In this document: in pieces, positions 1-64,000 of the stretch
Layout of the letters: every line of letters begins with the position of its first letter
Position numbering within the stretch: position 1 is the stretch's first letter
IMG/VR virus record: IMGVR_UViG_3300037225_000856
Location: 32,001 to 96,000 of that record
Strand: one strand, 5' to 3'
Length of the DNA stretch: 64,000 nt
DNA from: a virus
The notes under the pieces: generated by a model
The model's database searches: none
What the model was told of the DNA's origin: nothing
The model's input: the letters and a program-made list of their open reading frames with translations, nothing else
Made by a program: the position numbers and the translations under genes

Positions 1-1
1 G

Positions 2-1189
2 GCAAACACTCAAGGTAGTGAGTTGTCAAAATCTAACAAAGAATTGGTTGATATAAAAACCAAAAACACAAAAGCTAAACGTAGAACAAGTGAAGAAATC
101 TTAGCAAAGTATTTTACTCCACGTAAGGATAGTGAATCCTTTAGAATTTTACCCCCAAAATCAGGCAGGAAAACTATTGAAGTTGCGTTTTTTCATGTTA
201 TTCAAACTAATATTGCTGGTGGAAAGAAAAAATTTTCAAAAATTTATTGTCCCACTCACAATGACCCAAGGGTAAAAAAGACAGATAAAAATGGTCAGGT
301 TGTATTGGATGAAAAAAATCTTCCAGTAATGATTCCAGCTCCATGTCCGTTATGTGAAAAATCAGCAAAATTACTTGAAACACAAGATCCTTCAATAAAA
401 TTCATCAAAAAAGAAAATATGACTGATGAACAGAAAAAAATTAACGAAAAAAATAAAGCAATTTTTATAGAAGCAAATAATTGGGCAGCAAAAAAATTCT
501 ATATTGTTCGTGGAATTGATATGGGTAATACTAAAGATGATATTAAATTCTGGAGATTTAAACACAGTTTTAAAGGTGATGGTACTCTTGAAAAACTTCT
601 TCCGGCTTTAAATGAATTTAATTCACTACATCAGGTTAGTTTTACTGATGTAAATAATGGAGCTACATTATATATTACTATGGGTTATACTAAAGTAGGT
701 GCTCAAGAATACAGAACAGTTTTAAGAATTAGTTCTCGTGGGAAATCTCCACTTCATACTGACCCATTGGTTATAGAAAAATGGGTTACTGAAGATATTA
801 CTTGGAGAGAAGTATTTCAACCAAGAAAAGCACCAAATATTACGCCATTTGAATATCTCCAAATGGTAAGTGTTGGAATTGACCCTTATTGGGATGATAG
901 TGATTCAAACAAGAAGCATTGGGTATTTCCAAACAATCCAGAATTAGAAGAACGTGCAAATACTCGTACACAAAATCTTGATGCTGATAATGATGAAAAA
1001 ATCGAATATGCTTCTGATGTGGTTGATGAAGAATATTCATATGTTCCTATCAGTATAACTCCTGTTAATACACCCATTTCTAATGTAGAAACATCAATCA
1101 CACTTTCAAATGAAAATGCGGATTTACAGGTAATTGATGAAGAAGATCAGGGGAAATCAGGTAATGAGTATGACGATTTGCCATTCTGA
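2..1189 (+). CDS. T4 gp32-like single-stranded DNA-binding protein (true start probably at or just before the window edge)
   Basis: FRILP, FFH, YCP..H..CPLC Zn-type motif, KFWRF and acidic tail ending DDLPF; lies directly upstream of a RecA-like gene. The frame is open from position 2; the ORF-track start at 23 is a TTG. Confidence 0.75.
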   Translation, partial: ANTQGSELSKSNKELVDIKTKNTKAKRRTSEEILAKYFTPRKDSESFRILPPKSGRKTIEVAFFHVIQTNIAGGKKKFSKIYCPTHNDPRVKKTDKNGQVVLDEKNLPVMIPAPCPLCEKSAKLLETQDPSIKFIKKENMTDEQKKINEKNKAIFIEANNWAAKKFYIVRGIDMGNTKDDIKFWRFKHSFKGDGTLEKLLPALNEFNSLHQVSFTDVNNGATLYITMGYTKVGAQEYRTVLRISSRGKSPLHTDPLVIEKWVTEDITWREVFQPRKAPNITPFEYLQMVSVGIDPYWDDSDSNKKHWVFPNNPELEERANTRTQNLDADNDEKIEYASDVVDEEYSYVPISITPVNTPISNVETSITLSNENADLQVIDEEDQGKSGNEYDDLPF

Positions 1190-1230
1190 TGTAATTGATA
1201 GTCAGTTAGTTTCAAAAATAATTTTTTATA

Positions 1231-1262
1231 ATAAAGGGGAAAAATGAAAATTTCCCCTTTAT
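1231..1262 (+). terminator. intrinsic terminator-like hairpin
   Basis: ATAAAGGGGAAA-loop-TTTCCCCTTTAT after the SSB stop. Confidence 0.6.
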
Positions 1263-1288
1263 TATCTTATTTAAAAAAATAAAATATT

Positions 1289-2419
1289 ATGACAAAAGTA
1301 GCAGAAGAAGTACCTTCAAATGACAAGGTACGCAAACCAATACCTAAAAAGAATTTCTCGTTAGATAATTATAAGAAAAAAATTGGTGCAGAAGATATTC
1401 CAGACAAACCGTTAGAATGGATAAAACTGAATCCTTCAATGGAAAAAGCTACAGGATTACCCGGATTTCCTAAAGGATATGTTTCAGTACCACGTGGTTA
1501 TACAAATACTGGTAAATCAACAGCATTGTGTGAAGCAATTGTAAGTGCACAAAAAATGGGCATTTTTCCAATTATTATTGATACTGAAAACAATTTAGGT
1601 ATTAGTAGATTAGAAACTATGGGATTTGATTGGAGTGGTAATTATATTATTGTTGACAATGAATATCTTCTTGAAAATTTTGGCAGAAAACAAGACCCAA
1701 AAAGAAATGAAGCAGCAATTGAAGATATGGCAAAATGTATTTATTTTTTCCTTGATCAGCAAGATGCTGGCGATCTTCCATTTGATTTATTATTTGCAAT
1801 TGATTCTATTGGTACATTAAATTGTATTAAAACTATTAATGCAGAAGAGAAAAATGGTACGGACAATAATATGTGGAACGCAGGGTCCAGCGAAAAGTCA
1901 TTTATGAATTTATTAAATAATATTATTCCAAACAGTAGAAAAGTTAATAAACCATATACAAATACACTTATAGCTGTTCAGAAAATATGGTATGATTCGA
2001 TGAATAAAGTGATTAAACACAAACATGGCGAAACGTTTTTCTTTGGTGCAAGATTAATATATCATTTTGGTGGCATTTTAACTCATGGTACTCAAAGAGT
2101 TATTGCAACCAGCAAAAAACGTGATGTTGCTTATGGTATTGAAACAAAAGTAAATGTTGCGAAGAATCACATTAATGGTCCACTTGGTGGTATATCAATG
2201 GAAGGTAAGATTATATCAACCCCGCACGGATTCGTATTTCCTGATGACCTTGATGAATATAAGAAAAAAAATATATTATATTTTCGTAATATATTTGGCG
2301 AAGACACTAATGCAGAAGATATTACTAATAAATTCAAAAAAGTTTCAGGTGATGGAGAAACAGATTCATTTGAAGATGAAATAATTGAAAGAAGTCCAGA
2401 ATTACCAGAAATTGAATAA
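1289..2419 (+). CDS. uvsX: UvsX/RecA-like recombinase
   Basis: Walker A GYTNTGKST, IIDTEN, Walker B AIDS, KNH motif; between SSB and exonuclease. Confidence 0.85.
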   Translation: MTKVAEEVPSNDKVRKPIPKKNFSLDNYKKKIGAEDIPDKPLEWIKLNPSMEKATGLPGFPKGYVSVPRGYTNTGKSTALCEAIVSAQKMGIFPIIIDTENNLGISRLETMGFDWSGNYIIVDNEYLLENFGRKQDPKRNEAAIEDMAKCIYFFLDQQDAGDLPFDLLFAIDSIGTLNCIKTINAEEKNGTDNNMWNAGSSEKSFMNLLNNIIPNSRKVNKPYTNTLIAVQKIWYDSMNKVIKHKHGETFFFGARLIYHFGGILTHGTQRVIATSKKRDVAYGIETKVNVAKNHINGPLGGISMEGKIISTPHGFVFPDDLDEYKKKNILYFRNIFGEDTNAEDITNKFKKVSGDGETDSFEDEIIERSPELPEIE

Positions 2420-2466
2420 TGAAAATCTTTGGTAAGTGACAATAAGTCACCCGCCAATTTTTAAAT

Positions 2467-3411
2467 ATGAGAAAAGCAAATAAATATTGGACAAAAGAAC
2501 GCTGTATTGAAGAAGCGTTAAAATATGATAGTAGAACTGATTTTAAAAATAAATCAAGTGCGTGTTATTCAATATCAGTAAGAAAGGGTTGGCATGATGA
2601 GATATGTCAACACATGATATATAAACAATTACCTAATGGTTATTGGACAAAAAAAAAGTGTCATGAAGAAGCATTAAAATATAATGCCAGAAGAGAATTT
2701 CAAAAAAATTCAAAATCGGCTTATTCAGTGGCGCATACCAATGGATGGTTAAATGACATATGTGTACATATGCATAGAGAAGCACTTTTAAGTGATTATT
2801 GGACGAAAGAAAAATGTCAGGCAGAAGCGTTAAAATATAAAACTAAAAAGGAGTTTAAAGAAAATTGTCGTCAGGCATATACAATTTCATGTAATAATAA
2901 ATGGATTGATGAAATTTCGAAACATATGTCTTTATTAAAAAAACCTATTAGTTATTGGACTGAAGAAATGTGTAAAGCAGAAGCATTAAAATATCAATAT
3001 AAAACAGATTATATAATACATTCACAAAAAGCATATAATATTGCCCAAAAAAATGGTTGGAACAAAAGACATTGCAATCATATGATAATTTTAGGTGATA
3101 AGTATAATAGATTAATATATGTATATGAATTTTTAGATAATTACGCATATGTTGGTTTAACATTTAATATGAAAAAAAGAAATGCAAAACATTTAAGTTT
3201 AAATGAAATTAAACTCACTTCTGTGGCTAAACATATGTCTGAGACTAATTTAACTCCAACCTTAATAAAATTAACAGATTATTTGCCTGTTAAAGTTGCA
3301 CAAAATTTAGAAGATTTTTATATTGAAAAATATAAAAAAGGCGGATGGTTATTATTAAATAAACTTAAAGGAGGCGGATTAGGTTCAACAAGAAAAATAA
3401 TCAGAAAATGA
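2467..3411 (+). mobile_element. free-standing GIY-YIG homing endonuclease with N-terminal YWTKEKC..EALKY repeats
   Basis: four ~52-aa repeats, then IYVYEF..AYVGLT..R..H and LLN..GG. Confidence 0.75.
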
Positions 3412-4451
3412 AAATAAGAACATTACTTGTAGATGGCTCATATTTGCTTCAGCGTTCATTTCACGGAGCAAAAGATGTTTATAATAGTAAGGGAATACAT
3501 ATTGGTGGATTATACCAATTTTTAACAACACTTCGTAAGTTAATTAAAGAACACATGATAACAAAGGTCGTTATTATGTGGGACGGTGAATTTGGGGGAA
3601 AGGCTCGATATAATATTGATAATCAATATAAAGCCAATAGAATTTCAAAATCTTGGCACAATAAAATTGAATTAACTGATCGTGAAATAAAAATTGAAAA
3701 AGAAAAAAAAGACTCAATTCTTTTCCAAAGAACAAGAATTAAGGCTTATCTTGAAGAAATCTTCATAAGACAGGTTGAAATATTGGAAACAGAGGCTGAC
3801 GATCTTATTGCTGCTTATTGTTTAAAATATAATAATCTTGAAGAATTATTTATCTATTCAAGTGATAGGGATTTTGCACAATTACTAGATTTAAATATTA
3901 CAATATTATTTCCAAATATCGATCAACCAGTAAATAAGGCAAATTATATGATGTATTTTAATCACCATTATTCAAATGCGTTAATGCTTAAAATAATATG
4001 TGGTGATATCTCTGATAATATTGATGGCATTGAAGGAATGGGAGAAGATACTCTTTTAAAATATTTTCCTGAAATAAAATTTAAACACCTGACAGTTAGA
4101 GAAATTTGTAAAAGAGCAGATGAAATTAATCATGAAAGAGTTTTAAATAAAAAGAAACCTTTAAAGGCACTTGATAATCTTTTACATAACATCAACAGAC
4201 TGAAAACTAATTTTCAATTAGTTAATCTAAGAGAACCAATGATCAATGATGAAGTGAGAACAGAACTGGATAATATCGATTCACCATTGTCACTTGAGGA
4301 TAGAGGTAGTAAAAATCTCATTAAAATGATGAAAGAAGATGAATTTTTAACAGTTTATGGTAGTACGTTTGTTCAATATGTAGAACCATTTTATACTGTA
4401 ATTATGTGTGAAAGAGACTTATATCAAAAAAGCACCAATAAGAAAAAATAG
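3408..4451 (+). CDS. 5'-3' exonuclease / T4 RNase H-like flap endonuclease
   Basis: LLVDG, WDG, YKANR, EADD, SSDRD, GDISDNIDGIEGMG (H3TH). Confidence 0.9.
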   Translation: MKIRTLLVDGSYLLQRSFHGAKDVYNSKGIHIGGLYQFLTTLRKLIKEHMITKVVIMWDGEFGGKARYNIDNQYKANRISKSWHNKIELTDREIKIEKEKKDSILFQRTRIKAYLEEIFIRQVEILETEADDLIAAYCLKYNNLEELFIYSSDRDFAQLLDLNITILFPNIDQPVNKANYMMYFNHHYSNALMLKIICGDISDNIDGIEGMGEDTLLKYFPEIKFKHLTVREICKRADEINHERVLNKKKPLKALDNLLHNINRLKTNFQLVNLREPMINDEVRTELDNIDSPLSLEDRGSKNLIKMMKEDEFLTVYGSTFVQYVEPFYTVIMCERDLYQKSTNKKK

Positions 4452-4488
4452 TTTTTAAAAAATCCTTTCTATTTAGAAAGATTTTAAA

Positions 4489-4496
4489 TATATTTG
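4489..4496 (+). promoter_or_regulatory. Bacteroidota primary-sigma -7 element TATATTTG
   Basis: matches TAnnTTTG, about 30 nt upstream of ATG 4529. Confidence 0.55.
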
Positions 4497-4528
4497 TATA
4501 GTTTATTAACAATTTAAAATTTAATAAA

Positions 4529-5140
4529 ATGAATGAAAAAGAACGCAGTAATTTATTTAGATTTTCACTGTATCAGGAAAATATTTTATTGTGTGAAAAG
4601 GTATTTAATGCTGATCAATTTAATCCTTTCACAAGATATTCAATAGATATTAGAGATATTTTACCGAGATCAATTACTAAATTACAAAAAGCACTTTCTA
4701 AGAGAAATTATGATACTCTTATTGAAGGTGGCGAAGCATATGGAGATTTGTATCAATATAATCAAAGGATGATTAATATGTATTCGAAAGAATATAGAGA
4801 GAATATGCGTTATAATCCACAACCAATTGTTCAACAGATAGAAGAAAAAACAATTCGTGGTGTTGAATGTAAGATCGGATTTTATATTAACGATAAACCA
4901 ATTGTTGAAAGAATGTTTTATGTTGATGGTTTTAATCCTGTTGCAAGATGGTCATATGAGCTAACTCATAATGTAATTGTAATTGCAAATGACATTTTTA
5001 ATCAAATAAAAAGAAATGATATTAAAAATATGTGGGATGATTATGATTTAATTAATATTAGAGGATTATCAATTACTCAAATCAGAGAACTTTCTCCTTC
5101 TAAAAGAGAGGAAATGTTAAGAAGAATTAGACGAAATTAA
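4529..5140 (+). CDS. hypothetical phage protein
   Basis: 203-aa ORF, A-rich start context, no recognised motif. Confidence 0.6.
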   Translation: MNEKERSNLFRFSLYQENILLCEKVFNADQFNPFTRYSIDIRDILPRSITKLQKALSKRNYDTLIEGGEAYGDLYQYNQRMINMYSKEYRENMRYNPQPIVQQIEEKTIRGVECKIGFYINDKPIVERMFYVDGFNPVARWSYELTHNVIVIANDIFNQIKRNDIKNMWDDYDLINIRGLSITQIRELSPSKREEMLRRIRRN

Positions 5141-5153
5141 AAAATAAAAAATT

Positions 5154-6218
5154 ATGAATGAAAATATAATTATAAATCCAGAATTACACAATCTGCTTGA
5201 CCCATTATCAGAAGAAGAATATAAATATCTTGAAGAAAGTCTTCTTAAAGAAGGATGTAGAGATTCAATAATATTGTGGAATGAAACACTCATAGATGGT
5301 CATAACAGATATGAAATATGTCAAAAATATAATATTAAATTTAATACATATCAATTAAATTTTGAAAGTATTATTGAAGCTGAAAAATGGATAATAATTA
5401 ATGCTTTTGGTAGAAGAAATATAAACACTTATCAACGTTCAAAATATTATTTAAAATATGAAAAACTTATAGCACCAATAGCAAAAGAAAACCAAAAATT
5501 GTCAAAGGGACGTGGAAAAAAAGGTTTGCAGATATCTGCAGACCTTAATATTGATACTCGTGAAGAAGTTGCAAAAAAAGCTGGAGTATCTCATGATACT
5601 ATTTATAAAGTTAAAAAAATTGAAGCAAAAGCTACTGATGAAATAAAAGAACAATTATCGTCTGGTGATATATCAGTGAATGAGGCTTATAAAAAAATAA
5701 CTGTCCATGTAGGTCAAAATTCGGGAGAAAATGAATGGTACACACCATCTAATATAATTGAATTAGCAAGACAGACTATGGGTTCAATTGATTTAGACCC
5801 AGCAACTTCAGAAATCGCAAATGAGACAGTAAAAGCAGAGGAAATATTCACTAAAGAAACTAATGGATTGGATAAACCTTGGAGTGGAAATGTGTGGTTA
5901 AATCCACCATATTCACAACCTTTAATTACTGAATTTTCAAAAAAAATAGTTGATGAACTGTCTAATATAAACCAAGCATGTGTATTGGTTAATAATGCAA
6001 CAGAAACAAATTGGTTACAAAATATAATGAGTGTTTGTAATGCTGTTTGTTTAATAAAAAGTAGAATAAAATTTATTGATATGAATGGTAATGCATCTGG
6101 TGCTCCATTACAAGGTCAAATTATTTTATATTTCGGTAATAATTTAAATAATTTTTATAATAATTTTAACACATTAGGAATATGTCTGAAGAAAATGACG
6201 ATAGAAGAGGAACAATAA
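5154..6218 (+). CDS. ParB-like N-terminal domain fused to phage Dam-type DNA N6-adenine methyltransferase
   Basis: LIDGHNRY and GRRN (ParB/Srx), an HTH, then ENEWYTP, DLDPA, WLNPPY. Confidence 0.85.
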   Translation: MNENIIINPELHNLLDPLSEEEYKYLEESLLKEGCRDSIILWNETLIDGHNRYEICQKYNIKFNTYQLNFESIIEAEKWIIINAFGRRNINTYQRSKYYLKYEKLIAPIAKENQKLSKGRGKKGLQISADLNIDTREEVAKKAGVSHDTIYKVKKIEAKATDEIKEQLSSGDISVNEAYKKITVHVGQNSGENEWYTPSNIIELARQTMGSIDLDPATSEIANETVKAEEIFTKETNGLDKPWSGNVWLNPPYSQPLITEFSKKIVDELSNINQACVLVNNATETNWLQNIMSVCNAVCLIKSRIKFIDMNGNASGAPLQGQIILYFGNNLNNFYNNFNTLGICLKKMTIEEEQ

Positions 6219-6619
6219 AATATCCTGAACGTTATATACAATCAAAATTAATTTCATATCAAGGAATGGTGAGAATAAGAAATATTACTCCAACCGATAT
6301 TGATGGATTAATTGATTATAATGGTAATGTATTTGTTTATTTAGAAGGAAAATTAATTGGTAAAGATTTAGATTATGGACAAAGATTATGTTTTGAACAT
6401 TTAGTTCAATCGCATGAAAAAGCAGGAAATTTTTCGTGGGTGTTAGTTTTTGAATTTAATGAACCAGTTACTGAAATTATAATTGCAAAAAATAAATTTG
6501 TTCGTGAAATTTATGAGAGTAAAAGATTAAAATGGAGACCACCAGAGAAAAAAATAACATTAATTGAAGCTATTGAAGAAATTGAAAATTATTGTACAAA
6601 ACGTGGAATTCAAATATAA
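6182..6619 (+). CDS. putative PD-(D/E)xK-fold nuclease
   Basis: PTDIDG..VYLEGK..GQ motif; overlaps the MTase stop. Confidence 0.5.
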   Translation: MSEENDDRRGTIKYPERYIQSKLISYQGMVRIRNITPTDIDGLIDYNGNVFVYLEGKLIGKDLDYGQRLCFEHLVQSHEKAGNFSWVLVFEFNEPVTEIIIAKNKFVREIYESKRLKWRPPEKKITLIEAIEEIENYCTKRGIQI

Positions 6620-6634
6620 ATAATCTTATACTTC

Positions 6635-9025
6635 TTATAAGGTTTTTTCTTCTTCATCCTTAATACCCTCTTCTTTACACCATCTTTGTACTGTTCTTAA
6701 CTCTACATCACCTATTCTTCCCCATAATTCTTTCTCTTTTGGATATTGTTTACAGGCTTCAAGACATGCTTTCTTTTGATCACTGGTGACTTTTTTTCTT
6801 CCATCCATTTTTTGCTTGTCAACCATTTGTCTTGGTATATCAAATAAAAGTGCTAAATATTCGTTGGTATAGCCTAATAATTGCATTTTTATTATAGTAT
6901 CGTTTCGAACTGAAATACTCATATTTTTATATTTTTGTTGTTCAATACCAAACATCAATCTGACGAATGCTTCACGATAACTATTCATAATAATATCTGA
7001 AAGTTCTTTTGCTCGTGGGTCAACTGGCAATTTATCGTTACTAACCCAATCAGTAGGCATCTTATCGTTAAGAAACCCCAAATCAAAAGTATAATATTTT
7101 TCATAATGATAAAGTGCTGAAAATATCAATATTAATCGTTTATGCATTATCCACATACGTTTAATAACATCAGTGTTAAATTTATAAATATATTTAACAT
7201 TTTTTTCAAATTCTGAATATTCTTCAAATAATTTAGTGTCCATTTCTTCACCTAAATCCAAATAAAGTGATTCTTTTAAATCATTTAAACCTTTCCAAAG
7301 TTGAAAAAAATTAGTTTTATTTGTTTCTATCATTTCATTGATGAACTCGATAAGAACATTTTCATCTTTTTGCCTTAATTCATTTAGACTATTAATTTCG
7401 AAAGCTAAAAATCTTGATAGTAAACCATTGTCAACGTTAGCATTTGCAAAGAAATTATATGCTGTTTCAGGTGTTGAAGCTAATGTCATTGACAGATATG
7501 TTTCATTAATTACAAATTTACTATCGGCAAGATTTTTTTGATATCTCTCATGTCCCCAACATGCTAATATAAGATCAAGAAAAGCACCATATCTCGTATT
7601 ATTTGCACCAATAAGTGTTGCAGCTTCAGTTGTAGAAATAATTGCTCTACCATTGTTCTTTTTGAGTTCTTTTACAAATCCTGCTTTGGTTACATCAGCA
7701 CCAATAAATAAACTTCGATATACTGGCGCATGTTCCATAAAAGGTTTATTCTCTGCAAGTGCTTGTGCTTCTTTAGTTTTAAAATCACGATACTCTGCTG
7801 CATTTTGTCTGTCAATTTTTTCTTCAATTTTTGCACAAATTTTTTGCATTTCATTAATGGTGTTTTTTCCTGTTGATTGTTTAGCTATAACCCACATGAA
7901 TAAATTTGCCTCATATTCATATGACCCAAAATGTTTAAATTTAAGATTTGGTAATATTCCACTAACATTTGAAATTCCTGAAAGTAATGCCATAAATTTT
8001 GGTACATCAGTGAATTTCATTAATGGTATTTTTAACATACTTGGTAGTTTACTATATAATTCAATAGGTGGTAATATTACATCATTTTTTATTTTTTGAT
8101 TAACAAGTTTAGCAATTGCTTCTTTTGCTCGTATAAGATATTTGTTAATTCCTGATTTATCACCGTTAAAATCTCTTAAAATAATATTATATTTATCATC
8201 ACATTCACTGTAATTATATTTATCTGATACTGAACATATATTATGATAAATTTGACGACCTTCCTCACCAAACGTGCAGAGACTAAAACCATAAGACAAC
8301 CAATCATCATAACTTTCAGTTAAATTTATTTTATTTTGTACAAGAAAAACTGACATATAAAAACATTCCTGATATAATTCATCAGAAATTTCAGTTTTTT
8401 TATACCCAGCAATTTCACCTTTTTCAAATTCATTTAATTTTTCAAATATATTTTCGAATTTTCCAGTATAATTCCATTCCCAACTATCTTCTTTTTGATA
8501 AAGATTATCAATATATGGAATATAGCACATTCTACTGATGTCCTTACCACTTTTATCAGTAACTAAATAATATTTATTTGCAAAATATTCCTCAAGTTCC
8601 TGATATAAATATTGCCATTTTAAAGGGTCTTTTAGATTATGTTTAACAACTACTTTCAAGCCGTCACCACTCGGACTTATAAATAACAAATATGTTTGAA
8701 TATCATTTTCAAGTTCTTGACGAACTTCCTCTAGACGTTCTACATGATCAAAATCAAGAACAATAAGTCCACTCATTTCTAATAAGTCTTCACTCTTACC
8801 AGTACCTCCAAATGTGCCACCAAATGTTATAGCTGAAAATAATTCTAATTTTTGTTGGCTGATTTCTTTTCTGGTTGCTTTAGGATTGTCTTTTAAAAAT
8901 TTTTTATATGTATTGGTGTTTTGTTTTAATTTTGAATCACTTGTTGCCCATGTTAAAATTTTATTTAAATCTGCAGGACGATGATCAGGACGATTATTAA
9001 CCTTTTTAAAATATTCTACTTTCAT
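6635..9025 (-). CDS. BT4734/VirE-N AEP primase-like + PriCT-2 + DUF3987 helicase-like protein
   Basis: SGLIVLDFDH, FISPSGDGLK, DKSGKDISRMCY; YDDWLSYG..SDKY (PriCT-2); AKQSTGK P-loop, NGLLSRFL; C-terminal HTH. It is the only long minus-strand gene. Confidence 0.8.
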   Translation of the reverse strand: MKVEYFKKVNNRPDHRPADLNKILTWATSDSKLKQNTNTYKKFLKDNPKATRKEISQQKLELFSAITFGGTFGGTGKSEDLLEMSGLIVLDFDHVERLEEVRQELENDIQTYLLFISPSGDGLKVVVKHNLKDPLKWQYLYQELEEYFANKYYLVTDKSGKDISRMCYIPYIDNLYQKEDSWEWNYTGKFENIFEKLNEFEKGEIAGYKKTEISDELYQECFYMSVFLVQNKINLTESYDDWLSYGFSLCTFGEEGRQIYHNICSVSDKYNYSECDDKYNIILRDFNGDKSGINKYLIRAKEAIAKLVNQKIKNDVILPPIELYSKLPSMLKIPLMKFTDVPKFMALLSGISNVSGILPNLKFKHFGSYEYEANLFMWVIAKQSTGKNTINEMQKICAKIEEKIDRQNAAEYRDFKTKEAQALAENKPFMEHAPVYRSLFIGADVTKAGFVKELKKNNGRAIISTTEAATLIGANNTRYGAFLDLILACWGHERYQKNLADSKFVINETYLSMTLASTPETAYNFFANANVDNGLLSRFLAFEINSLNELRQKDENVLIEFINEMIETNKTNFFQLWKGLNDLKESLYLDLGEEMDTKLFEEYSEFEKNVKYIYKFNTDVIKRMWIMHKRLILIFSALYHYEKYYTFDLGFLNDKMPTDWVSNDKLPVDPRAKELSDIIMNSYREAFVRLMFGIEQQKYKNMSISVRNDTIIKMQLLGYTNEYLALLFDIPRQMVDKQKMDGRKKVTSDQKKACLEACKQYPKEKELWGRIGDVELRTVQRWCKEEGIKDEEEKTL

Positions 9026-9051
9026 GTGTTTTTTTTTAGTTTTTAATATCT

Positions 9052-9059
9052 CAAAGATA
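9052..9059 (-). promoter_or_regulatory. Bacteroidota -7 element TATCTTTG for the primase-helicase gene
   Basis: CAAAGATA on + strand, about 26 nt upstream of the minus-strand ATG at 9025. Confidence 0.55.
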
Positions 9060-9267
9060 ATTTCTTTTAAAACTACTTCCTAATGTTTTTAAAAATAAAA
9101 CGACAGACGACATATTTTTTTTTAGTCATATTCTTACATATGATACGACACATGTCATAAAATGACCACAAAATTATCATATATATAATAATATAATAAA
9201 GAAGAAGAAAGGGTATGACATATGATTTTATTCATAATAATGGAATATTTTATAATAAAAATTATTA

Positions 9268-9307
9268 TTTGTTTTTCTTAATTATTTAAATTATCTTTGT
9301 ATTTATT
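9268..9307 (+). promoter_or_regulatory. composite promoter for the tRNA: TTTG-N20-TATCTTTG overlapping GTATTTAT
   Basis: TTTG 9268-9271, TATCTTTG 9292-9299, GTATTTATT 9299-9307. Confidence 0.6.
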
Positions 9308-9353
9308 ATTTTAAATAAAATATAATAAGAAATTTAATAAATTAATAATATAT

Positions 9354-9426
<73 letters not shown>

Positions 9427-9494
9427 CAAAAAACTTCGGTTTATAATATTTTTCGTAAATCGATTCTTAGCGAAATCAGGATTCTATCTGATTT

Positions 9495-9525
9495 AAACCT
9501 CACAGGTGAAAACTTGTGAGGTTTT
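9495..9525 (+). terminator. intrinsic terminator after tRNA
   Basis: AAACCTCACAGGT-GAAA-ACTTGTGAGGTTTT. Confidence 0.75.
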
Positions 9526-9635
9526 CTTATTTTATTATGTTTTTAATCAAAAACTTTTGTATTTATTATAAATGAAACCGAACCGAAAAGTTCGGTTGAT
9601 GCAATTAAGGGTACGGTTATGTAGATACAGAGATT

Positions 9636-10727
9636 ATGAAGGGATTAACAACATATGAATTTATAATGAAAGCAGGATTTGTGCATGGTGATAGGTATGA
9701 TTATTCTAAAGTTGATTATATTAATAATAGGACAATGGTAGATATTATATGCAAAGAACATGGATTATTTCAACAAAATGCTTCAAACCATCTTGCTGGT
9801 CAGAATTGTCCTATTTGTATGGGTAGGGGAAAAGGTAATAGTGAGAGATTTATTAATGCTGCAAAACAAAAACATGAAGATAAATATGATTATTCTTTAG
9901 TTAAATATAAAGGTAGTAAATCTAAAATAAATATTATTTGTAAAGAACATGGTGTTTTCGAGCAAAGACCCACAAGACATTTATGCGGTGATGGTTGTCC
10001 TAAATGCAATGGTGGTGTTAAATCAAATCATAATGAATTTATTCAGAAGGCAAATGTTATACATGATAATAAATATGATTATTCATTAGTTGATTATATT
10101 AATTCAATAACAAAGGTTAAAATAATTTGTAAAAAACATGGTATTTTTGAAATGAAACCAAATTCTCATTTATGTGGACAAGGTTGCTATATGTGTGGTA
10201 TTGAAAAAAATACTCATACCACAGCACAATTTATTGAAAAAGCACAAAAAATTCACGGTAATATATATGATTATAACTTAGTTGATTATATTCATAATAA
10301 CATAAAAATAAAAATAATTTGTCGTGAACATGGAATTTTTGAACAAAAACCCTATTCGCATTTAAATGGTAGAGGTTGTTCTAAATGTAAAACCAAATCA
10401 AAAGGTGAATTATTTATTGCCAATTGGCTAAGTCAAAATGTTATTAGTTTCGAAGTTCAAAAATCATTTATTGATTGTAAAAATGTGCTGCCTTTAAGAT
10501 ATGATTTTTATTTACCTAAATATAATATGCTTATTGAATATGACGGTGAACCCCATTTTAGAGAAGTTGCTTATTTGGGCGGTAAAAGAGGTTTTGAATT
10601 AAGACAAACCAATGATAAATTAAAAACAGATTATGCAATAAACAATAACATTAATTTATTGCGTATTCCTTATACTGAAAGAAAATGTCTTTCAAAAATA
10701 TTAAAAAATAATATTGTAACTACTTAA
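9636..10727 (+). mobile_element. homing-endonuclease-like protein: DUF723-type Zn repeats + Vsr/PD-(D/E)xK domain
   Basis: four HGDKYDYS.V.Y..IICK.HG.F.Q..HL.G.GCP.C repeats, then SKGE, RYDFYLP, IEYDGEPHF. Confidence 0.8.
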
Positions 10728-10739
10728 TAATCAAAGCAT

Positions 10740-11861
10740 ATGACCTTCTTCAGTCGTCCCGATCTCAGTTCGGTCCAATTTAAACAATTACCCGATTCAA
10801 TATTAAATTTGTCTGGTCAAACCCGAATAGAAACAACAACAGGTTTAACACTTGCAAATGGTAGTGGCAGCACTATTATTATTAATGCAAAAGGTAGTGA
10901 TCTTGTTGGTAATGTATTAACTTTTGATGGCACTGAAATTAAATTAATGCCATCTACATCATCGGGTATTGTAGTATATAATCCGCCATATAGATCGCCA
11001 GCATCTATAACATTAGGTGGAATTATTACTGGAACTACGCTTACAGGAAGAACAATATCTTCAATTATTGAACAATTATTAGTTCCAACAGTAAATCCTA
11101 CTTTAAAAGCACCTTCAAGCACATTTAATGTTTCATTATCAAACCCATATGAAATAGGTTCTATTGTAAGTGTAGTTGGTTGTACATGTCTTAGTGTAGG
11201 TTCTATTAATCCACAATATTCTTCAGCGTCATCATGCAGAAGTAATGGTGCAATATCGCATAATTATATTGATTTTAATGGTGGTACTTGTAGTTGTTTT
11301 GGAAATACATGTACTTGTACACGCTCATTACCAGCATATACGGTTGTTGCAGGTATAAGAACAGCATATGGTTCTGTTTCATATTGTGCAGGTGTTCAAC
11401 CTAAAAATAATTGCGGTTCAAACTATTTAAGTCCATTAACTTCTGGAACTACAACTCCAATAGGTGTTATTGTTTGTGGTTTATATCCATATTTTTATGG
11501 CAAAGTTGCAAGTGGTGGTTGTCCTGCAGGTGTTAATAGACCAACACCAACGTGTGCATTGGTAATTAGCGGAACAAAATGTGTTTGTGACAGTAGTAGT
11601 ATTATATATATTAATTTTAATAGTACCTCAGATGATTATTTGTTTTTTGCAATACCAAGTGCTTCAGCAGCTAAAACATGTTGGTATATAAATGCACTTA
11701 ATAATGGTGCAATTGGTGGTGCAGTAAGTGCTGGTGGTAATTTATTCCCAGCACTTGCTTCTGTGAATCCAGTAACAACAGCATGTTGGGCAGGTCAAAC
11801 ATATAATGTTTATATAAGTAATTATCAATCGGCAGTAAATACATTAATGACAATATATTAA
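10740..11861 (+). CDS. virion structural / fibre-associated protein A1 (Cys-rich C-terminal half)
   Basis: S/T/G-rich; C-terminal domain paralogous to 16147..17136 (INFNS..DYL.FAIP..AAKTCW..NNGAIGG.VS..NLFPA). Confidence 0.55.
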   Translation: MTFFSRPDLSSVQFKQLPDSILNLSGQTRIETTTGLTLANGSGSTIIINAKGSDLVGNVLTFDGTEIKLMPSTSSGIVVYNPPYRSPASITLGGIITGTTLTGRTISSIIEQLLVPTVNPTLKAPSSTFNVSLSNPYEIGSIVSVVGCTCLSVGSINPQYSSASSCRSNGAISHNYIDFNGGTCSCFGNTCTCTRSLPAYTVVAGIRTAYGSVSYCAGVQPKNNCGSNYLSPLTSGTTTPIGVIVCGLYPYFYGKVASGGCPAGVNRPTPTCALVISGTKCVCDSSSIIYINFNSTSDDYLFFAIPSASAAKTCWYINALNNGAIGGAVSAGGNLFPALASVNPVTTACWAGQTYNVYISNYQSAVNTLMTIY

Positions 11862-11886
11862 TAATAAAAATTAAAAATATAAAAAA

Positions 11887-14802
11887 ATGGCAATAATATT
11901 AAATGATAATCTTAAAATAAATGCAGGTAAACCAATTGATTCGAGATATTTAACAACTGGAAATACTATATATACTTCAACTGGTGCAACCAATTCAGCA
12001 ATTCCAATTCCTTTAAGGTATACTGGTTTAACAGTTAATATTTTAGGCACTGAATATTGGTATAAAACTGGCGTTGCTGACATTAATTTAATTCAGAAAA
12101 TATATAATAGTATAATACCAATAGGTAATTTTATTACTGGTGCGACAAATATTGGATTTTTTAGTGGACATACAAGTATTCAAACACTTAATATTACAAC
12201 ATCAAGTGGCATAATTGGAAATTATTTAGATTATACTGGTAGTTATTCTTCATTATATAATTATTATTATAGAGGTTTTGATCAAAAAATTCATATTGGT
12301 ACACCAAATGATAACATACCAAAAAGAGGTTATGTAAAAACAGTATTACCAGTTGAATCATGGATTTGGAATCAATATACTGGTGGTAGTGGAAATTTAC
12401 TTGGTTGGATTTTTGTTCAAGGTGATATTTCATTAAAAATTGGACAAACTGTAAATGGTGTGATATATTATACTGGTTCGTCTCAAGTTTATACACAAAC
12501 TGCATGGAGTGCTCCAGCTAATAATGGAGGAAAAGCAGTTATTAATTCAGTTCTTGGCAGTTTAACAACTGGTACTACAATAAGTATTGGAGGACCGGTT
12601 TTTGCCACTAAAACCAATAATGTATTGAATTTTAGAACAATTCAAAGTAAAACTCCAAATATATTGAATATAAGTTCTGATGAAGCATTTATTTATTTAT
12701 CTGGCACAACACAAGCAGCACAAATAAATCAAGGTATTAATATTGGTAGTGGCGTTGGTATTTATGGAGGTTTAAGTGGTACATCTCTTCAATTTAGAAG
12801 TATTGTTGGTAGTGGTAATACAACAGTTGGTTTAAATGGAAATACAGTCGCAATTTATTCAAGCGGTGGTGGTACAATTACAGGTGCAACAAATGGTTTA
12901 AATATTAACGGTAAAAATGTTCAATTAGGTGGCACTATAACTATACCTACAATAATAAAAGATTCGAGAATAGTGCCTGTTGGTATTGAATATGACAGTA
13001 ATTATAATGTTACATTTAGTAGTCGTTCATTAGTAGATAAAGCATACGTAGATGCTGTTGCAGCAGGACTTGTTCCTAAATTAGCTGTTGAAGTTGCAAC
13101 AACAAGTAATATTACATTAAGTGGCATTTTAACAATTGATGGTGTTTCTACAATAAATAATATGAGAGTATTAGTTAAAAATCAAATAAGTGGTCAAACG
13201 AATGGAATATATGTTGTTAATAGTGGTGGTACTTGGAGTCGTTCAATAGATTTTAATTTTGTTCCTTCTGGTGAAGTTGTTCAAGGTGTATTAGTACCTG
13301 TTATTAGCGGTAATACACAAAAAAATACTCTTTGGGTATTAGTAACACCAAATCCAATTATTAGCGGAGTTACTTCAATAATATTTGGTTTATTTAGTAG
13401 TTCAAATTTTATTGCAGGTACTGGTATAAATATTGGGGGTAGTACGATATCAACAGATACACTAACTCAATCAATAATTAATTCTGCAATTACTGGTGCT
13501 ACAAACGGGTTAACAAAAATTAGTAATAGAAAAGTTTGTCTTGGTGGTACATTAAGTGATGACGTTACTATTAATTTAAATTCATGTAAAATAAATTTTA
13601 TTAATGGTAGTGTAGTATCATGTGGTGCAACAAGTCACGGTTTTGATAGTTATAATGATTATAAATTGAGTGGTCAGACATTTATAAGTGTACCTAGTAA
13701 AAATTTTGCTTGTGGTAATTTAGCTGTTGGTTATCAAGCACTTTATAATAACACAACTGGTTATGGTAATTTAGCTATTGGTTATGGTGCACTTTTAAAT
13801 AATACTTGTGGTAATCGTAATATTGCAATTGGTTATAATGCACTTTGTTCTAATACAACAGGAAGTACTAATATTGCAATTGGTAATTATGCACTTTTAC
13901 GTAATATTTATGGTTGTAATAATATTGCAATTGGTTGTAGTGCACTTTCTTATAACACTTGTGGTTGCAATAACATTGCTAATGGTTATGGTACACTTTT
14001 ATGTAATAAATTTGGTTGTAATAATATTGCAATTGGTTGTAGTGCACTTCTTTATAATACTTGTGGTTGTAATAACATTGCTAATGGTGGTTTTGCACTT
14101 TATAATAATATTAGTGGTTCTTCTAATATTGCAATTGGATGTGGTACACTTTTATATAATAAATTTGGTTGTAATAATATTGCAATTGGTTATCAAACAC
14201 TTTGTAGTAATATAACTGGAAGTACTAATATTGCAATAGGATATACTGCAGGATATTATGAAACAGGTTCAAGTAAATTATATATTGCAAATTCATCCAC
14301 AACTCATCCATTAATTTTTGGTGATTTTTCAACTAACTGTGCAATAATTTACGGTGCATTTAAAACAAGTGGTGCTACATCACTCCTTGTAGCTCCTGCT
14401 GCTGGTACAACCTCTGATGCAATATTGGTTTGGAATAGTAGTGATAAGTTAATTAAAACAATGCCATATATAAGTGGTGGTACTGGCGGGGGTGATAAAA
14501 ATAATATATATTCCAAAACCATAATTACTGGCAATACATTATTAACAACAGGTAGCACATATGTGATATTAGCATCAGGCACTTCAATAACAATTACATT
14601 ACCTACAACACCACTTACCGGACAAGTATTTAAAATTAAAGATGCCTATGGCAATGCATTGACTAACAATATAATTATTAATGCTGGTTCAGGTAGAACA
14701 ATTGATGGCTCACAATGTGCATTAATTAATACAAATTATGGTGCTCTTGAACTTATGTTTGGTGCTACATGTAAATGGTTTAATTTGGCTTTTATTAACT
14801 AA
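11887..14802 (+). CDS. tail fibre / adhesin-like protein B1 with 17-aa NIAIG..AL repeats
   Basis: VDKAYVD and ATTSNITLSG..IDGV..RVLVKNQ..NGIY..WSR fibre motifs; YadA/Hia-like repeats; C-terminal ITLP..G.VF.IKD domain. Confidence 0.75.
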   Translation: MAIILNDNLKINAGKPIDSRYLTTGNTIYTSTGATNSAIPIPLRYTGLTVNILGTEYWYKTGVADINLIQKIYNSIIPIGNFITGATNIGFFSGHTSIQTLNITTSSGIIGNYLDYTGSYSSLYNYYYRGFDQKIHIGTPNDNIPKRGYVKTVLPVESWIWNQYTGGSGNLLGWIFVQGDISLKIGQTVNGVIYYTGSSQVYTQTAWSAPANNGGKAVINSVLGSLTTGTTISIGGPVFATKTNNVLNFRTIQSKTPNILNISSDEAFIYLSGTTQAAQINQGINIGSGVGIYGGLSGTSLQFRSIVGSGNTTVGLNGNTVAIYSSGGGTITGATNGLNINGKNVQLGGTITIPTIIKDSRIVPVGIEYDSNYNVTFSSRSLVDKAYVDAVAAGLVPKLAVEVATTSNITLSGILTIDGVSTINNMRVLVKNQISGQTNGIYVVNSGGTWSRSIDFNFVPSGEVVQGVLVPVISGNTQKNTLWVLVTPNPIISGVTSIIFGLFSSSNFIAGTGINIGGSTISTDTLTQSIINSAITGATNGLTKISNRKVCLGGTLSDDVTINLNSCKINFINGSVVSCGATSHGFDSYNDYKLSGQTFISVPSKNFACGNLAVGYQALYNNTTGYGNLAIGYGALLNNTCGNRNIAIGYNALCSNTTGSTNIAIGNYALLRNIYGCNNIAIGCSALSYNTCGCNNIANGYGTLLCNKFGCNNIAIGCSALLYNTCGCNNIANGGFALYNNISGSSNIAIGCGTLLYNKFGCNNIAIGYQTLCSNITGSTNIAIGYTAGYYETGSSKLYIANSSTTHPLIFGDFSTNCAIIYGAFKTSGATSLLVAPAAGTTSDAILVWNSSDKLIKTMPYISGGTGGGDKNNIYSKTIITGNTLLTTGSTYVILASGTSITITLPTTPLTGQVFKIKDAYGNALTNNIIINAGSGRTIDGSQCALINTNYGALELMFGATCKWFNLAFIN
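13700..14260 (+). repeat. 51-bp (17-aa) coding tandem repeats in fibre B1
   Basis: recurring ggttgtaataatattgcaattggt..gcactt units. Confidence 0.85.
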
Positions 14803-14869
14803 TAATTTATAATTTATAATTTATTGGTGATAATAATTAAAATGAAAATTATTATATTCTTATTTTTTT

Positions 14870-14909
14870 CTTGTAAATTGAGTTTTTCATGATTATCTTT
14901 GTATTTATA
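14870..14909 (+). promoter_or_regulatory. composite promoter: TTG-N20-TATCTTTG overlapping GTATTTATA
   Basis: TATCTTTG 14894-14901, GTATTTATA 14901-14909, upstream of the glycosyltransferase. Confidence 0.6.
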
Positions 14910-14946
14910 AAAAAATATAAAAAATTATAAATTAAATTAAAACTCA

Positions 14947-15885
14947 ATGATAGTAAACAGTAAAAAAACAGATAATGATAGGTATGTAATCGCTGAAATT
15001 TTTGGCGGACATGGAAAAACCATCGTTTCAACTGCAGTAATTCGTGCAATTAAGAAGCAGTATCCTGATTATAAAATAATTGTAATTGCCAGTTGGGATG
15101 GAAGTTTTTTTTATAATCCTGATGTTTTTAGGTTCTTTTTACAAAATCAAATACCACAATACTTCAAAGAGGATTATCTTAAAGAAGATACTATTATAAT
15201 GAAACATGATCCTTATAATGAAACAAATCATATTCTTAGAAAAGAACATCTGACTGAGACTTGGTGTAAAATGTTTAATGTACCTTATGATGGTTATAAA
15301 CCTAAAATCTATTTAAACCCACGTGAACTTGAAATAGCGAGAGATAAAATAAAACCAGATAATCGTCCTATTATGCTTCTCCAGACACACGGAGGAAGCA
15401 ATCAACAATATTCGAAAAAATCTTGGTATAGGGATATGCCTATAGAGACAGCGCAAAAATTAGTAAATTATTTTAATAAGTCCTACCGTATACTTCATAT
15501 TAAGTCACCAGAGCAACCAATTTTACAAGGTGTTGAACCTCTTACTTTACCATATAGAGAATTATATGCCGTATTTCCACTTTCAACAAAAAGACTGTTC
15601 ATAGATTCTTTTGCTCAACATGTTGCAGCAGCATTGGATTTACCAAGCACTGTTGTTTGGATTGGTAATTCACCCAAAGTATTTGGTTATCCTGAAAATA
15701 TAAATATATTGCCGAATGCGAATATTATAAACAATCTTGATAAATTTACATACTTAGTTGATGATATTTCTGGCATGGTGCAAGCCTTCCCGTATGATAC
15801 TGTTAATTTGTTCGATATAAATAAAATTATTGAAGCAGTAAACAAACAACCAGTTCCAGATGTTTCAAAGATGAATTTCATGTAA
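14947..15885 (+). CDS. GT-B glycosyltransferase, GT9/heptosyltransferase-like
   Basis: N-terminal GGHGKTI..IRAIKKQYPD; C-terminal FIDSFAQHVAAALDLPSTVVW (DS..H.AAA motif). Confidence 0.75.
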   Translation: MIVNSKKTDNDRYVIAEIFGGHGKTIVSTAVIRAIKKQYPDYKIIVIASWDGSFFYNPDVFRFFLQNQIPQYFKEDYLKEDTIIMKHDPYNETNHILRKEHLTETWCKMFNVPYDGYKPKIYLNPRELEIARDKIKPDNRPIMLLQTHGGSNQQYSKKSWYRDMPIETAQKLVNYFNKSYRILHIKSPEQPILQGVEPLTLPYRELYAVFPLSTKRLFIDSFAQHVAAALDLPSTVVWIGNSPKVFGYPENINILPNANIINNLDKFTYLVDDISGMVQAFPYDTVNLFDINKIIEAVNKQPVPDVSKMNFM

Positions 15886-15924
15886 AGAGAATTAGTCATC
15901 ATTTTTAATGTTGTTTATTTTTTT

Positions 15925-15953
15925 AAAAACCCATTGTTATCAGTGGGTTTTTT
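15925..15953 (+). terminator. intrinsic terminator
   Basis: AAAAACCCATTG-TTAT-CAGTGGGTTTTTT. Confidence 0.75.
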
Positions 15954-16146
15954 GTTTTGGTTGTCATTTGTCAATTATTGTTTTAAAAGTATTTATAGAC
16001 ATTAAGATTAATTAATGTGAAAATAATGGTTCAATTATATTTATATTAATATTTTAAAGCTGTAATGGTAATTATTAATTAATAAAAACTATTTATAAAT
16101 AACTAATTAAAACTATTTATAGATAGATGATTTAAATATAAAAAAT

Positions 16147-17136
16147 ATGGGTTCTAATACAAAGATAATTTTAAGTGATAGTAAAGCATATCAAACAACT
16201 GGTCAAACACTAACATTATCAGGACATACAAAAATAGCAACTGTCGGTGATTTAAAATATGTAACACATCCAACATTTAGTGAAGATACTCAAATTATTG
16301 ATAAAAAATACGTTGATGATAGTGTTGTAACTACAGGAAGTACTATATATAATTTAGTATCACCATCTACAGTCACTGTTGGCGGGTTGACATCTGGAAC
16401 TGTATTAACAGGTAAAACTTCAAATGAAATACTTAAAGAAATTTTAGTAATGTATTTATTACCTTCTTTCAGTAGTTTTTGTAATAATGTTAGTACTCCT
16501 CTTGAAGTTGGTACTACAATAAGTGGTTCAAAATCATTTAGTTTTGGTTTTGCTAATGCAGGTAATGTTTGTGCAAATACTTTATCTATCAGAGACGTTA
16601 GTATAGGCAGTAATATTGCAACTGCTTGTCCAATATCATCACCTCAATCTGCAACTATTAATGCAAAAACATTTGCTTCTTGTGGTAATACTCAAGTTTG
16701 GTGTGGCTGTGCTACAAATACATGTGGTGCTCAAATAGGTTCAAGTAGTTATACAATAACAGGATTGTTACCTTATTATTGGGGTGTGTGCACATGCCCG
16801 GGTGCTGCTGGTGCTGGTCGTCCAACAGCAACTTGCGCTATGGTAATTGGTGGAACTAAAATACTTGCAAGCAGTGAAGCAATAAGTATTAATTTTAATA
16901 GTGGTGTTAATGATTATTTATGGTTTGCAATTCCTGCAACCGTTGCTGCTAAGACTTGTTGGTGTGTAAATGGTATTAATAATGGTGCAATTGGTGGCGG
17001 AGTAAGTCCTGCATGTAATCTTTTCCCTGCTCCTAATTCAATTAGTGTTACTACTGCTTGTTGGAGTGGTTGTAATTATTGTGTTTATATTAGTAATAAA
17101 CAAACATGTGCAACATCATCAATGTCATTAACATAA
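16147..17136 (+). CDS. virion structural / fibre-associated protein A2 (paralogue of A1, more Cys-rich)
   Basis: IDKKYVD; C-terminal domain aligns with 10740..11861. Confidence 0.55.
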   Translation: MGSNTKIILSDSKAYQTTGQTLTLSGHTKIATVGDLKYVTHPTFSEDTQIIDKKYVDDSVVTTGSTIYNLVSPSTVTVGGLTSGTVLTGKTSNEILKEILVMYLLPSFSSFCNNVSTPLEVGTTISGSKSFSFGFANAGNVCANTLSIRDVSIGSNIATACPISSPQSATINAKTFASCGNTQVWCGCATNTCGAQIGSSSYTITGLLPYYWGVCTCPGAAGAGRPTATCAMVIGGTKILASSEAISINFNSGVNDYLWFAIPATVAAKTCWCVNGINNGAIGGGVSPACNLFPAPNSISVTTACWSGCNYCVYISNKQTCATSSMSLT

Positions 17137-17144
17137 TAAAAATT

Positions 17145-17184
17145 AAAAGATATTTATAAAAACAAAAAGATATTTATAAAAACA
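17145..17184 (+). repeat. perfect 20-bp tandem duplication containing TATTTATA
   Basis: AAAAGATATTTATAAAAACA twice, immediately upstream of 17196. Confidence 0.9.
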
Positions 17185-17195
17185 AAATATAGAAA

Positions 17196-20100
17196 ATGGC
17201 AATAGTTTTAAACGATAACTTAAAAATTAATGTTGGTAATCCGATTGATTCTAAATATTTAAATTCTTTAAATCAACCATATACTGGTGTTACTGCTGTT
17301 AATACGGCAATAGTATTGTCACAAAGATATGTTGGTTTAACAGTTAATGTAAATAAAATAGAATATTGGTATAAAACAGGTGTTACTGATACTGCTTTAG
17401 TTGTTAAAGATAGTGGTATTGCAAATACCGGACTTACTATAGCAATTAATGGTTTAACAAAGGTTGGTAATGTTGTTAAATTAGGTGGTACATTAACTGG
17501 AGATACTACAATTAATTTAGCAACACATAATTTAAATTTAACTAATGGTAATTTAAATTTAACAAATGGCAATATACTATTAATAACAGGTAGTTCAATA
17601 CAATGGAGCGATGGTTCATATATTACAAATACTATTAATGGAATAAGTATAATTGATGATGATTTAATTGTTAGTGGTAATACAACAAGCGTTAAATTTA
17701 TTGAAAATGGTGTTTGTCTTGCAAATAAATATCTTGCAACTGGAGCAACAAGTGTTAATTCTAAAGCATTATGTGGTTGTATACCAAGTTGTTTTTTAGG
17801 TGCAAATTCTTGTGCAGTAGACAGTGCTAAATTAGGTAATAAATTACCAGCTTATTATCTTAATACTGGCACTACTATTATTTGTGCTTGTGATAGTGCT
17901 AAATTGAATAATAAATTACCTGCATATTATCTTAATACTGGTTCAACAGCTTTATGTGCTACTTGTGCAGGTAACGCTTCAACATTAGTCGGTTGTACAC
18001 CAAATTCATTTTTATTGTCTGGTGGTACAGCAGTAAATTCATCGAAATTAGGTAGTCATTTACCTGCATATTATCTTAATACAGGTAGTACAGCAATATG
18101 TGCAACAACAGCAATTAATTCAAAAGCATTATGTGGTTGTGTACCTGCAAGTTTTCTTCTTAGTGGTGGTACAGCTAAAAATTCATTATGTTTAGGCGGT
18201 AATTTAGCTAATACTTATGCATCACTTGCTTCACCTAATTTTACAACATGTATATGTACTCCCGTAATGTGTTCAACAGGTGTAGTTAAAGGAACAATAA
18301 TAAGTGGTTCAAGTTGTGTTGAATCACCAGTTATTCAATTAACAACAGGTGCTGGAGCAGGATGTGTTTTCACGTCAAATGCTACTGGTTGTGGTATTTG
18401 GTGTACTCCTGTTGCTGGTGGAATTCTATGGAGTGGTTCAACTGTTAATGGTGTTGGCACTTATTTGTCCGCATCAAAAATTTATTCAAATGTTAATATG
18501 ACATTTGATGGCACAAAATTGGGTGTAACTGGCAATATATGTGCAAGCACTTGCTTATGTTCTTCAATTACAATTGGTACATCATGTGTTTGCAGTCCTA
18601 TTATATTAGGTTCTAGTTGTGTATGTGGTTTTATTGTTTGTAGCAATACGTGTATTCTTGCAGGTACTTGTGTTACAGGTACAATTATGTGCGCATCTTC
18701 ATGTGTGAGAAGCCCATTAATTTCTGGTGGAACTGTTTGTGGTTTAACTGCTGTATGTGGTGGAATACATTGCGCAACTACTTGTTTTGCTGGTTCAGGT
18801 GCTGGTTTAACAGGCACTGCAGCCAGTTTAACTGTTGGTTGTGCGACTTGTGCTGTTGGAGCAAAAAATCTTTGTGGCTGTGTACCTACATCATTTTTAC
18901 TTAGTGGTGGTACTGCTGTATGTTCAACCTGTGCTGGCAATGCAAGTACCGTGGCTGGTTGTACTCCTTCATGTTTCTTGGGAGTAACCGCATGTGCTTG
19001 TGATTCGAAATGTTTAGGTGGTCATTTACCTGCATATTATCTCAATACTGGTAGTACTGCAATATGTGCAACTTGTGCAATAGGTGCTAAAAACCTTTGT
19101 GGTTGTGTTCCAGCATCGTTTTTACTTAGTGGTGGTACTGCAAAAAATAGTACTTGTTTAAACGGACAATTAGCAAGTTATTATGCACCAATAGCAAGTC
19201 CTAATTTTACAACTTGTATTTGCGCACCTATTGTTTGTGCAACTACTTGTTTTGTTGGTAGTGGTGCAGGTTTAACTGGCACTGCAGTTTCACTAAAAAG
19301 TAATGATTCTTGTTGTTTAAATGGAGTATTAGCTGCAGGTTATCTTTTATCTGGTGGTACAGCTAAAAATTCATTATGTTTAGGTGGTAAATTACCTGCA
19401 TATTACCTTAATACAGGTACTACAATTACTTGTGCAAATGATTCAGCAAAATTAAATAATAGATTACCAGCATATTATCTTAATACTGGCAGTACTGCAT
19501 TATGTGCAACTTGCGCTGGTAATGCATCAACATTAGTAGCTTGCACACCATCATGTTTTTTAGGTGCTACTGCTTGTGCAGTTGATAGTGCAAAATTGGG
19601 TAATAAATTACCTGCTTATTATCTTAATACTGGTAGTACAGCAATATGTGCAACAACTGCAGGAAATGCATTATGTTTAGGTGGTTCACTTGCTGCTTGT
19701 TATGCTACAAAAGCATTAGCAATTACTGGTGCTACAAGTTTAGGTAGTGGATGTGTTGTTTATTCAACAGTTGCTAATAATAACTTAAAATTTAAGTCAT
19801 TAAGTGGTGGAAGTGGTATTTCAATGAGCAGTACTGCAAATGTAATTAATATTTGTGGTATTGGTTGGTCAAATTTAACTAATGGTTCAACTGTTGTTGG
19901 TTGTGGAACAGTTGCAAGTGGCAACACATCTTTATGTAATACATTTATTGGTGTTTGTGCAGGTAAGAATATTAATATTGCTGGTTGTGATAATACTGGT
20001 ATTGGTTTTCAAGCACTTTACAGTAATACTTGTGGTTTTGGCAATGTTGCAATTGGTTTTCAAGCACTTCAAAGTAATATTAGTGGTCTTGGCAATGTTG

Positions 20101-21296
20101 CAAATGGTTATAAAGCACTTCAAAGTAATATTTGTGGTTATAGTAATATTGCAATTGGTACTAATGCACTTCAAGGTAATATTTGTGGTAGTTGTAATAT
20201 TGCAATTGGTCCTGATGCACTTTCTTGTAATAGTTGTGGTTCATATAATGTTGCAATAGGTACTGGTGCACTTGAAGCTAATTGTTGTGGTGGTTGTAAT
20301 GTTGCAATTGGTAATAGTGCACTTGAATTTAATATTAGTGGTGTTGGCAATGTTGCAAATGGTTTTCAAGCACTTTTGTATAATATAATTGGTTCTAATA
20401 ATATTGCAATAGGTTTTAATACACTTCGATGTAATGGAGAGTCTTGTAATAATATTGGAATAGGTTCTAATGCACTTTTTAATAATACTTGTGGTTATTG
20501 CCTTATTGCAATAGGTCATCAAGCATTATGCGGTAATATTTGTGGTTGTGATAATGTTGCTGTGGGATATCAGGCACTTTATTTTAATACTGGTGGTACT
20601 AATAATATTGCAATTGGTTCTCAAACACTTTATTGTAATATAATTGGTTGTGATAATATAGCAAATGGTGTTCAAGCACTTTATTTTAATACTGGTGGTA
20701 ATGATAATATAGCAAATGGTGTTCAAGCACTTTATAATAATATTTGTGGTTGTGATAATATAGCAAATGGTGTTCAAGCACTTTATAATAATACTTGTGG
20801 TAATGCTAATATTGCAAATGGTGTTCAAGCACTTTATAATAATACTTGTGGTAATGCTAATATTGCAAACGGTACTGCTGCACTTCTGAATAATACTTGT
20901 GGTAATGCTAATGTTGTTAATGGTCATTATGCACTTTATTGCAATACTCATGGTTCATATAATGTTGCAATAGGTTATCAAGCAGGGTATTCACAAGTTA
21001 CTGGTAGTACAAGTATATATATAGGTAATTGTGCTGGTTATAACGAAACCGATGGATGTAGACTTTATATTGCAAATTCAGGTACTGTTAATCCATTAAT
21101 TTATGGTGAATTTGATACTAAAAGATTAGTAATAAGTGGTACTACTGAAATTGTAAATGGTACTTGTAATTATTTATATTTAGGCAATAAAGACACTGAT
21201 GGCAGTTGGAGATTTGCAATAAGTGGAGGAACAGACTTCATTATTCAAAAAAGAATAGCAACGGTATGGACAACAAAATTATATGTGTTAGGATAA
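17196..21296 (+). CDS. long Cys-rich tail fibre / adhesin-like protein B2
   Basis: N-terminus paralogous to B1 (MAI.LNDNLKIN.G.PIDS.YL); ~23-aa DSAKL.N.LPAYYLNTG repeats; 17-aa NIA.G..AL repeats; C-terminal YLG..DTDGSWR. Confidence 0.75.
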   Translation: MAIVLNDNLKINVGNPIDSKYLNSLNQPYTGVTAVNTAIVLSQRYVGLTVNVNKIEYWYKTGVTDTALVVKDSGIANTGLTIAINGLTKVGNVVKLGGTLTGDTTINLATHNLNLTNGNLNLTNGNILLITGSSIQWSDGSYITNTINGISIIDDDLIVSGNTTSVKFIENGVCLANKYLATGATSVNSKALCGCIPSCFLGANSCAVDSAKLGNKLPAYYLNTGTTIICACDSAKLNNKLPAYYLNTGSTALCATCAGNASTLVGCTPNSFLLSGGTAVNSSKLGSHLPAYYLNTGSTAICATTAINSKALCGCVPASFLLSGGTAKNSLCLGGNLANTYASLASPNFTTCICTPVMCSTGVVKGTIISGSSCVESPVIQLTTGAGAGCVFTSNATGCGIWCTPVAGGILWSGSTVNGVGTYLSASKIYSNVNMTFDGTKLGVTGNICASTCLCSSITIGTSCVCSPIILGSSCVCGFIVCSNTCILAGTCVTGTIMCASSCVRSPLISGGTVCGLTAVCGGIHCATTCFAGSGAGLTGTAASLTVGCATCAVGAKNLCGCVPTSFLLSGGTAVCSTCAGNASTVAGCTPSCFLGVTACACDSKCLGGHLPAYYLNTGSTAICATCAIGAKNLCGCVPASFLLSGGTAKNSTCLNGQLASYYAPIASPNFTTCICAPIVCATTCFVGSGAGLTGTAVSLKSNDSCCLNGVLAAGYLLSGGTAKNSLCLGGKLPAYYLNTGTTITCANDSAKLNNRLPAYYLNTGSTALCATCAGNASTLVACTPSCFLGATACAVDSAKLGNKLPAYYLNTGSTAICATTAGNALCLGGSLAACYATKALAITGATSLGSGCVVYSTVANNNLKFKSLSGGSGISMSSTANVINICGIGWSNLTNGSTVVGCGTVASGNTSLCNTFIGVCAGKNINIAGCDNTGIGFQALYSNTCGFGNVAIGFQALQSNISGLGNVANGYKALQSNICGYSNIAIGTNALQGNICGSCNIAIGPDALSCNSCGSYNVAIGTGALEANCCGGCNVAIGNSALEFNISGVGNVANGFQALLYNIIGSNNIAIGFNTLRCNGESCNNIGIGSNALFNNTCGYCLIAIGHQALCGNICGCDNVAVGYQALYFNTGGTNNIAIGSQTLYCNIIGCDNIANGVQALYFNTGGNDNIANGVQALYNNICGCDNIANGVQALYNNTCGNANIANGVQALYNNTCGNANIANGTAALLNNTCGNANVVNGHYALYCNTHGSYNVAIGYQAGYSQVTGSTSIYIGNCAGYNETDGCRLYIANSGTVNPLIYGEFDTKRLVISGTTEIVNGTCNYLYLGNKDTDGSWRFAISGGTDFIIQKRIATVWTTKLYVLG
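19980..20990 (+). repeat. 51-bp (17-aa) coding tandem repeats in fibre B2
   Basis: near-identical gataatatagcaaatggtgttcaagcactttat units at about 20650-20870. Confidence 0.85.
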
Positions 21297-21323
21297 TATT
21301 ATAAATAAAAAAATAAAAATTTA

Positions 21324-21354
21324 TTTGTTTATTCAATTTCTTTTTATATATTTG
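21324..21354 (+). promoter_or_regulatory. Bacteroidota promoter TTTG-N19-TATATTTG for the secreted-protein block
   Basis: TTTG 21324-21327, TATATTTG 21347-21354. Confidence 0.65.
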
Positions 21355-21460
21355 CATGAAATTAATTAAAAATAATTGAGATTTTTTGTAACCTTTTATA
21401 AAAATTTTTTGTATGAATATAAAACACTAGAATAAAAATTTTAAATAAACTTATAATAAA

Positions 21461-22519
21461 ATGAAAAAAAAATTAATTGCGTTTTTGGTTTTAATAATGT
21501 TTACAACAATAAGTTATGGACAACTTATTGCACCAAATGGAATAGAGATTGGTAAGAAAACAAGTCATACTATTTTAAAAACCGATTCTATTGCATTATC
21601 TGGAACACATACAGCTATTTCATATAAAGGTTCAGACACTCTTATGTATTATATTCCTTTTAATGATAGAGCTTATGATAATAATTCTTCTTCGAATTTA
21701 ATACCTGTACTTTCGTCTGATCCTGCAACAGGTAATGCTTACATAAATTCTGTTGATAATAAACTACATTATCTCTCTGGTGGTTATTGGCATCGTGTAG
21801 CTATTATTGATAGTACGGCAGCTTCAGCATCACCCTCTACTCTTTTAAATGAATTGGTTGGCTATTGGAAGTTTGATGAAACATCAGGAACAAATCTGGC
21901 AGATGCTACGGCAGGAGCACATAATGCTACCCTTGGAGCAGGTACAGTCAATCAGACAGGAAAAATTGGCAAAGCAGTCACATATAATAATACAGGCTAT
22001 GCCACAGTACCCTATGCAGCATTTTCTGCAATAACAGATAAAGAGACTATTTCTTTTTGGTTTTATCCAACTTCATTACCATCCACTGTTACAAGAAATG
22101 AATGGCTATTCACTCATGAAATTGCAGGGACAAGCGAAACATCAAGAGTTCTATGGAATAAAGATGATAATAAAATCTATGCGATATTTGATAACACATC
22201 AGACGTGACTTATCAGGTTAATAGTGCAGCAATAACAGGGCTCAGTCAATGGTACCACATAGTCGCTGTTTGTCCCGGTAATGGTCAGGCACTTAAACTT
22301 TATATCAATGATGTTGATGTTTCAACTTCACCCGGTACATTTTCCGGCACACTGAAAGTCTCAACTGCTCAGGCTATTATTGCCAATGATGATGCTAGTG
22401 ACAATTATGGGTTAGTAGGAACTTTGGACGAATTGGGGATATGGAGAAGGGCTTTGTCCGCTTCAGGGGTTGATTCAGTATATGTTAAAGAAAATACAGG
22501 AACAAGTTATCCATTTTAA
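21461..22519 (+). CDS. secreted LamG/concanavalin-A-like domain protein
   Basis: Sec signal MKKKLIAFLVLIMFTTISYGQ; LVGYWKFDE, GKIG, WYHIVAV, LYIN, GTLDELGIW.RAL. Confidence 0.8.
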   Translation: MKKKLIAFLVLIMFTTISYGQLIAPNGIEIGKKTSHTILKTDSIALSGTHTAISYKGSDTLMYYIPFNDRAYDNNSSSNLIPVLSSDPATGNAYINSVDNKLHYLSGGYWHRVAIIDSTAASASPSTLLNELVGYWKFDETSGTNLADATAGAHNATLGAGTVNQTGKIGKAVTYNNTGYATVPYAAFSAITDKETISFWFYPTSLPSTVTRNEWLFTHEIAGTSETSRVLWNKDDNKIYAIFDNTSDVTYQVNSAAITGLSQWYHIVAVCPGNGQALKLYINDVDVSTSPGTFSGTLKVSTAQAIIANDDASDNYGLVGTLDELGIWRRALSASGVDSVYVKENTGTSYPF

Positions 22520-22530
22520 AATATATAGTC

Positions 22531-24372
22531 ATGAAAAAAATATTAATGTTATTTTGTTTTTTAGTTTTCACTTCTTCGCTATTCAGTCAGGCTTGGACAT
22601 TTCCGGGATGGCAACCATATAAGGTAAAGCAGTATTTTGGAGATAGTGTTTATGTTGCAAAGGATATTAGGACACCTTCTGGTTATGTGCAGACACAGTT
22701 AAATACTTTGCAAGATAGCATAGCAGCACTTAGGACATCTATTATATCATTACAAGCAGCTTCATCACCCTCTTATCCTACATATTACATAGCTAATGCA
22801 GGTTCGGATGGGGCAGATGGGTTAACACCTGCAACACCTTGGCAGACAATAGCAAAAATAAATAGTGCAATGGCATCATTAGTTCCCGGATCAAAAGTTT
22901 ATTTTAATCGTGGGGATCAGTGGAGAGAACAACTTACTATAACACAAAATGGTTCAGCAACGAATCCGATTACCTTTACAGCTTACGGAACAGGGGCAAA
23001 GCCCAAGATTAACGCCGCCGATATTAAGACAGGATGGGGTCATAAATATCATCAATATTCAAATATCTGGGGAATAGTCTGTCCTAATGTTACTCCTGCA
23101 AGGTGTATGGTAGTTATTAATGGGATACTTTTCACGCAGACTACTTCGGTGGCGGCATTGAGTTCAGGTAAATATTTCATCAAGGTAGGTACTCCTGATA
23201 GTGTCTATGTTTGTTCAGCTACCGATCCTTCTACGGTGACATCTGAAGTATCGGCAAGGGATTATGGTATTTATTCAACAAAAAAATATCTTACTATTTC
23301 TTATCTGGATGTAAGAATGGCGGGAAGTAAGGGGATATTACTTGAAGGCTCAGGTGTAGAAGTGGATGGATATTCGCTCATTGATAGTTGCAATGTTTAT
23401 CGTAACAGACTTGCCGGAATTGGTCTTTATGACGGATATAGTTATTCTACAATACAGAGATGTACAGGTACGTATAATGGTAATACGTTTATCTCATGGG
23501 GTAATCAAATTGGTGGTGAAGGAACAGGAGGGGTAGGTAGTGATTATAATACAATTAAGAATTGTTATTCTGCTTATTCTATACACGATTATGCTATAGC
23601 GGGACAATATTCAGATGGAACTGCTTATCAGACATTTAATTCTAATGGTGATGTTATTCAAAACAATGAAAGTGGTCATGATGCAGAGGGTATATTTCTT
23701 GATCCCCATACAAAAGGTAGTACAACGGTGACTTGTAGATACAATTACGTTCATGATTGTAATACCACAACAGCCAGTCAAGCTATTGGAATTGGTACTT
23801 CTGGGACGGGTGATGTTTTCAATATTTATTATAATCTAGTTGTTAACTGTGGTAACTCAGGAGGAGCCTACGCACCGATTATGTTTGCGAATACAATTGG
23901 AGGCCATGTATATTTTTATAATAACACTGTTTATAATAATGGGGTTGCAGTTATACTTACACAACTTTTTGCAGTACATGGCACGAATATAACAATGAAG
24001 AATAATATATTCTATTTTTCGACAGCTTCAGATAGCTATTATTTCAACTGGGAAATCAGTAGTACTGGATTCTGGACAAGTGATTATAATCAAGTATATA
24101 AATCTACAGGAGGTACTGCTGTATATGCTTATGCTCAATACAACGGAGGAGCACCTTATACTACTTTTGCAGCATGGAAATCAGCAAGCAGTCAGGATGC
24201 TCATAGTGGCTATGTCGACCCATTATTTACTACGACTGGATCAGATTTTACCCTACAGACAGGTTCACCTTGTAAGAATACAGGAACAGTTATTGCAACT
24301 ATCCCACAAGTAGATATTTTAGGCAATCCAATAGTCGGGTTGCCGGACATGGGATGTTATGAACATCAATAA
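22531..24372 (+). CDS. secreted right-handed parallel beta-helix (pectate-lyase-like) protein
   Basis: signal peptide; YYIA..GSD..DG.TP.TPWQTI, FNRGD, YNNT, KNNIF, DYN, DP.F, DF.LQ.GSPC, PDMGCYE. Confidence 0.8.
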   Translation: MKKILMLFCFLVFTSSLFSQAWTFPGWQPYKVKQYFGDSVYVAKDIRTPSGYVQTQLNTLQDSIAALRTSIISLQAASSPSYPTYYIANAGSDGADGLTPATPWQTIAKINSAMASLVPGSKVYFNRGDQWREQLTITQNGSATNPITFTAYGTGAKPKINAADIKTGWGHKYHQYSNIWGIVCPNVTPARCMVVINGILFTQTTSVAALSSGKYFIKVGTPDSVYVCSATDPSTVTSEVSARDYGIYSTKKYLTISYLDVRMAGSKGILLEGSGVEVDGYSLIDSCNVYRNRLAGIGLYDGYSYSTIQRCTGTYNGNTFISWGNQIGGEGTGGVGSDYNTIKNCYSAYSIHDYAIAGQYSDGTAYQTFNSNGDVIQNNESGHDAEGIFLDPHTKGSTTVTCRYNYVHDCNTTTASQAIGIGTSGTGDVFNIYYNLVVNCGNSGGAYAPIMFANTIGGHVYFYNNTVYNNGVAVILTQLFAVHGTNITMKNNIFYFSTASDSYYFNWEISSTGFWTSDYNQVYKSTGGTAVYAYAQYNGGAPYTTFAAWKSASSQDAHSGYVDPLFTTTGSDFTLQTGSPCKNTGTVIATIPQVDILGNPIVGLPDMGCYEHQ

Positions 24373-24380
24373 AAATTAGT

Positions 24381-27113
24381 ATGAAAAGACTACTTATTTT
24401 ATTAACATTTTTGATAGTCACCCTGACACTTCAGGCAACAACATATTATGTCAAAGCAGGGGGTAATGATAATGCCAATGGCACATCAACAGGCACTGCA
24501 TGGGGGCATTGCCCGGGGCTGACAGGGTGGACGGGTACTGTAACACTTGCAGCAGGAGATAATATACTATTCAATCGTGGTGACTCGTGGTATGGCACTC
24601 TGACAATTTCACAATCTGGAACATCAGGAAGTCGTATTACCTTTGGTGCTTATGGCTCAGGTGCAAAACCGATAATAACAGGATTCACGACTATATCAGG
24701 TTGGTCGAATAATGGAGGTGGTATATATTCCAAAGCAGTTACTTGCACATCTGTACCGACTAACATGGTTACTGTGAATGGTGTTAATACAGGGAAAGGC
24801 AGATACCCGAAAGAAGGAAACTGGTTGACTAATACTACTGTAGGCATGGGTTATATTACAGATAATAGTTTACCCGCTTCTCCTAACTGGACAGGTGCAA
24901 ATATATTTCTGAAAACAGAAGGTTATAGATGGAATCATGGTACAATTACCAGTCAGCCAACACACCAAATTAATTATACTCAACAGGGTGGAGATGATAG
25001 TTGGTGTGGAGGAAATAGTTATGCTGGGTGGGGATATTTCATAGATAATTCACTTTTGACACTTGGCACAGTTAATGGTGTTGCTCCGCAATTAGGAGAA
25101 TGGTTTCATGACGGCACTACTTTTTATATGTATTTTGGTGCGGTTGATCCCACGACAAAAATTGTTAATGTAGCGACATTGGATAATGCAGTAGTTTGCG
25201 CACAATCTTATATTACTATTGATAATATAAGTTTCTTAGGATATAATGGAGATCATACATATTATAATAAATCAGCCGTACAACTGGGAGGATCAAGTTA
25301 TGTTTCTGTTACTAACTGTGAGATAGGATTTATAGGAGCTGGTGGAACATTTCCGGGTGATTATGCAACTTATGATAATTGTTGGATTCATGATATTAAT
25401 GGTACTGCAATTCTTGGTCAGGCTTATAATTATCTTACTTTAACAAATAGTATCATTGAAAATATAGGTTTGATTTATAGTATGACAGGTGGATGGTATT
25501 CACGTGGGATGGCATCTAATATTACCACTGGTACACACGCTTTGATTCAATATAATATTTTCAGACATATTGGCAGTGTTGGTGCATATATACAGGGAGG
25601 TGCTTATAATGTAGTTGATAAAAATTTATTTGATGATTGTGTCAGTAGGGCTTTTGATTCTGGTTGTATTTATGTGAATGGGAATAGTACGGGACGAGTC
25701 ATATCAAATAATATCTGCATAAATACGCAAGGCAGCATGGAAGGCATATCCGGAACATGGGCAACGTCATTCTGGACAACGGCTGAAGCTATTTATTGTG
25801 ATTATCCAAATACAGGGATAACACTCACAGGGAATACATGCGTGAATACAGTACATGGGTCTGGTATTAAGCTGCATAATTCACATGACATGTCAGTATC
25901 AAATAATCTACTATATAGTAACTATATGGATGTTCAATATCTGGAAGATCAGTCCGATAATCCAATAAGAAATCTTAGTTTAAGTAATAATAAGATTATT
26001 GCTCAACGTGCCGGACAGATGTTAATAGCTGCTTATAGTAACACTGATGATATTCCTTCATTTGGACTTACAACGGCTTCCGGTAATATATACGGGAGAC
26101 CTGTTGATGATGGGGTGGATCAGGATTTTTATACTTCCGAACCAACAGCAGGACATAATTACAGGACTTATGCCTATTGGCTTTCAAGATCAGGAGAGAC
26201 AGGTTCTACATTCTCATCCGTTTCAACATCAAGTATGAATAATATTCACTTCATTTATAATGCAACAAAATCAGGTGTCAATTATACTTTATCTGCTGAA
26301 ATGGTTGATATTGCAAATACAGCATATTCTGGAACAATAACACTGCCATCTTATTCTTCATTGGTTCTTGTTGGGGCAGGGACGGTTACTCCAGCAGGAA
26401 GTCCTACTTTTCCAACAGTTACAACTACAGTTATTACAAATATAACAAATACAAATGCTCAGAGTGGAGGCACAATAATTAATGATGGCGGGGCAACAGT
26501 AACTTATGCTGGAATTATATGGAGTAATGTTATTGGATCAACAATTGATGATTTGCCCGATGCACCTTATGGTGGAATTTCCAATGTATATACTTATCCG
26601 TATGAAGTTACTAATCCATTTGTGGCAACTACAGGCATTGTTTTAGCTCCTAATACCACATATTATTTGAAGGCTTATGCTACAAACAGCGCAGGTACTG
26701 CTTACGGGGCAGATGTGCAATTTACAACACTGACTAATTCTGCTATACCAACAATAACAACTACTGCAATTTTTAATATTACTCAAACTACAGCGTCTAG
26801 CGGAGGTAATCTGACCTCTGATGGAGGCGCAAGCGTGACCTCAAGAGGAGTATGTTGGAACACCTCTGCAAATCCGACAATAGCAAATAATAATACATCC
26901 GATGGCACGGGCACAGGTTCATTCACAAGTTCAATAACTGGATTAACAACAAATACTACTTATCATGTAAGAGCTTATGCAACAAATAGTATTGGCACGG
27001 CTTATGGGAATGAATTACAATTTACCACTGCTACTGTCACCTCAATTCATGTAATATTTTCAGGCGGTAAACCAGTGTATTCTGGCACAAAAATAATAGT
27101 TATAGTTCAGTAA
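24381..27113 (+). CDS. secreted right-handed beta-helix protein with two C-terminal FN3-like repeats
   Basis: signal peptide; TYYV..GND.ANG, FNRGD, FGAYGSGAKP, RYP, DSGCIY; two PTVTT..DGG..RG..YAT NS.GT.YG repeats. Confidence 0.8.
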   Translation: MKRLLILLTFLIVTLTLQATTYYVKAGGNDNANGTSTGTAWGHCPGLTGWTGTVTLAAGDNILFNRGDSWYGTLTISQSGTSGSRITFGAYGSGAKPIITGFTTISGWSNNGGGIYSKAVTCTSVPTNMVTVNGVNTGKGRYPKEGNWLTNTTVGMGYITDNSLPASPNWTGANIFLKTEGYRWNHGTITSQPTHQINYTQQGGDDSWCGGNSYAGWGYFIDNSLLTLGTVNGVAPQLGEWFHDGTTFYMYFGAVDPTTKIVNVATLDNAVVCAQSYITIDNISFLGYNGDHTYYNKSAVQLGGSSYVSVTNCEIGFIGAGGTFPGDYATYDNCWIHDINGTAILGQAYNYLTLTNSIIENIGLIYSMTGGWYSRGMASNITTGTHALIQYNIFRHIGSVGAYIQGGAYNVVDKNLFDDCVSRAFDSGCIYVNGNSTGRVISNNICINTQGSMEGISGTWATSFWTTAEAIYCDYPNTGITLTGNTCVNTVHGSGIKLHNSHDMSVSNNLLYSNYMDVQYLEDQSDNPIRNLSLSNNKIIAQRAGQMLIAAYSNTDDIPSFGLTTASGNIYGRPVDDGVDQDFYTSEPTAGHNYRTYAYWLSRSGETGSTFSSVSTSSMNNIHFIYNATKSGVNYTLSAEMVDIANTAYSGTITLPSYSSLVLVGAGTVTPAGSPTFPTVTTTVITNITNTNAQSGGTIINDGGATVTYAGIIWSNVIGSTIDDLPDAPYGGISNVYTYPYEVTNPFVATTGIVLAPNTTYYLKAYATNSAGTAYGADVQFTTLTNSAIPTITTTAIFNITQTTASSGGNLTSDGGASVTSRGVCWNTSANPTIANNNTSDGTGTGSFTSSITGLTTNTTYHVRAYATNSIGTAYGNELQFTTATVTSIHVIFSGGKPVYSGTKIIVIVQ

Positions 27114-27148
27114 TAATAATTATAGTTCACTAATAATATTATAATTCA

Positions 27149-27418
27149 GTGAAAAAAATATTAATAATATTATTTTTTGTTTTTATTAGTATTTCAATGC
27201 AAAGAAATACTTCTAATGGTATAAAAATTTATCCTAATCCCATGCATGATCACTTTACAGCTTCTGTTGAAGAAGGTGCATTACCTCCAGTAATAAGAAT
27301 GTATGATATCTCTGGCAAAATTGTTTTAATGAAAAATATAGGAAAATATCTTTCAATTGTAGAAATTTCTTTTAATTTAAAACCGGGTACATATATCGTT
27401 GCTTTTGATGATAATTAA
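27149..27418 (+). CDS. small protein: signal peptide + stand-alone T9SS type A sorting domain (C-terminally truncated)
   Basis: GTG start, KKILIILFFVFISIS, then IKIYPNP..MYDISGKIV..LKPGTYIV. Confidence 0.65.
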   Translation: MKKILIILFFVFISISMQRNTSNGIKIYPNPMHDHFTASVEEGALPPVIRMYDISGKIVLMKNIGKYLSIVEISFNLKPGTYIVAFDDN

Positions 27419-27472
27419 TTTTTGAAAGTAAAATTTTCATAAAATATAAGTATTTATATAAAATATAATATT

Positions 27473-27769
27473 ATGGATAATAGTTTTTTACAAGACGGGC
27501 AAGGCAATCAATCTAACAGTAGATTGATCGCTGATATAATGATAGTTTGCGGGCTTCTGATGGCGTTAATATTCATTGTTATAGGAGTTTTTAAACCTGA
27601 GATTGATCTTATGAAGATAGCTACTGCAATAGGTGTTCTTTATGGTTCGGTAGCAGGAACAGCAATGACATTTTTATTCTTTCAGAAAAAGACAGAAGTA
27701 CAAGAGGAAAAGAATAAACCAGATGAAAATAATAATGAAAACAAGTTAGAGTCTAAACAGGAAAAATAA
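27473..27769 (+). CDS. two-TM membrane protein, holin-like
   Basis: two hydrophobic helices, charged C-terminal tail, GTATTTATA at 27450. Confidence 0.45.
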   Translation: MDNSFLQDGQGNQSNSRLIADIMIVCGLLMALIFIVIGVFKPEIDLMKIATAIGVLYGSVAGTAMTFLFFQKKTEVQEEKNKPDENNNENKLESKQEK

Positions 27770-27889
27770 TTTTTCTTGGTAAACATTATATAAAAATTTA
27801 ATATTCTTAATTGATTAATCAATTATATATGATTATGATGAAAATTTTATAATTATGTCTATTAATTAAATTTAAATATGTAATAATTT

Positions 27890-27917
27890 AAAAGACGAAT
27901 TTATTTTCGTCTTTTTT
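27890..27917 (+). terminator. intrinsic terminator
   Basis: AAAAGACGAA-TTTATT-TTCGTCTTTTTT. Confidence 0.65.
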
Positions 27918-28006
27918 ATAACATATCGATAATAATATTAATATTTGTTTCTAATAAACATGTAAGTATTTATGTTAGCATCATTTAATAAATATTAAAA
28001 ATTAAT

Positions 28007-30169
28007 ATGAAAATAAAATCTATAAAAATATCAGGTCTTTTTATTTCGAGTCATTCTCCATCATTTATTTTGCAATTGACAACAACAACTGCTAATCAAT
28101 CTATAACATTACCACATTTACATGATGATGGTGCTGGTTATAATTATGTTCATAACTATACTGTTGATTATGGCGATAATTCAGGATTAAAAAAAGTAGT
28201 TTCATATAATGACACTAACTGTACTCATATTTATTCTACAATAGGGACCTATTTAGTTAAAATATTTGGGACGTGTGAAACATTTTATACTAATTATACT
28301 TCTATCAGATTACTTATTACCAAGGTATTATCTTGGGGTATGATTGGAATTAAAGTTGTTAGTTTTTGGGGATGTCAATTTATGACATCAATACCCCCTG
28401 ATATATTAGGTAGTTTTTCTTTAGTACAAACTTTTGGCGGAGGCGATACGTGGGGTTCATTTCAGGGATGTAATTCTTTAACGTCACTTCCGTTGGGATT
28501 ATTTGATCATTGTGTGTGGGCGTGGGATTTTGAAAGGACGTTTTACTCGTGTGGTAATTTAATATCAATTCCTGCAGGATTATTTGATCATTGTGTTATG
28601 GCTGCTAACTTTCACTATACCTTTGAAGGATGCAATTCTTTAACTTCAATCCCTGCAGGATTATTTGATCATTGCCCCGATGTTTTCACATTCAGACATC
28701 TGTTTGAGGCAACTGCAATATCATCAATACCTGCGGGTTTATTTGATCATTGCCCCATAGTAACAGATATGTCATATGTTTTTCGAGAATGTATGAACCT
28801 AACCTCGATACCGACTGGATTATTTGATCATTGCCCTCTCGTAGATGATTTTTCCTACGTATTTGAGGGTTGTATTAATATAAGTACTATTCCAGTTGAT
28901 TTATTTAAATATAATCTTAATGTATATAATTTTTACGATGCTTTTCTATCCTGCAGGTCTTTAACTTCAATCCCTGCAGGATTATTTGATCATTGCCAAA
29001 GCGTAACAACATTTTATGAATGTTTTTCACAGTGTTATGCTTTAACTGGTCTAGCTCCAGATTTATGGAATACGCACTCAGGTGCAACAGGAACTTTTTG
29101 TTTTTCTTACGATACTAGCTTATCTAATTATTATGATATACCTATAAACTGGGGAGGTCCTCCTGCAATGAGTGGTGATCCAGCATCATTAATTATATCT
29201 GTAATTTCGCCAACAGAAATAGATCTTTCATGGACGGATAATGTAACTAATGAACAAGGATATAAAATAGAAAGAAGTGTTAATGATGATTCTCACTATT
29301 CAGTTATAGATTCAATTCCAGCAAATTCTAATACATATACGGGTACATCATTAAATCCTTCTACTCTCTATTATTATCGTGTTAGGGCATATAAAGGCAG
29401 TAGTACATATTCTAATTATACTAATAGTGTGTCTGGAACAACGTATGTAATACCAATTGCTCCATCAGGGTTGACTGGTATTCCTTCAACTACAGAAGCA
29501 ACGGTAGATAATTTTACTTTTACTAATAATTCACCTAATTGTGAAGGAATAAGAGTATATATTTCACCTGATGGTGAAGAATGGTTTGAATTTATAGATA
29601 TTTCTCCATTATCTGGAGATGCTACGGGATTTTCTTTGACAAATCTATTTCCTCCCGATTTTTCATTAGGATATAGATATGTTAAAATTTCTGCTTTTAG
29701 TGGAACTCTTGAGTCTGGGTATTCAAATATTGTTGAGGGATCACAGTATGATGCTATAAATACAATTGGTACAGACACCGGTGATTTCACTACATTATAT
29801 GACGCTATTGATTTCATAAATGAAGGAAATGCTATTGGGAATATTCTATATAAGGTCATCGAAAATACTATTGAAACAGAATCAGTAATTCTTTACGAAT
29901 CAGGATATGAAGGTCTAAGCAGTTATGCATCAGTAATTATTTATCCTACAATATCAGGACTAACAATTTCTGGTAATATTGCAGGGGATTTAATAAGATT
30001 TGATCATACTGATAATGTTAATATAGACGGAAGGGTTAATCAGGCAGGGGCAGCGGATTTACATATTACCAATTCTCATTCAGGGTCTCCCGTTGCTGTA
30101 CATATTATCGGAGCCACAAACTCAGATGTTATTAATTGTATTTTAACTGGGTCAAAAATAATTGAATAA
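28007..30169 (+). CDS. BspA-like leucine-rich repeat + fibronectin type III protein (adhesin-like)
   Basis: PKD-like VDYGD start; about eight 26-aa F..C.SLTSIPAGLFDHC repeats; LSWTDN..NE.GYKIERS..YYYRVRA (FN3). Confidence 0.8.
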   Translation: MKIKSIKISGLFISSHSPSFILQLTTTTANQSITLPHLHDDGAGYNYVHNYTVDYGDNSGLKKVVSYNDTNCTHIYSTIGTYLVKIFGTCETFYTNYTSIRLLITKVLSWGMIGIKVVSFWGCQFMTSIPPDILGSFSLVQTFGGGDTWGSFQGCNSLTSLPLGLFDHCVWAWDFERTFYSCGNLISIPAGLFDHCVMAANFHYTFEGCNSLTSIPAGLFDHCPDVFTFRHLFEATAISSIPAGLFDHCPIVTDMSYVFRECMNLTSIPTGLFDHCPLVDDFSYVFEGCINISTIPVDLFKYNLNVYNFYDAFLSCRSLTSIPAGLFDHCQSVTTFYECFSQCYALTGLAPDLWNTHSGATGTFCFSYDTSLSNYYDIPINWGGPPAMSGDPASLIISVISPTEIDLSWTDNVTNEQGYKIERSVNDDSHYSVIDSIPANSNTYTGTSLNPSTLYYYRVRAYKGSSTYSNYTNSVSGTTYVIPIAPSGLTGIPSTTEATVDNFTFTNNSPNCEGIRVYISPDGEEWFEFIDISPLSGDATGFSLTNLFPPDFSLGYRYVKISAFSGTLESGYSNIVEGSQYDAINTIGTDTGDFTTLYDAIDFINEGNAIGNILYKVIENTIETESVILYESGYEGLSSYASVIIYPTISGLTISGNIAGDLIRFDHTDNVNIDGRVNQAGAADLHITNSHSGSPVAVHIIGATNSDVINCILTGSKIIE

Positions 30170-30245
30170 GAAAAATTTGACTATTATATTATAAGAATTG
30201 ATGAAAAGGAATTTTTATTAGTATTTATTAACAAACTACATAATT

Positions 30246-30413
30246 ATGAAAAATTTATTTGATAATTTTGAGATTAAATATCTTCCACTATATATTGGTA
30301 TGATAATTCTTATCGGTTGTATGCTTTATTTTAGTCAAAAACATATTCGTGAAGCAATTAAAGAAGTAAAAGCAAAAGAAAAAAAATCAATAACATTAAA
30401 AAAAAGTAAATAG
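30246..30413 (+). CDS. small single-TM membrane protein (55 aa, not in the ORF track)
   Basis: MKNLFDNFEIKYLPLYIGMIILIGCMLYFSQKH..K-rich tail; GTATTTATT at 30221. Confidence 0.55.
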   Translation: MKNLFDNFEIKYLPLYIGMIILIGCMLYFSQKHIREAIKEVKAKEKKSITLKKSK

Positions 30414-30437
30414 TAAAGAAAAATAAACCATATAATT

Positions 30438-30857
30438 ATGAATTACTCAACATTTGATATTAACAATTTCTTTATAAAAAAAGACAGTACGTTACCTGAA
30501 TTAAAATATCCCTTAATTCAACAGGTGAGAGAAAAATATAACATTACAGATGATATGCTTGAAAATTGTGCAATCACAGCATCTATGATAGATGCAGAAA
30601 CAGGTTTATATCGCATTGCAAATGTGCCAGCCAGTCTTGTTATTAATTATGACAGACTTGGCAAGCCATATGACGAAAAATATACTTTAGTTTATAAGTT
30701 CAAATTAAGAGATACAAAAAAAGCAGGAAGATATAAAATGGAGCTGGTTATAGACTTTTTAGGTGAGCAAATCGGTTGTGGTAAAATTAAATTACCAGTT
30801 GAAGGACAGATTAATGTTATTATATCAGACTCAATTACTAAAACAGATGTAATTTAA
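30438..30857 (+). CDS. BppU-like Ig-fold structural protein
   Basis: FFIKKDSTLP.L..Y.F..DT..AGRY..E..KIKLP..I.I.DS pattern. Confidence 0.5.
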   Translation: MNYSTFDINNFFIKKDSTLPELKYPLIQQVREKYNITDDMLENCAITASMIDAETGLYRIANVPASLVINYDRLGKPYDEKYTLVYKFKLRDTKKAGRYKMELVIDFLGEQIGCGKIKLPVEGQINVIISDSITKTDVI

Positions 30858-30859
30858 AC

Positions 30860-30890
30860 CTTGACAATCAAAAAAATTTAACTATCTTTG
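30860..30890 (+). promoter_or_regulatory. Bacteroidota promoter TTG-N19-TATCTTTG for the helicase/polymerase operon
   Basis: TATCTTTG 30883-30890. Confidence 0.65.
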
Positions 30891-30913
30891 CAATAATTTA
30901 ATTAAGATATTTA

Positions 30914-32719
30914 ATGGAATTGCCTGTTTTTATAGTATATGTAGAAAGAATTCCCAGAAGACTGGCATATTATTTAAGGTTTTCAATAAACGACCAATTA
31001 ATTCAGCGCATAAAAGAATTACCTCAAGAGACTCGTAAATGGAATTCAGTTATGATGGTATGGGAAGTTACAACGCCTTCATTATTGTCTCTTATTAAGA
31101 AATATAGAGGTTCGAATAAAATTCATTTTGATTTTGGCAATGAAGACAGTAGAAAAGTATTTATTCAACAAATTAAAAAAATTGAAATTGCTGAAGAAGA
31201 AAAACGTAAGTTCATTGCCGATCTTAATATTAAAAAAGAGCAGTGGGTACAATATAAACTGGAGTTAGAGGAAACTTATGAGAAATATAGCGAGCAATGC
31301 CATGCTTTATTAAACAAAGACATAAAACTTTATCCACATCAAATTACTGCAGCATTATTTATGAATGCCACTCGTAATACGTTAATTTCTCACGATATGG
31401 GACTTGGTAAAACACTTTCGAGTATCCTTTATGTTGAAATGAATAATTTTGAAAAGGTTATTGTCGTTACTCCTAAATCATTAATGTTCAACTTCTTTTA
31501 TGAGATTCAAAAATTCACCAGAAGTAATGCGCATATTATAAATTGGAAAAAAAATACTTGTTCTGTTGAGAATGCAAAATATGTTGTCATTAATTATGAT
31601 TTTTTTAATTCGGGCAGTAAAGAAAAATTTCAAGCAAAATGGAACAAACTAAAATTTGATAAAATTGACTGCGTTATTTGTGATGAATCCGTAAAAATTA
31701 AAAATACAAAAAGCAACACTTATAAAAATTTTAAATCGGTATTTAAAAAAAATATATTTAAAAACGAAAAAATCAGTAAAATTTTTCTTTCTGGAATTCC
31801 ATGTCCCAATTCTTCACAGGAACTTTATAGTGTTATGAATCAGATATCTCCAACAGATTTTGCAACTAAGAAATATTTTCTGGAATATTTTTGTGGATTA
31901 GTCTACGATTATAATAGTGGTTGGGGTTATATAAAAGATAGTGGTGAAGCCAAACTTGAAGAACTTTATCATAAAATAGAACCGTTTGCGCATCGAAAAA
32001 GGAAATTTGAAGTATTAAATCTTCCAGAAATAACATATCAAAGACTAATATTGGATATGGACGATAAAGAATATGAAACATATGAAAAAATAGAATTGGG
32101 TGTAGTTAACGAATTTATAGAACATCCCACGCATAATCCGCTTACTACTATGATTCGTCTTCGTCAGTTTTTATCATCATTAAAAATTAAACATGTGTTG
32201 GAATTGGTTGATACAATATTAGAAACAGGAGAAAAAGTTGTGATAGTAGATTTTTTTAAAGATAGTTTATATAAATTAAAAGAAAAACTTGGTAATGTTG
32301 GTGGTCTTCACACTGGCGACCAAACTCCTGAAGAACGTGCTGAAATCGTAAAACAATTTCAAGACCCTAATAGTGAAATGAAAGTTTTTATTGGCAGCAT
32401 ACAAACTGCTAATTTCGGATTAACCCTTACAGCAGCGTCAAAAATGTTTATTATGACATTACCCTATTCTGTTGGCGACTATGAACAACTTGCGAGTCGT
32501 ATACATCGAATCTCGCAACGAAATCCGGTAAGTATTTATCCCTTAATATATGATGATAATACAATAGATGGTCATGTATTTTCCGCCATTGAAAAAAAGC
32601 GAAAAGAAATAGTTAAAGTACTTGATAATGAAGACTATAAATCAAATGTTGAAGAATCTGTATTAGGTGAAGTAATTGAAAAAATAAAAGAAAAATATAA
32701 AAATAAATTACATAAATGA
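30914..32719 (+). CDS. SNF2/HARP(SMARCAL1)-like helicase
   Basis: LYPHQ, DMGLGKT, INYD, ICDES, LSGIP, GLTLTAA, R.HRISQ. Confidence 0.85.
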   Translation: MELPVFIVYVERIPRRLAYYLRFSINDQLIQRIKELPQETRKWNSVMMVWEVTTPSLLSLIKKYRGSNKIHFDFGNEDSRKVFIQQIKKIEIAEEEKRKFIADLNIKKEQWVQYKLELEETYEKYSEQCHALLNKDIKLYPHQITAALFMNATRNTLISHDMGLGKTLSSILYVEMNNFEKVIVVTPKSLMFNFFYEIQKFTRSNAHIINWKKNTCSVENAKYVVINYDFFNSGSKEKFQAKWNKLKFDKIDCVICDESVKIKNTKSNTYKNFKSVFKKNIFKNEKISKIFLSGIPCPNSSQELYSVMNQISPTDFATKKYFLEYFCGLVYDYNSGWGYIKDSGEAKLEELYHKIEPFAHRKRKFEVLNLPEITYQRLILDMDDKEYETYEKIELGVVNEFIEHPTHNPLTTMIRLRQFLSSLKIKHVLELVDTILETGEKVVIVDFFKDSLYKLKEKLGNVGGLHTGDQTPEERAEIVKQFQDPNSEMKVFIGSIQTANFGLTLTAASKMFIMTLPYSVGDYEQLASRIHRISQRNPVSIYPLIYDDNTIDGHVFSAIEKKRKEIVKVLDNEDYKSNVEESVLGEVIEKIKEKYKNKLHK

Positions 32720-33927
32720 TATTAGATGAATTTGTTAAAATACGTTGGAATGGTAATAATATAAAGCATTTATCTGAAAAGGGATATTTATTTACAAAAA
32801 ATAATGATTTTATATTTGTTAAAATTTCAGATTTAAAAAGGGGCAGTAATATTAAAATCCATGTGAAGTGTGATATTTGTGGTACTGAAAGATATGTTAA
32901 ATATCAAAGTTATGTTAAAAATATTAGTGGTTGGAATTTTTATGGTTGTTCACGCAAGTGTTCAATATATAAATATCAGGAAAATAATTTAAAAAAATAT
33001 GGTGTTGAACATCCCACTCAAAATAATGAGATTAAAAAAAGAACTAAGGAAACCAACATAAGAAAATATGGTGTTGACTGTCCATTACAAAATGAAATTA
33101 TTAAAAAAAGAGTTAAAGAAATTAATATTGAGAGGTATGGCGTTGAAAATGTAATCCAAAATGAAAAAATTAAAGAAAAAATTAAAAAAACCAATATTGA
33201 AAGATATGGTGTTGAAAATGCGAGTCAAAGCAAAGAAATTAAAGAAAGGGTTCGACAAAAAAATTTAATAATATTTGGTACAGAGTATGCTTCACAAAAT
33301 GCGGAAATTAAAAAGAAAACAGTTAAAACTAATTTAAATAAATATGGTACTGAAAGTCCGCAACAAAATGAAAAAGTTAGAAAAAAAACAAAAGAAACGA
33401 CTATGCTGAGATACGGTTGTGAAAATCCCTCCCAATTTAAAGAATTTAAAGATAAAAGAAAAAATACTGTAATGTTAAGATACGGTGTTGAATATATTAG
33501 TCAAAATGAAAATATTAAAGAAAAAATTCAAGAAAGCATGATTGAAAAATATGGGGAAGTGTGGGTTAACCAAATACCTAAATATAATATCAATTCAATT
33601 ATTTATTTAGATATGCTTTCAGAAAAACTCAACCTCCCTATTCAGCATGCGCTAAACGGTGGTGAAAAAAAATTTGTTAGATATTATGTAGATGGTTATA
33701 TTTCAGAATATAATATATGTATCGAATGGGACGAAAAACAACATGAAAATAATAAACAAAAAGAAAGTGATGTAAAACGTGAATCTTTCCTCAAAGAAAA
33801 TTTTAATTGTCAGATTATAAGAATTAATCAAAAAGAATTTTTGAAAGATGTTGATAATCAAATAAATCTGGTTTGTAATAAGATTAATAATTTTATAAAA
33901 AATAATTATAATGGCAAACCTATATAG
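32716..33927 (+). mobile_element. homing-endonuclease-like protein: KYGVE..Q repeats + Vsr-like nuclease
   Basis: CDICG..CSRKC, about ten TN.E.YG repeats, YYVDGY..IEWDE.QH. Confidence 0.7.
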
Positions 33928-34273
33928 TTGGGGTGGTAATCCGTTTCGTGACTATTTGCTTAATTCAATGTTATTGGACATTGATATTTCGAATAAACAA
34001 ACAAAAAGAGATATTAATAGTGCATTTAAATATTTTTTACAAAACATTTTGAATAATCCTAATGAAGTGGTATATTTGGATTTTGAAATAATAAAAAATG
34101 AAGGTTATTATAAACTCATTGGAAAAAATGCAATAAGTGCCTTATGGTTATGCGGTTATTTTCCAGTTGATGCCACAAACATAATGAAAAGTTGTATGTT
34201 TATTATTGGAAATAGAAAATATGAATACAACAAAAAAACGAAAGAGTTAACGTATACAATAATTCAGAATTAA
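33911..34273 (+). CDS. hypothetical protein
   Basis: 120-aa ORF coupled to the polymerase start (TAATG). Confidence 0.55.
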   Translation: MANLYSWGGNPFRDYLLNSMLLDIDISNKQTKRDINSAFKYFLQNILNNPNEVVYLDFEIIKNEGYYKLIGKNAISALWLCGYFPVDATNIMKSCMFIIGNRKYEYNKKTKELTYTIIQN

Positions 34274-37200
34274 TGGATAAAGTAAAAGTTTTAGGTGAAA
34301 TTAAAAGTTTTTTAGAAGGTTATAATAGTGATTTAAAGTATCTTGTAAATGTTGAAACAAATGTTGATAATAATTTTGCTGAATGTATTATACATGAACC
34401 AAATCAAGAGCCAAGAATTGAACATATAAAATATGAAAATTTCATGTATATGAAAGACTTATCAAAATTTGATCGTGAATTATATAAAGGTAAAGATAAA
34501 GAATATATTAATAGTCAAAAAATAAAACATGGAATTACAATTACCAAATTAAAAACTGGTAATGAAAAGAGATTAGTGGATGGGTATTGTTATAAGGTGA
34601 CAAGTTCCAGATCATATAATGATATTTTAAATTATTTTACAGAAGGTGGTACTAATCCTTTCGAAAAAGAAAAAGATAAAAATGGTAATTTTGTTAGAAA
34701 TAAAAAAGGTGATTTAGTTTATCCACAACGTAGTCTTTTTTATTCTGTAAAAACAACTGAACAATTCTTTATTTCAAGACAAGCAAGATTATATAAGGGA
34801 TTTGAAGAATATAAAAATGTTCATAGACTTACATTTGATATTGAAACTTTCGGTTTAAGATATCAAATTGCAAGAATGTTTGCTATTGGTGTTAGAGATA
34901 ATAGAGGTTTTGAAACTATACTTGAAGTTGAAAAATTGAATGATGATGAATCAGAAATAAAGTTAATACAGAAATTTTTTAATTTAATTATTCAATTAAA
35001 ACCTGCAATTGTATCGGGATTTAACTCTGAAATGTTTGACTTTGAATTCATTTTAGGTAGAGCTAAAATACTAAAAATGGATATGTCTAAAATTCCAACA
35101 GGATTCAAAGAAGGTATTCAATTAAAAAGAAAACCAAATACACCTGTTAAATATGGGAATACCCCTGATAAATATACCGCTACTGAAATGTGGGGAATTT
35201 CAATTATTGATATAATACATGCTGTAAAAAGAACTGCAGCAGTTAATAGTGAAATAAAAGCAAATGGTTTAAAATATATTGCAAAATTTGAAAAAATAGC
35301 AAAACCAAACAGAACATATATTAAAGGAGAAGACAATTCTATTGGTAAATTTTATTCAGATAATAAAATATTTGTTATTGATGAAAATAATAATTATTTG
35401 CAAATACCTGAAATGTATCAGGAAATTACAAAAAAACTTTATAATTTACAAATAGAAAAAGTAATATTATCTAAAGAAGAACATAATATAAAAAAAACTA
35501 ATATTCTTAAAGAAGCTCCAGACTTTGTTAAATGGTTCAGAAAAGAAGCACTTCCAAAAAAATTAACAACATTTATTGAGGGGAAAAATCTTGTAAAACA
35601 ATATCTTCTTGATGACTTATGGGAAACCGAACAGGTTGATGAATTATACAATCAATCATCATTTATGTTGGCTAAAATTGTTCCTACAACATATCATAGA
35701 ATTTGTACAATGGGTACAGCAGGAATTTGGAACTTACTTATGACAGCATGGAGTTATGAGAATAACTTAGCAATTCCATATCCAGATAAATATGAAAGGT
35801 ATTCAGGTGGATTGGCAAGATGTTATAAATCAGGATTTTCAAAAAGAATTGTAAAAATTGATTATGCAGGTCTTTATCCTGCAATACAATTAACTGAAGA
35901 TGTATTTCCAATATTTGATATTACTGGTGCTATGAAAATGATGTTGTTGTATCTTACAACAACTCGTAATATTTATAAAAAATTAGCAAACAGTACTGAA
36001 TTAAATTCTGAAGAAATTGAATTATTTAAACAAATCGACCCTGAAATGCATCATAAATTCATTAATAAAGAATTTACTCCTGCAGATATTGCAATGTTCA
36101 AAATTAAACAATTACCTATTAAAATTTTAAATAACTCACAATATGGCGCATTTGGTTCGAACGTTTCATTTAACTGGTCAGATAATATTTGTGCAGCACG
36201 TATCACATGTACAGCCAGATTACATTTAAGACATGCAATTTATTGGTTTAGCAAATTTAATTGTATTGCATTACTTGCAGTAACTGATGGTATAAATTTT
36301 CAATATCCTGAAAAAACAAACATTAGAATAACCGATGAGGGAACAATTGAGGGAACAATTGAGGGATTAATTGAAGAAATGTGGCAATATGGTGGTAAAA
36401 CTGGTATTAATGCTTTAATTGAGAAATACAATAAGGAGGAAATGACTGATAAAAATGAATCAGTTGGTAAGGGAAATTATATGTCGGTCGATAATGATGG
36501 AGAGGCACTTGCATGTTTTAATCTTTCAAGAATCAATTATGCAACATTATCACTGGTTAAAGATAAGAAAACTGATGAAATGAAAGAAAAAATCAAATTA
36601 ACTGGTAATACAATTAAATCTAAAATAATACCAGAATACATTGAAGATTTCATTGATACAGGATTAAATTTAATTCTTCATGGTAAAGGTAATGAGTTTC
36701 TTACCTACTATAATGAATATGCAAAAAATCTTTATCATCAACGAATTCCACTGAAGAAAATTGCAAGTAAGAGTAAAATAAAAAATAGTATAGATACTTA
36801 TAAAAAAAGAGGAAAAGATAAAAATGGTAGAGAAAAAGGAATGCAAGCACATATGGAATTATTGATTGAAAAAAGAAATAAGATTGCTGAAGAATTATTT
36901 GAAAAATATAAAACAACATTAGGACATGGCAAATCTAAAGAAAATTTATCAATTGATGAAAAAATGAAATTGGTTACTAATTATATGCCATCAGAACCTG
37001 AATTGGATAGCGTTGTTTATTATGTGAATACAGGTACTAAAAAATCGGAAGGTAATTCAAGAAAAATTGTTGTTAATAAAGAAACAGGCGAAGAAAGGTT
37101 TTGTGCAACATTAATCAGTACTGAAGATTTACAAGAAAATCCAAATATGACAGGTCAATATAATGTGGAAAGATATTTAGATGCTTTTAATAAAAGAGTT

Positions 37201-38040
37201 AAAGTACTTTTAGTTGGATTTGAACCAGAAACCGCTAAAAATTTTCTCTCTAAAATAGTAACTGCTAAAACTAAAGTAAATGTTGATGAACCAGTTGTTG
37301 ATGAATTAGTTAAAACTAAAAAGGTTAAAACTAAAACTAAAACTGTTAAAGAAATAAAATTTGAACAAGCAGATTCTACATTATTAAATTTGGAATTAAA
37401 AAATTTTGATCTTAATGACTTTGATGAATCAATGTATTTGGAAGAATTGGAAGTTAATTTTTGGAATAAAACAGGATATGACCCAAGAAAAATATGGAAT
37501 GGATTTAAAATGTTTGATGATAATAAAATTTATTATGAAATATATGATAATGCTTTAAAATATTTAAACGGATTAATGACTGCAAGTAATAAATCAAAAA
37601 TTAAATCAATAAATGATGAACATGAAAAGGGCGATCTAATTTTAATTAAAAATGGTGGTGAATATAATGTTGGCGCATTTAATGGTGTTTTTATTGAAAT
37701 AATCAAAGAAAATGTTGTTATTCCTAAAGGCGAACTCGAATTAGAATTTGATAAGAAAGAAGAGGAAAAAGCAAAAAAACTTAAAGAAACTGAGTTGGAA
37801 CAAGTAGAAAAAAACGAAGAAAAGAAAAATTTAGAAATTTTAAAAAATAAAAGAACAAAATATTTTAAACGATTTAAAAAACGCTTTAAGATTGCTGAAA
37901 ATATTACAATGGAGAAATTTTTAAAAACCGATGATGTAGCTCTTGATGATCTTGATTTGTATATTAGGCAAATGGAAGGTATAGAGGAAGAAGAAGCTAA
38001 TGAATATTTAGGTTTTGATATTGATAGCGAAACTTTTTGA
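34273..38040 (+). CDS. family B DNA polymerase with 3'-5' exonuclease
   Basis: FDIET, GFNSEMFD, YLLDD; IDYAGLYP, QLPIKILNNSQYG; motif C reads AVTDG. Confidence 0.92.
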   Translation: MDKVKVLGEIKSFLEGYNSDLKYLVNVETNVDNNFAECIIHEPNQEPRIEHIKYENFMYMKDLSKFDRELYKGKDKEYINSQKIKHGITITKLKTGNEKRLVDGYCYKVTSSRSYNDILNYFTEGGTNPFEKEKDKNGNFVRNKKGDLVYPQRSLFYSVKTTEQFFISRQARLYKGFEEYKNVHRLTFDIETFGLRYQIARMFAIGVRDNRGFETILEVEKLNDDESEIKLIQKFFNLIIQLKPAIVSGFNSEMFDFEFILGRAKILKMDMSKIPTGFKEGIQLKRKPNTPVKYGNTPDKYTATEMWGISIIDIIHAVKRTAAVNSEIKANGLKYIAKFEKIAKPNRTYIKGEDNSIGKFYSDNKIFVIDENNNYLQIPEMYQEITKKLYNLQIEKVILSKEEHNIKKTNILKEAPDFVKWFRKEALPKKLTTFIEGKNLVKQYLLDDLWETEQVDELYNQSSFMLAKIVPTTYHRICTMGTAGIWNLLMTAWSYENNLAIPYPDKYERYSGGLARCYKSGFSKRIVKIDYAGLYPAIQLTEDVFPIFDITGAMKMMLLYLTTTRNIYKKLANSTELNSEEIELFKQIDPEMHHKFINKEFTPADIAMFKIKQLPIKILNNSQYGAFGSNVSFNWSDNICAARITCTARLHLRHAIYWFSKFNCIALLAVTDGINFQYPEKTNIRITDEGTIEGTIEGLIEEMWQYGGKTGINALIEKYNKEEMTDKNESVGKGNYMSVDNDGEALACFNLSRINYATLSLVKDKKTDEMKEKIKLTGNTIKSKIIPEYIEDFIDTGLNLILHGKGNEFLTYYNEYAKNLYHQRIPLKKIASKSKIKNSIDTYKKRGKDKNGREKGMQAHMELLIEKRNKIAEELFEKYKTTLGHGKSKENLSIDEKMKLVTNYMPSEPELDSVVYYVNTGTKKSEGNSRKIVVNKETGEERFCATLISTEDLQENPNMTGQYNVERYLDAFNKRVKVLLVGFEPETAKNFLSKIVTAKTKVNVDEPVVDELVKTKKVKTKTKTVKEIKFEQADSTLLNLELKNFDLNDFDESMYLEELEVNFWNKTGYDPRKIWNGFKMFDDNKIYYEIYDNALKYLNGLMTASNKSKIKSINDEHEKGDLILIKNGGEYNVGAFNGVFIEIIKENVVIPKGELELEFDKKEEEKAKKLKETELEQVEKNEEKKNLEILKNKRTKYFKRFKKRFKIAENITMEKFLKTDDVALDDLDLYIRQMEGIEEEEANEYLGFDIDSETF
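36336..36366 (+). repeat. 12-bp in-frame tandem repeat in the polymerase
   Basis: TGAGGGAACAAT x2.6, encoding EGTIEGTIEG. Confidence 0.85.
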
Positions 38041-38078
38041 TATTGACAGCGATGATGGTACATTATAAACTTTTAATA

Positions 38079-38087
38079 GTATTTATA
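38079..38087 (+). promoter_or_regulatory. putative phage late-promoter motif GTATTTATA
   Basis: same motif is intergenic at 9559, 14901, 15989, 27450, 27966, 30221, 41308, 42494, 43249, 50555, 53600, 54905 and 58710. Confidence 0.6.
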
Positions 38088-38103
38088 AGAAAAATATGTA
38101 CTC

Positions 38104-38754
38104 ATGAAAATAAAAAAAATACAATTATTTGAAATTATCGATTCAAATGGTGAACTGATTGGAAAGAATGACGTACCTTCAACCGGTGCTGATTTAGAAT
38201 CAGGAGCAAACAATACTACAGACTATAACTCAAAAATTGGTCAACAACCATTCAGATACGACATGTTAGGAAGATTTGGGTTCACTTTACTTCCTTTCTT
38301 CGAAGGTAAAGAAGATCAGAGTCAAAAAGAATTATTAAAAGATTTAGCACAACTCATGCACGATAAGCACATAGATACTTTACAATATTATTATAAAAAT
38401 CCTAATCTCCTAAAGTCTGATTATAGAAAACATTCAGCAGGCGAAGAACATTCAGAACAGTGTGAAAAAGAAGATATTGCATGGGCAAGAAAAATCATCA
38501 AAGCCGTTGAACCACATTTTGAAAAAGCATTTAAAGAACCAATTGATGAAGTTGATTCTATAAATGAAGAAAAAATTGCCGAAGATAATGTAGCCGAAGA
38601 TAAACTTGTAGACAAAAGGGATGAAGATGAAATATCTCAAAAAGCTGAAGATAATGATATAAAAGACAAAAAACTTGAAAAGATTGCTGGTCTTATAAGT
38701 AAATTAGATCAACAGGATAAAGATAAGCTCGCAAACTTGTTAGAAAGAAAATAA
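38104..38754 (+). CDS. acidic hypothetical protein, possible head internal/scaffold protein
   Basis: MKIKKIQLFE leader, INEE..IAE..VAE sites. Confidence 0.5.
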   Translation: MKIKKIQLFEIIDSNGELIGKNDVPSTGADLESGANNTTDYNSKIGQQPFRYDMLGRFGFTLLPFFEGKEDQSQKELLKDLAQLMHDKHIDTLQYYYKNPNLLKSDYRKHSAGEEHSEQCEKEDIAWARKIIKAVEPHFEKAFKEPIDEVDSINEEKIAEDNVAEDKLVDKRDEDEISQKAEDNDIKDKKLEKIAGLISKLDQQDKDKLANLLERK

Positions 38755-38807
38755 AAATTTAAAAAGTTTATTGCAAATCTACATAAAATTTATATCTTTG
38801 TATAAAA

Positions 38808-40511
38808 ATGAAAAGTGATTTTTCAAAATTTCTTAATGGTGGCTATAAAGGAATATCTCAAATAAGAAATAAATTTCCTAATGAATATAATAACATTATA
38901 AAATTCAATCAAAATTTTGGAGATATTCATTGGGGGCAAAAACTATATAATTATGTTAATAATTTAATTTTATTGCCCACATGTAAATGTGGAAATAGTG
39001 TTAAATTTTATAAATTTAACAAGGGATATGCCATATATTGTTCGAGTAAATGCAGATATGAAGATACTGAATTAAAATTAAAAATAAAACAATCGTTTTT
39101 AGCAAAATATGGCGTTGAAAATCCTTTACAATCTCCAGAAGTGCAAAAAAAACGAAAAGCATTGTTTTTTGAAAAACACGGAGTTGAACATCAATCACAA
39201 TTAGCAGAGGTAAAAGAAAAAAGGAAACAAACAAATCTTGAAAGATTTGGCACGACAACAAATTTATTGTGCGAAGATACTAAAAAGAAAATAAAGATTA
39301 CAAATTTAAAGAAATTTGGTGTTGAACATAATTCACAATGTGAAGAAATTAAAGAAAAAAAGAAACAAACAAGTTTAAAAAATTGTGGTTTTGAATATAA
39401 TTTTCAATCATCTGAATTTAGAAAACTTTCTAAAGTGTCAAACAATGAAAAATATTTAAAAAAAATATCGGAATTATTAAAATGTAATGTAAATGATATA
39501 AGCGTCAATGACAATATAATTACAGTTAAAAAATATTGTGAAAAACACGATTCATTTGAAATTACAAAACAAAATTTATATAGTCGATTTATCACATATA
39601 AACAAATAAATTTTTGTACTAAATGTTATCCCATAAATGATAATATTTCAATAAAAGAAAAAGAATTAAAAAATTTTATTGACGAATTAATAATTAATAA
39701 CATAAAAAATTCTAAAAAAATAATTAATCCACAAGAAATCGACATCTATATACCTGAATATAAATTAGGTATTGAACTTGATGGTTTATATTGGCATAAC
39801 GATATTGCAAAAGATAAAAATTATCATTTAAATAAAACTGAAGAATGTGAAAAACAGGGAATTCAACTATTACATATTTTTGAAGATGAATGGATTTATA
39901 AAAAAGAAATTGTAAAAAGTATTATTAAGTCTAAGTTAAATCTAATTGAAAATAAAATATTTGGAAGAAAATGCATCATTAAAGAAATTGATAACATATT
40001 AAGTTCTGATTTTTTAAAAACTAATCATATACAAGGATTTGTTGGAAGTAAAATTAAACTGGGTTTATTTTATAATAACGAACTAGTTTCAATAATGACT
40101 TTCGGTAAAAAAAGAATTAGTATGGGCAATAAACAACCAACAGATGAAGAATATGAAATGTTAAGATTTTGTAATAAGCTCAATACAAGCGTTATTGGTG
40201 GAGCAAGTAAATTATTGAGTTATTTTATAAAGAACTATCAACCAAAATTTATTTTAACTTTCGCAGATCGTAGATATTCAAATGGTAACCTGTATGAAAA
40301 ATTAGGATTTAAGTTTATTGGTAACAGCAGACCTAATTATTGGTATTTTAAACAAAATGAATTAATCAGATATCATCGCTTTAACTTTAGAAAAGATAAA
40401 TTAGTTAAAGAAGGTTATGATTTAAATAAAACTGAACATCAAATTATGGCAGAAAGAGAGTATTTATCTATACATGATTGTGGTAACATGAAATTTGAAA
40501 TGAAATTTTAG
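38808..40511 (+). mobile_element. Hef-like homing endonuclease: KYG repeats + Vsr-like nuclease + GNAT(Mom)-like C-terminal domain
   Basis: EIDIYIP..GIELDGLYWH..HIFEDEW; EMLRFC..GGASKLL..FADRRYSNGNLY..LGF; own TATCTTTG at 38793. Confidence 0.7.
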
Positions 40512-40533
40512 ATTAAAGAAAATAAAAGAAGTA

Positions 40534-41304
40534 ATGGCAAACCAAGAATTATATGATAAGACGTATTCTGTGCCCCCAGATGTGTTAAATAGTATTCAAG
40601 CAGCACTTATATCCAATCCGAACAATAGTGGTACAAAACGAGCTAAATTCATAATTAGAAATGGCGCATTAACTTATCAAGCAATGAAAAGATTGAAGAA
40701 TTTTTTTGATTATTTTAATTCGCAGACTGGAGATAAAATGCAATATGTTCTTGCTGGCGGAAATGCAATGAAACAATTTATTGAAAGAACTTTAGCAAGC
40801 GACAGGGTAGGTGTTGAACAATCGAAAAAAGTAAAACAAATGTATAATGTTGACCCGATGTTAGGAACAAAGCCAGCACAGACACCACAATTAAATGAAG
40901 ATAAAAAAGAATTGAAAAAGAATGCAGTTGCTGTTATTGTTGACAATGATAATAAAATATTGTTACTTAAAAGAGGGAATAAAGTACTTTGGATGCCTTC
41001 AAAATGGGGATTGGTTGGTGGTGGGATTGAGAAAAATGAAACACCTAAACAAGCAATTGAAAGAGAAATAACAGAAGAAACAGGATTGGAAATAAAAAAA
41101 TTTATTAAATCATTTAGTATTCAAAGAAATCCAGATAGTATTGAACATATATTTGTTTGTCGATATGATGGTGACCCAACCGATATAAAACTAAATGAAG
41201 AAAATACAAATTATGGTTGGTATGATGTTGATGAAATGAATTTCTTGGATATTGTGCCAAACCTGATTGAATATATAAATTTAGTTTTCACAAAATATGA
41301 TTAA
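40534..41304 (+). CDS. unknown N-terminal domain + Nudix hydrolase
   Basis: Nudix box GGGIEKNETPKQAIEREITEETG, preceded by an LNE linker at 40891. Confidence 0.85.
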   Translation: MANQELYDKTYSVPPDVLNSIQAALISNPNNSGTKRAKFIIRNGALTYQAMKRLKNFFDYFNSQTGDKMQYVLAGGNAMKQFIERTLASDRVGVEQSKKVKQMYNVDPMLGTKPAQTPQLNEDKKELKKNAVAVIVDNDNKILLLKRGNKVLWMPSKWGLVGGGIEKNETPKQAIEREITEETGLEIKKFIKSFSIQRNPDSIEHIFVCRYDGDPTDIKLNEENTNYGWYDVDEMNFLDIVPNLIEYINLVFTKYD

Positions 41305-41347
41305 ATTGTATTTATAGTAAATAATTGAATAAATAAAAAATAAAAAA

Positions 41348-41587
41348 ATGAGCAAATTAGAAGGAGTTAGTTTACAATTTGAAACTTGTAGCATTGCAAA
41401 AAATCGTTACACATGTAATGATCAATATAATACTGGCAACCCAGATGCATTATCTGATGGTGACGTACAAGGCAAAGGTGAATTGAACGGTAGTATTGGT
41501 AGTTGTGATGATATTAAGGACAGAACTTGTGAACTTACAAAAAATATATATCAGCAGGGTACTCAATATACTGCAACTACAGCATAA
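41348..41587 (+). CDS. small hypothetical protein
   Basis: 79 aa, GTATTTATA at 41308, coupled to the next gene. Confidence 0.55.
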   Translation: MSKLEGVSLQFETCSIAKNRYTCNDQYNTGNPDALSDGDVQGKGELNGSIGSCDDIKDRTCELTKNIYQQGTQYTATTA

Positions 41588-42489
41588 TGATTAATGAGTT
41601 AGAAATACTATTTAATAACGTCAAGCATTTCCGTCAATTATTAACAGAAGGCGTTAGTGATAAGGTTATTGTCGATGCCATTAATCAACATAAATTTCTT
41701 TATATTTATTATAAAGGGGAAAATACGATTGAAACTGGCTATCGAACAATAAGACCTTTTGTATTAGGCGTAAACACAAGCGGTAATTTAGCACTTAGAG
41801 CATGGCAGGACAAAGGTAGAAGTGATAGCCTTAGATCAGATTCTCCAAGAAATAGATTACATCATGAACATGAAGTAGATACGGATGGATTGACAAAACC
41901 GGGTTGGCGATTGTTTCTTGTTAACAATATAACTTCTGCAATACCAACAGGTAAAAGATTTATTGATGCTCAAGGAAATGTTGAAATACCAACAGGATAT
42001 AAAGAAAATGATAAAGATATGACAGGTGGTATAATTGCATCTGTTACATCTGGCGGTAAAATACCTGTGGGCGGTATACCAACAACAAGACAAAAATTGC
42101 CGAGATGGGACAAATATAAAAACGCAGATAAAAATAACCGACAAATTACAAAAGCAGATGTTCTTGGATTAAATGATATTGCCAAAAGAGTTATGAAAAA
42201 ACCCATCACGGATTTTTTTGTTGCAATTGATAATAAAAACAATTTTAATTTACAGGATGTAAGAACTAAACTTAATTTTCCACAAAATGCATATGTGGAT
42301 GATTTAAGTAATTTATATAATAGGCTTGTTATGAAAACACCTGTGAATAAAACAGCACAAGATCAGTTTGCAAAAAACCAAAAAGATAAAATGGTAAAAG
42401 GTCTTGCCGAAAAGCAAACTCCACAAAATCCGTCAATATTTAAAGAAAATGAAAATAATCCTATTGTTAAGAAGACTTTTTTCAAATAA
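41587..42489 (+). CDS. WYL-domain protein
   Basis: IYY.G..GYRTIRPFVLG..LRAWQ..GWRLF.V..I. Confidence 0.7.
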   Translation: MINELEILFNNVKHFRQLLTEGVSDKVIVDAINQHKFLYIYYKGENTIETGYRTIRPFVLGVNTSGNLALRAWQDKGRSDSLRSDSPRNRLHHEHEVDTDGLTKPGWRLFLVNNITSAIPTGKRFIDAQGNVEIPTGYKENDKDMTGGIIASVTSGGKIPVGGIPTTRQKLPRWDKYKNADKNNRQITKADVLGLNDIAKRVMKKPITDFFVAIDNKNNFNLQDVRTKLNFPQNAYVDDLSNLYNRLVMKTPVNKTAQDQFAKNQKDKMVKGLAEKQTPQNPSIFKENENNPIVKKTFFK

Positions 42490-42524
42490 TAGAGTATTTA
42501 TAAAAAAATATAAAATTTTATAAA

Positions 42525-43211
42525 ATGGCAAAACCAGATTTAAATAAACTTAGAACCGAGATAGATAATCGCAAAAGAGAAAGAAACATATCATCATCAC
42601 CATTAGGTGAAAGTACAGGTGCTAATATTGCACCAAGGGATGCTTTTTTATATGAATTGATTAGGTCACACGATACTGGCGTTGAAACACCTGCAACTGA
42701 TTTAATTAAATTAGTTGAAAATCAAGTCGCAATTAAAAATAAAGAAACGGTACGACACAATATTAATGAAACTGCTGTTGTTGACAGAGTACCAGCACGT
42801 CTTCCTGTTCAAAACAATAAGCCAGTTGAAATGTCACCTGAAAGAGACGAGCAATTATTCACTGATCTTCAAAATAAAAACAAACAAACATTAGCTGACT
42901 CAATTGCACCGTATATTGCTGGTGGTCAGAAAAAGAATCTTAATCCAACTGGTGGTGCAGTATCACCAATGAATTTAAATGAAGGTTATTTGGTTGAAAA
43001 CGTAAAAAAGATTGTTAATAACTACTTGATTGATATTGATAATTTCGGTCCCGTTGTCGAAGAAGCAATTAAGGGTACAATTATTGAAATGTATGCTGCT
43101 GAACGAATAAAAGAAGTGCTTACTGAGAACAAAGAAATGATTAGGGGACTTATAATTGATGTCATTAAAGAGATTTCAGACAGAAATAAAGCAAAAAAAG
43201 CGCAATTGTAA
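42525..43211 (+). CDS. hypothetical helical protein, possible head scaffold/internal protein
   Basis: many LGE/INE/LNE/LVE/LTE sites; GTATTTATA at 42494. Confidence 0.5.
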   Translation: MAKPDLNKLRTEIDNRKRERNISSSPLGESTGANIAPRDAFLYELIRSHDTGVETPATDLIKLVENQVAIKNKETVRHNINETAVVDRVPARLPVQNNKPVEMSPERDEQLFTDLQNKNKQTLADSIAPYIAGGQKKNLNPTGGAVSPMNLNEGYLVENVKKIVNNYLIDIDNFGPVVEEAIKGTIIEMYAAERIKEVLTENKEMIRGLIIDVIKEISDRNKAKKAQL

Positions 43212-43224
43212 TTGCGCTTTTTTT
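43193..43224. terminator. bidirectional-type intrinsic terminator overlapping the stop codon
   Basis: AAAAAAAGCGCAATT-GT-AATTGCGCTTTTTTT. Confidence 0.75.
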
Positions 43225-43280
43225 CGCAATTTTTTTACAGCTAAGTTTGTATTTATAAATATACTACAAATAGTTACAGC

Positions 43281-45920
43281 ATGACTTACGATAACTTCTT
43301 AAAATTATTGGATGAATTTGAAGAAATACAATCATTTGCAAAGAAAATTGAATTCGCTAATCGATATTTTCAAAGAATAGGTAGTGGGTCAGGTAGAATA
43401 GTTTATGATATTGACGGCACTAAAGTTTTTAAATTGGCAAAGAATGCCAAAGGCGTTGCTCAAAATGAAGCTGAAATAAATATTGGTTCATATCATGACA
43501 CTCATAGTATAGTTACAAAAGTTTTAGAAAGTGATAATAATGGTAGTTGGATTATTTCCGAAAAAGCAAAAAAGGTTAACGAAAACAGAATTAAACAATT
43601 AACTGGCATTCCAAGTCTAAATGATTTATTTTATTTTCTTAGAAATCATGAAGACAACATTAAAGGTGGCAAGGGTATATTTGGTCAGGATGCAGATATT
43701 AAAGAGTTATTAAATGATAATGAATTTGCTATTGAATTAGAAGACATAATGGCAAATTATTCTGTATCTGCTGGCGACTTAGGCAGACCAAGCACATACG
43801 GTGAAGTTCTTCGTGACGGTCAGCCAACAATTGTTTTAACTGATTATGGATTAACAGGTGAAGTGTATAATACTCATTACAGTCCAAATAGAAAGAAAAA
43901 TTATCGCCTTTTTGAATTGTATGATAATTATGATGGTAATGATGATATACTTGGAGATATGCCACCACAAGATGCAATTGATACACGTAGAGGCATGTGG
44001 GCGCAAATACCTTACAGCGTAGGCGATGGTAGCGGTGTGATAAATGAAGGTTTTATATCATTTATACTTGACAGAGATAAGTATCCGACAAGAGTGTTGC
44101 CGAGCGCACCATATATAGTCGATGAATTTCATAATTGTGTAAATAATATTGACGAAACTTTGAATCATGTTAAAAATAAAAAGAAATTTTATGAAAATTT
44201 ATTGAAACTTCAAGAATATCTTATTGAACAAAAATTTTATGACAGAGAACCTTTAGGTGAAATTGTATATTTAAAAGAAGACGGTAGTGCTTTATATTCT
44301 ACTGATAATGCAATGGGACAAGATAATTTTCCTGTACATAATAATATCGATACTTCACCTTCAATTAGAAATGATCTTGATGCAAATAGAGATAAAATTA
44401 ATGAAGAAAAATGGACAGGTAAAGCGTATAGAGTAGAATCTGGTTTTAGTAATTTACGTGATACAACTGCCGGGGATGTTGTAAGATTTGAAAGAGATGA
44501 ATTGGGAAATGTAGGTGATTTTGCGCACATTACTGATGAAAAATTAAAAGAATTAAATAATTATTCTGCTCATGATATTGCTTGGTATACAAAAAATTTT
44601 GAAGATGCTAAAAGATATTCAGAAACAGACGATTTTTCAGATATTGAAGAATATGAATTATCTGGCGAAATTATTGCTACCGATGGTGATGGTGGATATT
44701 TAGTTTTAAATAATCAATTGAAAGAAGATTTAGAATATCATAATGTGGTGGGAGATGCCACAAAAGATCAATACATGTTGGATGAAAGACAATTATCTTC
44801 AATGGCTGGCAGCAGTACTGTTGAAATAAAAAAGAAATGTAGATTAGGTGGTTTAGGAAATACAAGTGCGCAGTGCAATTGGGGTGATATTAATGCTGTA
44901 GATATTAAACCGCTTAAAGAAGAGGTTAATGAAGAAGTTAATGCAAAAGAAATGCGCAGCGATATTGCTGCAATTAAATCAATTCTAAATGGAAAGAGAG
45001 GGGTTGCTTTTACTGAAATAAACAAATCCATTGCTCAAAAACTTGAAAAAAAGAAAATTGGTGTTATTCCTACAAGAATGACTTCAAATAACACAATGTT
45101 TGCAATTATATATACCGATAAGGTTAATGCATATTTACTTTATGAATTTGCAAAGAAAAATAATGGATATCTTTTAGATAAAACTTCAGAAGAAGCACGT
45201 GAGATTGGAAAATTATTGAATTATTCACCAAGCGATATAGAGCAACACATTCGTAATAAATATAATAAAAAACCACCATTAATGCCCGACAAGTCACCGG
45301 ATGATTTTAATGACTTGGCTGAAAATGCTTCACTGGACTTTTGGGATTTGAATGAAGAAAAATTTCCTGAATTCGAAAAAGATATTCAGCAAGACCTTAC
45401 AACACATCAATTGGATAAAAAATATATAAGAAGTTATCAGGACGGAGAACATACATACAATGTTTATGCTGTTAATGGTGATGAAGTTCGTGATAGTGGT
45501 TTTATTGAATGGGTAGATGGTGGTAACCATTGGGTTGATGCCGATTTACCGAAAATCGAACAAAAATATGCAAAACATATTGGAGAAAATGATTATTGGA
45601 TTGATGATGTGTTTATGGTTAAACCAGCAGACTTTGAAGCAATATTATTACATGAGAGAACAGAAAGTTTTATCATAAGACATTATGGTTATGAATATAA
45701 TGATGCTCATAATATTGCGAACAAAGTTGAAATGATGTTTAGAAAAAAAATACCTGATGGAGCAAATCGTGCTCTTGCTGAGAAAATTTATGATATATTT
45801 GTAGCTAATTTCAAACCAGAAAAGAGTAAACAGAAACATAAACCAGTAAATGAAATGTTAAATGAAGCACAAATAATTTTAATTAATATCAATGAAGCAA
45901 AATCAATGATGAAAATATGA
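43281..45920 (+). CDS. polyvalent protein: kinase-like + ART-like + unknown domain + zincin-like metallopeptidase
   Basis: IGSGSGRIVY..VFKLA..QNEAE..GDL..LTDYG (kinase fold); AYR..WYT..DAKRY; EIGKLLNY; LLHERTE..AH. Confidence 0.6.
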   Translation: MTYDNFLKLLDEFEEIQSFAKKIEFANRYFQRIGSGSGRIVYDIDGTKVFKLAKNAKGVAQNEAEINIGSYHDTHSIVTKVLESDNNGSWIISEKAKKVNENRIKQLTGIPSLNDLFYFLRNHEDNIKGGKGIFGQDADIKELLNDNEFAIELEDIMANYSVSAGDLGRPSTYGEVLRDGQPTIVLTDYGLTGEVYNTHYSPNRKKNYRLFELYDNYDGNDDILGDMPPQDAIDTRRGMWAQIPYSVGDGSGVINEGFISFILDRDKYPTRVLPSAPYIVDEFHNCVNNIDETLNHVKNKKKFYENLLKLQEYLIEQKFYDREPLGEIVYLKEDGSALYSTDNAMGQDNFPVHNNIDTSPSIRNDLDANRDKINEEKWTGKAYRVESGFSNLRDTTAGDVVRFERDELGNVGDFAHITDEKLKELNNYSAHDIAWYTKNFEDAKRYSETDDFSDIEEYELSGEIIATDGDGGYLVLNNQLKEDLEYHNVVGDATKDQYMLDERQLSSMAGSSTVEIKKKCRLGGLGNTSAQCNWGDINAVDIKPLKEEVNEEVNAKEMRSDIAAIKSILNGKRGVAFTEINKSIAQKLEKKKIGVIPTRMTSNNTMFAIIYTDKVNAYLLYEFAKKNNGYLLDKTSEEAREIGKLLNYSPSDIEQHIRNKYNKKPPLMPDKSPDDFNDLAENASLDFWDLNEEKFPEFEKDIQQDLTTHQLDKKYIRSYQDGEHTYNVYAVNGDEVRDSGFIEWVDGGNHWVDADLPKIEQKYAKHIGENDYWIDDVFMVKPADFEAILLHERTESFIIRHYGYEYNDAHNIANKVEMMFRKKIPDGANRALAEKIYDIFVANFKPEKSKQKHKPVNEMLNEAQIILININEAKSMMKI

Positions 45921-46771
45921 ATAAAAATACTTGGACTAATAATGAAATAATATTATTAAAAAATAATTTTGCAATAAAAACAAATGAGGAATTAATTAGT
46001 TTATTTTCAAATAGAACAATTATGTCAATTAAAGTTAAAGCAAAACGACTTAAATTAAGAAAAAATAAAGAAACTGAATTTAGAAATAGAAGTATTGCTC
46101 ATCTGGGAGAAAAAAATTCAATGTGGGGTAAAATATCTAAAATACATGGAAAAAATTATGATGATTATTATGGTAGTGAAAAATCAAAAGAAATAAAAAC
46201 TAAATTATCAAAAGATAAGATTGAAAAACATAAAAATGGTGTATTAAATACTTCTGGTATTAATAATGGTATGTTTGGTAAAATATCACCAAATAGAGGA
46301 ATAACAATGGTAATTGAACAAAGAAAAAAAATATCTGATGCAAAAAAAGTATATTGGAATAATTTATCGGATAAAAGAAAAAATGAATTAAATTTAATTA
46401 GAATTAATAATATTTATAAAAACAAAATAATTGATACTAAACCTGAAATTATTATTGAAAATTATCTTAAAGAAATTAATGTTTATTATAGAAAAAAAGA
46501 AATTGTCGGATATTATAATTGTGATTTTATGATTAATGATAAATTAATTATTGAAGTGCAAGGAGATTATTGGCATGCAAATCCAATTAAATATTTAAAT
46601 AAAAAATTAACATTAGCACAACAAAATAACATACATAGAGATAAAAGAAAGTTTACTTATTTAAGTAATCGTAATTATAAAATATTATATTTGTGGGAAA
46701 ATGATATATATCGAAATTTGAACATTTGTAAAAATCAAATAAATAATTTAATATATGGGAAAACTGAATGA
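45917..46771 (+). mobile_element. homing-endonuclease-like protein: NUMOD3-type repeats + Vsr/DUF559 nuclease
   Basis: GEKNSMWGK, NGMFGK, TKPE, YNCDF..IEVQGDYWH..D..LWE. Confidence 0.75.
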
Positions 46772-49700
46772 TTTTATATTAATATTAAAGCAAAAACCTT
46801 TTATTAAATCACTAATAAATGATTTAAAATCAGATGTTTATGTAGTTGGTGGAGTTGTGCGTGATCTTATACTTAATAAACCCAATAAAGATATTGATTT
46901 GGTGGTTGGAAAAGTACCAATAGACAAATTAGTTGCACATTTACAAAAATTTGGTAAGGTAGATGTTGTGGGTAAATCATTTGGAGTCATTAAATTCATT
47001 GATAATGAGGGTATTGATTATGATATTGCTTTACCGAGACGAGAAACTAAAAACAGTGAGGGTGGATATCGTGGATTTGATGTACAAAGTGATGAAAATC
47101 TTCCAATTGAAGACGAATTAATTAGAAGGGACGCTAAGATGAATGCTATGGCTATTAATATTAATACAAATAAATTTATTGACCCATTGGGAGGATTAGA
47201 AGATATAAAAAATAAACAAATATCTGCAGCAAATCCAGAGGCGTTTTCAGATGACCCATTAAGAGCTATAAGATTCTGTTCATTTGCTTCACGTTTTGGA
47301 TTTACTATTGACCCAGACACAATGAAAATGATTCAAAAAAATGCTGGGAGAGTAAAAGAAATAGCACCAGAGAGAATTTTGACAGAATTTGATAAAATTG
47401 TCAAAAAGGGAAACAAACTATTGGCTGCAACACTACTTGATGAAACTGGTTTGCTTAAAGAAATATTTGGTAGAGGACTATATTATGATTTCAGAAATAC
47501 AAAAGAACCCTTTGATAAAGTAAAAACAATGAGTGAATTTATTTATTTGTTAAGTAAAAATCTTGTTAATGACCCTGCAGAGTTTTACAAAAATAATCTT
47601 AAAGGTGATGAAAATACATACAGAGAAATAAAAGCACTTCAAATAGCATATGATAGCGGTGAAGCAACCAATTTAATTGAAGCAAGATCAATTGCACATA
47701 ATATGTACGTGATATCTCCAATATCATTACAAAGTCAGATATTGCCAAATGTAATTAAAACTGCTGCACAAGAATTATTTGAAGGCAAGTATCCCAAAAC
47801 TGTTAATGAATTGGCAGTAAATGGTAATGATTTAATGGAACTTGGTTTACAAGGTAAAGTAATTGGTGATATGCAAAAATCATTATTATTAAAGATTTAT
47901 TCAAATAAAATTAGGAATAATAAAGAAGAATTGCTAAATTTGGCGGGTCAAAATAAACCAATGATTAAAGAAGAAGTTAGCGAAAGAATTGAATATGGAG
48001 CATTGTTATTATTTCTCGATATTCCAATTTGGAATAAAATTACATCAATAATCAATAAAGAAGATTTATATGATGAAGAAGGTTATGGTATTGAATCTGA
48101 CCCACATGTTACAATATTATATGGTTTCCATGATGAAGTTACTGCTGAAGAAGTGTTTGATTTATATAAATTAAATATACCATTAAAACCAATTGAAATA
48201 CGTATTAAAGGTATTAATATTTTTGAAACTTTTAAATTTGACGTAGTAAAATTTGATGTCGAATCCGATATACTTAAAAAAGCACATGAGATAATGAAAG
48301 ATTTGCCAAATACTGAAGATTTCCCTGATTATCATCCGCATATAACAATTGCATGTGTAAAAAAAGGTGAGGGCAAAAAATATACTAAACCATTTGAAAA
48401 AGAAATAATATTAAAAGGTAATAAATTAATATATTCTACTAAAGGTCAAAGAGGTGATGCTGGCGAAAAACTAATGCTTGAAGGTGTTGCTGATAGATAT
48501 GCGGAGAAAACATTCAACATACCCGACCCAAATACTCAGAATGATGTACAGGCAATGGGAGATATACAAAAAAGTGTTGAAGAACCTATTGGTTATGTTA
48601 CACCTTACTCCTCAAATGATTCAGCTAAAGAAGTACCAATATATTTAAATCCAAAGTCATTAACTAATTTTGCTGATAATGTCAGGGTAATTGTAAATGA
48701 TAAAGGAGATTTATATATTGCACAGGAAGATGGCAGATTTAATCATGGCATGATGGCAAAGGCATTAGGTTTATTTGCTTCTGATAATGGAATATATAAT
48801 GATATGGATGAATATCAATTATTGCATAGAGTAGACAACACTAATGCATTTGGGTTAGGCGATACTGCTGAAGATTATATTGAAAGAAAATATGAAAATA
48901 GAGTATATTTATTAAACATATTACGTCAGGCAAAAAGAAAAAATCCACAATATGATTTTTATAATGAATATTATGCGAATATAAAAGGTGAACCAGTAAG
49001 TCTTAATGAATTTGCTTATCCTGAAATAAGACCAGAAGAAAAAAATACTTGGAATATAAATGGAGAAAATGTTGATATTAAGTTTTTTGTTGAAAAATAT
49101 GACATATGGAATCAGGGTGGATATGCAGACCCTTCAGAAGCATCTGTGTTAGAATTTCTTCAAAATAATTATGAAGATTTCATTCATGACGAGAAACTTA
49201 AAAAAGAATTACTTGTGGCTTTAACTGATAGAAATGTATTAGATGAAACGGTTTTAAATGAAATGTCAATTCAGACAATAGATTATACCGATATTATTAC
49301 TCCAGAATATATTAAAGAAGTAGAAATGAGTGATAATTATGAAAGATATATTGAATATTATCAGTATGAAGAAAATATGGTTCATGTTGACAAAGAAGAA
49401 ATTGAAAAAACTGAAAATTTTAAAAAATGGTTCAGATATGAATTAAGTGTCAGATATGAGGATGTTGTTGATAATATAACAAATAAAATAAAACCTGATG
49501 GTACTATTGATATTTGGAGAAGAATAAAAGTTGATGATATTTGGGTTAATCATCTTTTACAAGCGGGAAAACATTTGGGTATTTATTGGTCATGGGATGA
49601 ACGTGCTGCAGAAGCACATTGGGGTGATACAGCAAAAAACAGTAATGCATTAATAAAATCTTCAATAAATGAAAAATATATTGATTGGAAAAATACAATA

Positions 49701-49865
49701 TATGCAAACATGGATTTAAGTCTTGGTGAAGATGAAAAAGAAATAAGATTGTTTAAAAATACATCATTAAAAATTGAAGAATTAAATATTGATGGTCAAA
49801 ATGTTGAAGATATTATGGGAAGCGATTATGAATTACAATTAAGAAATAAAACATTTTATGCGTAA
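46755..49865 (+). CDS. cca: polyvalent protein: CCA-adding/poly(A) polymerase + Acb1-like 2H phosphoesterase + two unknown domains + R-S-E ADP-ribosyltransferase-like domain
   Basis: VGGVVRD, DIDL, RRD..NAMA, DP.GG..D, F.DDPLR..RF, ERI..E; PHVTILYG and YHPHITIA; IWR..GIYWS..EKEI. Confidence 0.8.
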   Translation: MGKLNDFILILKQKPFIKSLINDLKSDVYVVGGVVRDLILNKPNKDIDLVVGKVPIDKLVAHLQKFGKVDVVGKSFGVIKFIDNEGIDYDIALPRRETKNSEGGYRGFDVQSDENLPIEDELIRRDAKMNAMAININTNKFIDPLGGLEDIKNKQISAANPEAFSDDPLRAIRFCSFASRFGFTIDPDTMKMIQKNAGRVKEIAPERILTEFDKIVKKGNKLLAATLLDETGLLKEIFGRGLYYDFRNTKEPFDKVKTMSEFIYLLSKNLVNDPAEFYKNNLKGDENTYREIKALQIAYDSGEATNLIEARSIAHNMYVISPISLQSQILPNVIKTAAQELFEGKYPKTVNELAVNGNDLMELGLQGKVIGDMQKSLLLKIYSNKIRNNKEELLNLAGQNKPMIKEEVSERIEYGALLLFLDIPIWNKITSIINKEDLYDEEGYGIESDPHVTILYGFHDEVTAEEVFDLYKLNIPLKPIEIRIKGINIFETFKFDVVKFDVESDILKKAHEIMKDLPNTEDFPDYHPHITIACVKKGEGKKYTKPFEKEIILKGNKLIYSTKGQRGDAGEKLMLEGVADRYAEKTFNIPDPNTQNDVQAMGDIQKSVEEPIGYVTPYSSNDSAKEVPIYLNPKSLTNFADNVRVIVNDKGDLYIAQEDGRFNHGMMAKALGLFASDNGIYNDMDEYQLLHRVDNTNAFGLGDTAEDYIERKYENRVYLLNILRQAKRKNPQYDFYNEYYANIKGEPVSLNEFAYPEIRPEEKNTWNINGENVDIKFFVEKYDIWNQGGYADPSEASVLEFLQNNYEDFIHDEKLKKELLVALTDRNVLDETVLNEMSIQTIDYTDIITPEYIKEVEMSDNYERYIEYYQYEENMVHVDKEEIEKTENFKKWFRYELSVRYEDVVDNITNKIKPDGTIDIWRRIKVDDIWVNHLLQAGKHLGIYWSWDERAAEAHWGDTAKNSNALIKSSINEKYIDWKNTIYANMDLSLGEDEKEIRLFKNTSLKIEELNIDGQNVEDIMGSDYELQLRNKTFYA

Positions 49866-50514
49866 AGAAAAATTACTTAAAGAGCAACAGCGAAATAAAT
49901 TACTTGAAGATTCTGGTGTCAATCTGGTTCAGGGTGCAAATTTAATATCAGTTGATATACAGCCAGAATATGAAAGTTATATTACGTTTAATTTGGATTC
50001 ATTCATAATGTTTTTAAATAAAAATATTAATGTTATAAATTCATTAACTTTCTTGTACAATGGTCAGGATACTTTGGGAATGGTAAATGAAGCAGGATAT
50101 AGAGATTGGTTATATGAAAATGGATTACAAGAAGAAGTTTTGGATTCAGCCAGATTTTATGATAAAGGATATGCGTTTTTCAGATATTGCATGGATGAAG
50201 GTATTGAAGAAGAAGAAACTGTAAATTTGGTAAAATACATGATTCAAAACAACATTAATGACAGTAGGGACATTGATGAAGAAATGTGGAATGGTTTTAT
50301 GCAAGAATATGGATATGATTCAAGTGCTGTTAGAGATTTACTTGAATCAGCAGCAGATATGATAAATATTCCAGATTTAATGGATTATTTAAGAAGATTT
50401 GGTGGAAAATTAGTAATATGCGGTGGTGGTATTAATGAATGTTTTAAAGAAGTTGAAATTGCATTAACAGCATTGGGAAAAAATTATAATGTCTTAACAA
50501 AATTTACTTATTAA
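49858..50514 (+). CDS. isochorismatase/nicotinamidase-like cysteine hydrolase fold protein
   Basis: LISVDIQPEY..DKGY..VICGGGINEC. Confidence 0.55.
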   Translation: MRKEKLLKEQQRNKLLEDSGVNLVQGANLISVDIQPEYESYITFNLDSFIMFLNKNINVINSLTFLYNGQDTLGMVNEAGYRDWLYENGLQEEVLDSARFYDKGYAFFRYCMDEGIEEEETVNLVKYMIQNNINDSRDIDEEMWNGFMQEYGYDSSAVRDLLESAADMINIPDLMDYLRRFGGKLVICGGGINECFKEVEIALTALGKNYNVLTKFTY

Positions 50515-50563
50515 TTTTATTATTATATAAGTGTGAGTTACTAAATCCTATAAAGTATTTATT

Positions 50564-50740
50564 ATGAAAAGCAAAGACAAAACAAGAACAGTTACACCAA
50601 TGGATGTAGCCAAATTTTTAGGTGTTGAAAAAGAATATAAAGAAGTTCTTTTTGAACAAGAACTGAAAGAAAATCATGATATTATTATGAGTAATAATAT
50701 CGAAGAAAATAATACTATTAGAAAAGATAACAATAAATGA
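50564..50740 (+). CDS. 58-aa peptide duplicating the C-terminal motif of the downstream ArdC-like protein (not in the ORF track)
   Basis: MKSKDKTRTVTPMDVAKFLGVEKEYKEVL..; ATGA overlap with 50737. Confidence 0.65.
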   Translation: MKSKDKTRTVTPMDVAKFLGVEKEYKEVLFEQELKENHDIIMSNNIEENNTIRKDNNK

Positions 50741-52296
50741 AAGCATTAAATGAAGCATTTGTTATAAGCAAAAGAACAGATCAGAAGGGTAATTATATTG
50801 CATATATTGACCCGAATAAGCCAGAAAACAAAGAAACTTTTAAATACAAAGACATATTTAAGAATCATGGTGCTAAATGGAATAATGATTATAAATTTTG
50901 GTTTTGGTATATAGGCAAAACAAAAGATCAATGGCAAAACGTTTACAGTCATTTCATTGAACCAGCATTAAAAGAAGTACATGCATTAGAAGGTGCTCCA
51001 GAAGAAGAAAGTGCTGCAGCATTAATATCATCACTGGATGCTCTTTTGTCAGAAATTAGTGCAACACCAACCACTACAAATCCAGAAAATGACGCTGAAC
51101 TTACGCCTGACGAAAAAAGAGCACTTATTGATAAATTAGGAAAGTTTAAAGAAACTTTGGTCAATATTGATAGCGATGAAGAATTTAAAAAAACAATGCA
51201 AATTATTTTATCTTTTAAAAATTCTCAAGGACATTCATATAGTTTCATGAATAGCATATTGATTATGATTCAAAATCCTAATGCAAGTTTAGTAAAAAGC
51301 GAAATCAACTGGAATAGATTTAATAGAAGTGTTGTTGATAAGAAAAATAGAATGATTATACGTTCTCCGAGTAAGAGAGCAATGAGACCATATTCTAAAA
51401 TTGAAAAAGAAAAAATTACTGGAGAATTTTTAAAGTCAGTTGGTAAAAATACCTATAATGAATTGGGTCCGGGTGAACGTGAACGTCTTGGCGTTCAACT
51501 TCGTGGAGCGTTTAGTGGTCATGATTTTGACTATACGTTTGTATATGATGTTTCGAATACTCAACAAATGGAAGGCAAAGAAAATTTCTTGGGTGATTAT
51601 GAAAAACGTAAAGAGATTAAATGGTTTGAAGAAAACATGATAAGTGAAGAAATCAGACCAATATATAAATCATTGCTTGATTTTGCTCAAGAAAACGGAG
51701 TTAAAATAGAATTGGTTGATGAATTGGATGGTGCAAGAGGTGTTAGTCATAATGGTATGATTCAAATTTTAAAAAACGAAGGCAATGATGTTGGTTTAAC
51801 AAAAACATTGGCACATGAAATTGCACATGAATTATTACATCAAAGTTATATGAAAAATAAGAATTCAAAATATTCACAATATTTTGTAGGTAAAGCTGAA
51901 GGCAGAGATGCTGTTGAACAACAAGCTGAATTGACAGCATGGATGGTATTAGGCTCATTTAATTTTGACTTGAAAACAACTTCCTTAAATTATGCAGCAA
52001 TGTGGGGTGCTGATAAAGATGCTATGATTCGTGTATTTGATACAGTATCTGGTGTTGTCAGTATGTTGGTGGATTATATTAGCAGGAAAATTAAAAATAA
52101 TGCAAACAATGCTGTACCACAAAATAACACAAATGCAGCTACACCACAAAATGAAACGCTTGACAATACATCAAGAACAGTTACTCCAATGGACGTAGCA
52201 AGATTTATTGGTGTTGAAAAAGAGTACCAAGATGTTTTAAATAAAAATAAAAGCGAACTGGTAGAAAATTTCTACAGTTTATTAAAAAAATTATGA
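50737..52296 (+). CDS. ArdC-like ssDNA-binding domain + zincin metallopeptidase (MPTase), with an N-terminal GAKW..W domain
   Basis: YSFMNSILIMIQNP.A..W..FNR, VYDVSNT, ARG, TLAHEIAHELLH, EQQAE. Confidence 0.8.
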   Translation: MKALNEAFVISKRTDQKGNYIAYIDPNKPENKETFKYKDIFKNHGAKWNNDYKFWFWYIGKTKDQWQNVYSHFIEPALKEVHALEGAPEEESAAALISSLDALLSEISATPTTTNPENDAELTPDEKRALIDKLGKFKETLVNIDSDEEFKKTMQIILSFKNSQGHSYSFMNSILIMIQNPNASLVKSEINWNRFNRSVVDKKNRMIIRSPSKRAMRPYSKIEKEKITGEFLKSVGKNTYNELGPGERERLGVQLRGAFSGHDFDYTFVYDVSNTQQMEGKENFLGDYEKRKEIKWFEENMISEEIRPIYKSLLDFAQENGVKIELVDELDGARGVSHNGMIQILKNEGNDVGLTKTLAHEIAHELLHQSYMKNKNSKYSQYFVGKAEGRDAVEQQAELTAWMVLGSFNFDLKTTSLNYAAMWGADKDAMIRVFDTVSGVVSMLVDYISRKIKNNANNAVPQNNTNAATPQNETLDNTSRTVTPMDVARFIGVEKEYQDVLNKNKSELVENFYSLLKKL

Positions 52297-52679
52297 GTAA
52301 TATATCATATAGTGCAGTTGTACTTGACGAACAATCAAGAGAAAGATTAATCAACAGGTTTAAATCAATAATTCCAGAAGGATTTGAAATTATTGCGCAT
52401 CATATGACTGTTAATTTGGGTGAAATTGACCCTGAATATGAAAAGTATCTTGGCTTAGCTGTACGTTTAACTGTTAATGATATTGCTATGGATGATAAAG
52501 TAATTGCAGTTGGCGTATCATCAGGAATTAATAGTCATAATACCAAAGCACATATAACATTGGCAGTAAATAAGGCAAATGGTGGCAAACCAGTGATGTC
52601 AAATTATCTAACTAATTGGGAGAAATTACGCAGACCATTATTATTAAGAGGAAAAATAACTCAAGTAGAATTTAAATAA
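52293..52679 (+). CDS. 2H phosphoesterase, tRNA-ligase CPDase-like (2',3'-cyclic phosphodiesterase)
   Basis: HHMT..AHITLAVN..GGKPVMSN. Confidence 0.75.
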   Translation: MSNISYSAVVLDEQSRERLINRFKSIIPEGFEIIAHHMTVNLGEIDPEYEKYLGLAVRLTVNDIAMDDKVIAVGVSSGINSHNTKAHITLAVNKANGGKPVMSNYLTNWEKLRRPLLLRGKITQVEFK

Positions 52680-52680
52680 A

Positions 52681-53592
52681 ATGATAACAAGACTATGTGC
52701 ATTTGATTTTGATAGTACTCTTATAGATTCTCCCCAAAAAGAAAGTGGAAAAATTCAATGGTCAGAGAAAATGGGAAAGCCACATCCATATCAAGGCTGG
52801 TGGGGTAGACCAGAAAGTCTTGATTTAAATGTTTTTAATATTAAACCATTTCCTAAAATATTGAATCTTTTAAATAAAGATGTTTCAACACCAGCTACAT
52901 ATACAATTATATTGACTTCAAGACAGGAAAAATTACGTCCTTTAGTTCAGGAAGTATTGGATGTTAATAATATTCATATTGATAAACTCGATATGCAATG
53001 TGATCAAAGAACTAAAGGTCAAAAAATTCTTGATTATACAAAGAAATTTCCAGACCTGAGAGAAATTAATGTTTACGATGACAAAGATAGTGATATTATA
53101 TCATACGAAGGAATAAGAAATTCATTACCTGAAGATATAAAATTTAATATTTATCTTGCTAATCAAGGTAGTTTAACTTTAGTTGAAGCAGAAAGTAAAC
53201 TTATATCAATTATTAAAGAAGAAGTTCAAAATTTTGTTCCTGATAATAACTATGTATATCATGGTACATATGATGGTGCTGGTTACTACATACAGCGTAC
53301 AGGTAGTATGAAGATTAATGCAGCAAATAATAATGAACCTTTTATTTCATTTACCAGCAAACCAAATGTTGCAAAATATTATGCAGATATGAAAGGCGGG
53401 TCAGCCAGAGGTATTGTACTTAGAACAAAAAAGACTGCAGACTTTACACCATCACTTAAATATAAAAAAAATGAAGGATATGAATGGGTAACAACCAGAG
53501 AAATACCAGTAGATGAATTAGAAATTAACACAAAATACGGTTGGATTCCATTGAATAATTGGGATTTTATCGATAAAGAAATAAAAAAATAA
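52681..53592 (+). CDS. RNA-repair-type HAD phosphatase fused to an ART-like domain
   Basis: FDFDSTL, WW, ILTSR, K, VYDD; linker LVE..IIKEE; YHGT..ISFT..A.YYA..YEW. Confidence 0.7.
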   Translation: MITRLCAFDFDSTLIDSPQKESGKIQWSEKMGKPHPYQGWWGRPESLDLNVFNIKPFPKILNLLNKDVSTPATYTIILTSRQEKLRPLVQEVLDVNNIHIDKLDMQCDQRTKGQKILDYTKKFPDLREINVYDDKDSDIISYEGIRNSLPEDIKFNIYLANQGSLTLVEAESKLISIIKEEVQNFVPDNNYVYHGTYDGAGYYIQRTGSMKINAANNNEPFISFTSKPNVAKYYADMKGGSARGIVLRTKKTADFTPSLKYKKNEGYEWVTTREIPVDELEINTKYGWIPLNNWDFIDKEIKK

Positions 53593-53622
53593 GATTACTG
53601 TATTTATAGTAAAATTATTCTA

Positions 53623-54444
53623 ATGATTGATATGCGTTATAAGCCAAGATTTCTTCCACAAATGAGTGCACCATTTGAAATTGTGTTAAAACAACTCGAT
53701 GAAGAAGGTGTGGATTATGAACTAATCGAAGCAGACCCAAATGATTTGGAGGCATCACAAGGAGTTACATTTTCTGATGAAGTTGAAAAATGTGAACTCA
53801 ATGATAATAATCCTATTTGGATAGCTGGTGAAAATAAAGTTTGTGACGGTCATCACAGAATGGTAAAAGCCTTACTTGATGGTGTATCGATTAAAGCAGT
53901 AAAACTTGGTTTAAACGAAAAAGATGCTTGCAGAGTTTTAAATAAAATAGAGGATATTTATGAATATCAGCAAAAACGTGGATTAGAAGAAGTTGAAATG
54001 CAAGATACAATTAATTATTATGGTGGTGATGAAAATCAATTTTTAAATACTCTGGAAGAAGATAATTTTAATATTGAAACTCCATCAGGAGAAACAAAAA
54101 CAAATCAAAAGACAATTACTGCATATCGAAAAGAACCTATAAAAGAAAATTCGGCTGTAGGAAATTTCTTTTCATTAAAACCTATTGAGGGATTTAGTAA
54201 ATATGAAATTGATTTTGACAATCTTTTGGACTTACATTCTTTGGGTGTCACATATAAAGACGGACAAGAACCTGCCGATATTCTGGCAAAAATTTGGTTT
54301 CCACACATAAATTTTGAAAAATTAAGTGAACAATATGGCATGCCTTCAGTTAATCTTAAGAATAAAGCAATTACAGAAAAAGCAATGAGTTTAGGCTATG
54401 ATGGCATTAAACTTGATGATAAATTAATACAAGGATTAAAATAA
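53623..54444 (+). CDS. ParB/Srx-like domain + ART-like C-terminal domain
   Basis: LEASQ, PIWI, DGHHR; AYR..GNFFS..YEI..LGYDGI. Confidence 0.55.
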   Translation: MIDMRYKPRFLPQMSAPFEIVLKQLDEEGVDYELIEADPNDLEASQGVTFSDEVEKCELNDNNPIWIAGENKVCDGHHRMVKALLDGVSIKAVKLGLNEKDACRVLNKIEDIYEYQQKRGLEEVEMQDTINYYGGDENQFLNTLEEDNFNIETPSGETKTNQKTITAYRKEPIKENSAVGNFFSLKPIEGFSKYEIDFDNLLDLHSLGVTYKDGQEPADILAKIWFPHINFEKLSEQYGMPSVNLKNKAITEKAMSLGYDGIKLDDKLIQGLK

Positions 54445-54453
54445 AATAAAGCT

Positions 54454-54798
54454 ATGAATACATACAGAATTACAAACCTAACAAATACCGCAGGAAAGCG
54501 TGATTTTAAATTCAATTCTTCATTAGATATTGAATACGTTGATAATATGATCAAGAAAACGGTTAGCGTAAAACCCGGGGCAAGTCTCTATTTGACAGTA
54601 CCTTCTTTACCCATGTCAGTACATAAATTAAGAGCAAAAAACTTAATTAGTGTTGTTGAGGTAAGTGCAAAAGAATTGGCAGATTCTATAAATAATGCTA
54701 AACCAAAACCAGCACCTGTGGCAGTAAAAGAAGTTGTAACTGAAGAGGTTACCAGTGAAGAAACTGCAAAAAAATCAAATAAAAGGAAAAAAGAATAA
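54454..54798 (+). CDS. hypothetical protein
   Basis: 114-aa ORF followed by a terminator. Confidence 0.55.
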   Translation: MNTYRITNLTNTAGKRDFKFNSSLDIEYVDNMIKKTVSVKPGASLYLTVPSLPMSVHKLRAKNLISVVEVSAKELADSINNAKPKPAPVAVKEVVTEEVTSEETAKKSNKRKKE

Positions 54799-54834
54799 CA
54801 AATAGTTTCTCTGATTATTTAATTAAAATTTAAT

Positions 54835-54862
54835 AATGCCAGCATTTTGTTGGCATTTATTT
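54835..54862 (+). terminator. intrinsic terminator
   Basis: AATGCCAGCA-TTT-TGTTGGCATT followed by a T-rich tract. Confidence 0.65.
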
Positions 54863-54950
54863 TTAAAATCTCTTTCATCTTTGATGATTTTCAGTTATTT
54901 TTACGTATTTATAATAAATTACATTATTTTATAATAATTTATAAACAAGT

Positions 54951-56333
54951 ATGGACGGAAAAATTAGAATATTATTTTATAATTTGGATTCGGCTGGCGT
55001 TTGCTATTTTCGCACTCTTACACCAGCACAAGAACTTCAGAGAAATCACTCAGACGAATTTTTCGTTGAAATTAATCCACAAATAGATTTTAATGACCCT
55101 AAGTATATTGATTACTTAAAAACATTTCATATAATACATTATCATCGTCAATTCTTAGGCGATACAAAAGAAATGTTAAAGTTGGCAACTGAGCTAAGAA
55201 AATCTGGTACAATATTAATGGTTGATATTGATGACTATTGGCAATTACATAAAAAGCATCCATTCTATTCTTTGAATCTTGAAAAGAAAATGCATATTCC
55301 AATATTGGAAAATTTAAAGATTGCTGATTATGTTACAACCACAACAGATTTATTTGCAAGCGAAGTTCGTAAAATAACTGGCAGGGATAATGTTGGTGTA
55401 TTTTACAATTCAATTGACCCTACATGGATGAAACAATTTCAGAATAATAGAAAACCAGACCCAGATGGTTTTGTAAGAATTATGTACGCTGCAGGAAGTT
55501 CCCATCTAGGTGATGTTGAACAACTTGAAGGCGTATTTAATGTGTTATATAATGACCCACAATTAAAAGATAAATTTAAAGTTATTCTTGCTGGTTGGGA
55601 TACTGAAGGCAATACTACTGATATTACTTTTAATCAGGATTTTGGTGACATATTACAGAAAAAAGGTTTATGGACACATGAAGTTGTTAAAGCAATTAAT
55701 AAATCAAGGGGTGACGTGGATAAAATACCTAAATTACCTGTAGACTTAAAAGAAAAATACAGGGGCAAAATTTTCAATCAACAACAAAGAGATATTAAAT
55801 CAACTGAAAGTGTTTATTTAATATATGAGAACATATTAACTGATAATCATAAAAACATTGAAAACCCTGATTATTTACAATGGCTTTCAAATTTTGAAAG
55901 AAACGTTAAATATGAAAATGAAGGTAATTATGCCAGACGTTGGACTGAAAAAGCAAATACGTATGCCAAAGTATTGGATGAAGCAGATATAGTAATTGCA
56001 CCGCTTGCAGATAATTCATTTAATTGGATGAAATCAGAACTTAAGCAAACGGAATGCTGGACAAGAAAACTTCCGATAGTATGTTCAGATATACCCCCTT
56101 ATAATATACATGGTAGACACATGGAAAACTGTGTTCTTATACCTGCAGAAAAGAATGCAAGAAAATACTGGCAGAAGTATTTAAAACGACTTATCATGGA
56201 TGAATCATTAAGAAAACAACTTGGCGAACAACTATATGAGGACTTTAAAGATGAATATAATTTGGCAACGGTTACAAAAAAACGTGCTGATTTTTATAAA
56301 GCAGCAGTTGCAAAAACATTAGCAGTAGTTTAA
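54951..56333 (+). CDS. GT-B glycosyltransferase (GT4-like)
   Basis: GVCYFR..P, VDIDDYW, ADYVTTTT, AGSSH..D, DIVIAPL..FN..KSELK..E..PIVCSD.PPY. Confidence 0.85.
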   Translation: MDGKIRILFYNLDSAGVCYFRTLTPAQELQRNHSDEFFVEINPQIDFNDPKYIDYLKTFHIIHYHRQFLGDTKEMLKLATELRKSGTILMVDIDDYWQLHKKHPFYSLNLEKKMHIPILENLKIADYVTTTTDLFASEVRKITGRDNVGVFYNSIDPTWMKQFQNNRKPDPDGFVRIMYAAGSSHLGDVEQLEGVFNVLYNDPQLKDKFKVILAGWDTEGNTTDITFNQDFGDILQKKGLWTHEVVKAINKSRGDVDKIPKLPVDLKEKYRGKIFNQQQRDIKSTESVYLIYENILTDNHKNIENPDYLQWLSNFERNVKYENEGNYARRWTEKANTYAKVLDEADIVIAPLADNSFNWMKSELKQTECWTRKLPIVCSDIPPYNIHGRHMENCVLIPAEKNARKYWQKYLKRLIMDESLRKQLGEQLYEDFKDEYNLATVTKKRADFYKAAVAKTLAVV

Positions 56334-56344
56334 ATTTTAAAAAC

Positions 56345-56791
56345 ATGAAAACAAAATTAGTAAAATCAAAAGCGATTAAAAAACTTGAAAAGAAACAAGC
56401 AAAAAAAGAGAAAAAAATACACTCTAAAGTAAAAAAGGTATTTGGCACAAGAATTGGAAAAACACCAAAAAGTAGTCTATACTTTAATGAGAATGATAAT
56501 AAGAAAGACAAAAGAAAAAATAACGAACTTGTTGATGCAATTACCAAATCAGTTATTCTTAATAAAAGAATGTTGGGTAGAGATAATTATCAACTAAAGA
56601 GAAGGCAGGAATCATATTTTCAAGAATTATATTCTGAGTTTAGAAAATTGGTGGAAAAATATAATAATGGACTTCAGGTTAAAGCAGAAAAATTAACAGA
56701 TAAAATTTCTGATCTAAAAATTGAAAAGAGTAATCTTCAATATGACGTGAAAGAACTTGAAGAAAGAAAGAAAGTATTAATGCATGATTAA
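56345..56791 (+). CDS. basic hypothetical protein with coiled coil
   Basis: 148-aa K-rich ORF. Confidence 0.5.
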   Translation: MKTKLVKSKAIKKLEKKQAKKEKKIHSKVKKVFGTRIGKTPKSSLYFNENDNKKDKRKNNELVDAITKSVILNKRMLGRDNYQLKRRQESYFQELYSEFRKLVEKYNNGLQVKAEKLTDKISDLKIEKSNLQYDVKELEERKKVLMHD

Positions 56792-57692
56792 TTTTTTTAA
56801 AAATATAATTATTTGGTGTTATATTAAAGTTCATATAATGTTGATTAATATTGGCATTATGCTCTATAGAGCAGAAGTGGATGCACAAGCAGACCCAAAT
56901 AATTTAACTGAAAGGGACAAAAAAAATCAGAGAATGATGTATCGAAATCCATTCATTGAAATGTTGGTAAGTGGTGTACGACAAGAAAAGCTAATTAATG
57001 ATTACTACGAGGTCCTGAGGAAGGCAGATAAGTTCATTCGTACAGCAACTCCATATCAAATGGCACTTGCAGCAGACAAACATGGTAGTTCATATGCTCA
57101 AAAAGACCCAAATGGTAAAAGATACGAACATTTTGGTTTTTATGACGAGAAGCACAGGCATGCTGGTAAAACAATTGGTGAAGTTTTAATTGCGGAGTAT
57201 GAAGAAAGAAGACTCAAAGATGATGACTATGAATTACTTGGTATTTACAATAACGAACCTGTTGAAGTAGGATTAGCAAAAGTTATGAATGTAATTAAAA
57301 AAATTGATGAAAATGATTTGGATTCTCAATATGAAGTAAAAGACATGACTGAAAAATCCAAGACTTTTGAATTTCCAATCAAAGTTATTCGTGAAAATGA
57401 AAATGCTATAAATAAAATTGAACAGCTTACTGAATTCTTACATATTAAAAAAATTGGTTTTGATTATCGTCAGTTAGAATTTTTAATACCGTTGAAATTC
57501 AGAACAAATGACTGTGCAGACGACAGTGATATCTTTAAAGAACTGATCAACATTAAAGAAGTTTTTCTCCGTAATGATTATGGTGAACTAACTGGTTATG
57601 GAATTATTAAATTTATAAAAAGAATACAACTAAATGATACTCATGATGTATTGAAATTTGAAGCAATTGAAATGCAAAACATGAGAACTTAA
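56784..57692 (+). CDS. hypothetical protein with hydrophobic N-terminus
   Basis: 302-aa ORF. Confidence 0.55.
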   Translation: MINFFKNIIIWCYIKVHIMLINIGIMLYRAEVDAQADPNNLTERDKKNQRMMYRNPFIEMLVSGVRQEKLINDYYEVLRKADKFIRTATPYQMALAADKHGSSYAQKDPNGKRYEHFGFYDEKHRHAGKTIGEVLIAEYEERRLKDDDYELLGIYNNEPVEVGLAKVMNVIKKIDENDLDSQYEVKDMTEKSKTFEFPIKVIRENENAINKIEQLTEFLHIKKIGFDYRQLEFLIPLKFRTNDCADDSDIFKELINIKEVFLRNDYGELTGYGIIKFIKRIQLNDTHDVLKFEAIEMQNMRT

Positions 57693-57704
57693 TACTTAAA
57701 GACT

Positions 57705-58157
57705 ATGAATCCATTTTTAGAAAATTTGAAAAAGTCTGTAGAAACTGGAGAGTTTAATTCAGAAGCAGCAAAAAAAATAATCGAAATCGATAAAAATGCA
57801 GATAATGCAAAAGGATTAATTTTAACAGAAGAAGAAAAAAATGAATTAGCCAAGAAACGTTTAGGTACTGTTTTGGAAGGTGCTGTTGTTACTGAAGAAG
57901 AAGTTTTAAAACTTAATTCAGAATACGATAAAAAAATGGCAGAGGTTAAAAAGCAGGATGCTGTTAATAAACAATTAGCAACATTAATTGAAATTGAAGA
58001 CATGGTAAAACTAAGTGTTGATGATATGGTATCCTTTATCAAAGAACTTGAAGATAAATTTAAAAAAGAATTTGATGAAAATGACCCAATTTTTGAAAAA
58101 TTGAAAACAAAAATAATAGAAACAAAACTTAAATATATATCTTTTATTAATTATTAA
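57705..58157 (+). CDS. hypothetical coiled-coil protein
   Basis: 150-aa ORF. Confidence 0.55.
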   Translation: MNPFLENLKKSVETGEFNSEAAKKIIEIDKNADNAKGLILTEEEKNELAKKRLGTVLEGAVVTEEEVLKLNSEYDKKMAEVKKQDAVNKQLATLIEIEDMVKLSVDDMVSFIKELEDKFKKEFDENDPIFEKLKTKIIETKLKYISFINY

Positions 58158-58172
58158 TTAAAAACAATTATT

Positions 58173-58646
58173 ATGGCAAAATTTGTAGAAGCATCTGAGG
58201 ATGTAGTAAAACTTTTTGATGAAGTTAGAGAAAACACAACAATCCCACAGTGGGTTGAATTCAAGGTTCTTTGTAATAATAAACAAAAAAATGACCCTTG
58301 TAAACTTGTCAAATCAAATGATCTTGTAGAAACACTCACTGAAGGATTAAACTTTGCAGTGGTAGTTAATGAAGAAATTTTTAACGGTTTACCTGATGAC
58401 ATGAAAAAGATGGCATTTGATGAATGTCTTGCTGGTGTTGGCGTTAGTGAAACTGATGCACTTTCGCTTGAAAAACCAAATTTTAATACGCATACAGGTG
58501 TATTACAAAAGTACGGACATGACCCAATTATTGTTCTTCACGAATCGATCAAAAGTCTTTATGATACTAAAAAACAAAAAGAAGACGAAGAAAAAGCAGC
58601 AAAAAAAGAAAAGAAAAGTAAGAAGGGTTTTAAAAAAGCATTTTAA
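58173..58646 (+). CDS. phage metallopeptidase-like protein, metal motif apparently degenerate
   Basis: VVVNEEIF..L..FDECL.G where HELxH would be expected; KP.F..V..KYG. Confidence 0.4.
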   Translation: MAKFVEASEDVVKLFDEVRENTTIPQWVEFKVLCNNKQKNDPCKLVKSNDLVETLTEGLNFAVVVNEEIFNGLPDDMKKMAFDECLAGVGVSETDALSLEKPNFNTHTGVLQKYGHDPIIVLHESIKSLYDTKKQKEDEEKAAKKEKKSKKGFKKAF

Positions 58647-58671
58647 TTAAAAATCAGACTTAAATTTTACG

Positions 58672-58701
58672 AATCCCGATAATCAAATGTCGGGATTTTT
58701 T
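58672..58701 (+). terminator. intrinsic terminator
   Basis: AATCCCGATA-ATCAAA-TGTCGGGATTTTTT. Confidence 0.75.
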
Positions 58702-58733
58702 ATTTATTAGTATTTATAGAAAAATCTTTTATA

Positions 58734-59132
58734 ATGGCTTCATATAATATTACCTTTCCATTAAATGATGATGTCAGCACAAATACTTATTTTTTAATGA
58801 GTAAAGTGACCAAAGACGCATTCAGTTCTGACTTGTTATTACTCTTGCTTACGAATAAAGGTGAAAGATATTATGAACCAATGTTTGGAACAAACATGTT
58901 GAAATACATATTCGAACCGAATGATAATTTAAATGCAAATGATATTGAACAAGAAATTAAAACAACAGTATCGACATATATTCCAGCACTTACAATTAAT
59001 AGTGTAACATTTAATTGGCTTACAGATGATGAAGGAAATCCAATATCAGAAAATCAGATAAATGTTAATATTAAATTTACATTTAGCGAAGATGCTTTTA
59101 GTGAAAAAGGTGAATTAGATTTAAACTTTTAA
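58734..59132 (+). CDS. baseplate wedge protein, GPW/gp25 family
   Basis: NITFP..LLLLTNKGERYYEPMFGT..YIFEPN. Confidence 0.9.
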   Translation: MASYNITFPLNDDVSTNTYFLMSKVTKDAFSSDLLLLLLTNKGERYYEPMFGTNMLKYIFEPNDNLNANDIEQEIKTTVSTYIPALTINSVTFNWLTDDEGNPISENQINVNIKFTFSEDAFSEKGELDLNF

Positions 59133-59142
59133 AATATAAAAT

Positions 59143-60993
59143 ATGGCAAACGACACAACAACAAATATAATCCAATATGGTTCACGCACATTTGGTGACA
59201 TACGTACTGACTTAATCTCATATATCAGACAAGCATACCCTGAAGTTTTATCTGACTTTACTGATAGTTCAGTTGGTGCAATGACGATAGACCTCAATGC
59301 TGGTGTTACTAATAACTTAAGTATAAATTTAGATCGTAGTTTTCAGGAAACGCAATTAGAATATGCACAACAAAGAGCATCAATATTAAATGCTGCGAAA
59401 AATATGGGATTTAATATCCCAGCAAGAAGACCTTCAGTAACAGTAATTGATTTTACAGTAACAGTTCCTGTTCTTGGCGACAAACCAGACGCTTCATATT
59501 ATCCTCAATTACAGGCAGGCGCACAAATACTTGGTGGTGGAAAAATATTTGAAACACAAACAATTATTGATTGGAGTTCACCAATAAGTAATTTAGGTGA
59601 CCCTAATCGTTCTATTATTCCAAACACAGATTCAAATGGCATTATTATTAATTACAGTATAACAAAAAGAGAAGTGGTTATTAATGGTTCTACAAGCATT
59701 TTTAAAAGAGCAATTAGTGCAACAGATATTATACCATTTTTTTCAATAATATTGCCAGACCCAGACGTACTCGAAATAGATAATATTATTCTATTGGAAG
59801 GTACTAATTATTCAAGTAATCCGACTGCTGCAGATTTTGCAACAGCAGCAAACAAATATTATGAAGTAGATTGGCTTGCACAACAAAGAGTATTCATTCA
59901 AGATACAAGTAGTTCACAACCAAATACAAACACAAATGGACTTAAATCAGCAACATGGATTGATGTAACTAAAAAATTTATAAAAGAATTCACAACCAAT
60001 GGTTATTGTAAAGTGATATTTGGTTCAGGTGATGCAGATGTTAATGCATTTAAATCAGGTTTTCTCAAAATGGGTGTAAGCAATCAGTATTTTCTTGAAA
60101 ACTTTTTAAATAATACAGCATTGGGTGAAAAATTATTAGCAAATTATACATTATTTATTCAATATAGAACTGGTGGCGGTAGTAACTCAAACGTGGGAGC
60201 AGGTACTTTAACGCAACTTGGTAATTATAATTTAACAGTTATAGGTGGTTCTCGTCAGGATTATATTCAAACAGTACAAAGAAGTTTAAGTGTAAATAAT
60301 CCAATTCCAGCAATTGGCGGTAATGACGGATTAAGTATTGAACAAATAAGACAATTAATTAAATATAATTTTAGTAGCCAAAATAGAGATGTAAATTTAA
60401 CAGATTATTTATTGCAGCTTTATAAGATGCCGGGGCAGTTTGGTTCACCTTTTCGTGCTAATTCAATGAAATTAAATAACAAAGTTGTTATTTCAACATT
60501 AGGTATTGGGTCAGATGGTAAATTAGACAATACAAGTACCACATTAATGAATGAAAATATTGCAGAATATCTTAGTCAATTCAGAATGCTTAATGATTAT
60601 GTTGAAGTAACTAATGGTAAGATATTTAATTTAGCTTTTGATGTTGATGTATATGTTGAAAATGTTGCTGATAATCAGGTTGCAAATAGTATTATTACAC
60701 TTGTTAGAAACTATCTGAATATTAATAATTATGAAATGAATCAGGATTTGTTTTTAGGTCTGCTTCAACGTGAAATACTCTCAGCCAATGGAGTTATTAA
60801 CGTTATTGACATTAAAGTATATAACAGAGTGGGTGGTTCATATTCGAATAATGTTATTTCACAAGACGTAAATCCAAGTACTGGTGAGATAACAATCATT
60901 AACAATACCATTCATTCAACCGAAGATAGTATGTTTGAAATTCGCTTCCCGGAGAAAGACATTACAGTTTTCTTACGTAAATCAACAGGTTAA
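59143..60993 (+). CDS. baseplate wedge subunit, T4 gp6 / baseplate J-like
   Basis: Y.SR.F..IR..L..Y..DF.DSSVG, Y.V..LAQ, FGSG, YRTGGG..SN, NP.PA.GG, QNR.V..DY; follows gp25. Confidence 0.85.
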   Translation: MANDTTTNIIQYGSRTFGDIRTDLISYIRQAYPEVLSDFTDSSVGAMTIDLNAGVTNNLSINLDRSFQETQLEYAQQRASILNAAKNMGFNIPARRPSVTVIDFTVTVPVLGDKPDASYYPQLQAGAQILGGGKIFETQTIIDWSSPISNLGDPNRSIIPNTDSNGIIINYSITKREVVINGSTSIFKRAISATDIIPFFSIILPDPDVLEIDNIILLEGTNYSSNPTAADFATAANKYYEVDWLAQQRVFIQDTSSSQPNTNTNGLKSATWIDVTKKFIKEFTTNGYCKVIFGSGDADVNAFKSGFLKMGVSNQYFLENFLNNTALGEKLLANYTLFIQYRTGGGSNSNVGAGTLTQLGNYNLTVIGGSRQDYIQTVQRSLSVNNPIPAIGGNDGLSIEQIRQLIKYNFSSQNRDVNLTDYLLQLYKMPGQFGSPFRANSMKLNNKVVISTLGIGSDGKLDNTSTTLMNENIAEYLSQFRMLNDYVEVTNGKIFNLAFDVDVYVENVADNQVANSIITLVRNYLNINNYEMNQDLFLGLLQREILSANGVINVIDIKVYNRVGGSYSNNVISQDVNPSTGEITIINNTIHSTEDSMFEIRFPEKDITVFLRKSTG

Positions 60994-61643
60994 TGGAATT
61001 AATAAAGAAAACCATATATAGAATAATGACAACTGGCACAACAACTGGTTGTACAGGCACGTGTCGTGTAATTATTCCAGATACTGGTGTTACATATAAT
61101 TTTAAGATATTATTAAACCAAGAAGTAAAAGATGCAGGTTTTTTTGATGCATATATGCTTAGTGGTGTTACTGGCACAACAGGTATAACCAATACTTTAT
61201 ATACGGTTACTGGTGAATGCACAAGCAGATTATTAGAACTGCAAAAATATACAGTAAGCAGTGCTTTTACAGCTCAATATTTTAGTGGTGGTAGTTATAC
61301 TGTTGATGGTGTAGATTATCCGAATTCACATTCGGGTGTAAATATCACTTATTACCTTGGTAGAATTAAATATATTGATCTTTTTACTGGCACTACTTCA
61401 GGTTCAACATTCAGTTTCTCAACTCAGGGTTATCTTAATCCTAACTTTATCAACAAACCAATATATCAAGACCCAAATAAGGAAAATATTATTAGTAACC
61501 CAAAAATCAGTAATGATGTATTTATGATAAGACAAGAATTACCAGCATTTGATGGAAATTATAGATTAGAATATATAAGAAAATTGGTTGATTTGGAAAC
61601 ATATGCAGCAGGTAAATTTTTTAATGTAATTAATAACACATAA
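60993..61643 (+). CDS. putative baseplate/structural protein, TG/SG-rich
   Basis: coupled to the gp6-like gene; TTGTTTGCTGTC, SGVTGTTGIT. Confidence 0.5.
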   Translation: MELIKKTIYRIMTTGTTTGCTGTCRVIIPDTGVTYNFKILLNQEVKDAGFFDAYMLSGVTGTTGITNTLYTVTGECTSRLLELQKYTVSSAFTAQYFSGGSYTVDGVDYPNSHSGVNITYYLGRIKYIDLFTGTTSGSTFSFSTQGYLNPNFINKPIYQDPNKENIISNPKISNDVFMIRQELPAFDGNYRLEYIRKLVDLETYAAGKFFNVINNT

Positions 61644-61644
61644 A

Positions 61645-62634
61645 ATGAAAATTAGTAGAAGAACATATTCTGAAAATGAAATCAATGAAATGATATTGTT
61701 GTATAAATCAGGAATGTCGCTTTTTAAAATTAGAGAAAATTTAAAGATGGATAAGAGTAACATAAAAAAAATTCTTATTCAAAATAATGTTTGGATTGAA
61801 GGAAGAGACAATAATAAAAAAATTGGTGAATATAGTAAGGATGAAATCAATAAAATTGTTTCATTATATCAATCAGGTGTGTCATTAACATCAATCAGCG
61901 ATAAGTTAAATATTGTGAGACGTGTTGTAAAGAAAATACTTATTCAGAATAACGTTTGGATTGAAAATAGAGATAATGTGAAAATTCAATTTTCAAATGA
62001 CGATAAAAAGAATATATTTGATTTATACATTAATAAAAATTTAAGTACATGTGAAATCGCCAACATTTATGGTATTAGTAAGATACCAATAATAAGAATA
62101 TTAAAAGAATTGGATATTTTAAGAAAAGGATATAGTAACGGTATTAAAATTATTTTAACGCAAAAGCAAAAAGAAAACATAAAAGATTTATATTTAAATG
62201 ATAATAAAAATGCTGAAGAAATCGGAAAAATTATTGGATGTTCGGGCAATTTTATTAGTGGTTATTTATCAATAAATAACTTAATGAGAAGCAGAAGCGA
62301 AGGGGCATCAGTGGGATTTTTTAAACGTACTGGTATTAATTATAATGAATATTTAAAAAGTCTGCCAGAGCGTGAAAAATATAGACGTGAAGTAATATCT
62401 TTAACAAATAAACAACCAATTAACTTATTAAAAAATTATGAAAAGAGAGGTGTTTCGGGACTTGATGGTGTGTATCATTTAGATCATAAATACTCGATTT
62501 TTGAAGGATTTGAAAACAACATTAAGCCAGAAATAGTTGCAAGTTTAAAAAATCTTGTATTTATACCTTGGAGAGATAATGTTGTTAAGAGAACTAATTG
62601 TTCGATAACTAAAGAAGAATTGATAAATACTTAA
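61645..62634 (+). mobile_element. HNH homing endonuclease with HTH repeats
   Basis: four I..LY..G.S..I..L repeats; YHLDHKYSI..NL..W.DN..K. Confidence 0.7.
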
Positions 62635-62638
62635 TACT

Positions 62639-63571
62639 ATGGGAGTTGGATTATACGGAGTTACGAGGTCTGCAGACGTTAATATTGAAGATATTGACAT
62701 GTATTATAATTATGCTCCAGACAGACAAACAAACAATACAAATATAATTCCACTAACTGCAACAGAATTATTGTCTTATCTTTATTTACCAAGTACTGAC
62801 CCAAATTTTATACCAGTAGTTAATCCAAGTTTAGTTGAAAACAGTAATGTATTAGAAGGACTATATAATTTAAGATTACCTGCATCAATTTTTAATCAAT
62901 TAGGGATATATACAATTTACATTAAACCAAAACTTATAATGACAACAATTGTTGATTGTGGTGTTTTATCTTCATTACCAACAGTTAATGGCATTGTAAT
63001 TGATTTGAGCACAACTCCATTACCTGATAATTTAAAAGCAAATAACGCATTACAGGGATTTAAAATTGAATATCTTAATTCAGATAACACTAAATTAAGA
63101 AATGTAGTACGATATGTCGTTACTTCAAATAAAGTAGTTCCTGTTAGTGAAAACGTTGGAAACACTTCTCAAAAAGCTGTCAGATATCGTTTCGATGATT
63201 CTGGAACTCTGATGTTTTTACAACTTTCCCCTAGTAGTTCTTCAGACGTTAAACCCAATATATTACCTTTTATTGGTAATGTTGGTGGAATAATTTTGAT
63301 GACAAATACCTATTTTTCACCGCTTGTATTAGAAGTAACTCTGGTTGAAAATACTATTGATACATTGGCGGATATTGTTGGGGGTGAGCAAATTAAAGAT
63401 GTTCAAAATGGTATTTTAACAATTTATGATAAAAATAGAGTAATAACCGATCAGTTTAATCTTTTTGAAATTAAAGACGATGTGTCAAATGTGCCTTTAT
63501 TCGAGGTCAAGGGAAAAAGAAATTCGATCGATGAGACCCAAAATTTTGACAATATAACTTCAGGTATTTAA
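62639..63571 (+). CDS. putative structural (baseplate-region) protein
   Basis: 310-aa ORF in the baseplate operon, no catalytic motif. Confidence 0.5.
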   Translation: MGVGLYGVTRSADVNIEDIDMYYNYAPDRQTNNTNIIPLTATELLSYLYLPSTDPNFIPVVNPSLVENSNVLEGLYNLRLPASIFNQLGIYTIYIKPKLIMTTIVDCGVLSSLPTVNGIVIDLSTTPLPDNLKANNALQGFKIEYLNSDNTKLRNVVRYVVTSNKVVPVSENVGNTSQKAVRYRFDDSGTLMFLQLSPSSSSDVKPNILPFIGNVGGIILMTNTYFSPLVLEVTLVENTIDTLADIVGGEQIKDVQNGILTIYDKNRVITDQFNLFEIKDDVSNVPLFEVKGKRNSIDETQNFDNITSGI

Positions 63572-63592
63572 AAATTTTTTATATATTTGCAA

Positions 63593-64000
63593 ATGTCAAA
63601 AAAATTAACAACCATAGAATTTATAGCAAAAGCAAAAAGTGTTCATGGCGATAAATATGATTATTCTTTAGTTGATTATAAATATAGTAAATTAAAAATA
63701 ATTATAATATGTAAAAAACACGGACAATTTTTTCAAAAACCAAATTGTCATTTAAATAATCAAGGATGTCCAATATGTGGTGCTAACAATAGAATTACTT
63801 CAAATGTCAAAACAATTGATAAATTTTTATCAGAAGCAAAAAGTATACATGGTGACAAATATGATTATTCTTTAGCTGATTATGTAAATAATCATAAAAA
63901 TATTATAATTATATGTTCTAAACATGGAGAATTTTTACAAGCACCAAAGCCTCATTTAAACGGTCAGGGATGTCCTAAATGTGCTAAAATTAATTTAGGT
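63593..64000 (+). mobile_element. DUF723-repeat homing-endonuclease-like gene, truncated by the window end (not in the ORF track)
   Basis: MSKKLTTIEFIAKAKSVHGDKYDYSLVDY..IICKKHG..GCPIC; paralogue of 9636..10727; TATATTTG at 63582. Confidence 0.8.

What the first reader, a model, noticed from the sequence alone, without database searches (positions are those of the whole stretch)
10740..21296. Systematic cysteine substitution in the fibre proteins
Seen: B1 has no Cys in its first 550 residues (first at 13537) and is then Cys-dense. B2 reaches 16 Cys in ~90 residues at ~18531-18800. Paralogue and repeat alignments show Cys replacing unrelated residues at equivalent positions: WYIN/WCVN, AGGNLF/PACNLF, GQTYNVY/GCNYCVY (A1 vs A2); VQLGG/VKLGG/VCLGG; NTTG/NTCG in the 17-aa repeats. 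Spacing is irregular, unlike Zn-finger pairs. Inference: selection for exposed thiols on the fibres, serving as S-glycosylation or other modification acceptors, a disulfide-crosslinked coat formed after lysis, or metal/mineral/mucin binding.
Basis: partly seen in the sequence, partly recalled or inferred. Interest (0 to 1): 0.78.

Follow-up and report, generated by a model that had tools for sequence, protein, structure and literature searches.

The report
Cysteine-loaded tail fibres of huge phages
The host-binding fibres of this ~300-kb uncultured phage and many relatives carry 4-10% cysteine, mostly at variable and probably exposed positions, while close relatives have none, an unexplained on/off trait I found in no paper.

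Summary
B2 has 102 Cys in 1366 aa (7.5%; central part 9.9%), A1 4.3%, A2 5.2% and B1 residues 551-971 5.0%. The rest of the genome has 1.09% and random codons would give 2.66%.

- **Not conserved pairs.** Among Cys-rich homologues Cys is conserved less than the average residue. Cys columns do not covary and Cys counts are as often odd as even.
- **Position.** In the 17-residue repeats Cys occurs only at variable positions. In the A family it favours columns that are variable and polar in Cys-free relatives. N-terminal (presumably virion-proximal) domains have none.
- **On/off trait.** Homologues have either about 0% or 2-9% Cys, with at least 13 switches on the A-family tree. Nearly all fibre paralogues of one phage agree. 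Non-fibre orthologues of a Cys-rich and a Cys-free genome do not differ.
- **Structural exception.** B2's central module has motif-bound Cys, including a recurrent CxxC...CxC cluster.
- **S-glycosylation.** The embedded enzyme has a GT9-like fold. It also occurs in a complete phage with Cys-free fibres and is absent from a phage with a Cys-rich fibre, so this reading is weakened.

No radical SAM, reverse transcriptase or thiol oxidase tracks the trait. Best guess (about 0.35): an exposed thiol coat that cross-links fibres by disulfide or metal.

The parts
10740..11861 (+). A1, a 373-aa fibre-associated protein of a large family (1946 clusters). It has 16 Cys (4.3%), all after residue 147.
11887..13536 (+). 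B1 residues 1-550, the Cys-free N-terminal part of the first long fibre (0 Cys; P = 0.0024 at the genome background).
13537..14802 (+). B1 residues 551-971, the Cys-bearing distal part (21 Cys, 5.0%). It includes eight 17-residue repeats (residues 645-780) with Cys at repeat positions 6, 10, 11, 14 and 16.
14947..15885 (+). C1, a 312-aa GT9-like glycosyltransferase with 1 Cys. It is 66-91% identical in the 14 related phage loci aligned with it (61% in G012) and, in the loci mapped, lies at or near the 3' end of the fibre clusters. In this window it sits between B1 and A2. It is not strictly linked to the Cys-rich state.
16147..17136 (+). A2, a 329-aa paralogue of A1 (37% identical). It has 17 Cys (5.2%), all after residue 111.
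17196..17714 (+). B2 residues 1-173, a Cys-free N-terminal domain. Its first 71 residues are 61% identical to the start of B1.
17715..19835 (+). B2 residues 174-880, the central module of about 21-27-residue units (...A-x-[ND]-[SA]-x-x-L-x-G-x-[LV]-P-[AS]-x-[YF]-L-x-x-G-x-T-A-x-C-A...). It has 70 Cys (9.9%). Cys are partly motif-bound and include CATCA..LCGC clusters. The module was found only in Cys-rich uncultured relatives.
18531..18800 (+). B2 residues 446-535, the densest stretch (16 Cys in 90 aa), with roughly 11-residue S-C-V-C-x-x-I-I-x-G-S periodicity.
19992..21011 (+). B2 residues 933-1272, twenty 17-residue YadA-head-like repeats N-[IV]-A-[IN]-G-x-x-A-L-x-x-N-x-x-G-x-x. Cys occur only at variable positions. 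This is the only part with relatives in isolated phages, which I did not score for Cys; the many Cys-free metagenomic homologues also align here.

Best explanation
The Cys excess is a selected, fibre-specific, switch-like trait. It occurs in a group of roughly 300-360-kb low-GC phages, probably of Bacteroidota, and in a few small phages that share their fibre modules.

**Shown**
- Cys lie in the C-terminal parts of the fibre proteins, which I take to be distal and host-facing. The N-terminal (presumably virion-proximal) domains have none.
- In the repeats Cys occupy only the variable positions.
- In Cys-free homologues the same columns are variable and enriched in V, E, R, Q, T, N and K.
- Cys positions turn over faster than the average residue while Cys content is kept.
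- There is no pairwise covariation and no preference for even counts.
- The same folds exist with zero Cys.

**Inferred**
- The fibres carry a dense coat of exposed or interface thiols that forms opportunistic cross-links. These would be disulfides once the virion meets oxygen, or metal-thiolate bridges in anoxic, metal-rich water.
- Threefold symmetry would bring the same Cys of three chains together. CxC spacing and same-position stacking in successive repeats would put Cys on one face of a strand or solenoid. A single substitution could therefore create a partner without any coevolving second site.
- The cross-links would stiffen, register or bundle the fibres.
- The recurrent CxxC...CxC cluster of B2's central module is the one place where Cys look like fixed structural braces (metal site or double disulfide).
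- The neighbouring GT9-like enzyme most likely glycosylates the fibres on Ser or Thr and is a separate matter.
For: **Excess and specificity**
- Cys excess against the genome background and the random-codon expectation.
- 135 orthologue pairs between a Cys-rich genome (G023) and a Cys-free genome (G006) have a median Cys difference of 0.00. The two largest differences are fibre genes.
- Nearly all fibre paralogues of one phage share the state.

**Position of the Cys**
- They occur only at variable repeat positions, with position 16 at 26-28%.
- In the A family, Cys frequency rises from 0.9% at conserved columns to 5.2% at the most variable ones. The matching residues in Cys-free homologues are polar.
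- The N-terminal 50 residues have 0.2% Cys despite equal variability.

**Turnover**
- Cys conservation against mean identity: 30 vs 47%, 34 vs 41%, 25 vs 45% and 31 vs 48%.
- Orthologues 79-88% identical still differ at 28-43% of Cys columns, and 84% of the exchanges need 2-3 base changes.
- No covariation, and 28 even against 31 odd Cys counts.

**Geometry and distribution**
- CxC is enriched and CC depleted.
- Same-position stacking has odds ratios of 6 and 2.2.
- The distribution is bimodal, with at least 13 switches on the tree.
- The four-Cys cluster is present in 42% of 112 units and a three-Cys form in 32%.

**Precedents for disulfide-linked phage tail parts**
- Pam3 fibre-to-baseplate disulfides (PMC9942802).
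- gp39 tail-tube rings (PMC13576161).
- The P22 tailspike cysteine annulus (PMC3357383).
Against: - No structure. The AlphaFold2 monomer model of B2 residues 170-900 failed (mean pLDDT 35), and the tools return no coordinates. Exposure and symmetric contacts are therefore inferred from sequence only.
- No phage thiol oxidase or Dsb was found. Thioredoxin is present in both states.
- The only relative whose habitat I could document is from an anoxic landfill leachate well, where disulfides would not form. The metal-bridge version is untested.
- Cys-free relatives build the same fibres, so the benefit is conditional and unknown.
- A1 and A2 exceed the random-codon expectation only modestly (P = 0.04 and 0.008).
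Confidence: 0.35

Rival explanations
1. Cys are acceptor sites for an enzymatic modification. Candidates are S-glycosylation by the GT9-like C1 or by the GT2 enzymes of the upstream sugar island, or another Cys-directed chemistry.
For: - C1 has a GT9 fold with TibC, a protein heptosyltransferase, among the top hits.
- C1 lies in the fibre cluster in 18 of 43 Cys-rich loci and 0 of 16 Cys-poor loci within 10 kb (Fisher P = 0.001).
- It is 66-91% identical in the 14 related loci aligned.
- A kinase, cupin isomerase, nucleotidyltransferase and epimerase cluster related to ADP-heptose synthesis, together with GT2 genes, lies upstream. It is shared with Cys-rich G023 and absent from Cys-free G006.
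- Other windows of this scan reported enzyme-matured Cys-rich fibre tips.
Against: - Complete G012 keeps C1 (61% identical) in a fibre cluster with 0-0.7% Cys.
- G038 (98% complete) has a 5-6% Cys fibre and no C1.
- The association is confounded by relatedness.
- There is no motif around the Cys.
- No radical SAM or SPASM enzyme tracks the state.
- From my own knowledge, unchecked here: characterised GT9 protein transferases act on Ser, and characterised S-glycosyltransferases are GT2 enzymes acting on small peptides.
Confidence: 0.12
2. The thiols are the binding chemistry itself. Exposed Cys on the distal fibre parts would bind the host surface, mucus-like polymers, or metal or sulfide particles by thiol-disulfide exchange or soft-metal coordination.
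For: - Cys are confined to the C-terminal parts, which I take to be distal and host-facing, and are absent from N-terminal domains.
- They lie at variable, polar positions, as expected for interaction surfaces.
- Rapid turnover is typical of receptor-binding surfaces.
- One relative comes from metal-rich landfill leachate.
Against: - No receptor or ligand is known.
- Cys are spread along long shafts (17-residue arrays and the central module), not concentrated in a tip.
- Both states occur in the same metagenomes.
Confidence: 0.15
3. There is no specific function. In anoxic niches the usual purging of Cys from extracellular proteins is relaxed, and AT-rich codon drift (TGT) plus the beta-strand propensity of Cys lets it accumulate at free positions. 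Oxic relatives purge it to zero.
For: - The random-codon expectation is 2.66% Cys at this base composition. A1 and A2 exceed it only modestly.
- Cys behave like interchangeable small residues (partners T, A, S, V) at unconstrained columns.
- The documented habitats are a leachate well for a Cys-rich relative and a plankton sample for a Cys-free one.
Against: - Variable repeat positions average about 12% Cys and reach 28%. B2's central module has 9.9% (P = 8e-20 against neutral).
- Equally variable N-terminal domains have 0-0.2% Cys.
- Non-fibre proteins of the Cys-rich genome compared (G023) show no shift.
- 84% of exchanges need 2-3 base changes.
- Intermediate Cys contents are rare.
- Both states coexist in four metagenomes.
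Confidence: 0.15
4. Classical structural cysteines: fixed intrachain disulfides or zinc sites that are needed for folding of all these domains.
For: Some Cys are conserved across the A-family members aligned here, such as K-T-C-W (invariant in the six-sequence alignment) and T-A-C-W (seen in A1/A2). The central-module cluster CATCA..LCGC is also partly conserved, and Cys conservation in the central module is 50% against a mean identity of 43%.
Against: - Homologues with 0 Cys exist within E = 1e-105 of the family profile.
- Cys are conserved less than average in A1, A2 and the repeat arrays.
- There is no covariation and no even-number bias.
- Three-Cys and one-Cys variants of the cluster are common.
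Confidence: 0.08
5. An artefact or a directed mutational process: codon reassignment of TGT, diversity-generating retroelement mutagenesis, or assembly error.
For: The on/off pattern superficially resembles a recoding signature.
Against: - The same trait is seen in dozens of independent metagenomes.
- TGT encodes the CxxC cysteines of a treble-clef zinc-finger match in the endonuclease of the same genome.
- The matching residues in homologues are diverse, not one amino acid.
- One ordinary tRNA-Cys is present in both a Cys-rich and a Cys-free complete genome.
- No reverse transcriptase is present in six near-complete relatives.
Confidence: 0.02

Closest known systems
Disulfide-linked phage tail parts: cyanophage Pam3 fibre-to-baseplate disulfides (PMC9942802), siphovirus gp39 tail-tube ring disulfides (PMC13576161) and the P22 tailspike cysteine annulus (PMC3357383)
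   Same: Cys in tail or adhesin proteins of tailed phages are used, or proposed to be used, for intersubunit covalent links. For gp39 the Cys-bearing proteins form one branch (about 14%) of a family whose other members lack them.
   Different: In those cases a few Cys per subunit sit at fixed, conserved positions (one to a handful of sites in Pam3, two per gp39 monomer). Here there are 16-102 Cys per protein (4-10%), mostly at non-conserved variable positions. They have no detectable pairing and the state has switched on and off many times.
Trimeric autotransporter YadA-head-like repeats and 'tail fiber domain-containing' proteins with the Peptidase_S74 chaperone (SPO1 gp2.52, pelagiphage and cyanophage fibres)
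   Same: The 17-residue repeat N-x-A-x-G-x-x-A-L-x-x-N-x-x-G-x-x of B1 and B2 is the same repeat family.
   Different: Most metagenomic homologues of this repeat part have 0-0.3% Cys. The isolated-phage relatives were found by similarity only and were not scored for Cys. B1 and B2 gave no Pfam match, including Peptidase_S74. B2's central Cys-rich module has no relative in isolated phages.
TibC/Aah autotransporter heptosyltransferases with TibA/AIDA-I (GT9-like protein glycosylation of beta-helical adhesin repeats)
   Same: C1 has the GT9 GT-B fold, with TibC among the top structural matches (TM 0.64-0.66). It is encoded among repeat-rich adhesin-like proteins, with a kinase/nucleotidyltransferase/epimerase cluster related to ADP-heptose synthesis in the genome.
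   Different: From my own knowledge, unchecked here, TibC is about 400 aa, has an iron-finger Cys motif and modifies Ser. C1 is about 302 aa with one conserved Cys. No acceptor is known, and C1 also occurs with Cys-free fibres.
Radical-SAM-matured Cys-repeat fibre-tip proteins reported by this scan in other phages (notes e1-5862467, e1-137388 and others; unchecked AI notes)
   Same: Cys-rich proteins in tail-fibre modules of large phages.
   Different: Those are short regular Cys repeats next to radical SAM/SPASM enzymes. Here Cys are scattered through whole fibre proteins, and no radical SAM gene lies near the fibres or tracks the state.
High-sulfur structural proteins that harden by many non-conserved disulfides (keratin-associated proteins, Bacillus spore-coat CotY/ExsY, chlamydial OmcB). 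Comparison from my own knowledge.
   Same: High Cys density matters more than exact position, and the proteins form extracellular structural assemblies.
   Different: These are unrelated folds and organisms. Cross-linking of the phage fibres is not shown.

Membership tests
YadA-head-like repeat tail fibres (PHROG 6002/23837/4636; 'tail fiber domain-containing protein') | Arrays of short repeats with the N-x-A-x-G ... N-x-x-G consensus, matching the family profiles | tested here: met
   PHROG hits at E = 1e-69, 2e-54 and 4e-41 for B2, and 1.5e-41 and 2.8e-36 for B1. There are 20 and 8 repeats in exact 17-residue register. 2402 homologues were found.
YadA-head-like repeat tail fibres | C-terminal Peptidase_S74 intramolecular chaperone (present in many members) | tested here: not met
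   No Pfam hit in B1 or B2 at E <= 0.01. Homologues P0005, P0010 and P0024 do carry it.
Glycosyltransferase family 9 (heptosyltransferases) | GT-B two-Rossmann fold closest to GT9 structures | tested here: met
   The C1 model has pLDDT 80 and pTM 0.83. Foldseek top hits are 3tov (GT9, E = 9e-13), 1psw (WaaF), 4rap/4rb4 (TibC) and 2h1f (WaaC).
Glycosyltransferase family 9 (heptosyltransferases) | Sequence match to the Pfam/NCBIfam GT9 models above their cut-offs | tested here: not met
   No PF01075 match in the genome. The only sequence signal is a 30-residue N-terminal match to TIGR02201, at E = 6e-4 and 19 bits against a cut-off of 170.
Glycosyltransferase family 9 (heptosyltransferases) | ADP-heptose donor and a defined acceptor | not testable with these tools
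   RfaE-I-like and RfaE-II-like genes, a cupin isomerase and an epimerase are present but score below the equivalog cut-offs. No GmhA (SIS) gene was found in the fragment.
Disulfide-stabilised phage tail proteins (Pam3, gp39 type) | Conserved Cys at fixed intersubunit positions | tested here: not met
   Cys are conserved less than the average residue in A1, A2 and the repeat arrays. There is no covariation.
Disulfide-stabilised phage tail proteins (Pam3, gp39 type) | Disulfides present in virions | not testable with these tools
   This needs virions or recombinant protein.
Radical-SAM/SPASM-matured Cys-repeat fibre proteins | Adjacent radical SAM/SPASM maturase | tested here: not met
   No PF04055 or PF13186 match in the 112-kb record and none in five relatives' records. 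In complete genomes a radical SAM gene is present in G023, G024 and the Cys-free G006 and absent from the Cys-rich G036. In G023 (the only one I mapped) it lies about 250 kb from the fibre cluster.
Diversity-generating retroelement targets | Reverse transcriptase in the genome | tested here: not met
   No PF00078 match in the record or in six near-complete relatives.
Metal-binding Cys clusters (zinc-knuckle or metallothionein-like) | Recurrent CxxC/CxC ligand sets with all ligands conserved | tested here: inconclusive
   C-A-T-C-A-x5,6-L-C-G-C occurs with all four Cys in 47 of 112 units, with three in 36 and with one in 24. Metal content is not testable here.

The most novel reading that the evidence does not exclude
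Fibre cysteine loading is an ecological switch. Huge phages would repeatedly convert the distal surfaces of all their fibres between a thiol-free form and a thiol-dense form. In the dense form the thiols would be chemically active in infection, either as redox- or metal-gated cross-links that set fibre stiffness or deployment, or as acceptors of a new Cys-directed virion modification such as S-heptosylation. This would be a mode of virion surface chemistry not described for tailed phages.
Probability: 0.2. Interest if true: 0.85.

Novelty: new variant of a known kind. Interest (0 to 1): 0.62.

Why it matters
Tail fibres decide which hosts a phage can attack, and extracellular virion proteins normally avoid unpaired cysteine. 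Here a large uncultured family does the opposite. The A family has 1946 clusters at 50% identity and B2 has 2402 homologues. Many members load the host-facing parts of every fibre with thiols whose number, not position, is kept, while close relatives have none.

If the thiols cross-link or bind metals, that would be a tunable, environment-dependent way of hardening or gating the adsorption apparatus. If they are modified, it would be a new virion chemistry. Either way the clean on/off contrast between syntenic 320-360-kb genomes (G023 against G006 and G012) gives a ready comparative system. The result also separates the fibre glycosylation system (GT9-like enzyme plus a sugar-nucleotide cluster) from the cysteine question.

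Tried and rejected
- **Structure of B2.** AlphaFold2 of B2 residues 170-900 with a 20-row alignment gave mean pLDDT 35 and was useless. The tools return no coordinates, so solvent exposure of Cys could not be computed.
- **Solved structures by sequence.** Nothing useful for B1, B2, a Cys-free homologue or the C1 profile.
- **ESM Atlas.** Only unnamed viral clusters.
- **Habitat through the literature.** IMG sample numbers were traced in six searches. Three samples were traced: a landfill leachate well, a plankton sample and a hydrothermal 'RED' sample.
- **Genome collection scan for the central module.** No relatives in 185,579 species genomes.
- **Radical SAM/SPASM, Erv1, DsbA, thioredoxin, reverse transcriptase, tRNA-Cys copy number.** None tracks the Cys state.
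- **Families 'specific' to Cys-rich loci.** Apart from C1 these turned out to be GIY-YIG and HNH homing endonucleases.
- **Bacteroidota promoter motif.** Not enriched in the window (5 matches against 5.8 expected), although two copies lie before the tRNA and before the secreted-protein cassette.
- **PF16040 hits on homologues.** Spurious low-complexity Cys matches.


Full report
**Context.** The window is bases 32001-96000 of a 112,403-bp IMG/VR virus record that CheckV estimates to be 37% complete. Its GC content is about 29%. Complete relatives are 322-363 kb, so this is a fragment of a huge phage.

The finding covers five genes plus a neighbour that is not part of it:
- A1, 10740-11861.
- B1, 11887-14802.
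- C1, 14947-15885.
- A2, 16147-17136.
- B2, 17196-21296.
- The gene before A1 (9636-10727) is an HNH-type homing endonuclease. Its 16 Cys are zinc-finger CxxC pairs and do not belong to the phenomenon.

| Protein or part | Cys | Share |
|---|---|---|
| B2 whole (1366 aa) | 102 | 7.5% |
| B2 residues 1-173 | 0 | 0% |
| B2 residues 174-880 | 70 | 9.9% |
| B2 residues 881-1290 | 31 | 7.6% |
| A1 | 16 | 4.3% |
| A2 | 17 | 5.2% |
| B1 residues 1-550 | 0 | 0% |
| B1 residues 551-971 | 21 | 5.0% |

All other ORFs of the record together have 1.09% Cys. Random codons at this base composition would give 2.66%. B2 exceeds both by a wide margin (P = 9e-51 and 8e-20). A1 and A2 clearly exceed the background but exceed the random-codon value only modestly. 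TGT outnumbers TGC about 9:1, as expected for an AT-rich genome.

One correction is needed. CxC is twice as frequent as expected and CC is depleted, and one central-module unit type carries a regular C-A-T-C-A-x5,6-L-C-G-C cluster. The spacing is therefore not purely irregular.

**What the proteins are.** B1 and B2 match phage virion and tail-fibre profiles through arrays of 17-residue repeats, N-[IV]-A-[IN]-G-x-x-A-L-x-x-N-x-x-G-x-x. These are the YadA-head-like repeats of 'tail fiber domain-containing' proteins. Isolated phages (SPO1 gp2.52, pelagiphages, cyanophages) match only this part.

B2's central module (residues 174-880) consists of roughly 21-27-residue units. I found it only in Cys-rich uncultured relatives: 397 units in 21 proteins.

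A1 and A2 belong to a large family with no Pfam match for these two members, comprising 1946 clusters at 50% identity.

**The trait is bimodal.**
- Of the 120 best B2 homologues, about 45 have 2.2-8.7% Cys and nearly all the rest 0-0.9%, most of these at 0-0.3%.
- Of the 150 best A-family representatives, 52 have under 0.5% (mostly exactly 0), about 90 have 2-8%, and only 7 lie between 0.5 and 1.5%.
- A tree built with all Cys masked needs at least 13 changes of state, and well-supported branches force at least 6. On a conserved backbone gene of the same phages at least 2 changes are needed, and the Cys-free phage L040 is nested among Cys-rich ones.
- Within a phage nearly all fibre paralogues share the state, apart from Cys-free N-terminal-type fibre ORFs that also occur in Cys-rich phages. 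The flanking syntenic genes have ordinary Cys content in both states.
- A whole-genome comparison of a complete Cys-rich relative (G023, 362,763 bp) with a complete Cys-free one (G006, 321,624 bp) gives a median Cys difference of 0.00 over 135 orthologues. The fibre genes are the two largest differences. The trait is therefore specific to fibres and is not a shift of the whole proteome.

**Where the Cys sit.**
- In 442 repeats from Cys-rich proteins, Cys never occurs at the conserved positions 1-5, 8, 9, 12 and 15. It occurs only at positions 6, 7, 10, 11, 13, 14, 16 and 17, and position 16 reaches 28%. In Cys-free homologues these positions hold a mix of Y, S, N, Q, T and others.
- Most repeats have one Cys. 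The only positive associations that stand out are between the same position in successive repeats (position 14 odds ratio 6, position 16 odds ratio 2.2).
- In the A family, Cys frequency rises from 0.9% at columns that are conserved in Cys-free members to 5.2% at the most variable columns (Spearman P = 1e-5). At Cys-bearing columns the Cys-free members are enriched in V, E, R, Q, T, N and K and depleted in W, F, Y, P and G.
- The first 50 residues are as variable as the rest but hold 0.2% Cys.
- In the central module, Cys alternate with T, N, D, K, H, Y and G at six unit positions. Positions such as A2, L8, P13, the Y/F at position 16, L17 and A23 hold no Cys (G10 and G20 likewise); T22 holds 16%.

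Cys are thus placed where a polar, variable and therefore probably exposed residue would otherwise be. This is an inference from sequence. The one structure model that bore on it failed.

**Not conserved pairs.** Among Cys-rich homologues, Cys is conserved less than the average residue in three of the four regions compared.

| Region | Cys conserved | Mean identity |
|---|---|---|
| A1 | 30% | 47% |
| A2 | 34% | 41% |
| B2 repeat array | 25% | 45% |
| B1 repeat array | 31% | 48% |
| B2 central module | 50% | 43% |

- Orthologues that are 79% and 88% identical still differ at 43% and 28% of their Cys columns. 84% of Cys-to-other exchanges need two or three base changes.
- Cys columns do not covary (maximum phi 0.50, against a null 95th percentile of 0.52).
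- Cys counts are even in 28 proteins and odd in 31.
- A family member within E = 1e-105 of the profile has no Cys at all.

Classical disulfide or zinc sites are therefore excluded for most Cys. The central-module cluster remains a candidate for a fixed brace: all four Cys in 42% of 112 units, three in 32% and one in 21%.

**The glycosyltransferase.**
- C1 folds confidently (pLDDT 80, pTM 0.83). It is closest to GT9 enzymes, including the protein heptosyltransferase TibC, although sequence models barely see it.
- It is 66-91% identical in the 14 related loci aligned (61% in G012), while the fibres of those loci are only 35-70% identical to A1.
- In the loci mapped it lies at or near the 3' end of the fibre clusters.
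- The record also holds a large sugar-nucleotide island. This includes a PfkB kinase, cupin isomerase, cytidylyltransferase-like enzyme and epimerase related to ADP-heptose synthesis. The cluster is shared with G023 and absent from G006.
- Fibre glycosylation is thus likely. Its link to Cys is weak:
  - C1 is in 18 of 43 Cys-rich loci and 0 of 16 Cys-poor loci within 10 kb.
  - Yet the complete Cys-free G012 keeps C1 inside its fibre cluster.
  - The 98%-complete small phage G038 has a 5-6% Cys fibre without C1.
- No residue motif surrounds the Cys.

**Other candidate causes.**
- No radical SAM or SPASM gene lies in the record or tracks the state. This sets the case apart from the radical-SAM/Cys-repeat fibre tips that this scan noted in other genomes.
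- No reverse transcriptase is present.
- No Erv1 or DsbA was found, and thioredoxin occurs in both states.
- One tRNA-Cys is present in both states.

**Habitat.** Only scraps could be recovered.
- G023 comes from landfill leachate well LW4 (doi 10.1101/2024.05.30.596742).
- The sample of the Cys-free G006 also yielded a giant-virus genome discussed in a study of plankton viruses.
- A contig whose name marks it as sediment is Cys-rich, and one labelled 'marine metagenome' is Cys-free.
- Four metagenomes hold both states, the Cys-free ones being distant homologues.
- Redox habitat may contribute but cannot be the whole cause.

**Explanation.** I commit, at about 0.35, to an exposed or interface thiol coat that forms opportunistic cross-links, either disulfide or metal-thiolate.
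- In a homotrimer a single substitution supplies its own symmetry-related partners. This would explain rapid turnover without covariation.
- The CxC and same-position patterns fit Cys lining one face.
- The rarity of intermediate Cys contents fits a cooperative benefit.

The rivals are thiol-mediated binding (0.15), relaxed constraint without function (0.15), enzymatic modification including S-glycosylation (0.12), classical structural sites (0.08, central module only) and artefact or recoding (0.02). The remaining 0.13 is left for causes I have not thought of.

**Novelty.** Full-text searches found disulfide-linked tail parts with a few fixed Cys (PMC9942802, PMC13576161, PMC3357383). They found nothing on high-density, position-unstable Cys loading of fibres or on its on/off distribution.

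Noticed in passing
G000:C1:1-32000 (upstream of the window; loci L015, L016): A roughly 30-kb sugar-nucleotide and glycosylation island. It holds five NAD-dependent epimerase/dehydratases, three GT2 enzymes, other glycosyltransferases, two FkbM methyltransferases and a UDP-GlcNAc 2-epimerase. At 21686-24467 lies a PfkB kinase, cupin isomerase, cytidylyltransferase-like enzyme and epimerase cluster related to ADP-heptose synthesis. That cluster is shared with G023 and absent from G006.
   Followed up: partly
G000:C1:1-32000: One ORF matches the RuBisCO large-chain catalytic domain (Pfam E = 2.7e-31) inside the phage record.
   Followed up: no
L181:18413-18485 (G023) and L197:344-417 (G006): Both complete relatives encode about 45-55 tRNAs in a syntenic block, a tmRNA, and a tRNA with a CUA (amber-reading) anticodon. 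This hints at possible TAG read-through or recoding in this phage group. The fibre ORFs here are open under table 11.
   Followed up: no
window 9636-10727; L018:2880-3644; L018:4474-5184 and similar: HNH zinc-finger and GIY-YIG homing endonuclease genes are repeatedly inserted in or next to the fibre clusters of these phages. This may help shuffle fibre modules.
   Followed up: partly
L007:12898-13488; L011:2827-3696: Small ORFs of 196 and 289 aa with 11% and 9% Cys lie directly after Cys-rich fibre genes in more distant phages. They were not characterised.
   Followed up: no
window 18531-18800: The densest Cys stretch has a period of about 11 residues (S-C-V-C-x-x-I-I-x-G-S). From memory it resembles narrow disulfide-braced beta-helices such as insect antifreeze proteins. 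There is no structural support.
   Followed up: no
window, ORFs outside the finding (Pfam scan): The window and the 16 kb downstream also encode an anti-CBASS Acb1-like protein, a Mom-like protein, an IS605 OrfB/Cas12f-like TnpB, two sigma-70-like factors, a family B DNA polymerase exonuclease domain and a poly(A) polymerase-like (CCA-adding type) enzyme.
   Followed up: no
window 9268-9299 and 21324-21354: Two TTTG-N17-21-TAnnTTTG (Bacteroidota-type promoter) matches lie just upstream of the tRNA-Met and of the signal-peptide protein cassette. The motif is not enriched in the window overall (5 against 5.8 expected).
   Followed up: partly

Follow-up and report, generated by a model that had tools for sequence, protein, structure and literature searches.

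Positions 38104-54444 of the window (the whole 64,000-nt stretch that was analysed) form a polyvalent-protein locus that is conserved in an uncultured clade of T4-type phages with genomes of ~300-365 kb. Enzymes, RNA-repair enzymes among them, are strung here into shuffled multi-domain proteins whose joints carry a motif of the head-protease cutting type, [LIV]-x-Glu. Since the joints bear the motif of a T4-type head protease, we lean towards the reading that the polyvalent proteins are packed in the capsid, cut apart at the joints by an S77 protease and injected as separate enzymes. Cleavage, packaging and injection, as well as late timing and the targets of the enzymes, are steps that we infer from sequence. 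The first-pass annotation, which had proposed late-expressed polyproteins cut during head maturation, is partly supported. The following ORFs, all on the + strand, were delimited in the island (they are designated below by their first nucleotide).

38104..38754, +: 216-aa conserved protein, candidate capsid-targeted head-internal protein (leader, conservation)
38808..40511, +: homing endonuclease with DUF7487, a DUF559/MTES_1575 nuclease and a weak Mom-like match (phrog_3339, E = 1.9e-140; Pfam)
40534..41304, +: two-domain protein, an N-domain without known function, LNE, then a Nudix hydrolase domain (NUDIX, E = 3.7e-19, aa 130-243)
41587..42489, +: conserved 300-aa protein without known function ([LI]-x-E conserved at aa 2-4 and 19-21)
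42525..43211, +: conserved 228-aa protein without known function (own promoter motif and terminator; [LIV]xE 2.35x over composition)
43281..45920, +: polyvalent protein, N-terminal half, 879 aa (>115 homologues with shuffled modules; AlphaFold; Foldseek)
45917..46771, +: Vsr/DUF559-type endonuclease, read as a homing endonuclease splitting the polyvalent gene (weak Pfam Vsr and DUF559 matches)
46755..49865, +: polyvalent protein, C-terminal half, 1036 aa (Pfam, break points, AlphaFold, 2H motifs)
49858..50514, +: 218-aa protein without known function, LKE and LLE in the first 17 residues; few relatives have one (sequence reading)
50737..52296, +: 519-aa protein with a zincin-type HEIAH motif, N-region possibly ArdC-like (direct sequence reading; weak phrog_87 metalloprotease match, 1.8e-6)
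52293..52679, +: stand-alone 2H/tRNA-ligase-CPD-like phosphoesterase, 128 aa (Pfam tRNA_lig_CPD, 4.7e-5)
52681..53592, +: 'Swiss-army-knife RNA repair' HAD phosphatase in aa 1-186, followed by an extra C-terminal domain (HAD_SAK_1, 2.6e-5)
53623..54444, +: 273-aa protein with a DGHHR motif of the ParB-like nuclease type (direct sequence reading)

ORFs 43281 and 46755 are the two halves of a single polyvalent-protein gene that a homing endonuclease interrupts: the relatives P0005 (~90% identical) and P0025 run uninterrupted across the insertion point of ORF 45917. More than 130 relatives of this protein, with modules shuffled, were found on huge-phage contigs; fusion partners among the homologues are GNAT, ART-PolyVal (PF18760), ParB, Nudix and tRNA-ligase CPD. 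The large ORFs are genuine polyvalent proteins, as had been suggested. The core gene has a Nudix protein, a 2H protein, a HAD protein, a zincin-motif protein and a ParB-like protein as smaller neighbours. The Nudix, 2H and HAD modules, separate ORFs here, are fused into the chain in relatives: the N-terminus of P0118 is the Nudix part of ORF 40534 alone, 22 relatives have the 2H module of ORF 52293 at the C-terminal end of the polyvalent protein, and P0114 and P0116 end in the HAD part of ORF 52681. In genome G001 (299 kb) the counterparts of three window ORFs are fused as one 2688-aa ORF (one junction has Gln at P3), and in three complete DTR genomes (327-357 kb) spacer cassette B lies inside one large ORF. 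The modules and predicted cuts of the two halves are as follows.

ORF 43281, aa 1-207 (43281-43901), +: kinase-fold domain (Foldseek to aminoglycoside and protein kinases, prob 0.97-1.0)
ORF 43281, aa 254-327, +: helical module
ORF 43281, aa 327-376 (44259-44408), +: spacer cassette A (cassette alignments)
ORF 43281, aa 377-476, +: poorly predicted module
ORF 43281, aa 477-550 (44709-44930), +: spacer cassette B, with two invariant Cys (cassette alignments)
ORF 43281, aa 555-662, +: alpha/beta domain
ORF 43281, aa 693-856 (45357-45848), +: HExxE domain, motif invariant
ORF 43281, +: predicted cuts after E333, E482, E502, E547 and E681 (site conservation)
ORF 46755, aa 1-405, +: CCA-adding/poly(A) polymerase-type nucleotidyltransferase (Pfam PolyA_pol 2.9e-22, PolyA_pol_RNAbd 4.4e-14)
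ORF 46755, aa 414-570, +: 2H phosphoesterase, Acb1/LigT-like, HVT451 and HIT529 (Pfam Acb1 1.7e-7)
ORF 46755, aa 602-750, +: domain without known function
ORF 46755, aa 762-826, +: small domain
ORF 46755, aa 855-1036, +: poorly predicted C-terminus
ORF 46755, +: predicted cuts after E406, E576, E752 and E831 (break points, site conservation)

Two ORFs of the proposed payload island are ruled out as payload: ORFs 38808 and 45917 are homing endonucleases found in few relatives. Full-length orthology for the former was seen in 1 of 20 related loci, with partial matches (32% identity) in two more; the latter has short partial matches only, in 2 of 20. ORF 38808 is a variable insert outside the cargo set.

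The [LIV]xE sites listed in the first-pass annotation are all present at the coordinates given there, among them MKIKKIQLFE at 38104, LNE at 40891 and LKE at 44271, 44718 and 44913, as well as IKEE at 47964, LMLE at 48471 (aa 573-576), LNE at 49002 and LDE/LNE at 49239-49262 in ORF 46755. BLAST break points in ORF 43281 (>100 homologues; aa ~205-212, 325-333, 369-376, 477-482, 547-550 and 665-692) and in ORF 46755 (aa ~405, ~572, ~750 and ~830-840) coincide with these sites. Family-wide, an [LIV]xE ends no more than 1 residue away from 38% of the unique break points (n = 579) vs 7.4% expected (5.2x); many break points are the same few homologous cassette edges repeated in related proteins, with about 10-15 truly independent junction types behind them. 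In 20% of cases the last residue of an HSP is itself the Glu of an [LIV]xE vs 2.4% at random positions. Control motifs at the unique break points are depleted ([LIV]xD/K/Q/N, 0.15-0.36x) or near expectation ([AGS]xE, 0.86x). In AlphaFold models all junction sites of both halves lie within segments of pLDDT<50 (the low-confidence segments of ORF 46755 are 406-413, 571-601, 751-761 and 827-854). The original argument, which had been made from the position of the sites, therefore holds.

Two conserved spacer cassettes, both bounded by [LIV]xE-type sites, are the best-conserved parts of the family. At their edges (alignments of roughly 70-115 sequences each) the residues are [LVI] in 79/85 with E in 84/86; E in 72/72; [LIM]-x-E in 110/114; and [LIV] in 94/96 with E in 92/93, while P2 is variable at every edge. 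The same signature of conserved P3, variable P2 and Glu at P1 was found at E333, E482, E502, E547 and E681 of ORF 43281 and at E406 and E831 of ORF 46755; as a control, 1 of 26 sites in PolB and none in a glycosyltransferase show it. The alignments support selection for [LIV]-x-Glu, with P2 free to vary, at the joints of the polyvalent proteins. Where the 2H module is fused, it is preceded by an [LIV]xE at a distance of at most 10 residues in 19/22 relatives (within ~2-5 residues in 16/22). LNE120 of ORF 40534 (aa 120-122, 40891-40899) is moderately conserved (P3.94, P2.62, P1.81), and LVE167 and IKE178 of ORF 52681 stand at the joint of the HAD and C-terminal domains.

It could be argued that any Lys/Glu-rich protein contains many [LIV]xE and that copies near joints were picked by the reader. 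The island has 130 copies vs 94.5 expected from composition (1.38), with the remaining genome already at 439 vs 386 (1.14), and the island excess was traced to ORFs 42525-43211 (12 vs 5.1), 43281-45920 (29 vs 14.9) and 49858-50514 (9 vs 4.8); ORF 46755-49865 (20 vs 22) and PolB (26 vs 26) have no excess. The linker enrichment suggested as a check is weak: AlphaFold linkers hold 12/29 sites in 31% of residues of ORF 43281 (p = 0.16) and 6/20 in 14% of ORF 46755 (p = 0.045). N-terminal [LIV]xE within 22 residues, in 7/15 island ORFs vs roughly 1/4 of other ORFs, is not striking. Still, such an origin of the joint motifs is already disfavoured and strikes us as very improbable given the break-point coincidence with depleted control motifs, the near-invariant Glu at the cassette edges and a leader, described below, that is conserved among orthologues while its P2 varies.

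This leader, the first 10 residues of ORF 38104, reads M-x-x-K-K-x-x-[LI]-x-E (38104-38133) and is followed by invariant IIDSNG[ED]LIG. It is kept in 14/14 distinct orthologues (48-90% identity), with Leu/Ile at position 8 and Glu at 10; P3 and P1 are invariant, and P2 varies among F, L, M, V, T, D and S. The protein itself had no Pfam or PHROG match. Comparison of sequences supports for the leader the geometry of a T4 capsid targeting sequence (CTS); in T4 IPIII, processing is governed by residues 8 and 10 of the 10-residue CTS (PMC9026906). ORF 41587 has F-R-x-L-[LI]-x-E followed by G/A/S-V (LTE19: P3 1.0, P1 1.0 in 16 aligned sequences), and the ORF 50737 leader M-K-[AT]-L-N-E, then A-F, is kept in 4/4 distinct orthologues (43-97% identity); for the ORF 49858 leader one distinct orthologue was available for comparison. 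Several of the sites proposed earlier look ordinary, namely LFE210 and INE254 of ORF 43281, with P2 fixed, and LDE at aa 25 of ORF 53623, not conserved as LxE. No convincing leader was seen in the stand-alone 2H, HAD and ParB-like ORFs. PolB, an unlikely cargo, has a conserved L-x-E at residues 7-9; a leader-like signature is therefore possible without packaging.

The gp21-like protease and capsid genes that had been predicted elsewhere in the genome were not found on this contig, itself 37% complete, but do occur in relatives with the same locus, complete 327-357 kb genomes included, together with a motif-rich scaffold; the capsid protein is of the gp23 type. The protease (Peptidase_S77, 72 bits; T4 gp21 structure 5jbl, E = 3.5e-12) adjoins the scaffold and capsid genes and lies upstream of the capsid gene in 76/80 loci, a set that includes the capsid loci of the three DTR genomes. 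Close to the C-terminus of the protease itself, an L-[KRN]-E is conserved. The scaffold has [LIV]xE at 2.06x over composition ([AGS]xE, 0.87x), and the last residues of the capsid propeptide region are M-[IL]-N-E, with S next.

Cutting of the chain by a different protease is a rather unlikely alternative. The enzyme might be a zincin-type domain of the locus (HEIAH in ORF 50737, the invariant HExxE in ORF 43281, the lead to Peptidase_M78 being weak with a score of 0.77, below noise) or a host enzyme, acting before packaging or after delivery; Iyer et al. 2017 (PMC5512222) proposed MPTase autoprocessing for polyvalent proteins, e.g. P1 DdrB. However, S77 proteases of the T4 type all cut C-terminal to Glu, and for them cleavage after Glu with hydrophobic P3 is documented (PMC5694885, PMC9026906); it is no known zincin rule. 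The classical S77 substrates of the clade bear the same motif, and in many proteins of the family no peptidase module can be recognised.

Of slightly greater weight, yet still unlikely, is the view that the motif is functional but not cut by the prohead protease. It would mark flexible joints, docking motifs or recombination-friendly seams for module swaps, and the proteins would act uncut or in the cytoplasm as an RNA-repair/counter-defence set made after infection. Modules are shuffled to an extreme degree at exactly these seams, the cassettes are highly conserved, the 2H and HAD ORFs are leaderless, CCA-adding, 2H, HAD and Nudix enzymes could serve in the cytoplasm at every stage, and PolB shows an L-x-E signature in a non-structural protein. 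A recombination seam, though, requires conserved DNA, not a rule of hydrophobic-x-Glu in which the middle residue is free. This rule holds at non-homologous joints, in the ORF 38104 leader, the protease tail, the capsid propeptide and the scaffold, and Asp, Lys, Gln and Asn variants are depleted at the joints.

In the favoured reading of packaging and S77 cleavage, precursors would enter the prohead via N-terminal leaders of the T4 CTS type, perhaps also via the spacer cassettes, and the gp21-like S77 prohead protease of the phage would cleave behind each junction Glu. Once released, the enzymes would exit the capsid together with the DNA and be at work ahead of all phage gene expression. Their likely tasks would be repair of tRNA 3' ends and of 2',3'-cyclic phosphate ends left by host defence nucleases, removal of signalling nucleotides and phosphorylation of host targets.

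A promoter motif, GTATTTAT, had been taken to link the island with late genes. The motif is real: there are 30 copies in the window vs 10.4 expected, and most of them lie between genes on the + strand, with a start codon 16-40 nt downstream. It occurs at 38079-38086 before ORF 38104 and at 42494 before ORF 42525 (which ends in a strong terminator, 43193-43224), and it heads the scaffold-capsid operon in relatives. It also precedes an operon that runs without a terminator into the SNF2 helicase and PolB, so late timing is not established.

The Dar proteins of phage P1 (DarB, DdrB, DarA, Hdf) are large, head-packed anti-defence proteins that undergo processing; they differ from the present case in head type and protease, and no junction-motif architecture is known in them. 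The head cargo of T4, namely IPI, IPII, IPIII and the ADP-ribosyltransferase Alt, is loaded by a CTS and trimmed by the prohead protease gp21 (PMC9026906, PMC3012670). The present clade resembles T4 in its head module (S77 protease, scaffold, gp23-type capsid protein), in the predicted hydrophobic-x-Glu cut rule, in the 10-residue ORF 38104 leader with processing residues at 8 and 10, and in cargo enzymes putatively aimed at the host. Unlike T4 cargo, single units trimmed at their ends, each chain here has many unrelated predicted enzymes, with candidate sites at every internal joint and conserved internal spacer cassettes.

The polyvalent proteins of Iyer, Burroughs, Anand, de Souza and Aravind (2017, PMC5512222) likewise combine from two to many unrelated conflict-type domains per polypeptide and are predicted to be delivered with the DNA. 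Their repertoire is shared by relatives (ART-PolyVal, GNAT, ParB) and by this locus (zincin motif, ParB-like motif, 2H). There, unlike here, autoprocessing by an MPTase domain is proposed, and the passages of that paper that were searched mention no regular prohead-protease motif at each joint, spacer cassettes or RNA-repair content (CCA-adding enzyme, 2H, HAD).

The giant phages phiKZ, 201phi2-1 and SPN3US also have a diverged gp21-type protease and many head proteins cut after Glu: gp175 and gp245 cut ejection/inner-body proteins at S/A/G-x-Glu or A-x-Glu, multi-site propeptides are chopped up and cleared, and cargo is ejected into the host (PMC5694885, PMC10052503). Their cuts, in contrast, remove N-terminal propeptides of 20-254 residues from substrates that are not enzyme chains, and P3 is small (Ala/Ser/Gly) there vs Leu/Ile/Val here.

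All genes of the polyvalent locus (window 38104-54444) are co-oriented on the + strand and begin directly 3′ of the gene for family-B DNA polymerase (PolB, 34273-38040). Terminators at 43193-43224 and 54835-54857 split the locus into units; the baseplate genes gp25 and wedge follow about 4 kb beyond its end, and a gp23-type capsid protein and a gp21-like (S77) protease are encoded in relatives. Synteny of the locus is kept in 19-20 related contigs, few of which have the endonuclease genes 38808-40511 and 45917-46771.

Features of the polyvalent locus and of its downstream flank
ORF 43281, aa 1-207, + strand: protein-kinase/aminoglycoside-kinase fold (Foldseek probability 0.97-1.0)
ORF 43281, aa 327-376, + strand: spacer cassette A, with the start [LVI] (79/85)-x-E (84/86)-D-G-S
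ORF 43281, aa 477-550 (44709-44930), + strand: spacer cassette B, with the start h-x-E (72/72)-D, an internal [LIM]-x-E (110/114)-R and the end [LIV] (94/96)-x-E (92/93)
ORF 46755, + strand: PolyA_pol head and RNA-binding neck (PF01743, 2.9e-22; PF12627, 4.4e-14; phrog_2244, 5.6e-56)
ORF 46755, + strand: predicted 2H phosphoesterase, LigT/Acb1-like, with HVT (aa 451) and HIT (aa 529) motifs (Acb1, 1.7e-7; 2_5_RNA_ligase2, 1.9e-6)
58734, 4-5 kb downstream of the island: gp25 baseplate gene
59143, 4-5 kb downstream of the island: baseplate wedge protein gene

The polyvalent protein is encoded in two halves, ORF 43281 (879 aa, protein P0001) and ORF 46755 (1036 aa, protein P0003). The former has more than 115 homologues, many from contigs of 200-366 kb, and a search with the latter yielded further ones. 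ORF 46755 corresponds to the C-terminal part of relatives that start like ORF 43281 (e.g. homologue P0011). The two halves are separated by a Vsr/DUF559-type endonuclease gene (45917-46771), which divides the chain within the helix preceding the CCA domain; homologues P0005 (∼90% identical) and P0025 have an unbroken chain at this place. The gene shares bases with the stop of ORF 43281 (45880-45920) and with the start of ORF 46755 (46755-46850), and both halves remain open. In the related genome G001 (299 kb, 91% complete) a single ORF of 2688 residues combines the equivalents of 43281-45920, 46755-49865 and 52293-52679. This G001 polyprotein (L009:10001-18064, 2688 aa) contains three tandem kinase-like modules with G-rich loops; a module initiated by G-[VI]-A-D-x-x-A-E-K is present in three copies, each directly after an h-x-E site.

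Across the ORF 43281 family the N-terminal 325 residues are retained in nearly every member and the remainder is reshuffled, with GNAT, ART-PolyVal (PF18760), ParB, Nudix, tRNA-ligase CPD and CCA-adding enzyme domains as fusion partners among relatives. As is typical of polyvalent proteins (Iyer et al. 2017), the chain joins unrelated domains in combinations that vary among relatives: the kinase fold, PolyA_pol/CCA, 2H and at least four more folded units. The N-terminal unit of ORF 46755 is predicted to belong with the class II CCA-adding/poly(A) polymerase nucleotidyltransferases, and two H-x-T/S motifs together with the Pfam matches place its second module, also by prediction, among the 2H phosphoesterases. 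Some modules of the chain in relatives are separate ORFs in the window: ORF 52293 (2H/CPD-like), the first 186 residues of ORF 52681 (HAD_SAK_1) and the Nudix half of ORF 40534. Several domains that are well folded in the AlphaFold models of ORFs 43281 and 46755 have no match; ESM Atlas scores for aa 548-682 and 693-879 of ORF 43281 (0.77-0.83) are within noise, and a Peptidase_M78 lead among them was discarded. No window ORF matched PF18760 at E ≤ 0.01, the domain being present in relatives only; this includes ORF 46755, whose C-terminus is poorly predicted.

The first-pass annotation had proposed that the enzyme domains of the locus are delimited by [LIV]xE sites resembling those cut by prohead proteases. 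All of the sites that it quoted are present at the positions it gave. Raw motif density turned out to be too weak as evidence: the island has 130 occurrences vs 94.5 expected from composition (ratio 1.38), the rest of the genome has a ratio of 1.14, PolB has 26 occurrences vs 26 expected, and ORF 46755-49865 shows no excess (20 vs 22). The excess is concentrated in ORFs 42525 (2.35-fold; 12 vs 5.1, the highest in the genome), 43281 (1.95-fold) and 49858 (1.89-fold). The enrichment in inter-domain linkers that had been anticipated was marginal: residues with pLDDT < 50 in the AlphaFold models, which make up 31% of ORF 43281 and 14% of ORF 46755, contain 12 of 29 sites (p = 0.16) and 6 of 20 sites (p = 0.045), respectively. 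Most [LIV]xE sites in these two ORFs are therefore ordinary, and the case depends on particular sites.

Particular sites were singled out by break points, i.e. ends of BLAST alignments against homologues, which are derived independently of the motif. The break points of ORF 43281 (aa ∼205-212, 325-333, 369-376, 477-482, 547-550 and 665-692) and of ORF 46755 (aa ∼405, ∼572, ∼750 and ∼830-840) coincide with sites of the first-pass annotation. In the all-against-all comparison of 116 members, 20% of internal alignment ends fell exactly at the Glu of [LIV]xE vs 2.4% of random positions. The motif was within one residue of 38% of 579 unique break points vs 7.4% expected (5.2-fold), though many of these are a few homologous edges recurring in related proteins, so that independent junction types number ∼10-15. 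Control motifs were depleted at break points ([LIV]xD/xK/xQ/xN, 0.15-0.36-fold) or nearly neutral ([AGS]xE, 0.86-fold). Of 22 relatives with a fused 2H module, 19 have an [LIV]xE at most 10 residues upstream of the module start (16 of the 22 at about 2-5 residues). Chance as the origin of the junction motif is extremely improbable, and the motif is very probably under selection.

In ORF 43281 a conserved P3, a free P2 and Glu at P1 were observed at E333, E482, E502, E547 and E681; ORF 46755 shows them at E406 and E831. Two sites of the first-pass annotation, LFE210 and INE254 of ORF 43281, differ in that the middle residue is fixed; both look like parts of folded units. In T4 prohead-protease sites P3 is Leu or Ile; Gln occupies P3 in one joint of G001. 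The junction sites all lie in low-confidence segments (pLDDT < 50) of the AlphaFold models, segments that are presumably disordered. The conserved junctions thus combine a hydrophobic P3, any P2 and Glu at P1 in such a segment, the pattern of an S77 cleavage motif. That the joints are instead flexible or recombination seams, never cut, we regard as unlikely, given the conserved P3 and Glu around a free P2 and the behavior of the control motifs.

Two of the junction regions are short conserved spacer cassettes that are found repeatedly between modules and in whose sites the middle residue is variable in all cases. Conservation within the protein family is highest in the core of cassette B, a peptide of ∼45 residues (V-K-K-K-C-R-L-G-G ... 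A-C-N-Q-G-D) with two invariant Cys, no Pfam match and a low-confidence fold; 17 of 102 relatives have it in more than one copy. Kinship between cassettes A and B was considered and rejected; they share the LKED start only.

The first-pass annotation also described short leaders ending in [LI]-x-E. In ORF 38104 the start M-x-x-K-K-x-x-[LI]-x-E, followed by an invariant IIDSNG[ED]LIG, was found in 14 of 14 distinct orthologues (48-90% identity), with seven different amino acids at residue 9. The geometry is that of T4 IPIII's capsid targeting sequence, which is formed by the first 10 residues, with processing governed by residues 8 and 10 (PMC9026906); the ORF 38104 leader is a candidate of this type. 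In T4, a change to Asp at position 10 prevents processing and leaves targeting intact (PMC9026906). The [LI]-x-E at residues 19-21 of ORF 41587 is kept in 16 of 16 aligned sequences, and M-K-[AT]-L-N-E of ORF 50737 in four distinct orthologues. The leader sites of ORFs 42525 and 53623 did not hold up, being inconsistently kept among orthologues, and ORF 49858 had a single distinct orthologue for comparison. The polyvalent protein (ORF 43281) has its own N-terminal L-x-E (aa 10-12), kept in 65% of relatives. The frequency of N-terminal [LIV]xE over all ORFs is not distinctive and was set aside.

In control alignments of orthologues, signature sites numbered one in PolB (1255 aa), none in a glycosyltransferase (460 aa) and none in ORF 53623. 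The one in PolB is an L-x-E that spans residues 7-9 (34273-34299; M-D-K-x-x-V-L-x-E; 15 aligned PolB sequences), placed like a leader of the capsid-targeting type; it may be a coincidence, or the polymerase may also be processed. A leader-like signature is therefore no proof of packaging. The window is preceded by a series of Glu-rich ORFs (source genome G000, 24451-29447; window −7549 to −2553; locus L002) with leaders such as M-I-K-L-A-N-I-I-Y-E, or with L-F-E at residues 9-11 and 13-15; these ORFs may encode further head-internal proteins.

The source contig, linear and assigned to a virus in IMG/VR (112,403 bp; G+C 25-38%), has a CheckV completeness of 37% and thus represents part of a phage genome of roughly 300 kb; the window covers its bases 32001-96000. 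Since it is a fragment, no Peptidase_S77 or gp23-type capsid gene was found on these 112 kb (37% complete). PHROG and Pfam searches with possible structural ORFs from the ends of the contig gave no head genes; the matches were to transposase, SbcD-like exonuclease and sigma factor. The gp21-like protease that the first-pass annotation expected elsewhere in the genome is thus missing from the contig but is encoded in relatives having the same locus, G001 and G002. The G002 protein scored 72 bits to Peptidase_S77 and E = 3.5e-12 to the T4 gp21 structure 5jbl, and has the DHP histidine and SSRG serine motifs; the G001 protein scored above the family cut-off (28.6 bits, the sum of two pieces in one frame).

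The gene order in relatives is protease-scaffold-capsid, as in T4, with the protease upstream of the capsid gene in 76 of 80 fetched loci. The capsid protein (557-560 residues) has 176 relatives in IMG/VR, many from contigs of 320-365 kb. Its residues 1-62 contain six [LIV]xE and end in M-[IL]-N-E-S, which we take to correspond to the approximate cut position of T4 gp23. In the scaffold proteins [LIV]xE occurs at 2.06-fold and [AGS]xE at 0.87-fold the level expected from composition, and heptad periodicity could contribute to the 2.06-fold value. In the C-terminal tail of the protease, N-G-I-x-L-[KRN]-E is conserved, with an acidic residue next to it, in line with the self-trimming that is known of gp21-type enzymes (PMC5694885). 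Each of five relatives has cassette B inside one large ORF; three of the five are complete genomes of 327-357 kb that carry terminal repeats. Among GenBank phages no cultured relative was found: only the kinase-like domain gave matches (28-30%; Xanthomonas and Alishewanella phages), and the best capsid match was 34%, to Flavobacterium phage immuto.

As to which enzyme would cut, all gp21-type proteases so far studied cleave C-terminal to Glu (PMC5694885, PMC10052503, PMC9026906), LIE-9 in gp21 being cited (PMC5694885, PMC9026906). Cutting by zincin-type domains of the locus itself would accord with the proposal of Iyer et al. (PMC5512222) for MPTases in polyvalent proteins; with Glu at P1 of the junctions and an S77 protease in relatives, we hold this alternative to be quite improbable. 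As to the signature domains of polyvalent proteins (MPTase/zincin, ART-PolyVal, ArdC-N and DdrB-like ParB), HEIAH in ORF 50737 and DGHHR in ORF 53623 were spotted by eye, and profile support for both is weak.

The promoter motif GTATTTAT occurs in 30 copies in the window vs 10.4 expected; nearly all of them are + strand copies that lie 16-40 nt upstream of start codons. As the first-pass annotation had it, the motif is shared with structural genes: it precedes ORFs 38104, 41348, 42525, 43281, 50564 and 53623 as well as the glycosyltransferase, gp25 and fibre-region genes. Its place in about all of the 80 relatives is between the protease and scaffold genes, so that it heads the scaffold-capsid operon, which fits a late-type promoter. 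A copy at 30221 heads an operon running into the SNF2 helicase and PolB genes with no recognisable terminator between, and a transposase gene (L003:9802-11085; genome 105301-106584; phrog_506, 3.7e-39) is also located behind the motif. The motif was therefore rejected as proof of late timing; late expression of the locus is plausible.

We lean towards the reading that the polyvalent chain, with some of its neighbours, is cargo of the head. The precursor and some neighbour proteins would be loaded into the prohead, the S77 protease would cut the chain at junction Glu residues, and the freed enzymes would be ejected together with the DNA. The site-flanked spacer cassettes would be excised and may be internal targeting or protease-docking segments. 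The predicted modules (CCA-adding enzyme, two 2H phosphoesterases, RNA-repair-type HAD and Nudix) point to tRNA-end repair; module content also points to removal of signalling nucleotides and the kinase-fold domain to host-protein modification. More tentatively, T4-type giant phages in general could possess plug-and-play enzyme loading, where modules are spliced between cassettes serving as targeting or docking propeptides that are excised at hydrophobic-x-Glu; in this clade the cargo would include an injected kit for tRNA repair (the CCA-adding enzyme with 2H and HAD phosphoesterases), which could undo tRNA damage by host defences before the first phage translation.

To our knowledge, it has not yet been demonstrated how up to a dozen enzymes in one chain are loaded and activated. 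A prohead-protease motif at each joint offers a testable answer: one precursor would be loaded, and its enzymes would be cut free of each other as the head matures. If this is true, the virion cargo of uncultured giant phages would be predictable from sequence, the RNA-repair enzymes would be injected counter-defence, and the natural joint and spacer sequences could be used to engineer phage capsids as protein carriers; the T4 targeting pathway is already in use for packaging foreign proteins. Polyvalent proteins are known, and in 2017 they were predicted to be delivered together with phage DNA (PMC5512222); the joint motif links them to the T4 pathway of capsid targeting and gp21 processing (PMC9026906, PMC3012670), and extensive processing of giant-phage head proteins is known as well (PMC5694885, PMC10052503). 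In the literature outside subscription journals we found no description of prohead-protease motifs at internal joints of polyvalent proteins or of spacer cassettes.

Several other observations concern the same region. Paralogous homing-endonuclease genes (32716-33927 and 38808-40511; DUF7487 and DUF559/MTES_1575) lie on either side of PolB, the second with a weak Mom-family match (PF25680, 3.3e-7, aa 390-537). With a promoter motif of its own and a bidirectional terminator (14-bp stem), ORF 42525 (228 aa; 42525-43224) looks like a unit of one gene that is strongly expressed. A 58-aa ORF (50564-50740) upstream of ORF 50737 contains a motif of ∼20 residues (R-T-V-T-P-M-D-V-A-x-F-x-G-V-E-K-E-Y) that is repeated at the end of ORF 50737 (52170-52240), and this pairing recurs in five relatives (loci L005, L006, L008, L016 and L019).

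Follow-up and report, generated by a model that had tools for sequence, protein, structure and literature searches.

What does a phage protein do that carries, on one chain, a CCA-type nucleotidyltransferase and four further modules? The window, that is, the whole 64,000-nucleotide stretch of DNA analysed here, comes from an uncultivated jumbo phage with a genome of about 300 kb, and the ORF in question (46755..49865, on the + strand like every feature below) is intact, encodes 1036 aa and divides into five modules, A to E. Both neighbouring ORFs overlap with it, by 17 nt on the upstream and 8 nt on the downstream side, and its start codon is supported by several homologues that align from residue 1. 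Every detail of what a preliminary description had observed in the sequence of this ORF was confirmed, and the protein is a variant on known themes, namely phage RNA repair and polyvalent-type proteins.

The CCA-type nucleotidyltransferase

Module A (aa 1-400; 46755..47954) had been described as a class II nucleotidyltransferase of the CCA type, and profiles and motifs bear this out. The Pfam family PolyA_pol (PF01743) matches residues 28-156 (E 3e-22, 79.8 bits against a cut-off of 23), PolyA_pol_RNAbd (PF12627) matches residues 182-238 (52.4 bits against a cut-off of 22), and the NCBIfam CCA-enzyme model PRK13299, of 396 positions, aligns full-length over residues 23-397. The catalytic motifs GGxVRD, DxD and RRD of class II tRNA nucleotidyltransferases are all present (GGVVRD at 32-37, D46xD48 and RRD at 124-126), along with DPLGG143 and ER206, while the position of the templating motif EDxxR is taken by DDPLR (166-170), a variant common to 44 of 50 relatives. 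The head, neck, body and tail regions, as well as the GGxVRD/DxD and RRD motifs, are shared with the Bacillus-type class II CCA-adding enzymes (PRK13299; PDB 1miv and 6ibp), from which module A differs in its DDPLR motif and in the four modules that come after it. Identity to the CCA enzymes of cultured phages is about 25-30%.

The altered templating motif, a PRK13299 score of 138.1 bits that falls under the NCBIfam equivalog cut-off of 290, and additional NCBIfam matches to PcnB and A-adding enzyme models would all be in keeping with an RNA-tailing enzyme that is not CCA-adding, for instance a poly(A) or A-adding one. We regard such a tailing activity as improbable, in that PRK13299 is both the best and the sole full-length NCBIfam match of module A, and its best PDB relatives are CCA-adding enzymes.

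The pairing of CCA addition with a phosphoesterase on one chain has an analogue in the multifunctional E. coli CCA addition/repair enzyme (PRK10885), the HD-domain phosphoesterase of which is able to clear blocked 3' ends. Module B is of the unrelated 2H fold, however, and PRK10885 matches the nucleotidyltransferase part only (27-238). The junction from A to B (aa 401-414, 'PMIKEEVSERIEYG'; 47955..47996) is similar to the leader with which stand-alone modules begin, retaining a fossil 'M-IKEEV' leader, and to judge from these residues it looks like the start of a formerly separate gene.

A 2H module between Acb1 and LigT

Module B (aa 408-570; 47976..48464) is an Acb1/LigT-like 2H phosphoesterase, as profiles and motif conservation attest. 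Its two HxT motifs, H451-V-T453 (48105..48113) and H529-I-T531 (48339..48347, with F523-P-D-Y526 just before it), lie where they had been reported and are invariant across 28 family members, and the 2H family PF13563 matches with 28.4 bits against a Pfam cut-off of 27. The label "Acb1-like 2H" likewise holds as a description: with 31.5 bits the Acb1 family PF23474 exceeds its cut-off of 27, covering only positions 59-130 of its 144; the Acb1 structure 7t26 is the sole significant PDB match of the single sequence (the other listed match has E 1.2); and hhalign pairs module B with T4 Acb1 at 79% probability over 28 aligned columns, in the C-terminal half of the domain only. The two have the 2H fold, the HxT/HxT tetrad and the motif F-x-D-Y-x-P-H-x-T in common, as does the Acb1 of Erwinia phage FBB1. 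Acb1 itself, a compact stand-alone protein of ~150 aa, as opposed to a module internal to a 1036-aa chain, features the base-stacking residues Y12, W74, F107 and W147, together with E141 and a C-terminal lid (PMC9117128). Among the stacking residues, F107 alone can be aligned in module B, its equivalent being F523, six positions before the second histidine (PMC9117128), the others lying beyond reliable alignment, as do E141 and the lid.

The family profile gives a different weighting. Used in place of the single sequence, it finds archaeal LigT-type (PH0099-type) RNA 2',3'-cyclic phosphodiesterases (1vdx, E 0.003; 2fyh, E 0.006) with scores at least as good as that of Acb1, in alignments that span both HxT motifs. 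The LigT/ThpR model TIGR02258 reaches 17 bits, far below its equivalog cut-off of 65.7, and with E. coli ThpR hhalign aligns 82 columns at a probability of 20%. In sequence, then, module B sits between Acb1 and LigT. Given that LigT-type enzymes score equally well and that the Acb1 match covers half a domain, an anti-CBASS activity is possible but is not indicated by the context, which is that of RNA-end repair. Among viral 2H enzymes that share this active site, substrates vary widely (bioRxiv 10.1101/2025.08.21.671373).

Mobile modules and a predicted ADP-ribosyltransferase fold

The two uncharacterised domains that had been placed at 48483-49000 and 49011-49240 (aa 577-749 and 753-829) coincide with the modules that shuffling in relatives delimits independently, neither of which has a Pfam family: C, an alpha/beta domain (aa 576-745; 48480..48989), and D, a small helical domain (aa 750-832; 49002..49250). 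Both are real, autonomous, widespread and mobile, while no result obtained here demonstrates the anti-defence function for which they had been put forward as candidates. Module C, in which N632, P633, L636, F639, H664 and R692 are invariant, is associated with CCA enzyme and 2H modules and occurs in relatives as tandem repeats of up to 5 copies; it finds no match in cultured phages. Module D changes its position relative to A and B among relatives and, with a fold likeness to winged-helix/eS17, looks like a small nucleic-acid-binding domain.

Module E (aa 838-1036; 49266..49862) is predicted to consist of a helical subdomain followed by an ADP-ribosyltransferase (ART)-fold core at about aa 915-1036 (49497-49862). 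An R..S..ExE pattern had been noted at IWR 49512, YWS 49584 and EKE 49734, and these correspond to R922 (49518..49520), in the first core strand, S946 (49590..49592), inside G-I-Y-W-S-W, and E994-K-E996 (49734..49742), leading into a core strand. All 49 homologues keep R922, E994 and E996 unchanged, and the S946 column holds S in 41 of them, T in another 7 and A in the remaining one; since the pattern sits on conserved columns, it is not a chance match. In the predicted model (pLDDT 93.5) the arginine falls on strand 86-95 and the serine on strand 113-115, with ExE entering strand 165-168. Of the 33 rows of structures aligned to the core, 31 belong, to judge by their titles, to the ART superfamily, the best being IcmQ (Z 6.7, 107 residues aligned), TreX (5.6) and PltA (5.0); with every Z below 8, this structural support is moderate. 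ARTs also predominate in the weak Foldseek list, and the language-model neighbours are mostly R-S-E ARTs, the nearest named clusters including DRAT, ADPrib_exo_Tox and Mod_ADP_RT. The earlier designation of the C-terminus as ART-like is thus upheld by a confident model with an ART-matching core, by the invariant R/S/ExE residues and by these neighbours.

With R-S-E ARTs (T4 Alt/ModA/ModB, cholera/pertussis-like toxins, TreX, DRAT) the module has in common its predicted core, an arginine that follows an aromatic residue in the first strand, a Y-W-S carried by the next, and an E-x-E-[IV] that runs into a strand; unlike them, it has a short R-to-S spacing (24 residues) and a helical N-terminal subdomain of its own. 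At the sequence level, none of the 49 members matches the Pfam families ART-PolyVal, Mod_ADP_RT, ADPrib_exo_Tox or KptA at E <=0.1, hhalign with an ART-PolyVal protein gives 0.5% probability, no membership of a curated ART family, Alt/Mod included, was found, and BLAST found no match in 50,697 GenBank phages. On its residues and predicted model, module E would constitute a previously uncurated ART-fold family in which the R-S-ExE signature is intact. Most often it occurs by itself, as a protein of ~200 aa, and beyond close relatives fusions to A are rare, so there is no need for its target to be tRNA-related.

Two other functions might be read into this fold. The top structural match, IcmQ, could point to a non-catalytic NAD+/ADP-ribose-binding domain like the C-terminal one of IcmQ, a reading we think unlikely, as the ExE and the arginine are invariant over 49 divergent homologues, which is what one expects of an active transferase. 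The pairing of 2H and ART-fold modules, for its part, recalls the CPD plus Tpt1 of fungal tRNA splicing with Trl1, although no ligase is in view here. The catalytic set of Tpt1 is Arg-His-Arg-Arg, while the conserved R, S/T and ExE of module E form the toxin/Alt-type signature. Tpt1-type chains do appear in the structural list, namely mouse Tpt1 (7yw2, Z 4.2) and 9ld3 (Z 4.7), the latter taken by us to be Tpt1/KptA-like, its entry title not naming the protein; toxin-type ARTs outscore them. A KptA/Tpt1-like RNA 2'-phosphotransferase would remove the 2'-phosphate left by a 2H enzyme, with a 2H module then hydrolysing ADP-ribose cyclic phosphate as the by-product, and the common fold, the two 2H modules, NUDIX and HAD genes of the neighbourhood, and a pathway logic known from fungi and proposed for jumbo phages (PMC7824862) would suit it. 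Set against the non-Tpt1 signature, the structural ranking and the 0 of 49 ART or KptA Pfam matches at E 0.1, this function is very improbable.

Relatives, neighbouring genes and the role of the chain

A census of 258 module-bearing relatives, 71 of which carry two or more different modules, yields dozens of distinct architectures, with a class II CCA-adding enzyme as the family anchor and accessory modules shuffled on and off. Among the 71, A+B and A+D each occur 43 times, A+C 29 times and A+F 24 times, F being a mini-2H module, in orders that include A-B-D, A-D-B, B-A, A-F-B and A-C-C-C-F. Modules B, C, D and F are thus repeatedly fused to the CCA enzyme; even when the query lacks A, 17 of 36 long matches still carry it. 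A sister protein, P0012, has the architecture A-B-C-D-F, that is, the present chain with the mini-2H replacing the ART. The segment spanning C, D and E has 944 representative clusters in public data (exhaustive search).

In the window, module F is encoded separately (52293..52679; motifs HHMTV and AHITLAV) and matches the Trl1 CPD model (tRNA-ligase CPD); elsewhere at least 28 relatives carry it as a C-terminal fusion. It is followed by a putative HAD phosphatase gene (52681..53592) with weak matches to the "Swiss Army Knife" RNA-repair HAD family and to polynucleotide kinase, the pair lying 2.4 kb downstream of our ORF. A metalloprotease-like gene (50737..52296; phrog_87, with a faint MPTase-PolyVal match) precedes them, and a NUDIX hydrolase gene (40534..41304) belongs to the same array. 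The genes around the ORF (helicase, DNA polymerase, endonuclease) are replication rather than virion genes.

That B, C, D and the mini-2H are fused to the CCA enzyme, and that F and the HAD gene lie downstream, points to RNA-end healing. The reading toward which we tentatively lean, at somewhat less than an even chance, is that of a CCA-anchored protein for tRNA-end repair by A, B, F and the HAD enzyme, with module E as an ART acting on a host target. The analyses establish the identities of the domains, their catalytic motifs, the predicted ART fold and the fusion counts; we infer which substrates are used, how the steps follow one another and whether there is a counter-defence role. On this reading, tRNAs would be damaged at their 3' ends by host nucleases or toxins; module B, the 2H enzyme, would open ends that carry a 2',3'-cyclic phosphate; F, encoded by a gene of its own, and the downstream HAD-type phosphatase would help to clear the phosphate; and module A would rebuild the CCA tail, with D, and perhaps C, helping to hold the RNA. 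Module E, in this reading a catalytically competent R-S-ExE ART of a new family, would be a promiscuous add-on modifying a host target with NAD+. The 2H CPD domains leave a 3'-OH,2'-PO4 end that requires more clearing (PMC11571804), jumbo phages were proposed earlier to use CCA and 2H enzymes for RNA repair (PMC7824862), and a bacterial immunity that cuts tRNA CCA tails was reported in 2026 (PMC12851939). Counting for repair are the full-length module A with its catalytic motifs, the invariant HxT/HxT tetrad of B, the match of the B profile to LigT-type enzymes over both motifs and the A-anchored fusions. Counting against it are the standing of Acb1 as B's closest characterised relative by single-sequence search, the stand-alone B homologues of huge phages, near which no CCA gene was found within 8 kb, the failure to find RNA ligase, RtcB or KptA in the 37% of the genome covered, the ART Z scores below 8, the rarity of E fused to A, and motif D of module A, where DDPLR replaces EDxxR in 44 of the 50 relatives. 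That one system contains two distinct 2H modules also suggests two substrates, F being the tRNA-ligase-CPD-like one.

There is a rival that we hold to be a genuine if lesser possibility: a polyvalent set of unrelated counter-defence enzymes, in which B is a true Acb1-type nuclease destroying CBASS-type cyclic oligonucleotide signals independently of the CCA enzyme. The PF23474, 7t26 and hhalign matches and the aromatic at the F107 position (PMC9117128) favour it, as do stand-alone B homologues that are Acb1-sized (~177 aa) and not beside CCA genes. F, for its part, could cover RNA end-healing by itself. Against this must be set the partial extent of the Acb1 match (profile positions 59-130; 28 columns), the equal or better scores of LigT-type enzymes with the family profile, the lid and other stacking residues that do not align, the variability of viral 2H substrates, and the fact that B stays joined to the CCA enzyme despite changed domain order. 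Polyvalent proteins of phages and conjugative elements (PMC5512222) do resemble this family in their many enzymatic domains and their shuffling, and the five unrelated modules and dozens of architectures accord with that definition. The hallmark domains (ART-PolyVal, MPTase and others) occur in relatives P0011, P0026, P0038 and P0043, and a metallopeptidase-like gene is nearby; none of these domains was found in our ORF or in 112 kb of genome. What sets the family apart from polyvalent proteins is that a tRNA enzyme and RNA-end-processing domains serve as its anchor, and that the gene sits among replication genes.

Whatever the chemistry, the chain could also be a polyprotein cut at its module junctions, possibly capsid-packed and injected, which can be added to any other reading and which we consider doubtful. 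Where the unrelated modules C, D and E stand alone, they start with similar short leaders; one of the "IIKEEI" type heads 13 of the 33 C modules in N-terminal position and 5 of the 52 E modules, as compared with 1.3% of internal windows. These common leaders hint at targeting. The fossil leader between A and B, junctions ending in LNE or LE, the metalloprotease-like gene and the processing and delivery proposed for polyvalent proteins (PMC5512222) all fit cutting. The position of the gene among replication and not virion genes does not, nor does the failure to find a T4-type prohead protease in 112 kb, though a control search came back equally empty, and the leaders could equally reflect what an AT-rich lineage prefers for starting translation or for folding. 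A bolder version of the repair reading, in which uncultivated jumbo phages possess a CCA-anchored, freely recombining toolkit dedicated to undoing tRNA 3'-tail attacks, for example by Cas12a3-like or HEPN-type nucleases, with a new R-S-E ART family, module C as a new RNA-end-processing/tRNA-binding fold and a common leader directing processing or capsid delivery, is a speculation we would not bet on.

For the repair reading that we prefer, the biological setting is an immunity that cuts the universal CCA tail of tRNAs, to which, as its report remarks, phages would have to find resistance by other means yet to be discovered (PMC12851939). A chain that couples a CCA-adding enzyme with phosphoesterases for clearing ends offers a concrete candidate for such resistance, and one that can be tested. 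Three domain families without a Pfam model are defined here, namely the R-S-ExE ART-fold family, a 170-aa domain found in up to five repeats, and an 85-aa helical domain. The substrate of module B would help to relate anti-signalling nucleases to RNA-repair enzymes.

The gene, its setting and module A

The uninterrupted ORF 46755-49865 (+ strand) encodes a 1036-aa chain of five modules: a CCA-type nucleotidyltransferase (A), a 2H phosphoesterase (B), two domains without a Pfam family (C and D) and a domain with a putative ADP-ribosyltransferase (ART) fold (E). The preliminary description had placed these features from the sequence, and all of its coordinates for the ORF are borne out, including the H451xT and H529xT motifs. 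The starts of its three C-terminal motifs correspond to R922, S946 and E994-K-E996, and its two intervals of unknown domains coincide with module borders derived independently from relatives. The ORF overlaps its preceding neighbor by 17 nt and its following neighbor by 8 nt, and so belongs to a tightly packed gene array.

The record that holds this array comprises 112,403 bp and is ~37% complete by CheckV, which implies a genome of roughly 300 kb; its GC content is 25–38%, and the + strand carries nearly all genes. Around the ORF lie genes for a primase/helicase, a helicase, a DNA polymerase, homing-type endonucleases and virion or tail-fibre-like proteins. Taken singly, the modules have their nearest cultured relatives in phages of Maribacter (Flavobacteriia) and in GenBank “huge phages” of 480–640 kb, which hints weakly at a host of marine Bacteroidota type. 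Two ORFs, 45917-46771 and 32716-33927, end in Vsr/DUF559-type endonuclease C-termini, and one of them runs 17 nt into the start of the CCA gene; these may be homing-type endonucleases scattered among enzyme genes. Downstream of the DNA polymerase gene, after one short ORF and at a distance of ~0.8 kb, comes a large HNH/homing endonuclease (38808-40511; phrog_3339, E 2e-140); in the 1255-aa polymerase itself the family match is confined to the first 540 residues. Searches of the 112-kb, ~37% complete record for RNA ligases, RtcB, T4-type prohead protease and ART-PolyVal found none, with three controls also matching nothing anywhere.

Module A (aa 1–400) matches PolyA_pol (E 3e-22) and PolyA_pol_RNAbd (E 4e-14), and its top PDB relatives are the CCA-adding enzymes 6ibp and 1miv (E about 1e-23). 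The Bacillus-type CCA enzyme model PRK13299 (396 positions) aligns over 23–397 with 138 bits, below its equivalog cut-off of 290. The GGVVRD, DxD, RRD and DPLGG motifs are all found, while the templating motif (47250-47264, aa 166–170) reads DDPLR instead of the usual EDxxR. DDPLR recurs in 44 of 50 relatives and is hence a trait of the lineage, one that could change the nucleotide choice of the enzyme. With 486 GenBank phage records matching, module A is by itself ordinary, phage CCA enzymes being common.

Modules C, D and E

No meaningful family came out of Pfam, PHROG and NCBIfam scans, either for aa 573–1036 or for any member of the E and C alignments. The core of module C is strongly conserved, with N632, P633, L636, F639, H664 and R692 invariant and with the motifs EGVADKYAEK, IYKNPKSL.NF..NVRAI and KNPQF.F, and its structural model is a confident one, with most of its length scoring a pLDDT above 90. 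A Foldseek search of the two-domain C+D model against the PDB gave nothing at E 0.001 or better; for C, the ESM atlas offered no lead, the alignment profile matched nothing among PDB sequences, and tblastn against 50,697 GenBank phages found no match. Matches to D crowded the output of the two-domain model, and C echoed only NFACT-R/DUF814-type domains (FBPS, CCDC25, RqcH) at Z 2.6–3.0, too weak for an assignment. Module D, a helical domain of 85 aa, scores highest against ribosomal protein eS17 and nucleic-acid binders of winged-helix type, with Z no higher than 5.4. That it nearly always accompanies module A suggests an RNA-binding accessory role.

Module E (aa 838–1036) was aligned with its relatives, mostly stand-alone proteins of ~200 aa, and in this 49-sequence alignment R922, G942, W945, E994 and E996 are invariant. 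Its motifs are [IL]x[IL][WYF]R, LGIYWSWD..AAEAHWG and E-K-E-I-R-L-F-K-N-T-P. The AlphaFold model (pLDDT 93.5, pTM 0.87) shows a helical subdomain and, after it, an alpha/beta core, the first core strand of which holds R922 and the next Y-W-S, with ExE running into a strand, in an R-S-ExE layout. Foldseek of this model against the PDB returned nothing at E 0.001 or better, its weak list consisting mostly of ARTs. An exhaustive structural aligner gave 33 rows for the core, 31 of which belong, by our own reading of entry titles, to the ART superfamily, including IcmQ (Z 6.7 over 107 residues), TreX (5.6) and EcPltA (5.0), as well as CARDS toxin, heat-labile toxin (LT), HopU1, DarT, pertussis toxin, Scabin, Vis, Tpt1, diphtheria toxin, Arr and PARPs. 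In this model-based comparison the unanimity carries weight, the Z values being below the safe level for any single match.

In a library of viral models E is best matched, over its full length, by an uncharacterised phi92_gp246-like protein (TM 0.62/0.65, E 2e-6), and among language-model clusters three of DUF4765/EspN rank first, the nearest named ones then including DRAT, ADPrib_exo_Tox and T4 Mod_ADP_RT. The E alignment profile matched nothing among PDB sequences, tblastn against 50,697 GenBank phages found no match, and a related-locus search with the single E sequence yielded only four loci. Given the ART-like model, the R-S-ExE layout and the finding that no member of the family matches a curated ART family in sequence, we assign E to the ART superfamily as a new sequence family; it is probably active as an ADP-ribosyltransferase. 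Relationship of E to an ART-PolyVal protein or to module C was rejected, as hhalign shows none, and a Tpt1-like enzyme was considered and ranked low.

Shuffling of the modules

Modularity was examined with BLAST and our own profile HMMs on 260 fetched relatives. Five modules shuffle, together with a sixth, F, which is the neighboring gene 52293-52679. Its 128-aa product carries two HxT motifs (HHMTV and AHITLAV) and matches the fungal tRNA-ligase CPD Pfam model at threshold; from its sequence, F is a predicted minimal 2H phosphoesterase. At least 28 relatives of the CCA protein carry it as their C-terminal domain, and one relative (P0012) has the architecture A-B-C-D-F, that is, our chain with E exchanged for F. 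Among 71 multi-module proteins, A is paired with B in 43, with D in 43, with C in 29 and with F in 24, while B+D occurs in 38 and C+F in 17; the order of modules varies, with A-B-D, A-D-B, B-A, A-F-B, C-A-B and A-C-C-C-F among the forms. Because an exhaustive search queried with aa 571–1036 only, and hence without module A, still recovered a CCA domain in 17 of 36 long C-bearing matches, the association of C with the CCA enzyme is no artefact of the query.

Module C is found as a single copy or in tandem, with up to five copies in a row; it often comes right after ART-PolyVal domains, and it also adjoins A and F. Extreme tandem arrays are those of P0011 (ART-PolyVal and then five copies of C), P0064 (five copies of C) and P0162 (three copies of E). 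Module E behaves otherwise: it forms 62 stand-alone clusters, and 15 with an uncharacterised N-terminal part; it is joined to A only in close relatives and is, by this distribution, a promiscuous add-on. In a 1919-aa relative (L003:3243-8999), E directly follows the CCA enzyme with no 2H module in between. Modules C, D and E are unrelated, and their stand-alone homologues (P0081, P0100, P0122, P0134, P0192 and P0201 among them) share short leaders of the forms “M..IIKEEI..F”, “MKHLKLFE” and “MRAK...”. The first is present in 13 of 33 N-terminal C modules versus 1.3% of internal windows, and the A-to-B junction of our ORF (47955-47996) retains a fossil “M-IKEEV” copy. This shared leader could be a targeting or processing tag.

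Module B and the proposed maintenance of tRNA 3' ends

Module B (aa 408–570) is a 2H phosphoesterase; across a 28-sequence family, neither of its HxT motifs varies. The main rival to the model favored here holds that B is a genuine signal nuclease of Acb1 type carried on a polyvalent chain, a reading that we consider possible though somewhat doubtful. In its favor, the Pfam Acb1 model exceeds its cut-off of 27 bits with 31.5, over profile positions 59–130 only, and a PDB search with the single sequence brings only Acb1 to significance, heroin esterase (E 1.2) being the other entry listed. Alignment with T4 gene 57B by hhalign gives 79% probability over 28 columns with F-x-D-Y-x-P-H-x-T in common, and the Phe six residues ahead of the second His occupies the position of Acb1 F107, which stacks on a base (PMC9117128); the mapping of Acb1 ligand contacts reaches only the second HxT block, chain and paper numbering being irreconcilable beyond it. 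The 2_5_RNA_ligase2 model, on the other side, spans both HxT motifs, and with the 28-sequence profile archaeal LigT-type RNA cyclic phosphodiesterases (1vdx, E 0.003; 2fyh, 0.0063) stand level with Acb1 (9q2g, 0.0063; 7t26, 0.0073). E. coli ThpR aligns over 82 columns, with a probability of only 20%. Since viral 2H enzymes with identical active sites were found in a recent survey to have very different substrates (bioRxiv 10.1101/2025.08.21.671373), “Acb1-like” is a fair description of the sequence of B and does not fix its function.

The T4 Acb1 gene, 57B (L010:13953-14411), still carries the annotation “RNA ligase” in RefSeq; it is flanked by 57A and by ipI, which encodes an internal virion protein, and the cluster of T4 tRNA genes is ~1.4 kb away. 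A 306-aa homologue of module B with 61% identity (P0210) is recorded from a eukaryotic transcriptome assembly, and is probably a phage sequence carried along in that sample.

The model that we tentatively favor is one of tRNA 3'-end maintenance combined with host modification. It draws on the finding that rearrangements leave B, C, D and F coupled to the CCA enzyme, and on neighboring genes of RNA-repair type. It also draws on the 2'-phosphate that 2H CPD domains leave and that needs further clearing (PMC11571804), on the RNA repair proposed for CCA and 2H enzymes in jumbo phages (PMC7824862), and on the known existence of immunity that cuts tRNA tails (PMC12851939). Modules A, B and D, together with the neighboring F and the HAD phosphatase-like product of gene 52681-53592, would maintain tRNA 3' ends, and E would add an NAD+-dependent modification to a host target.
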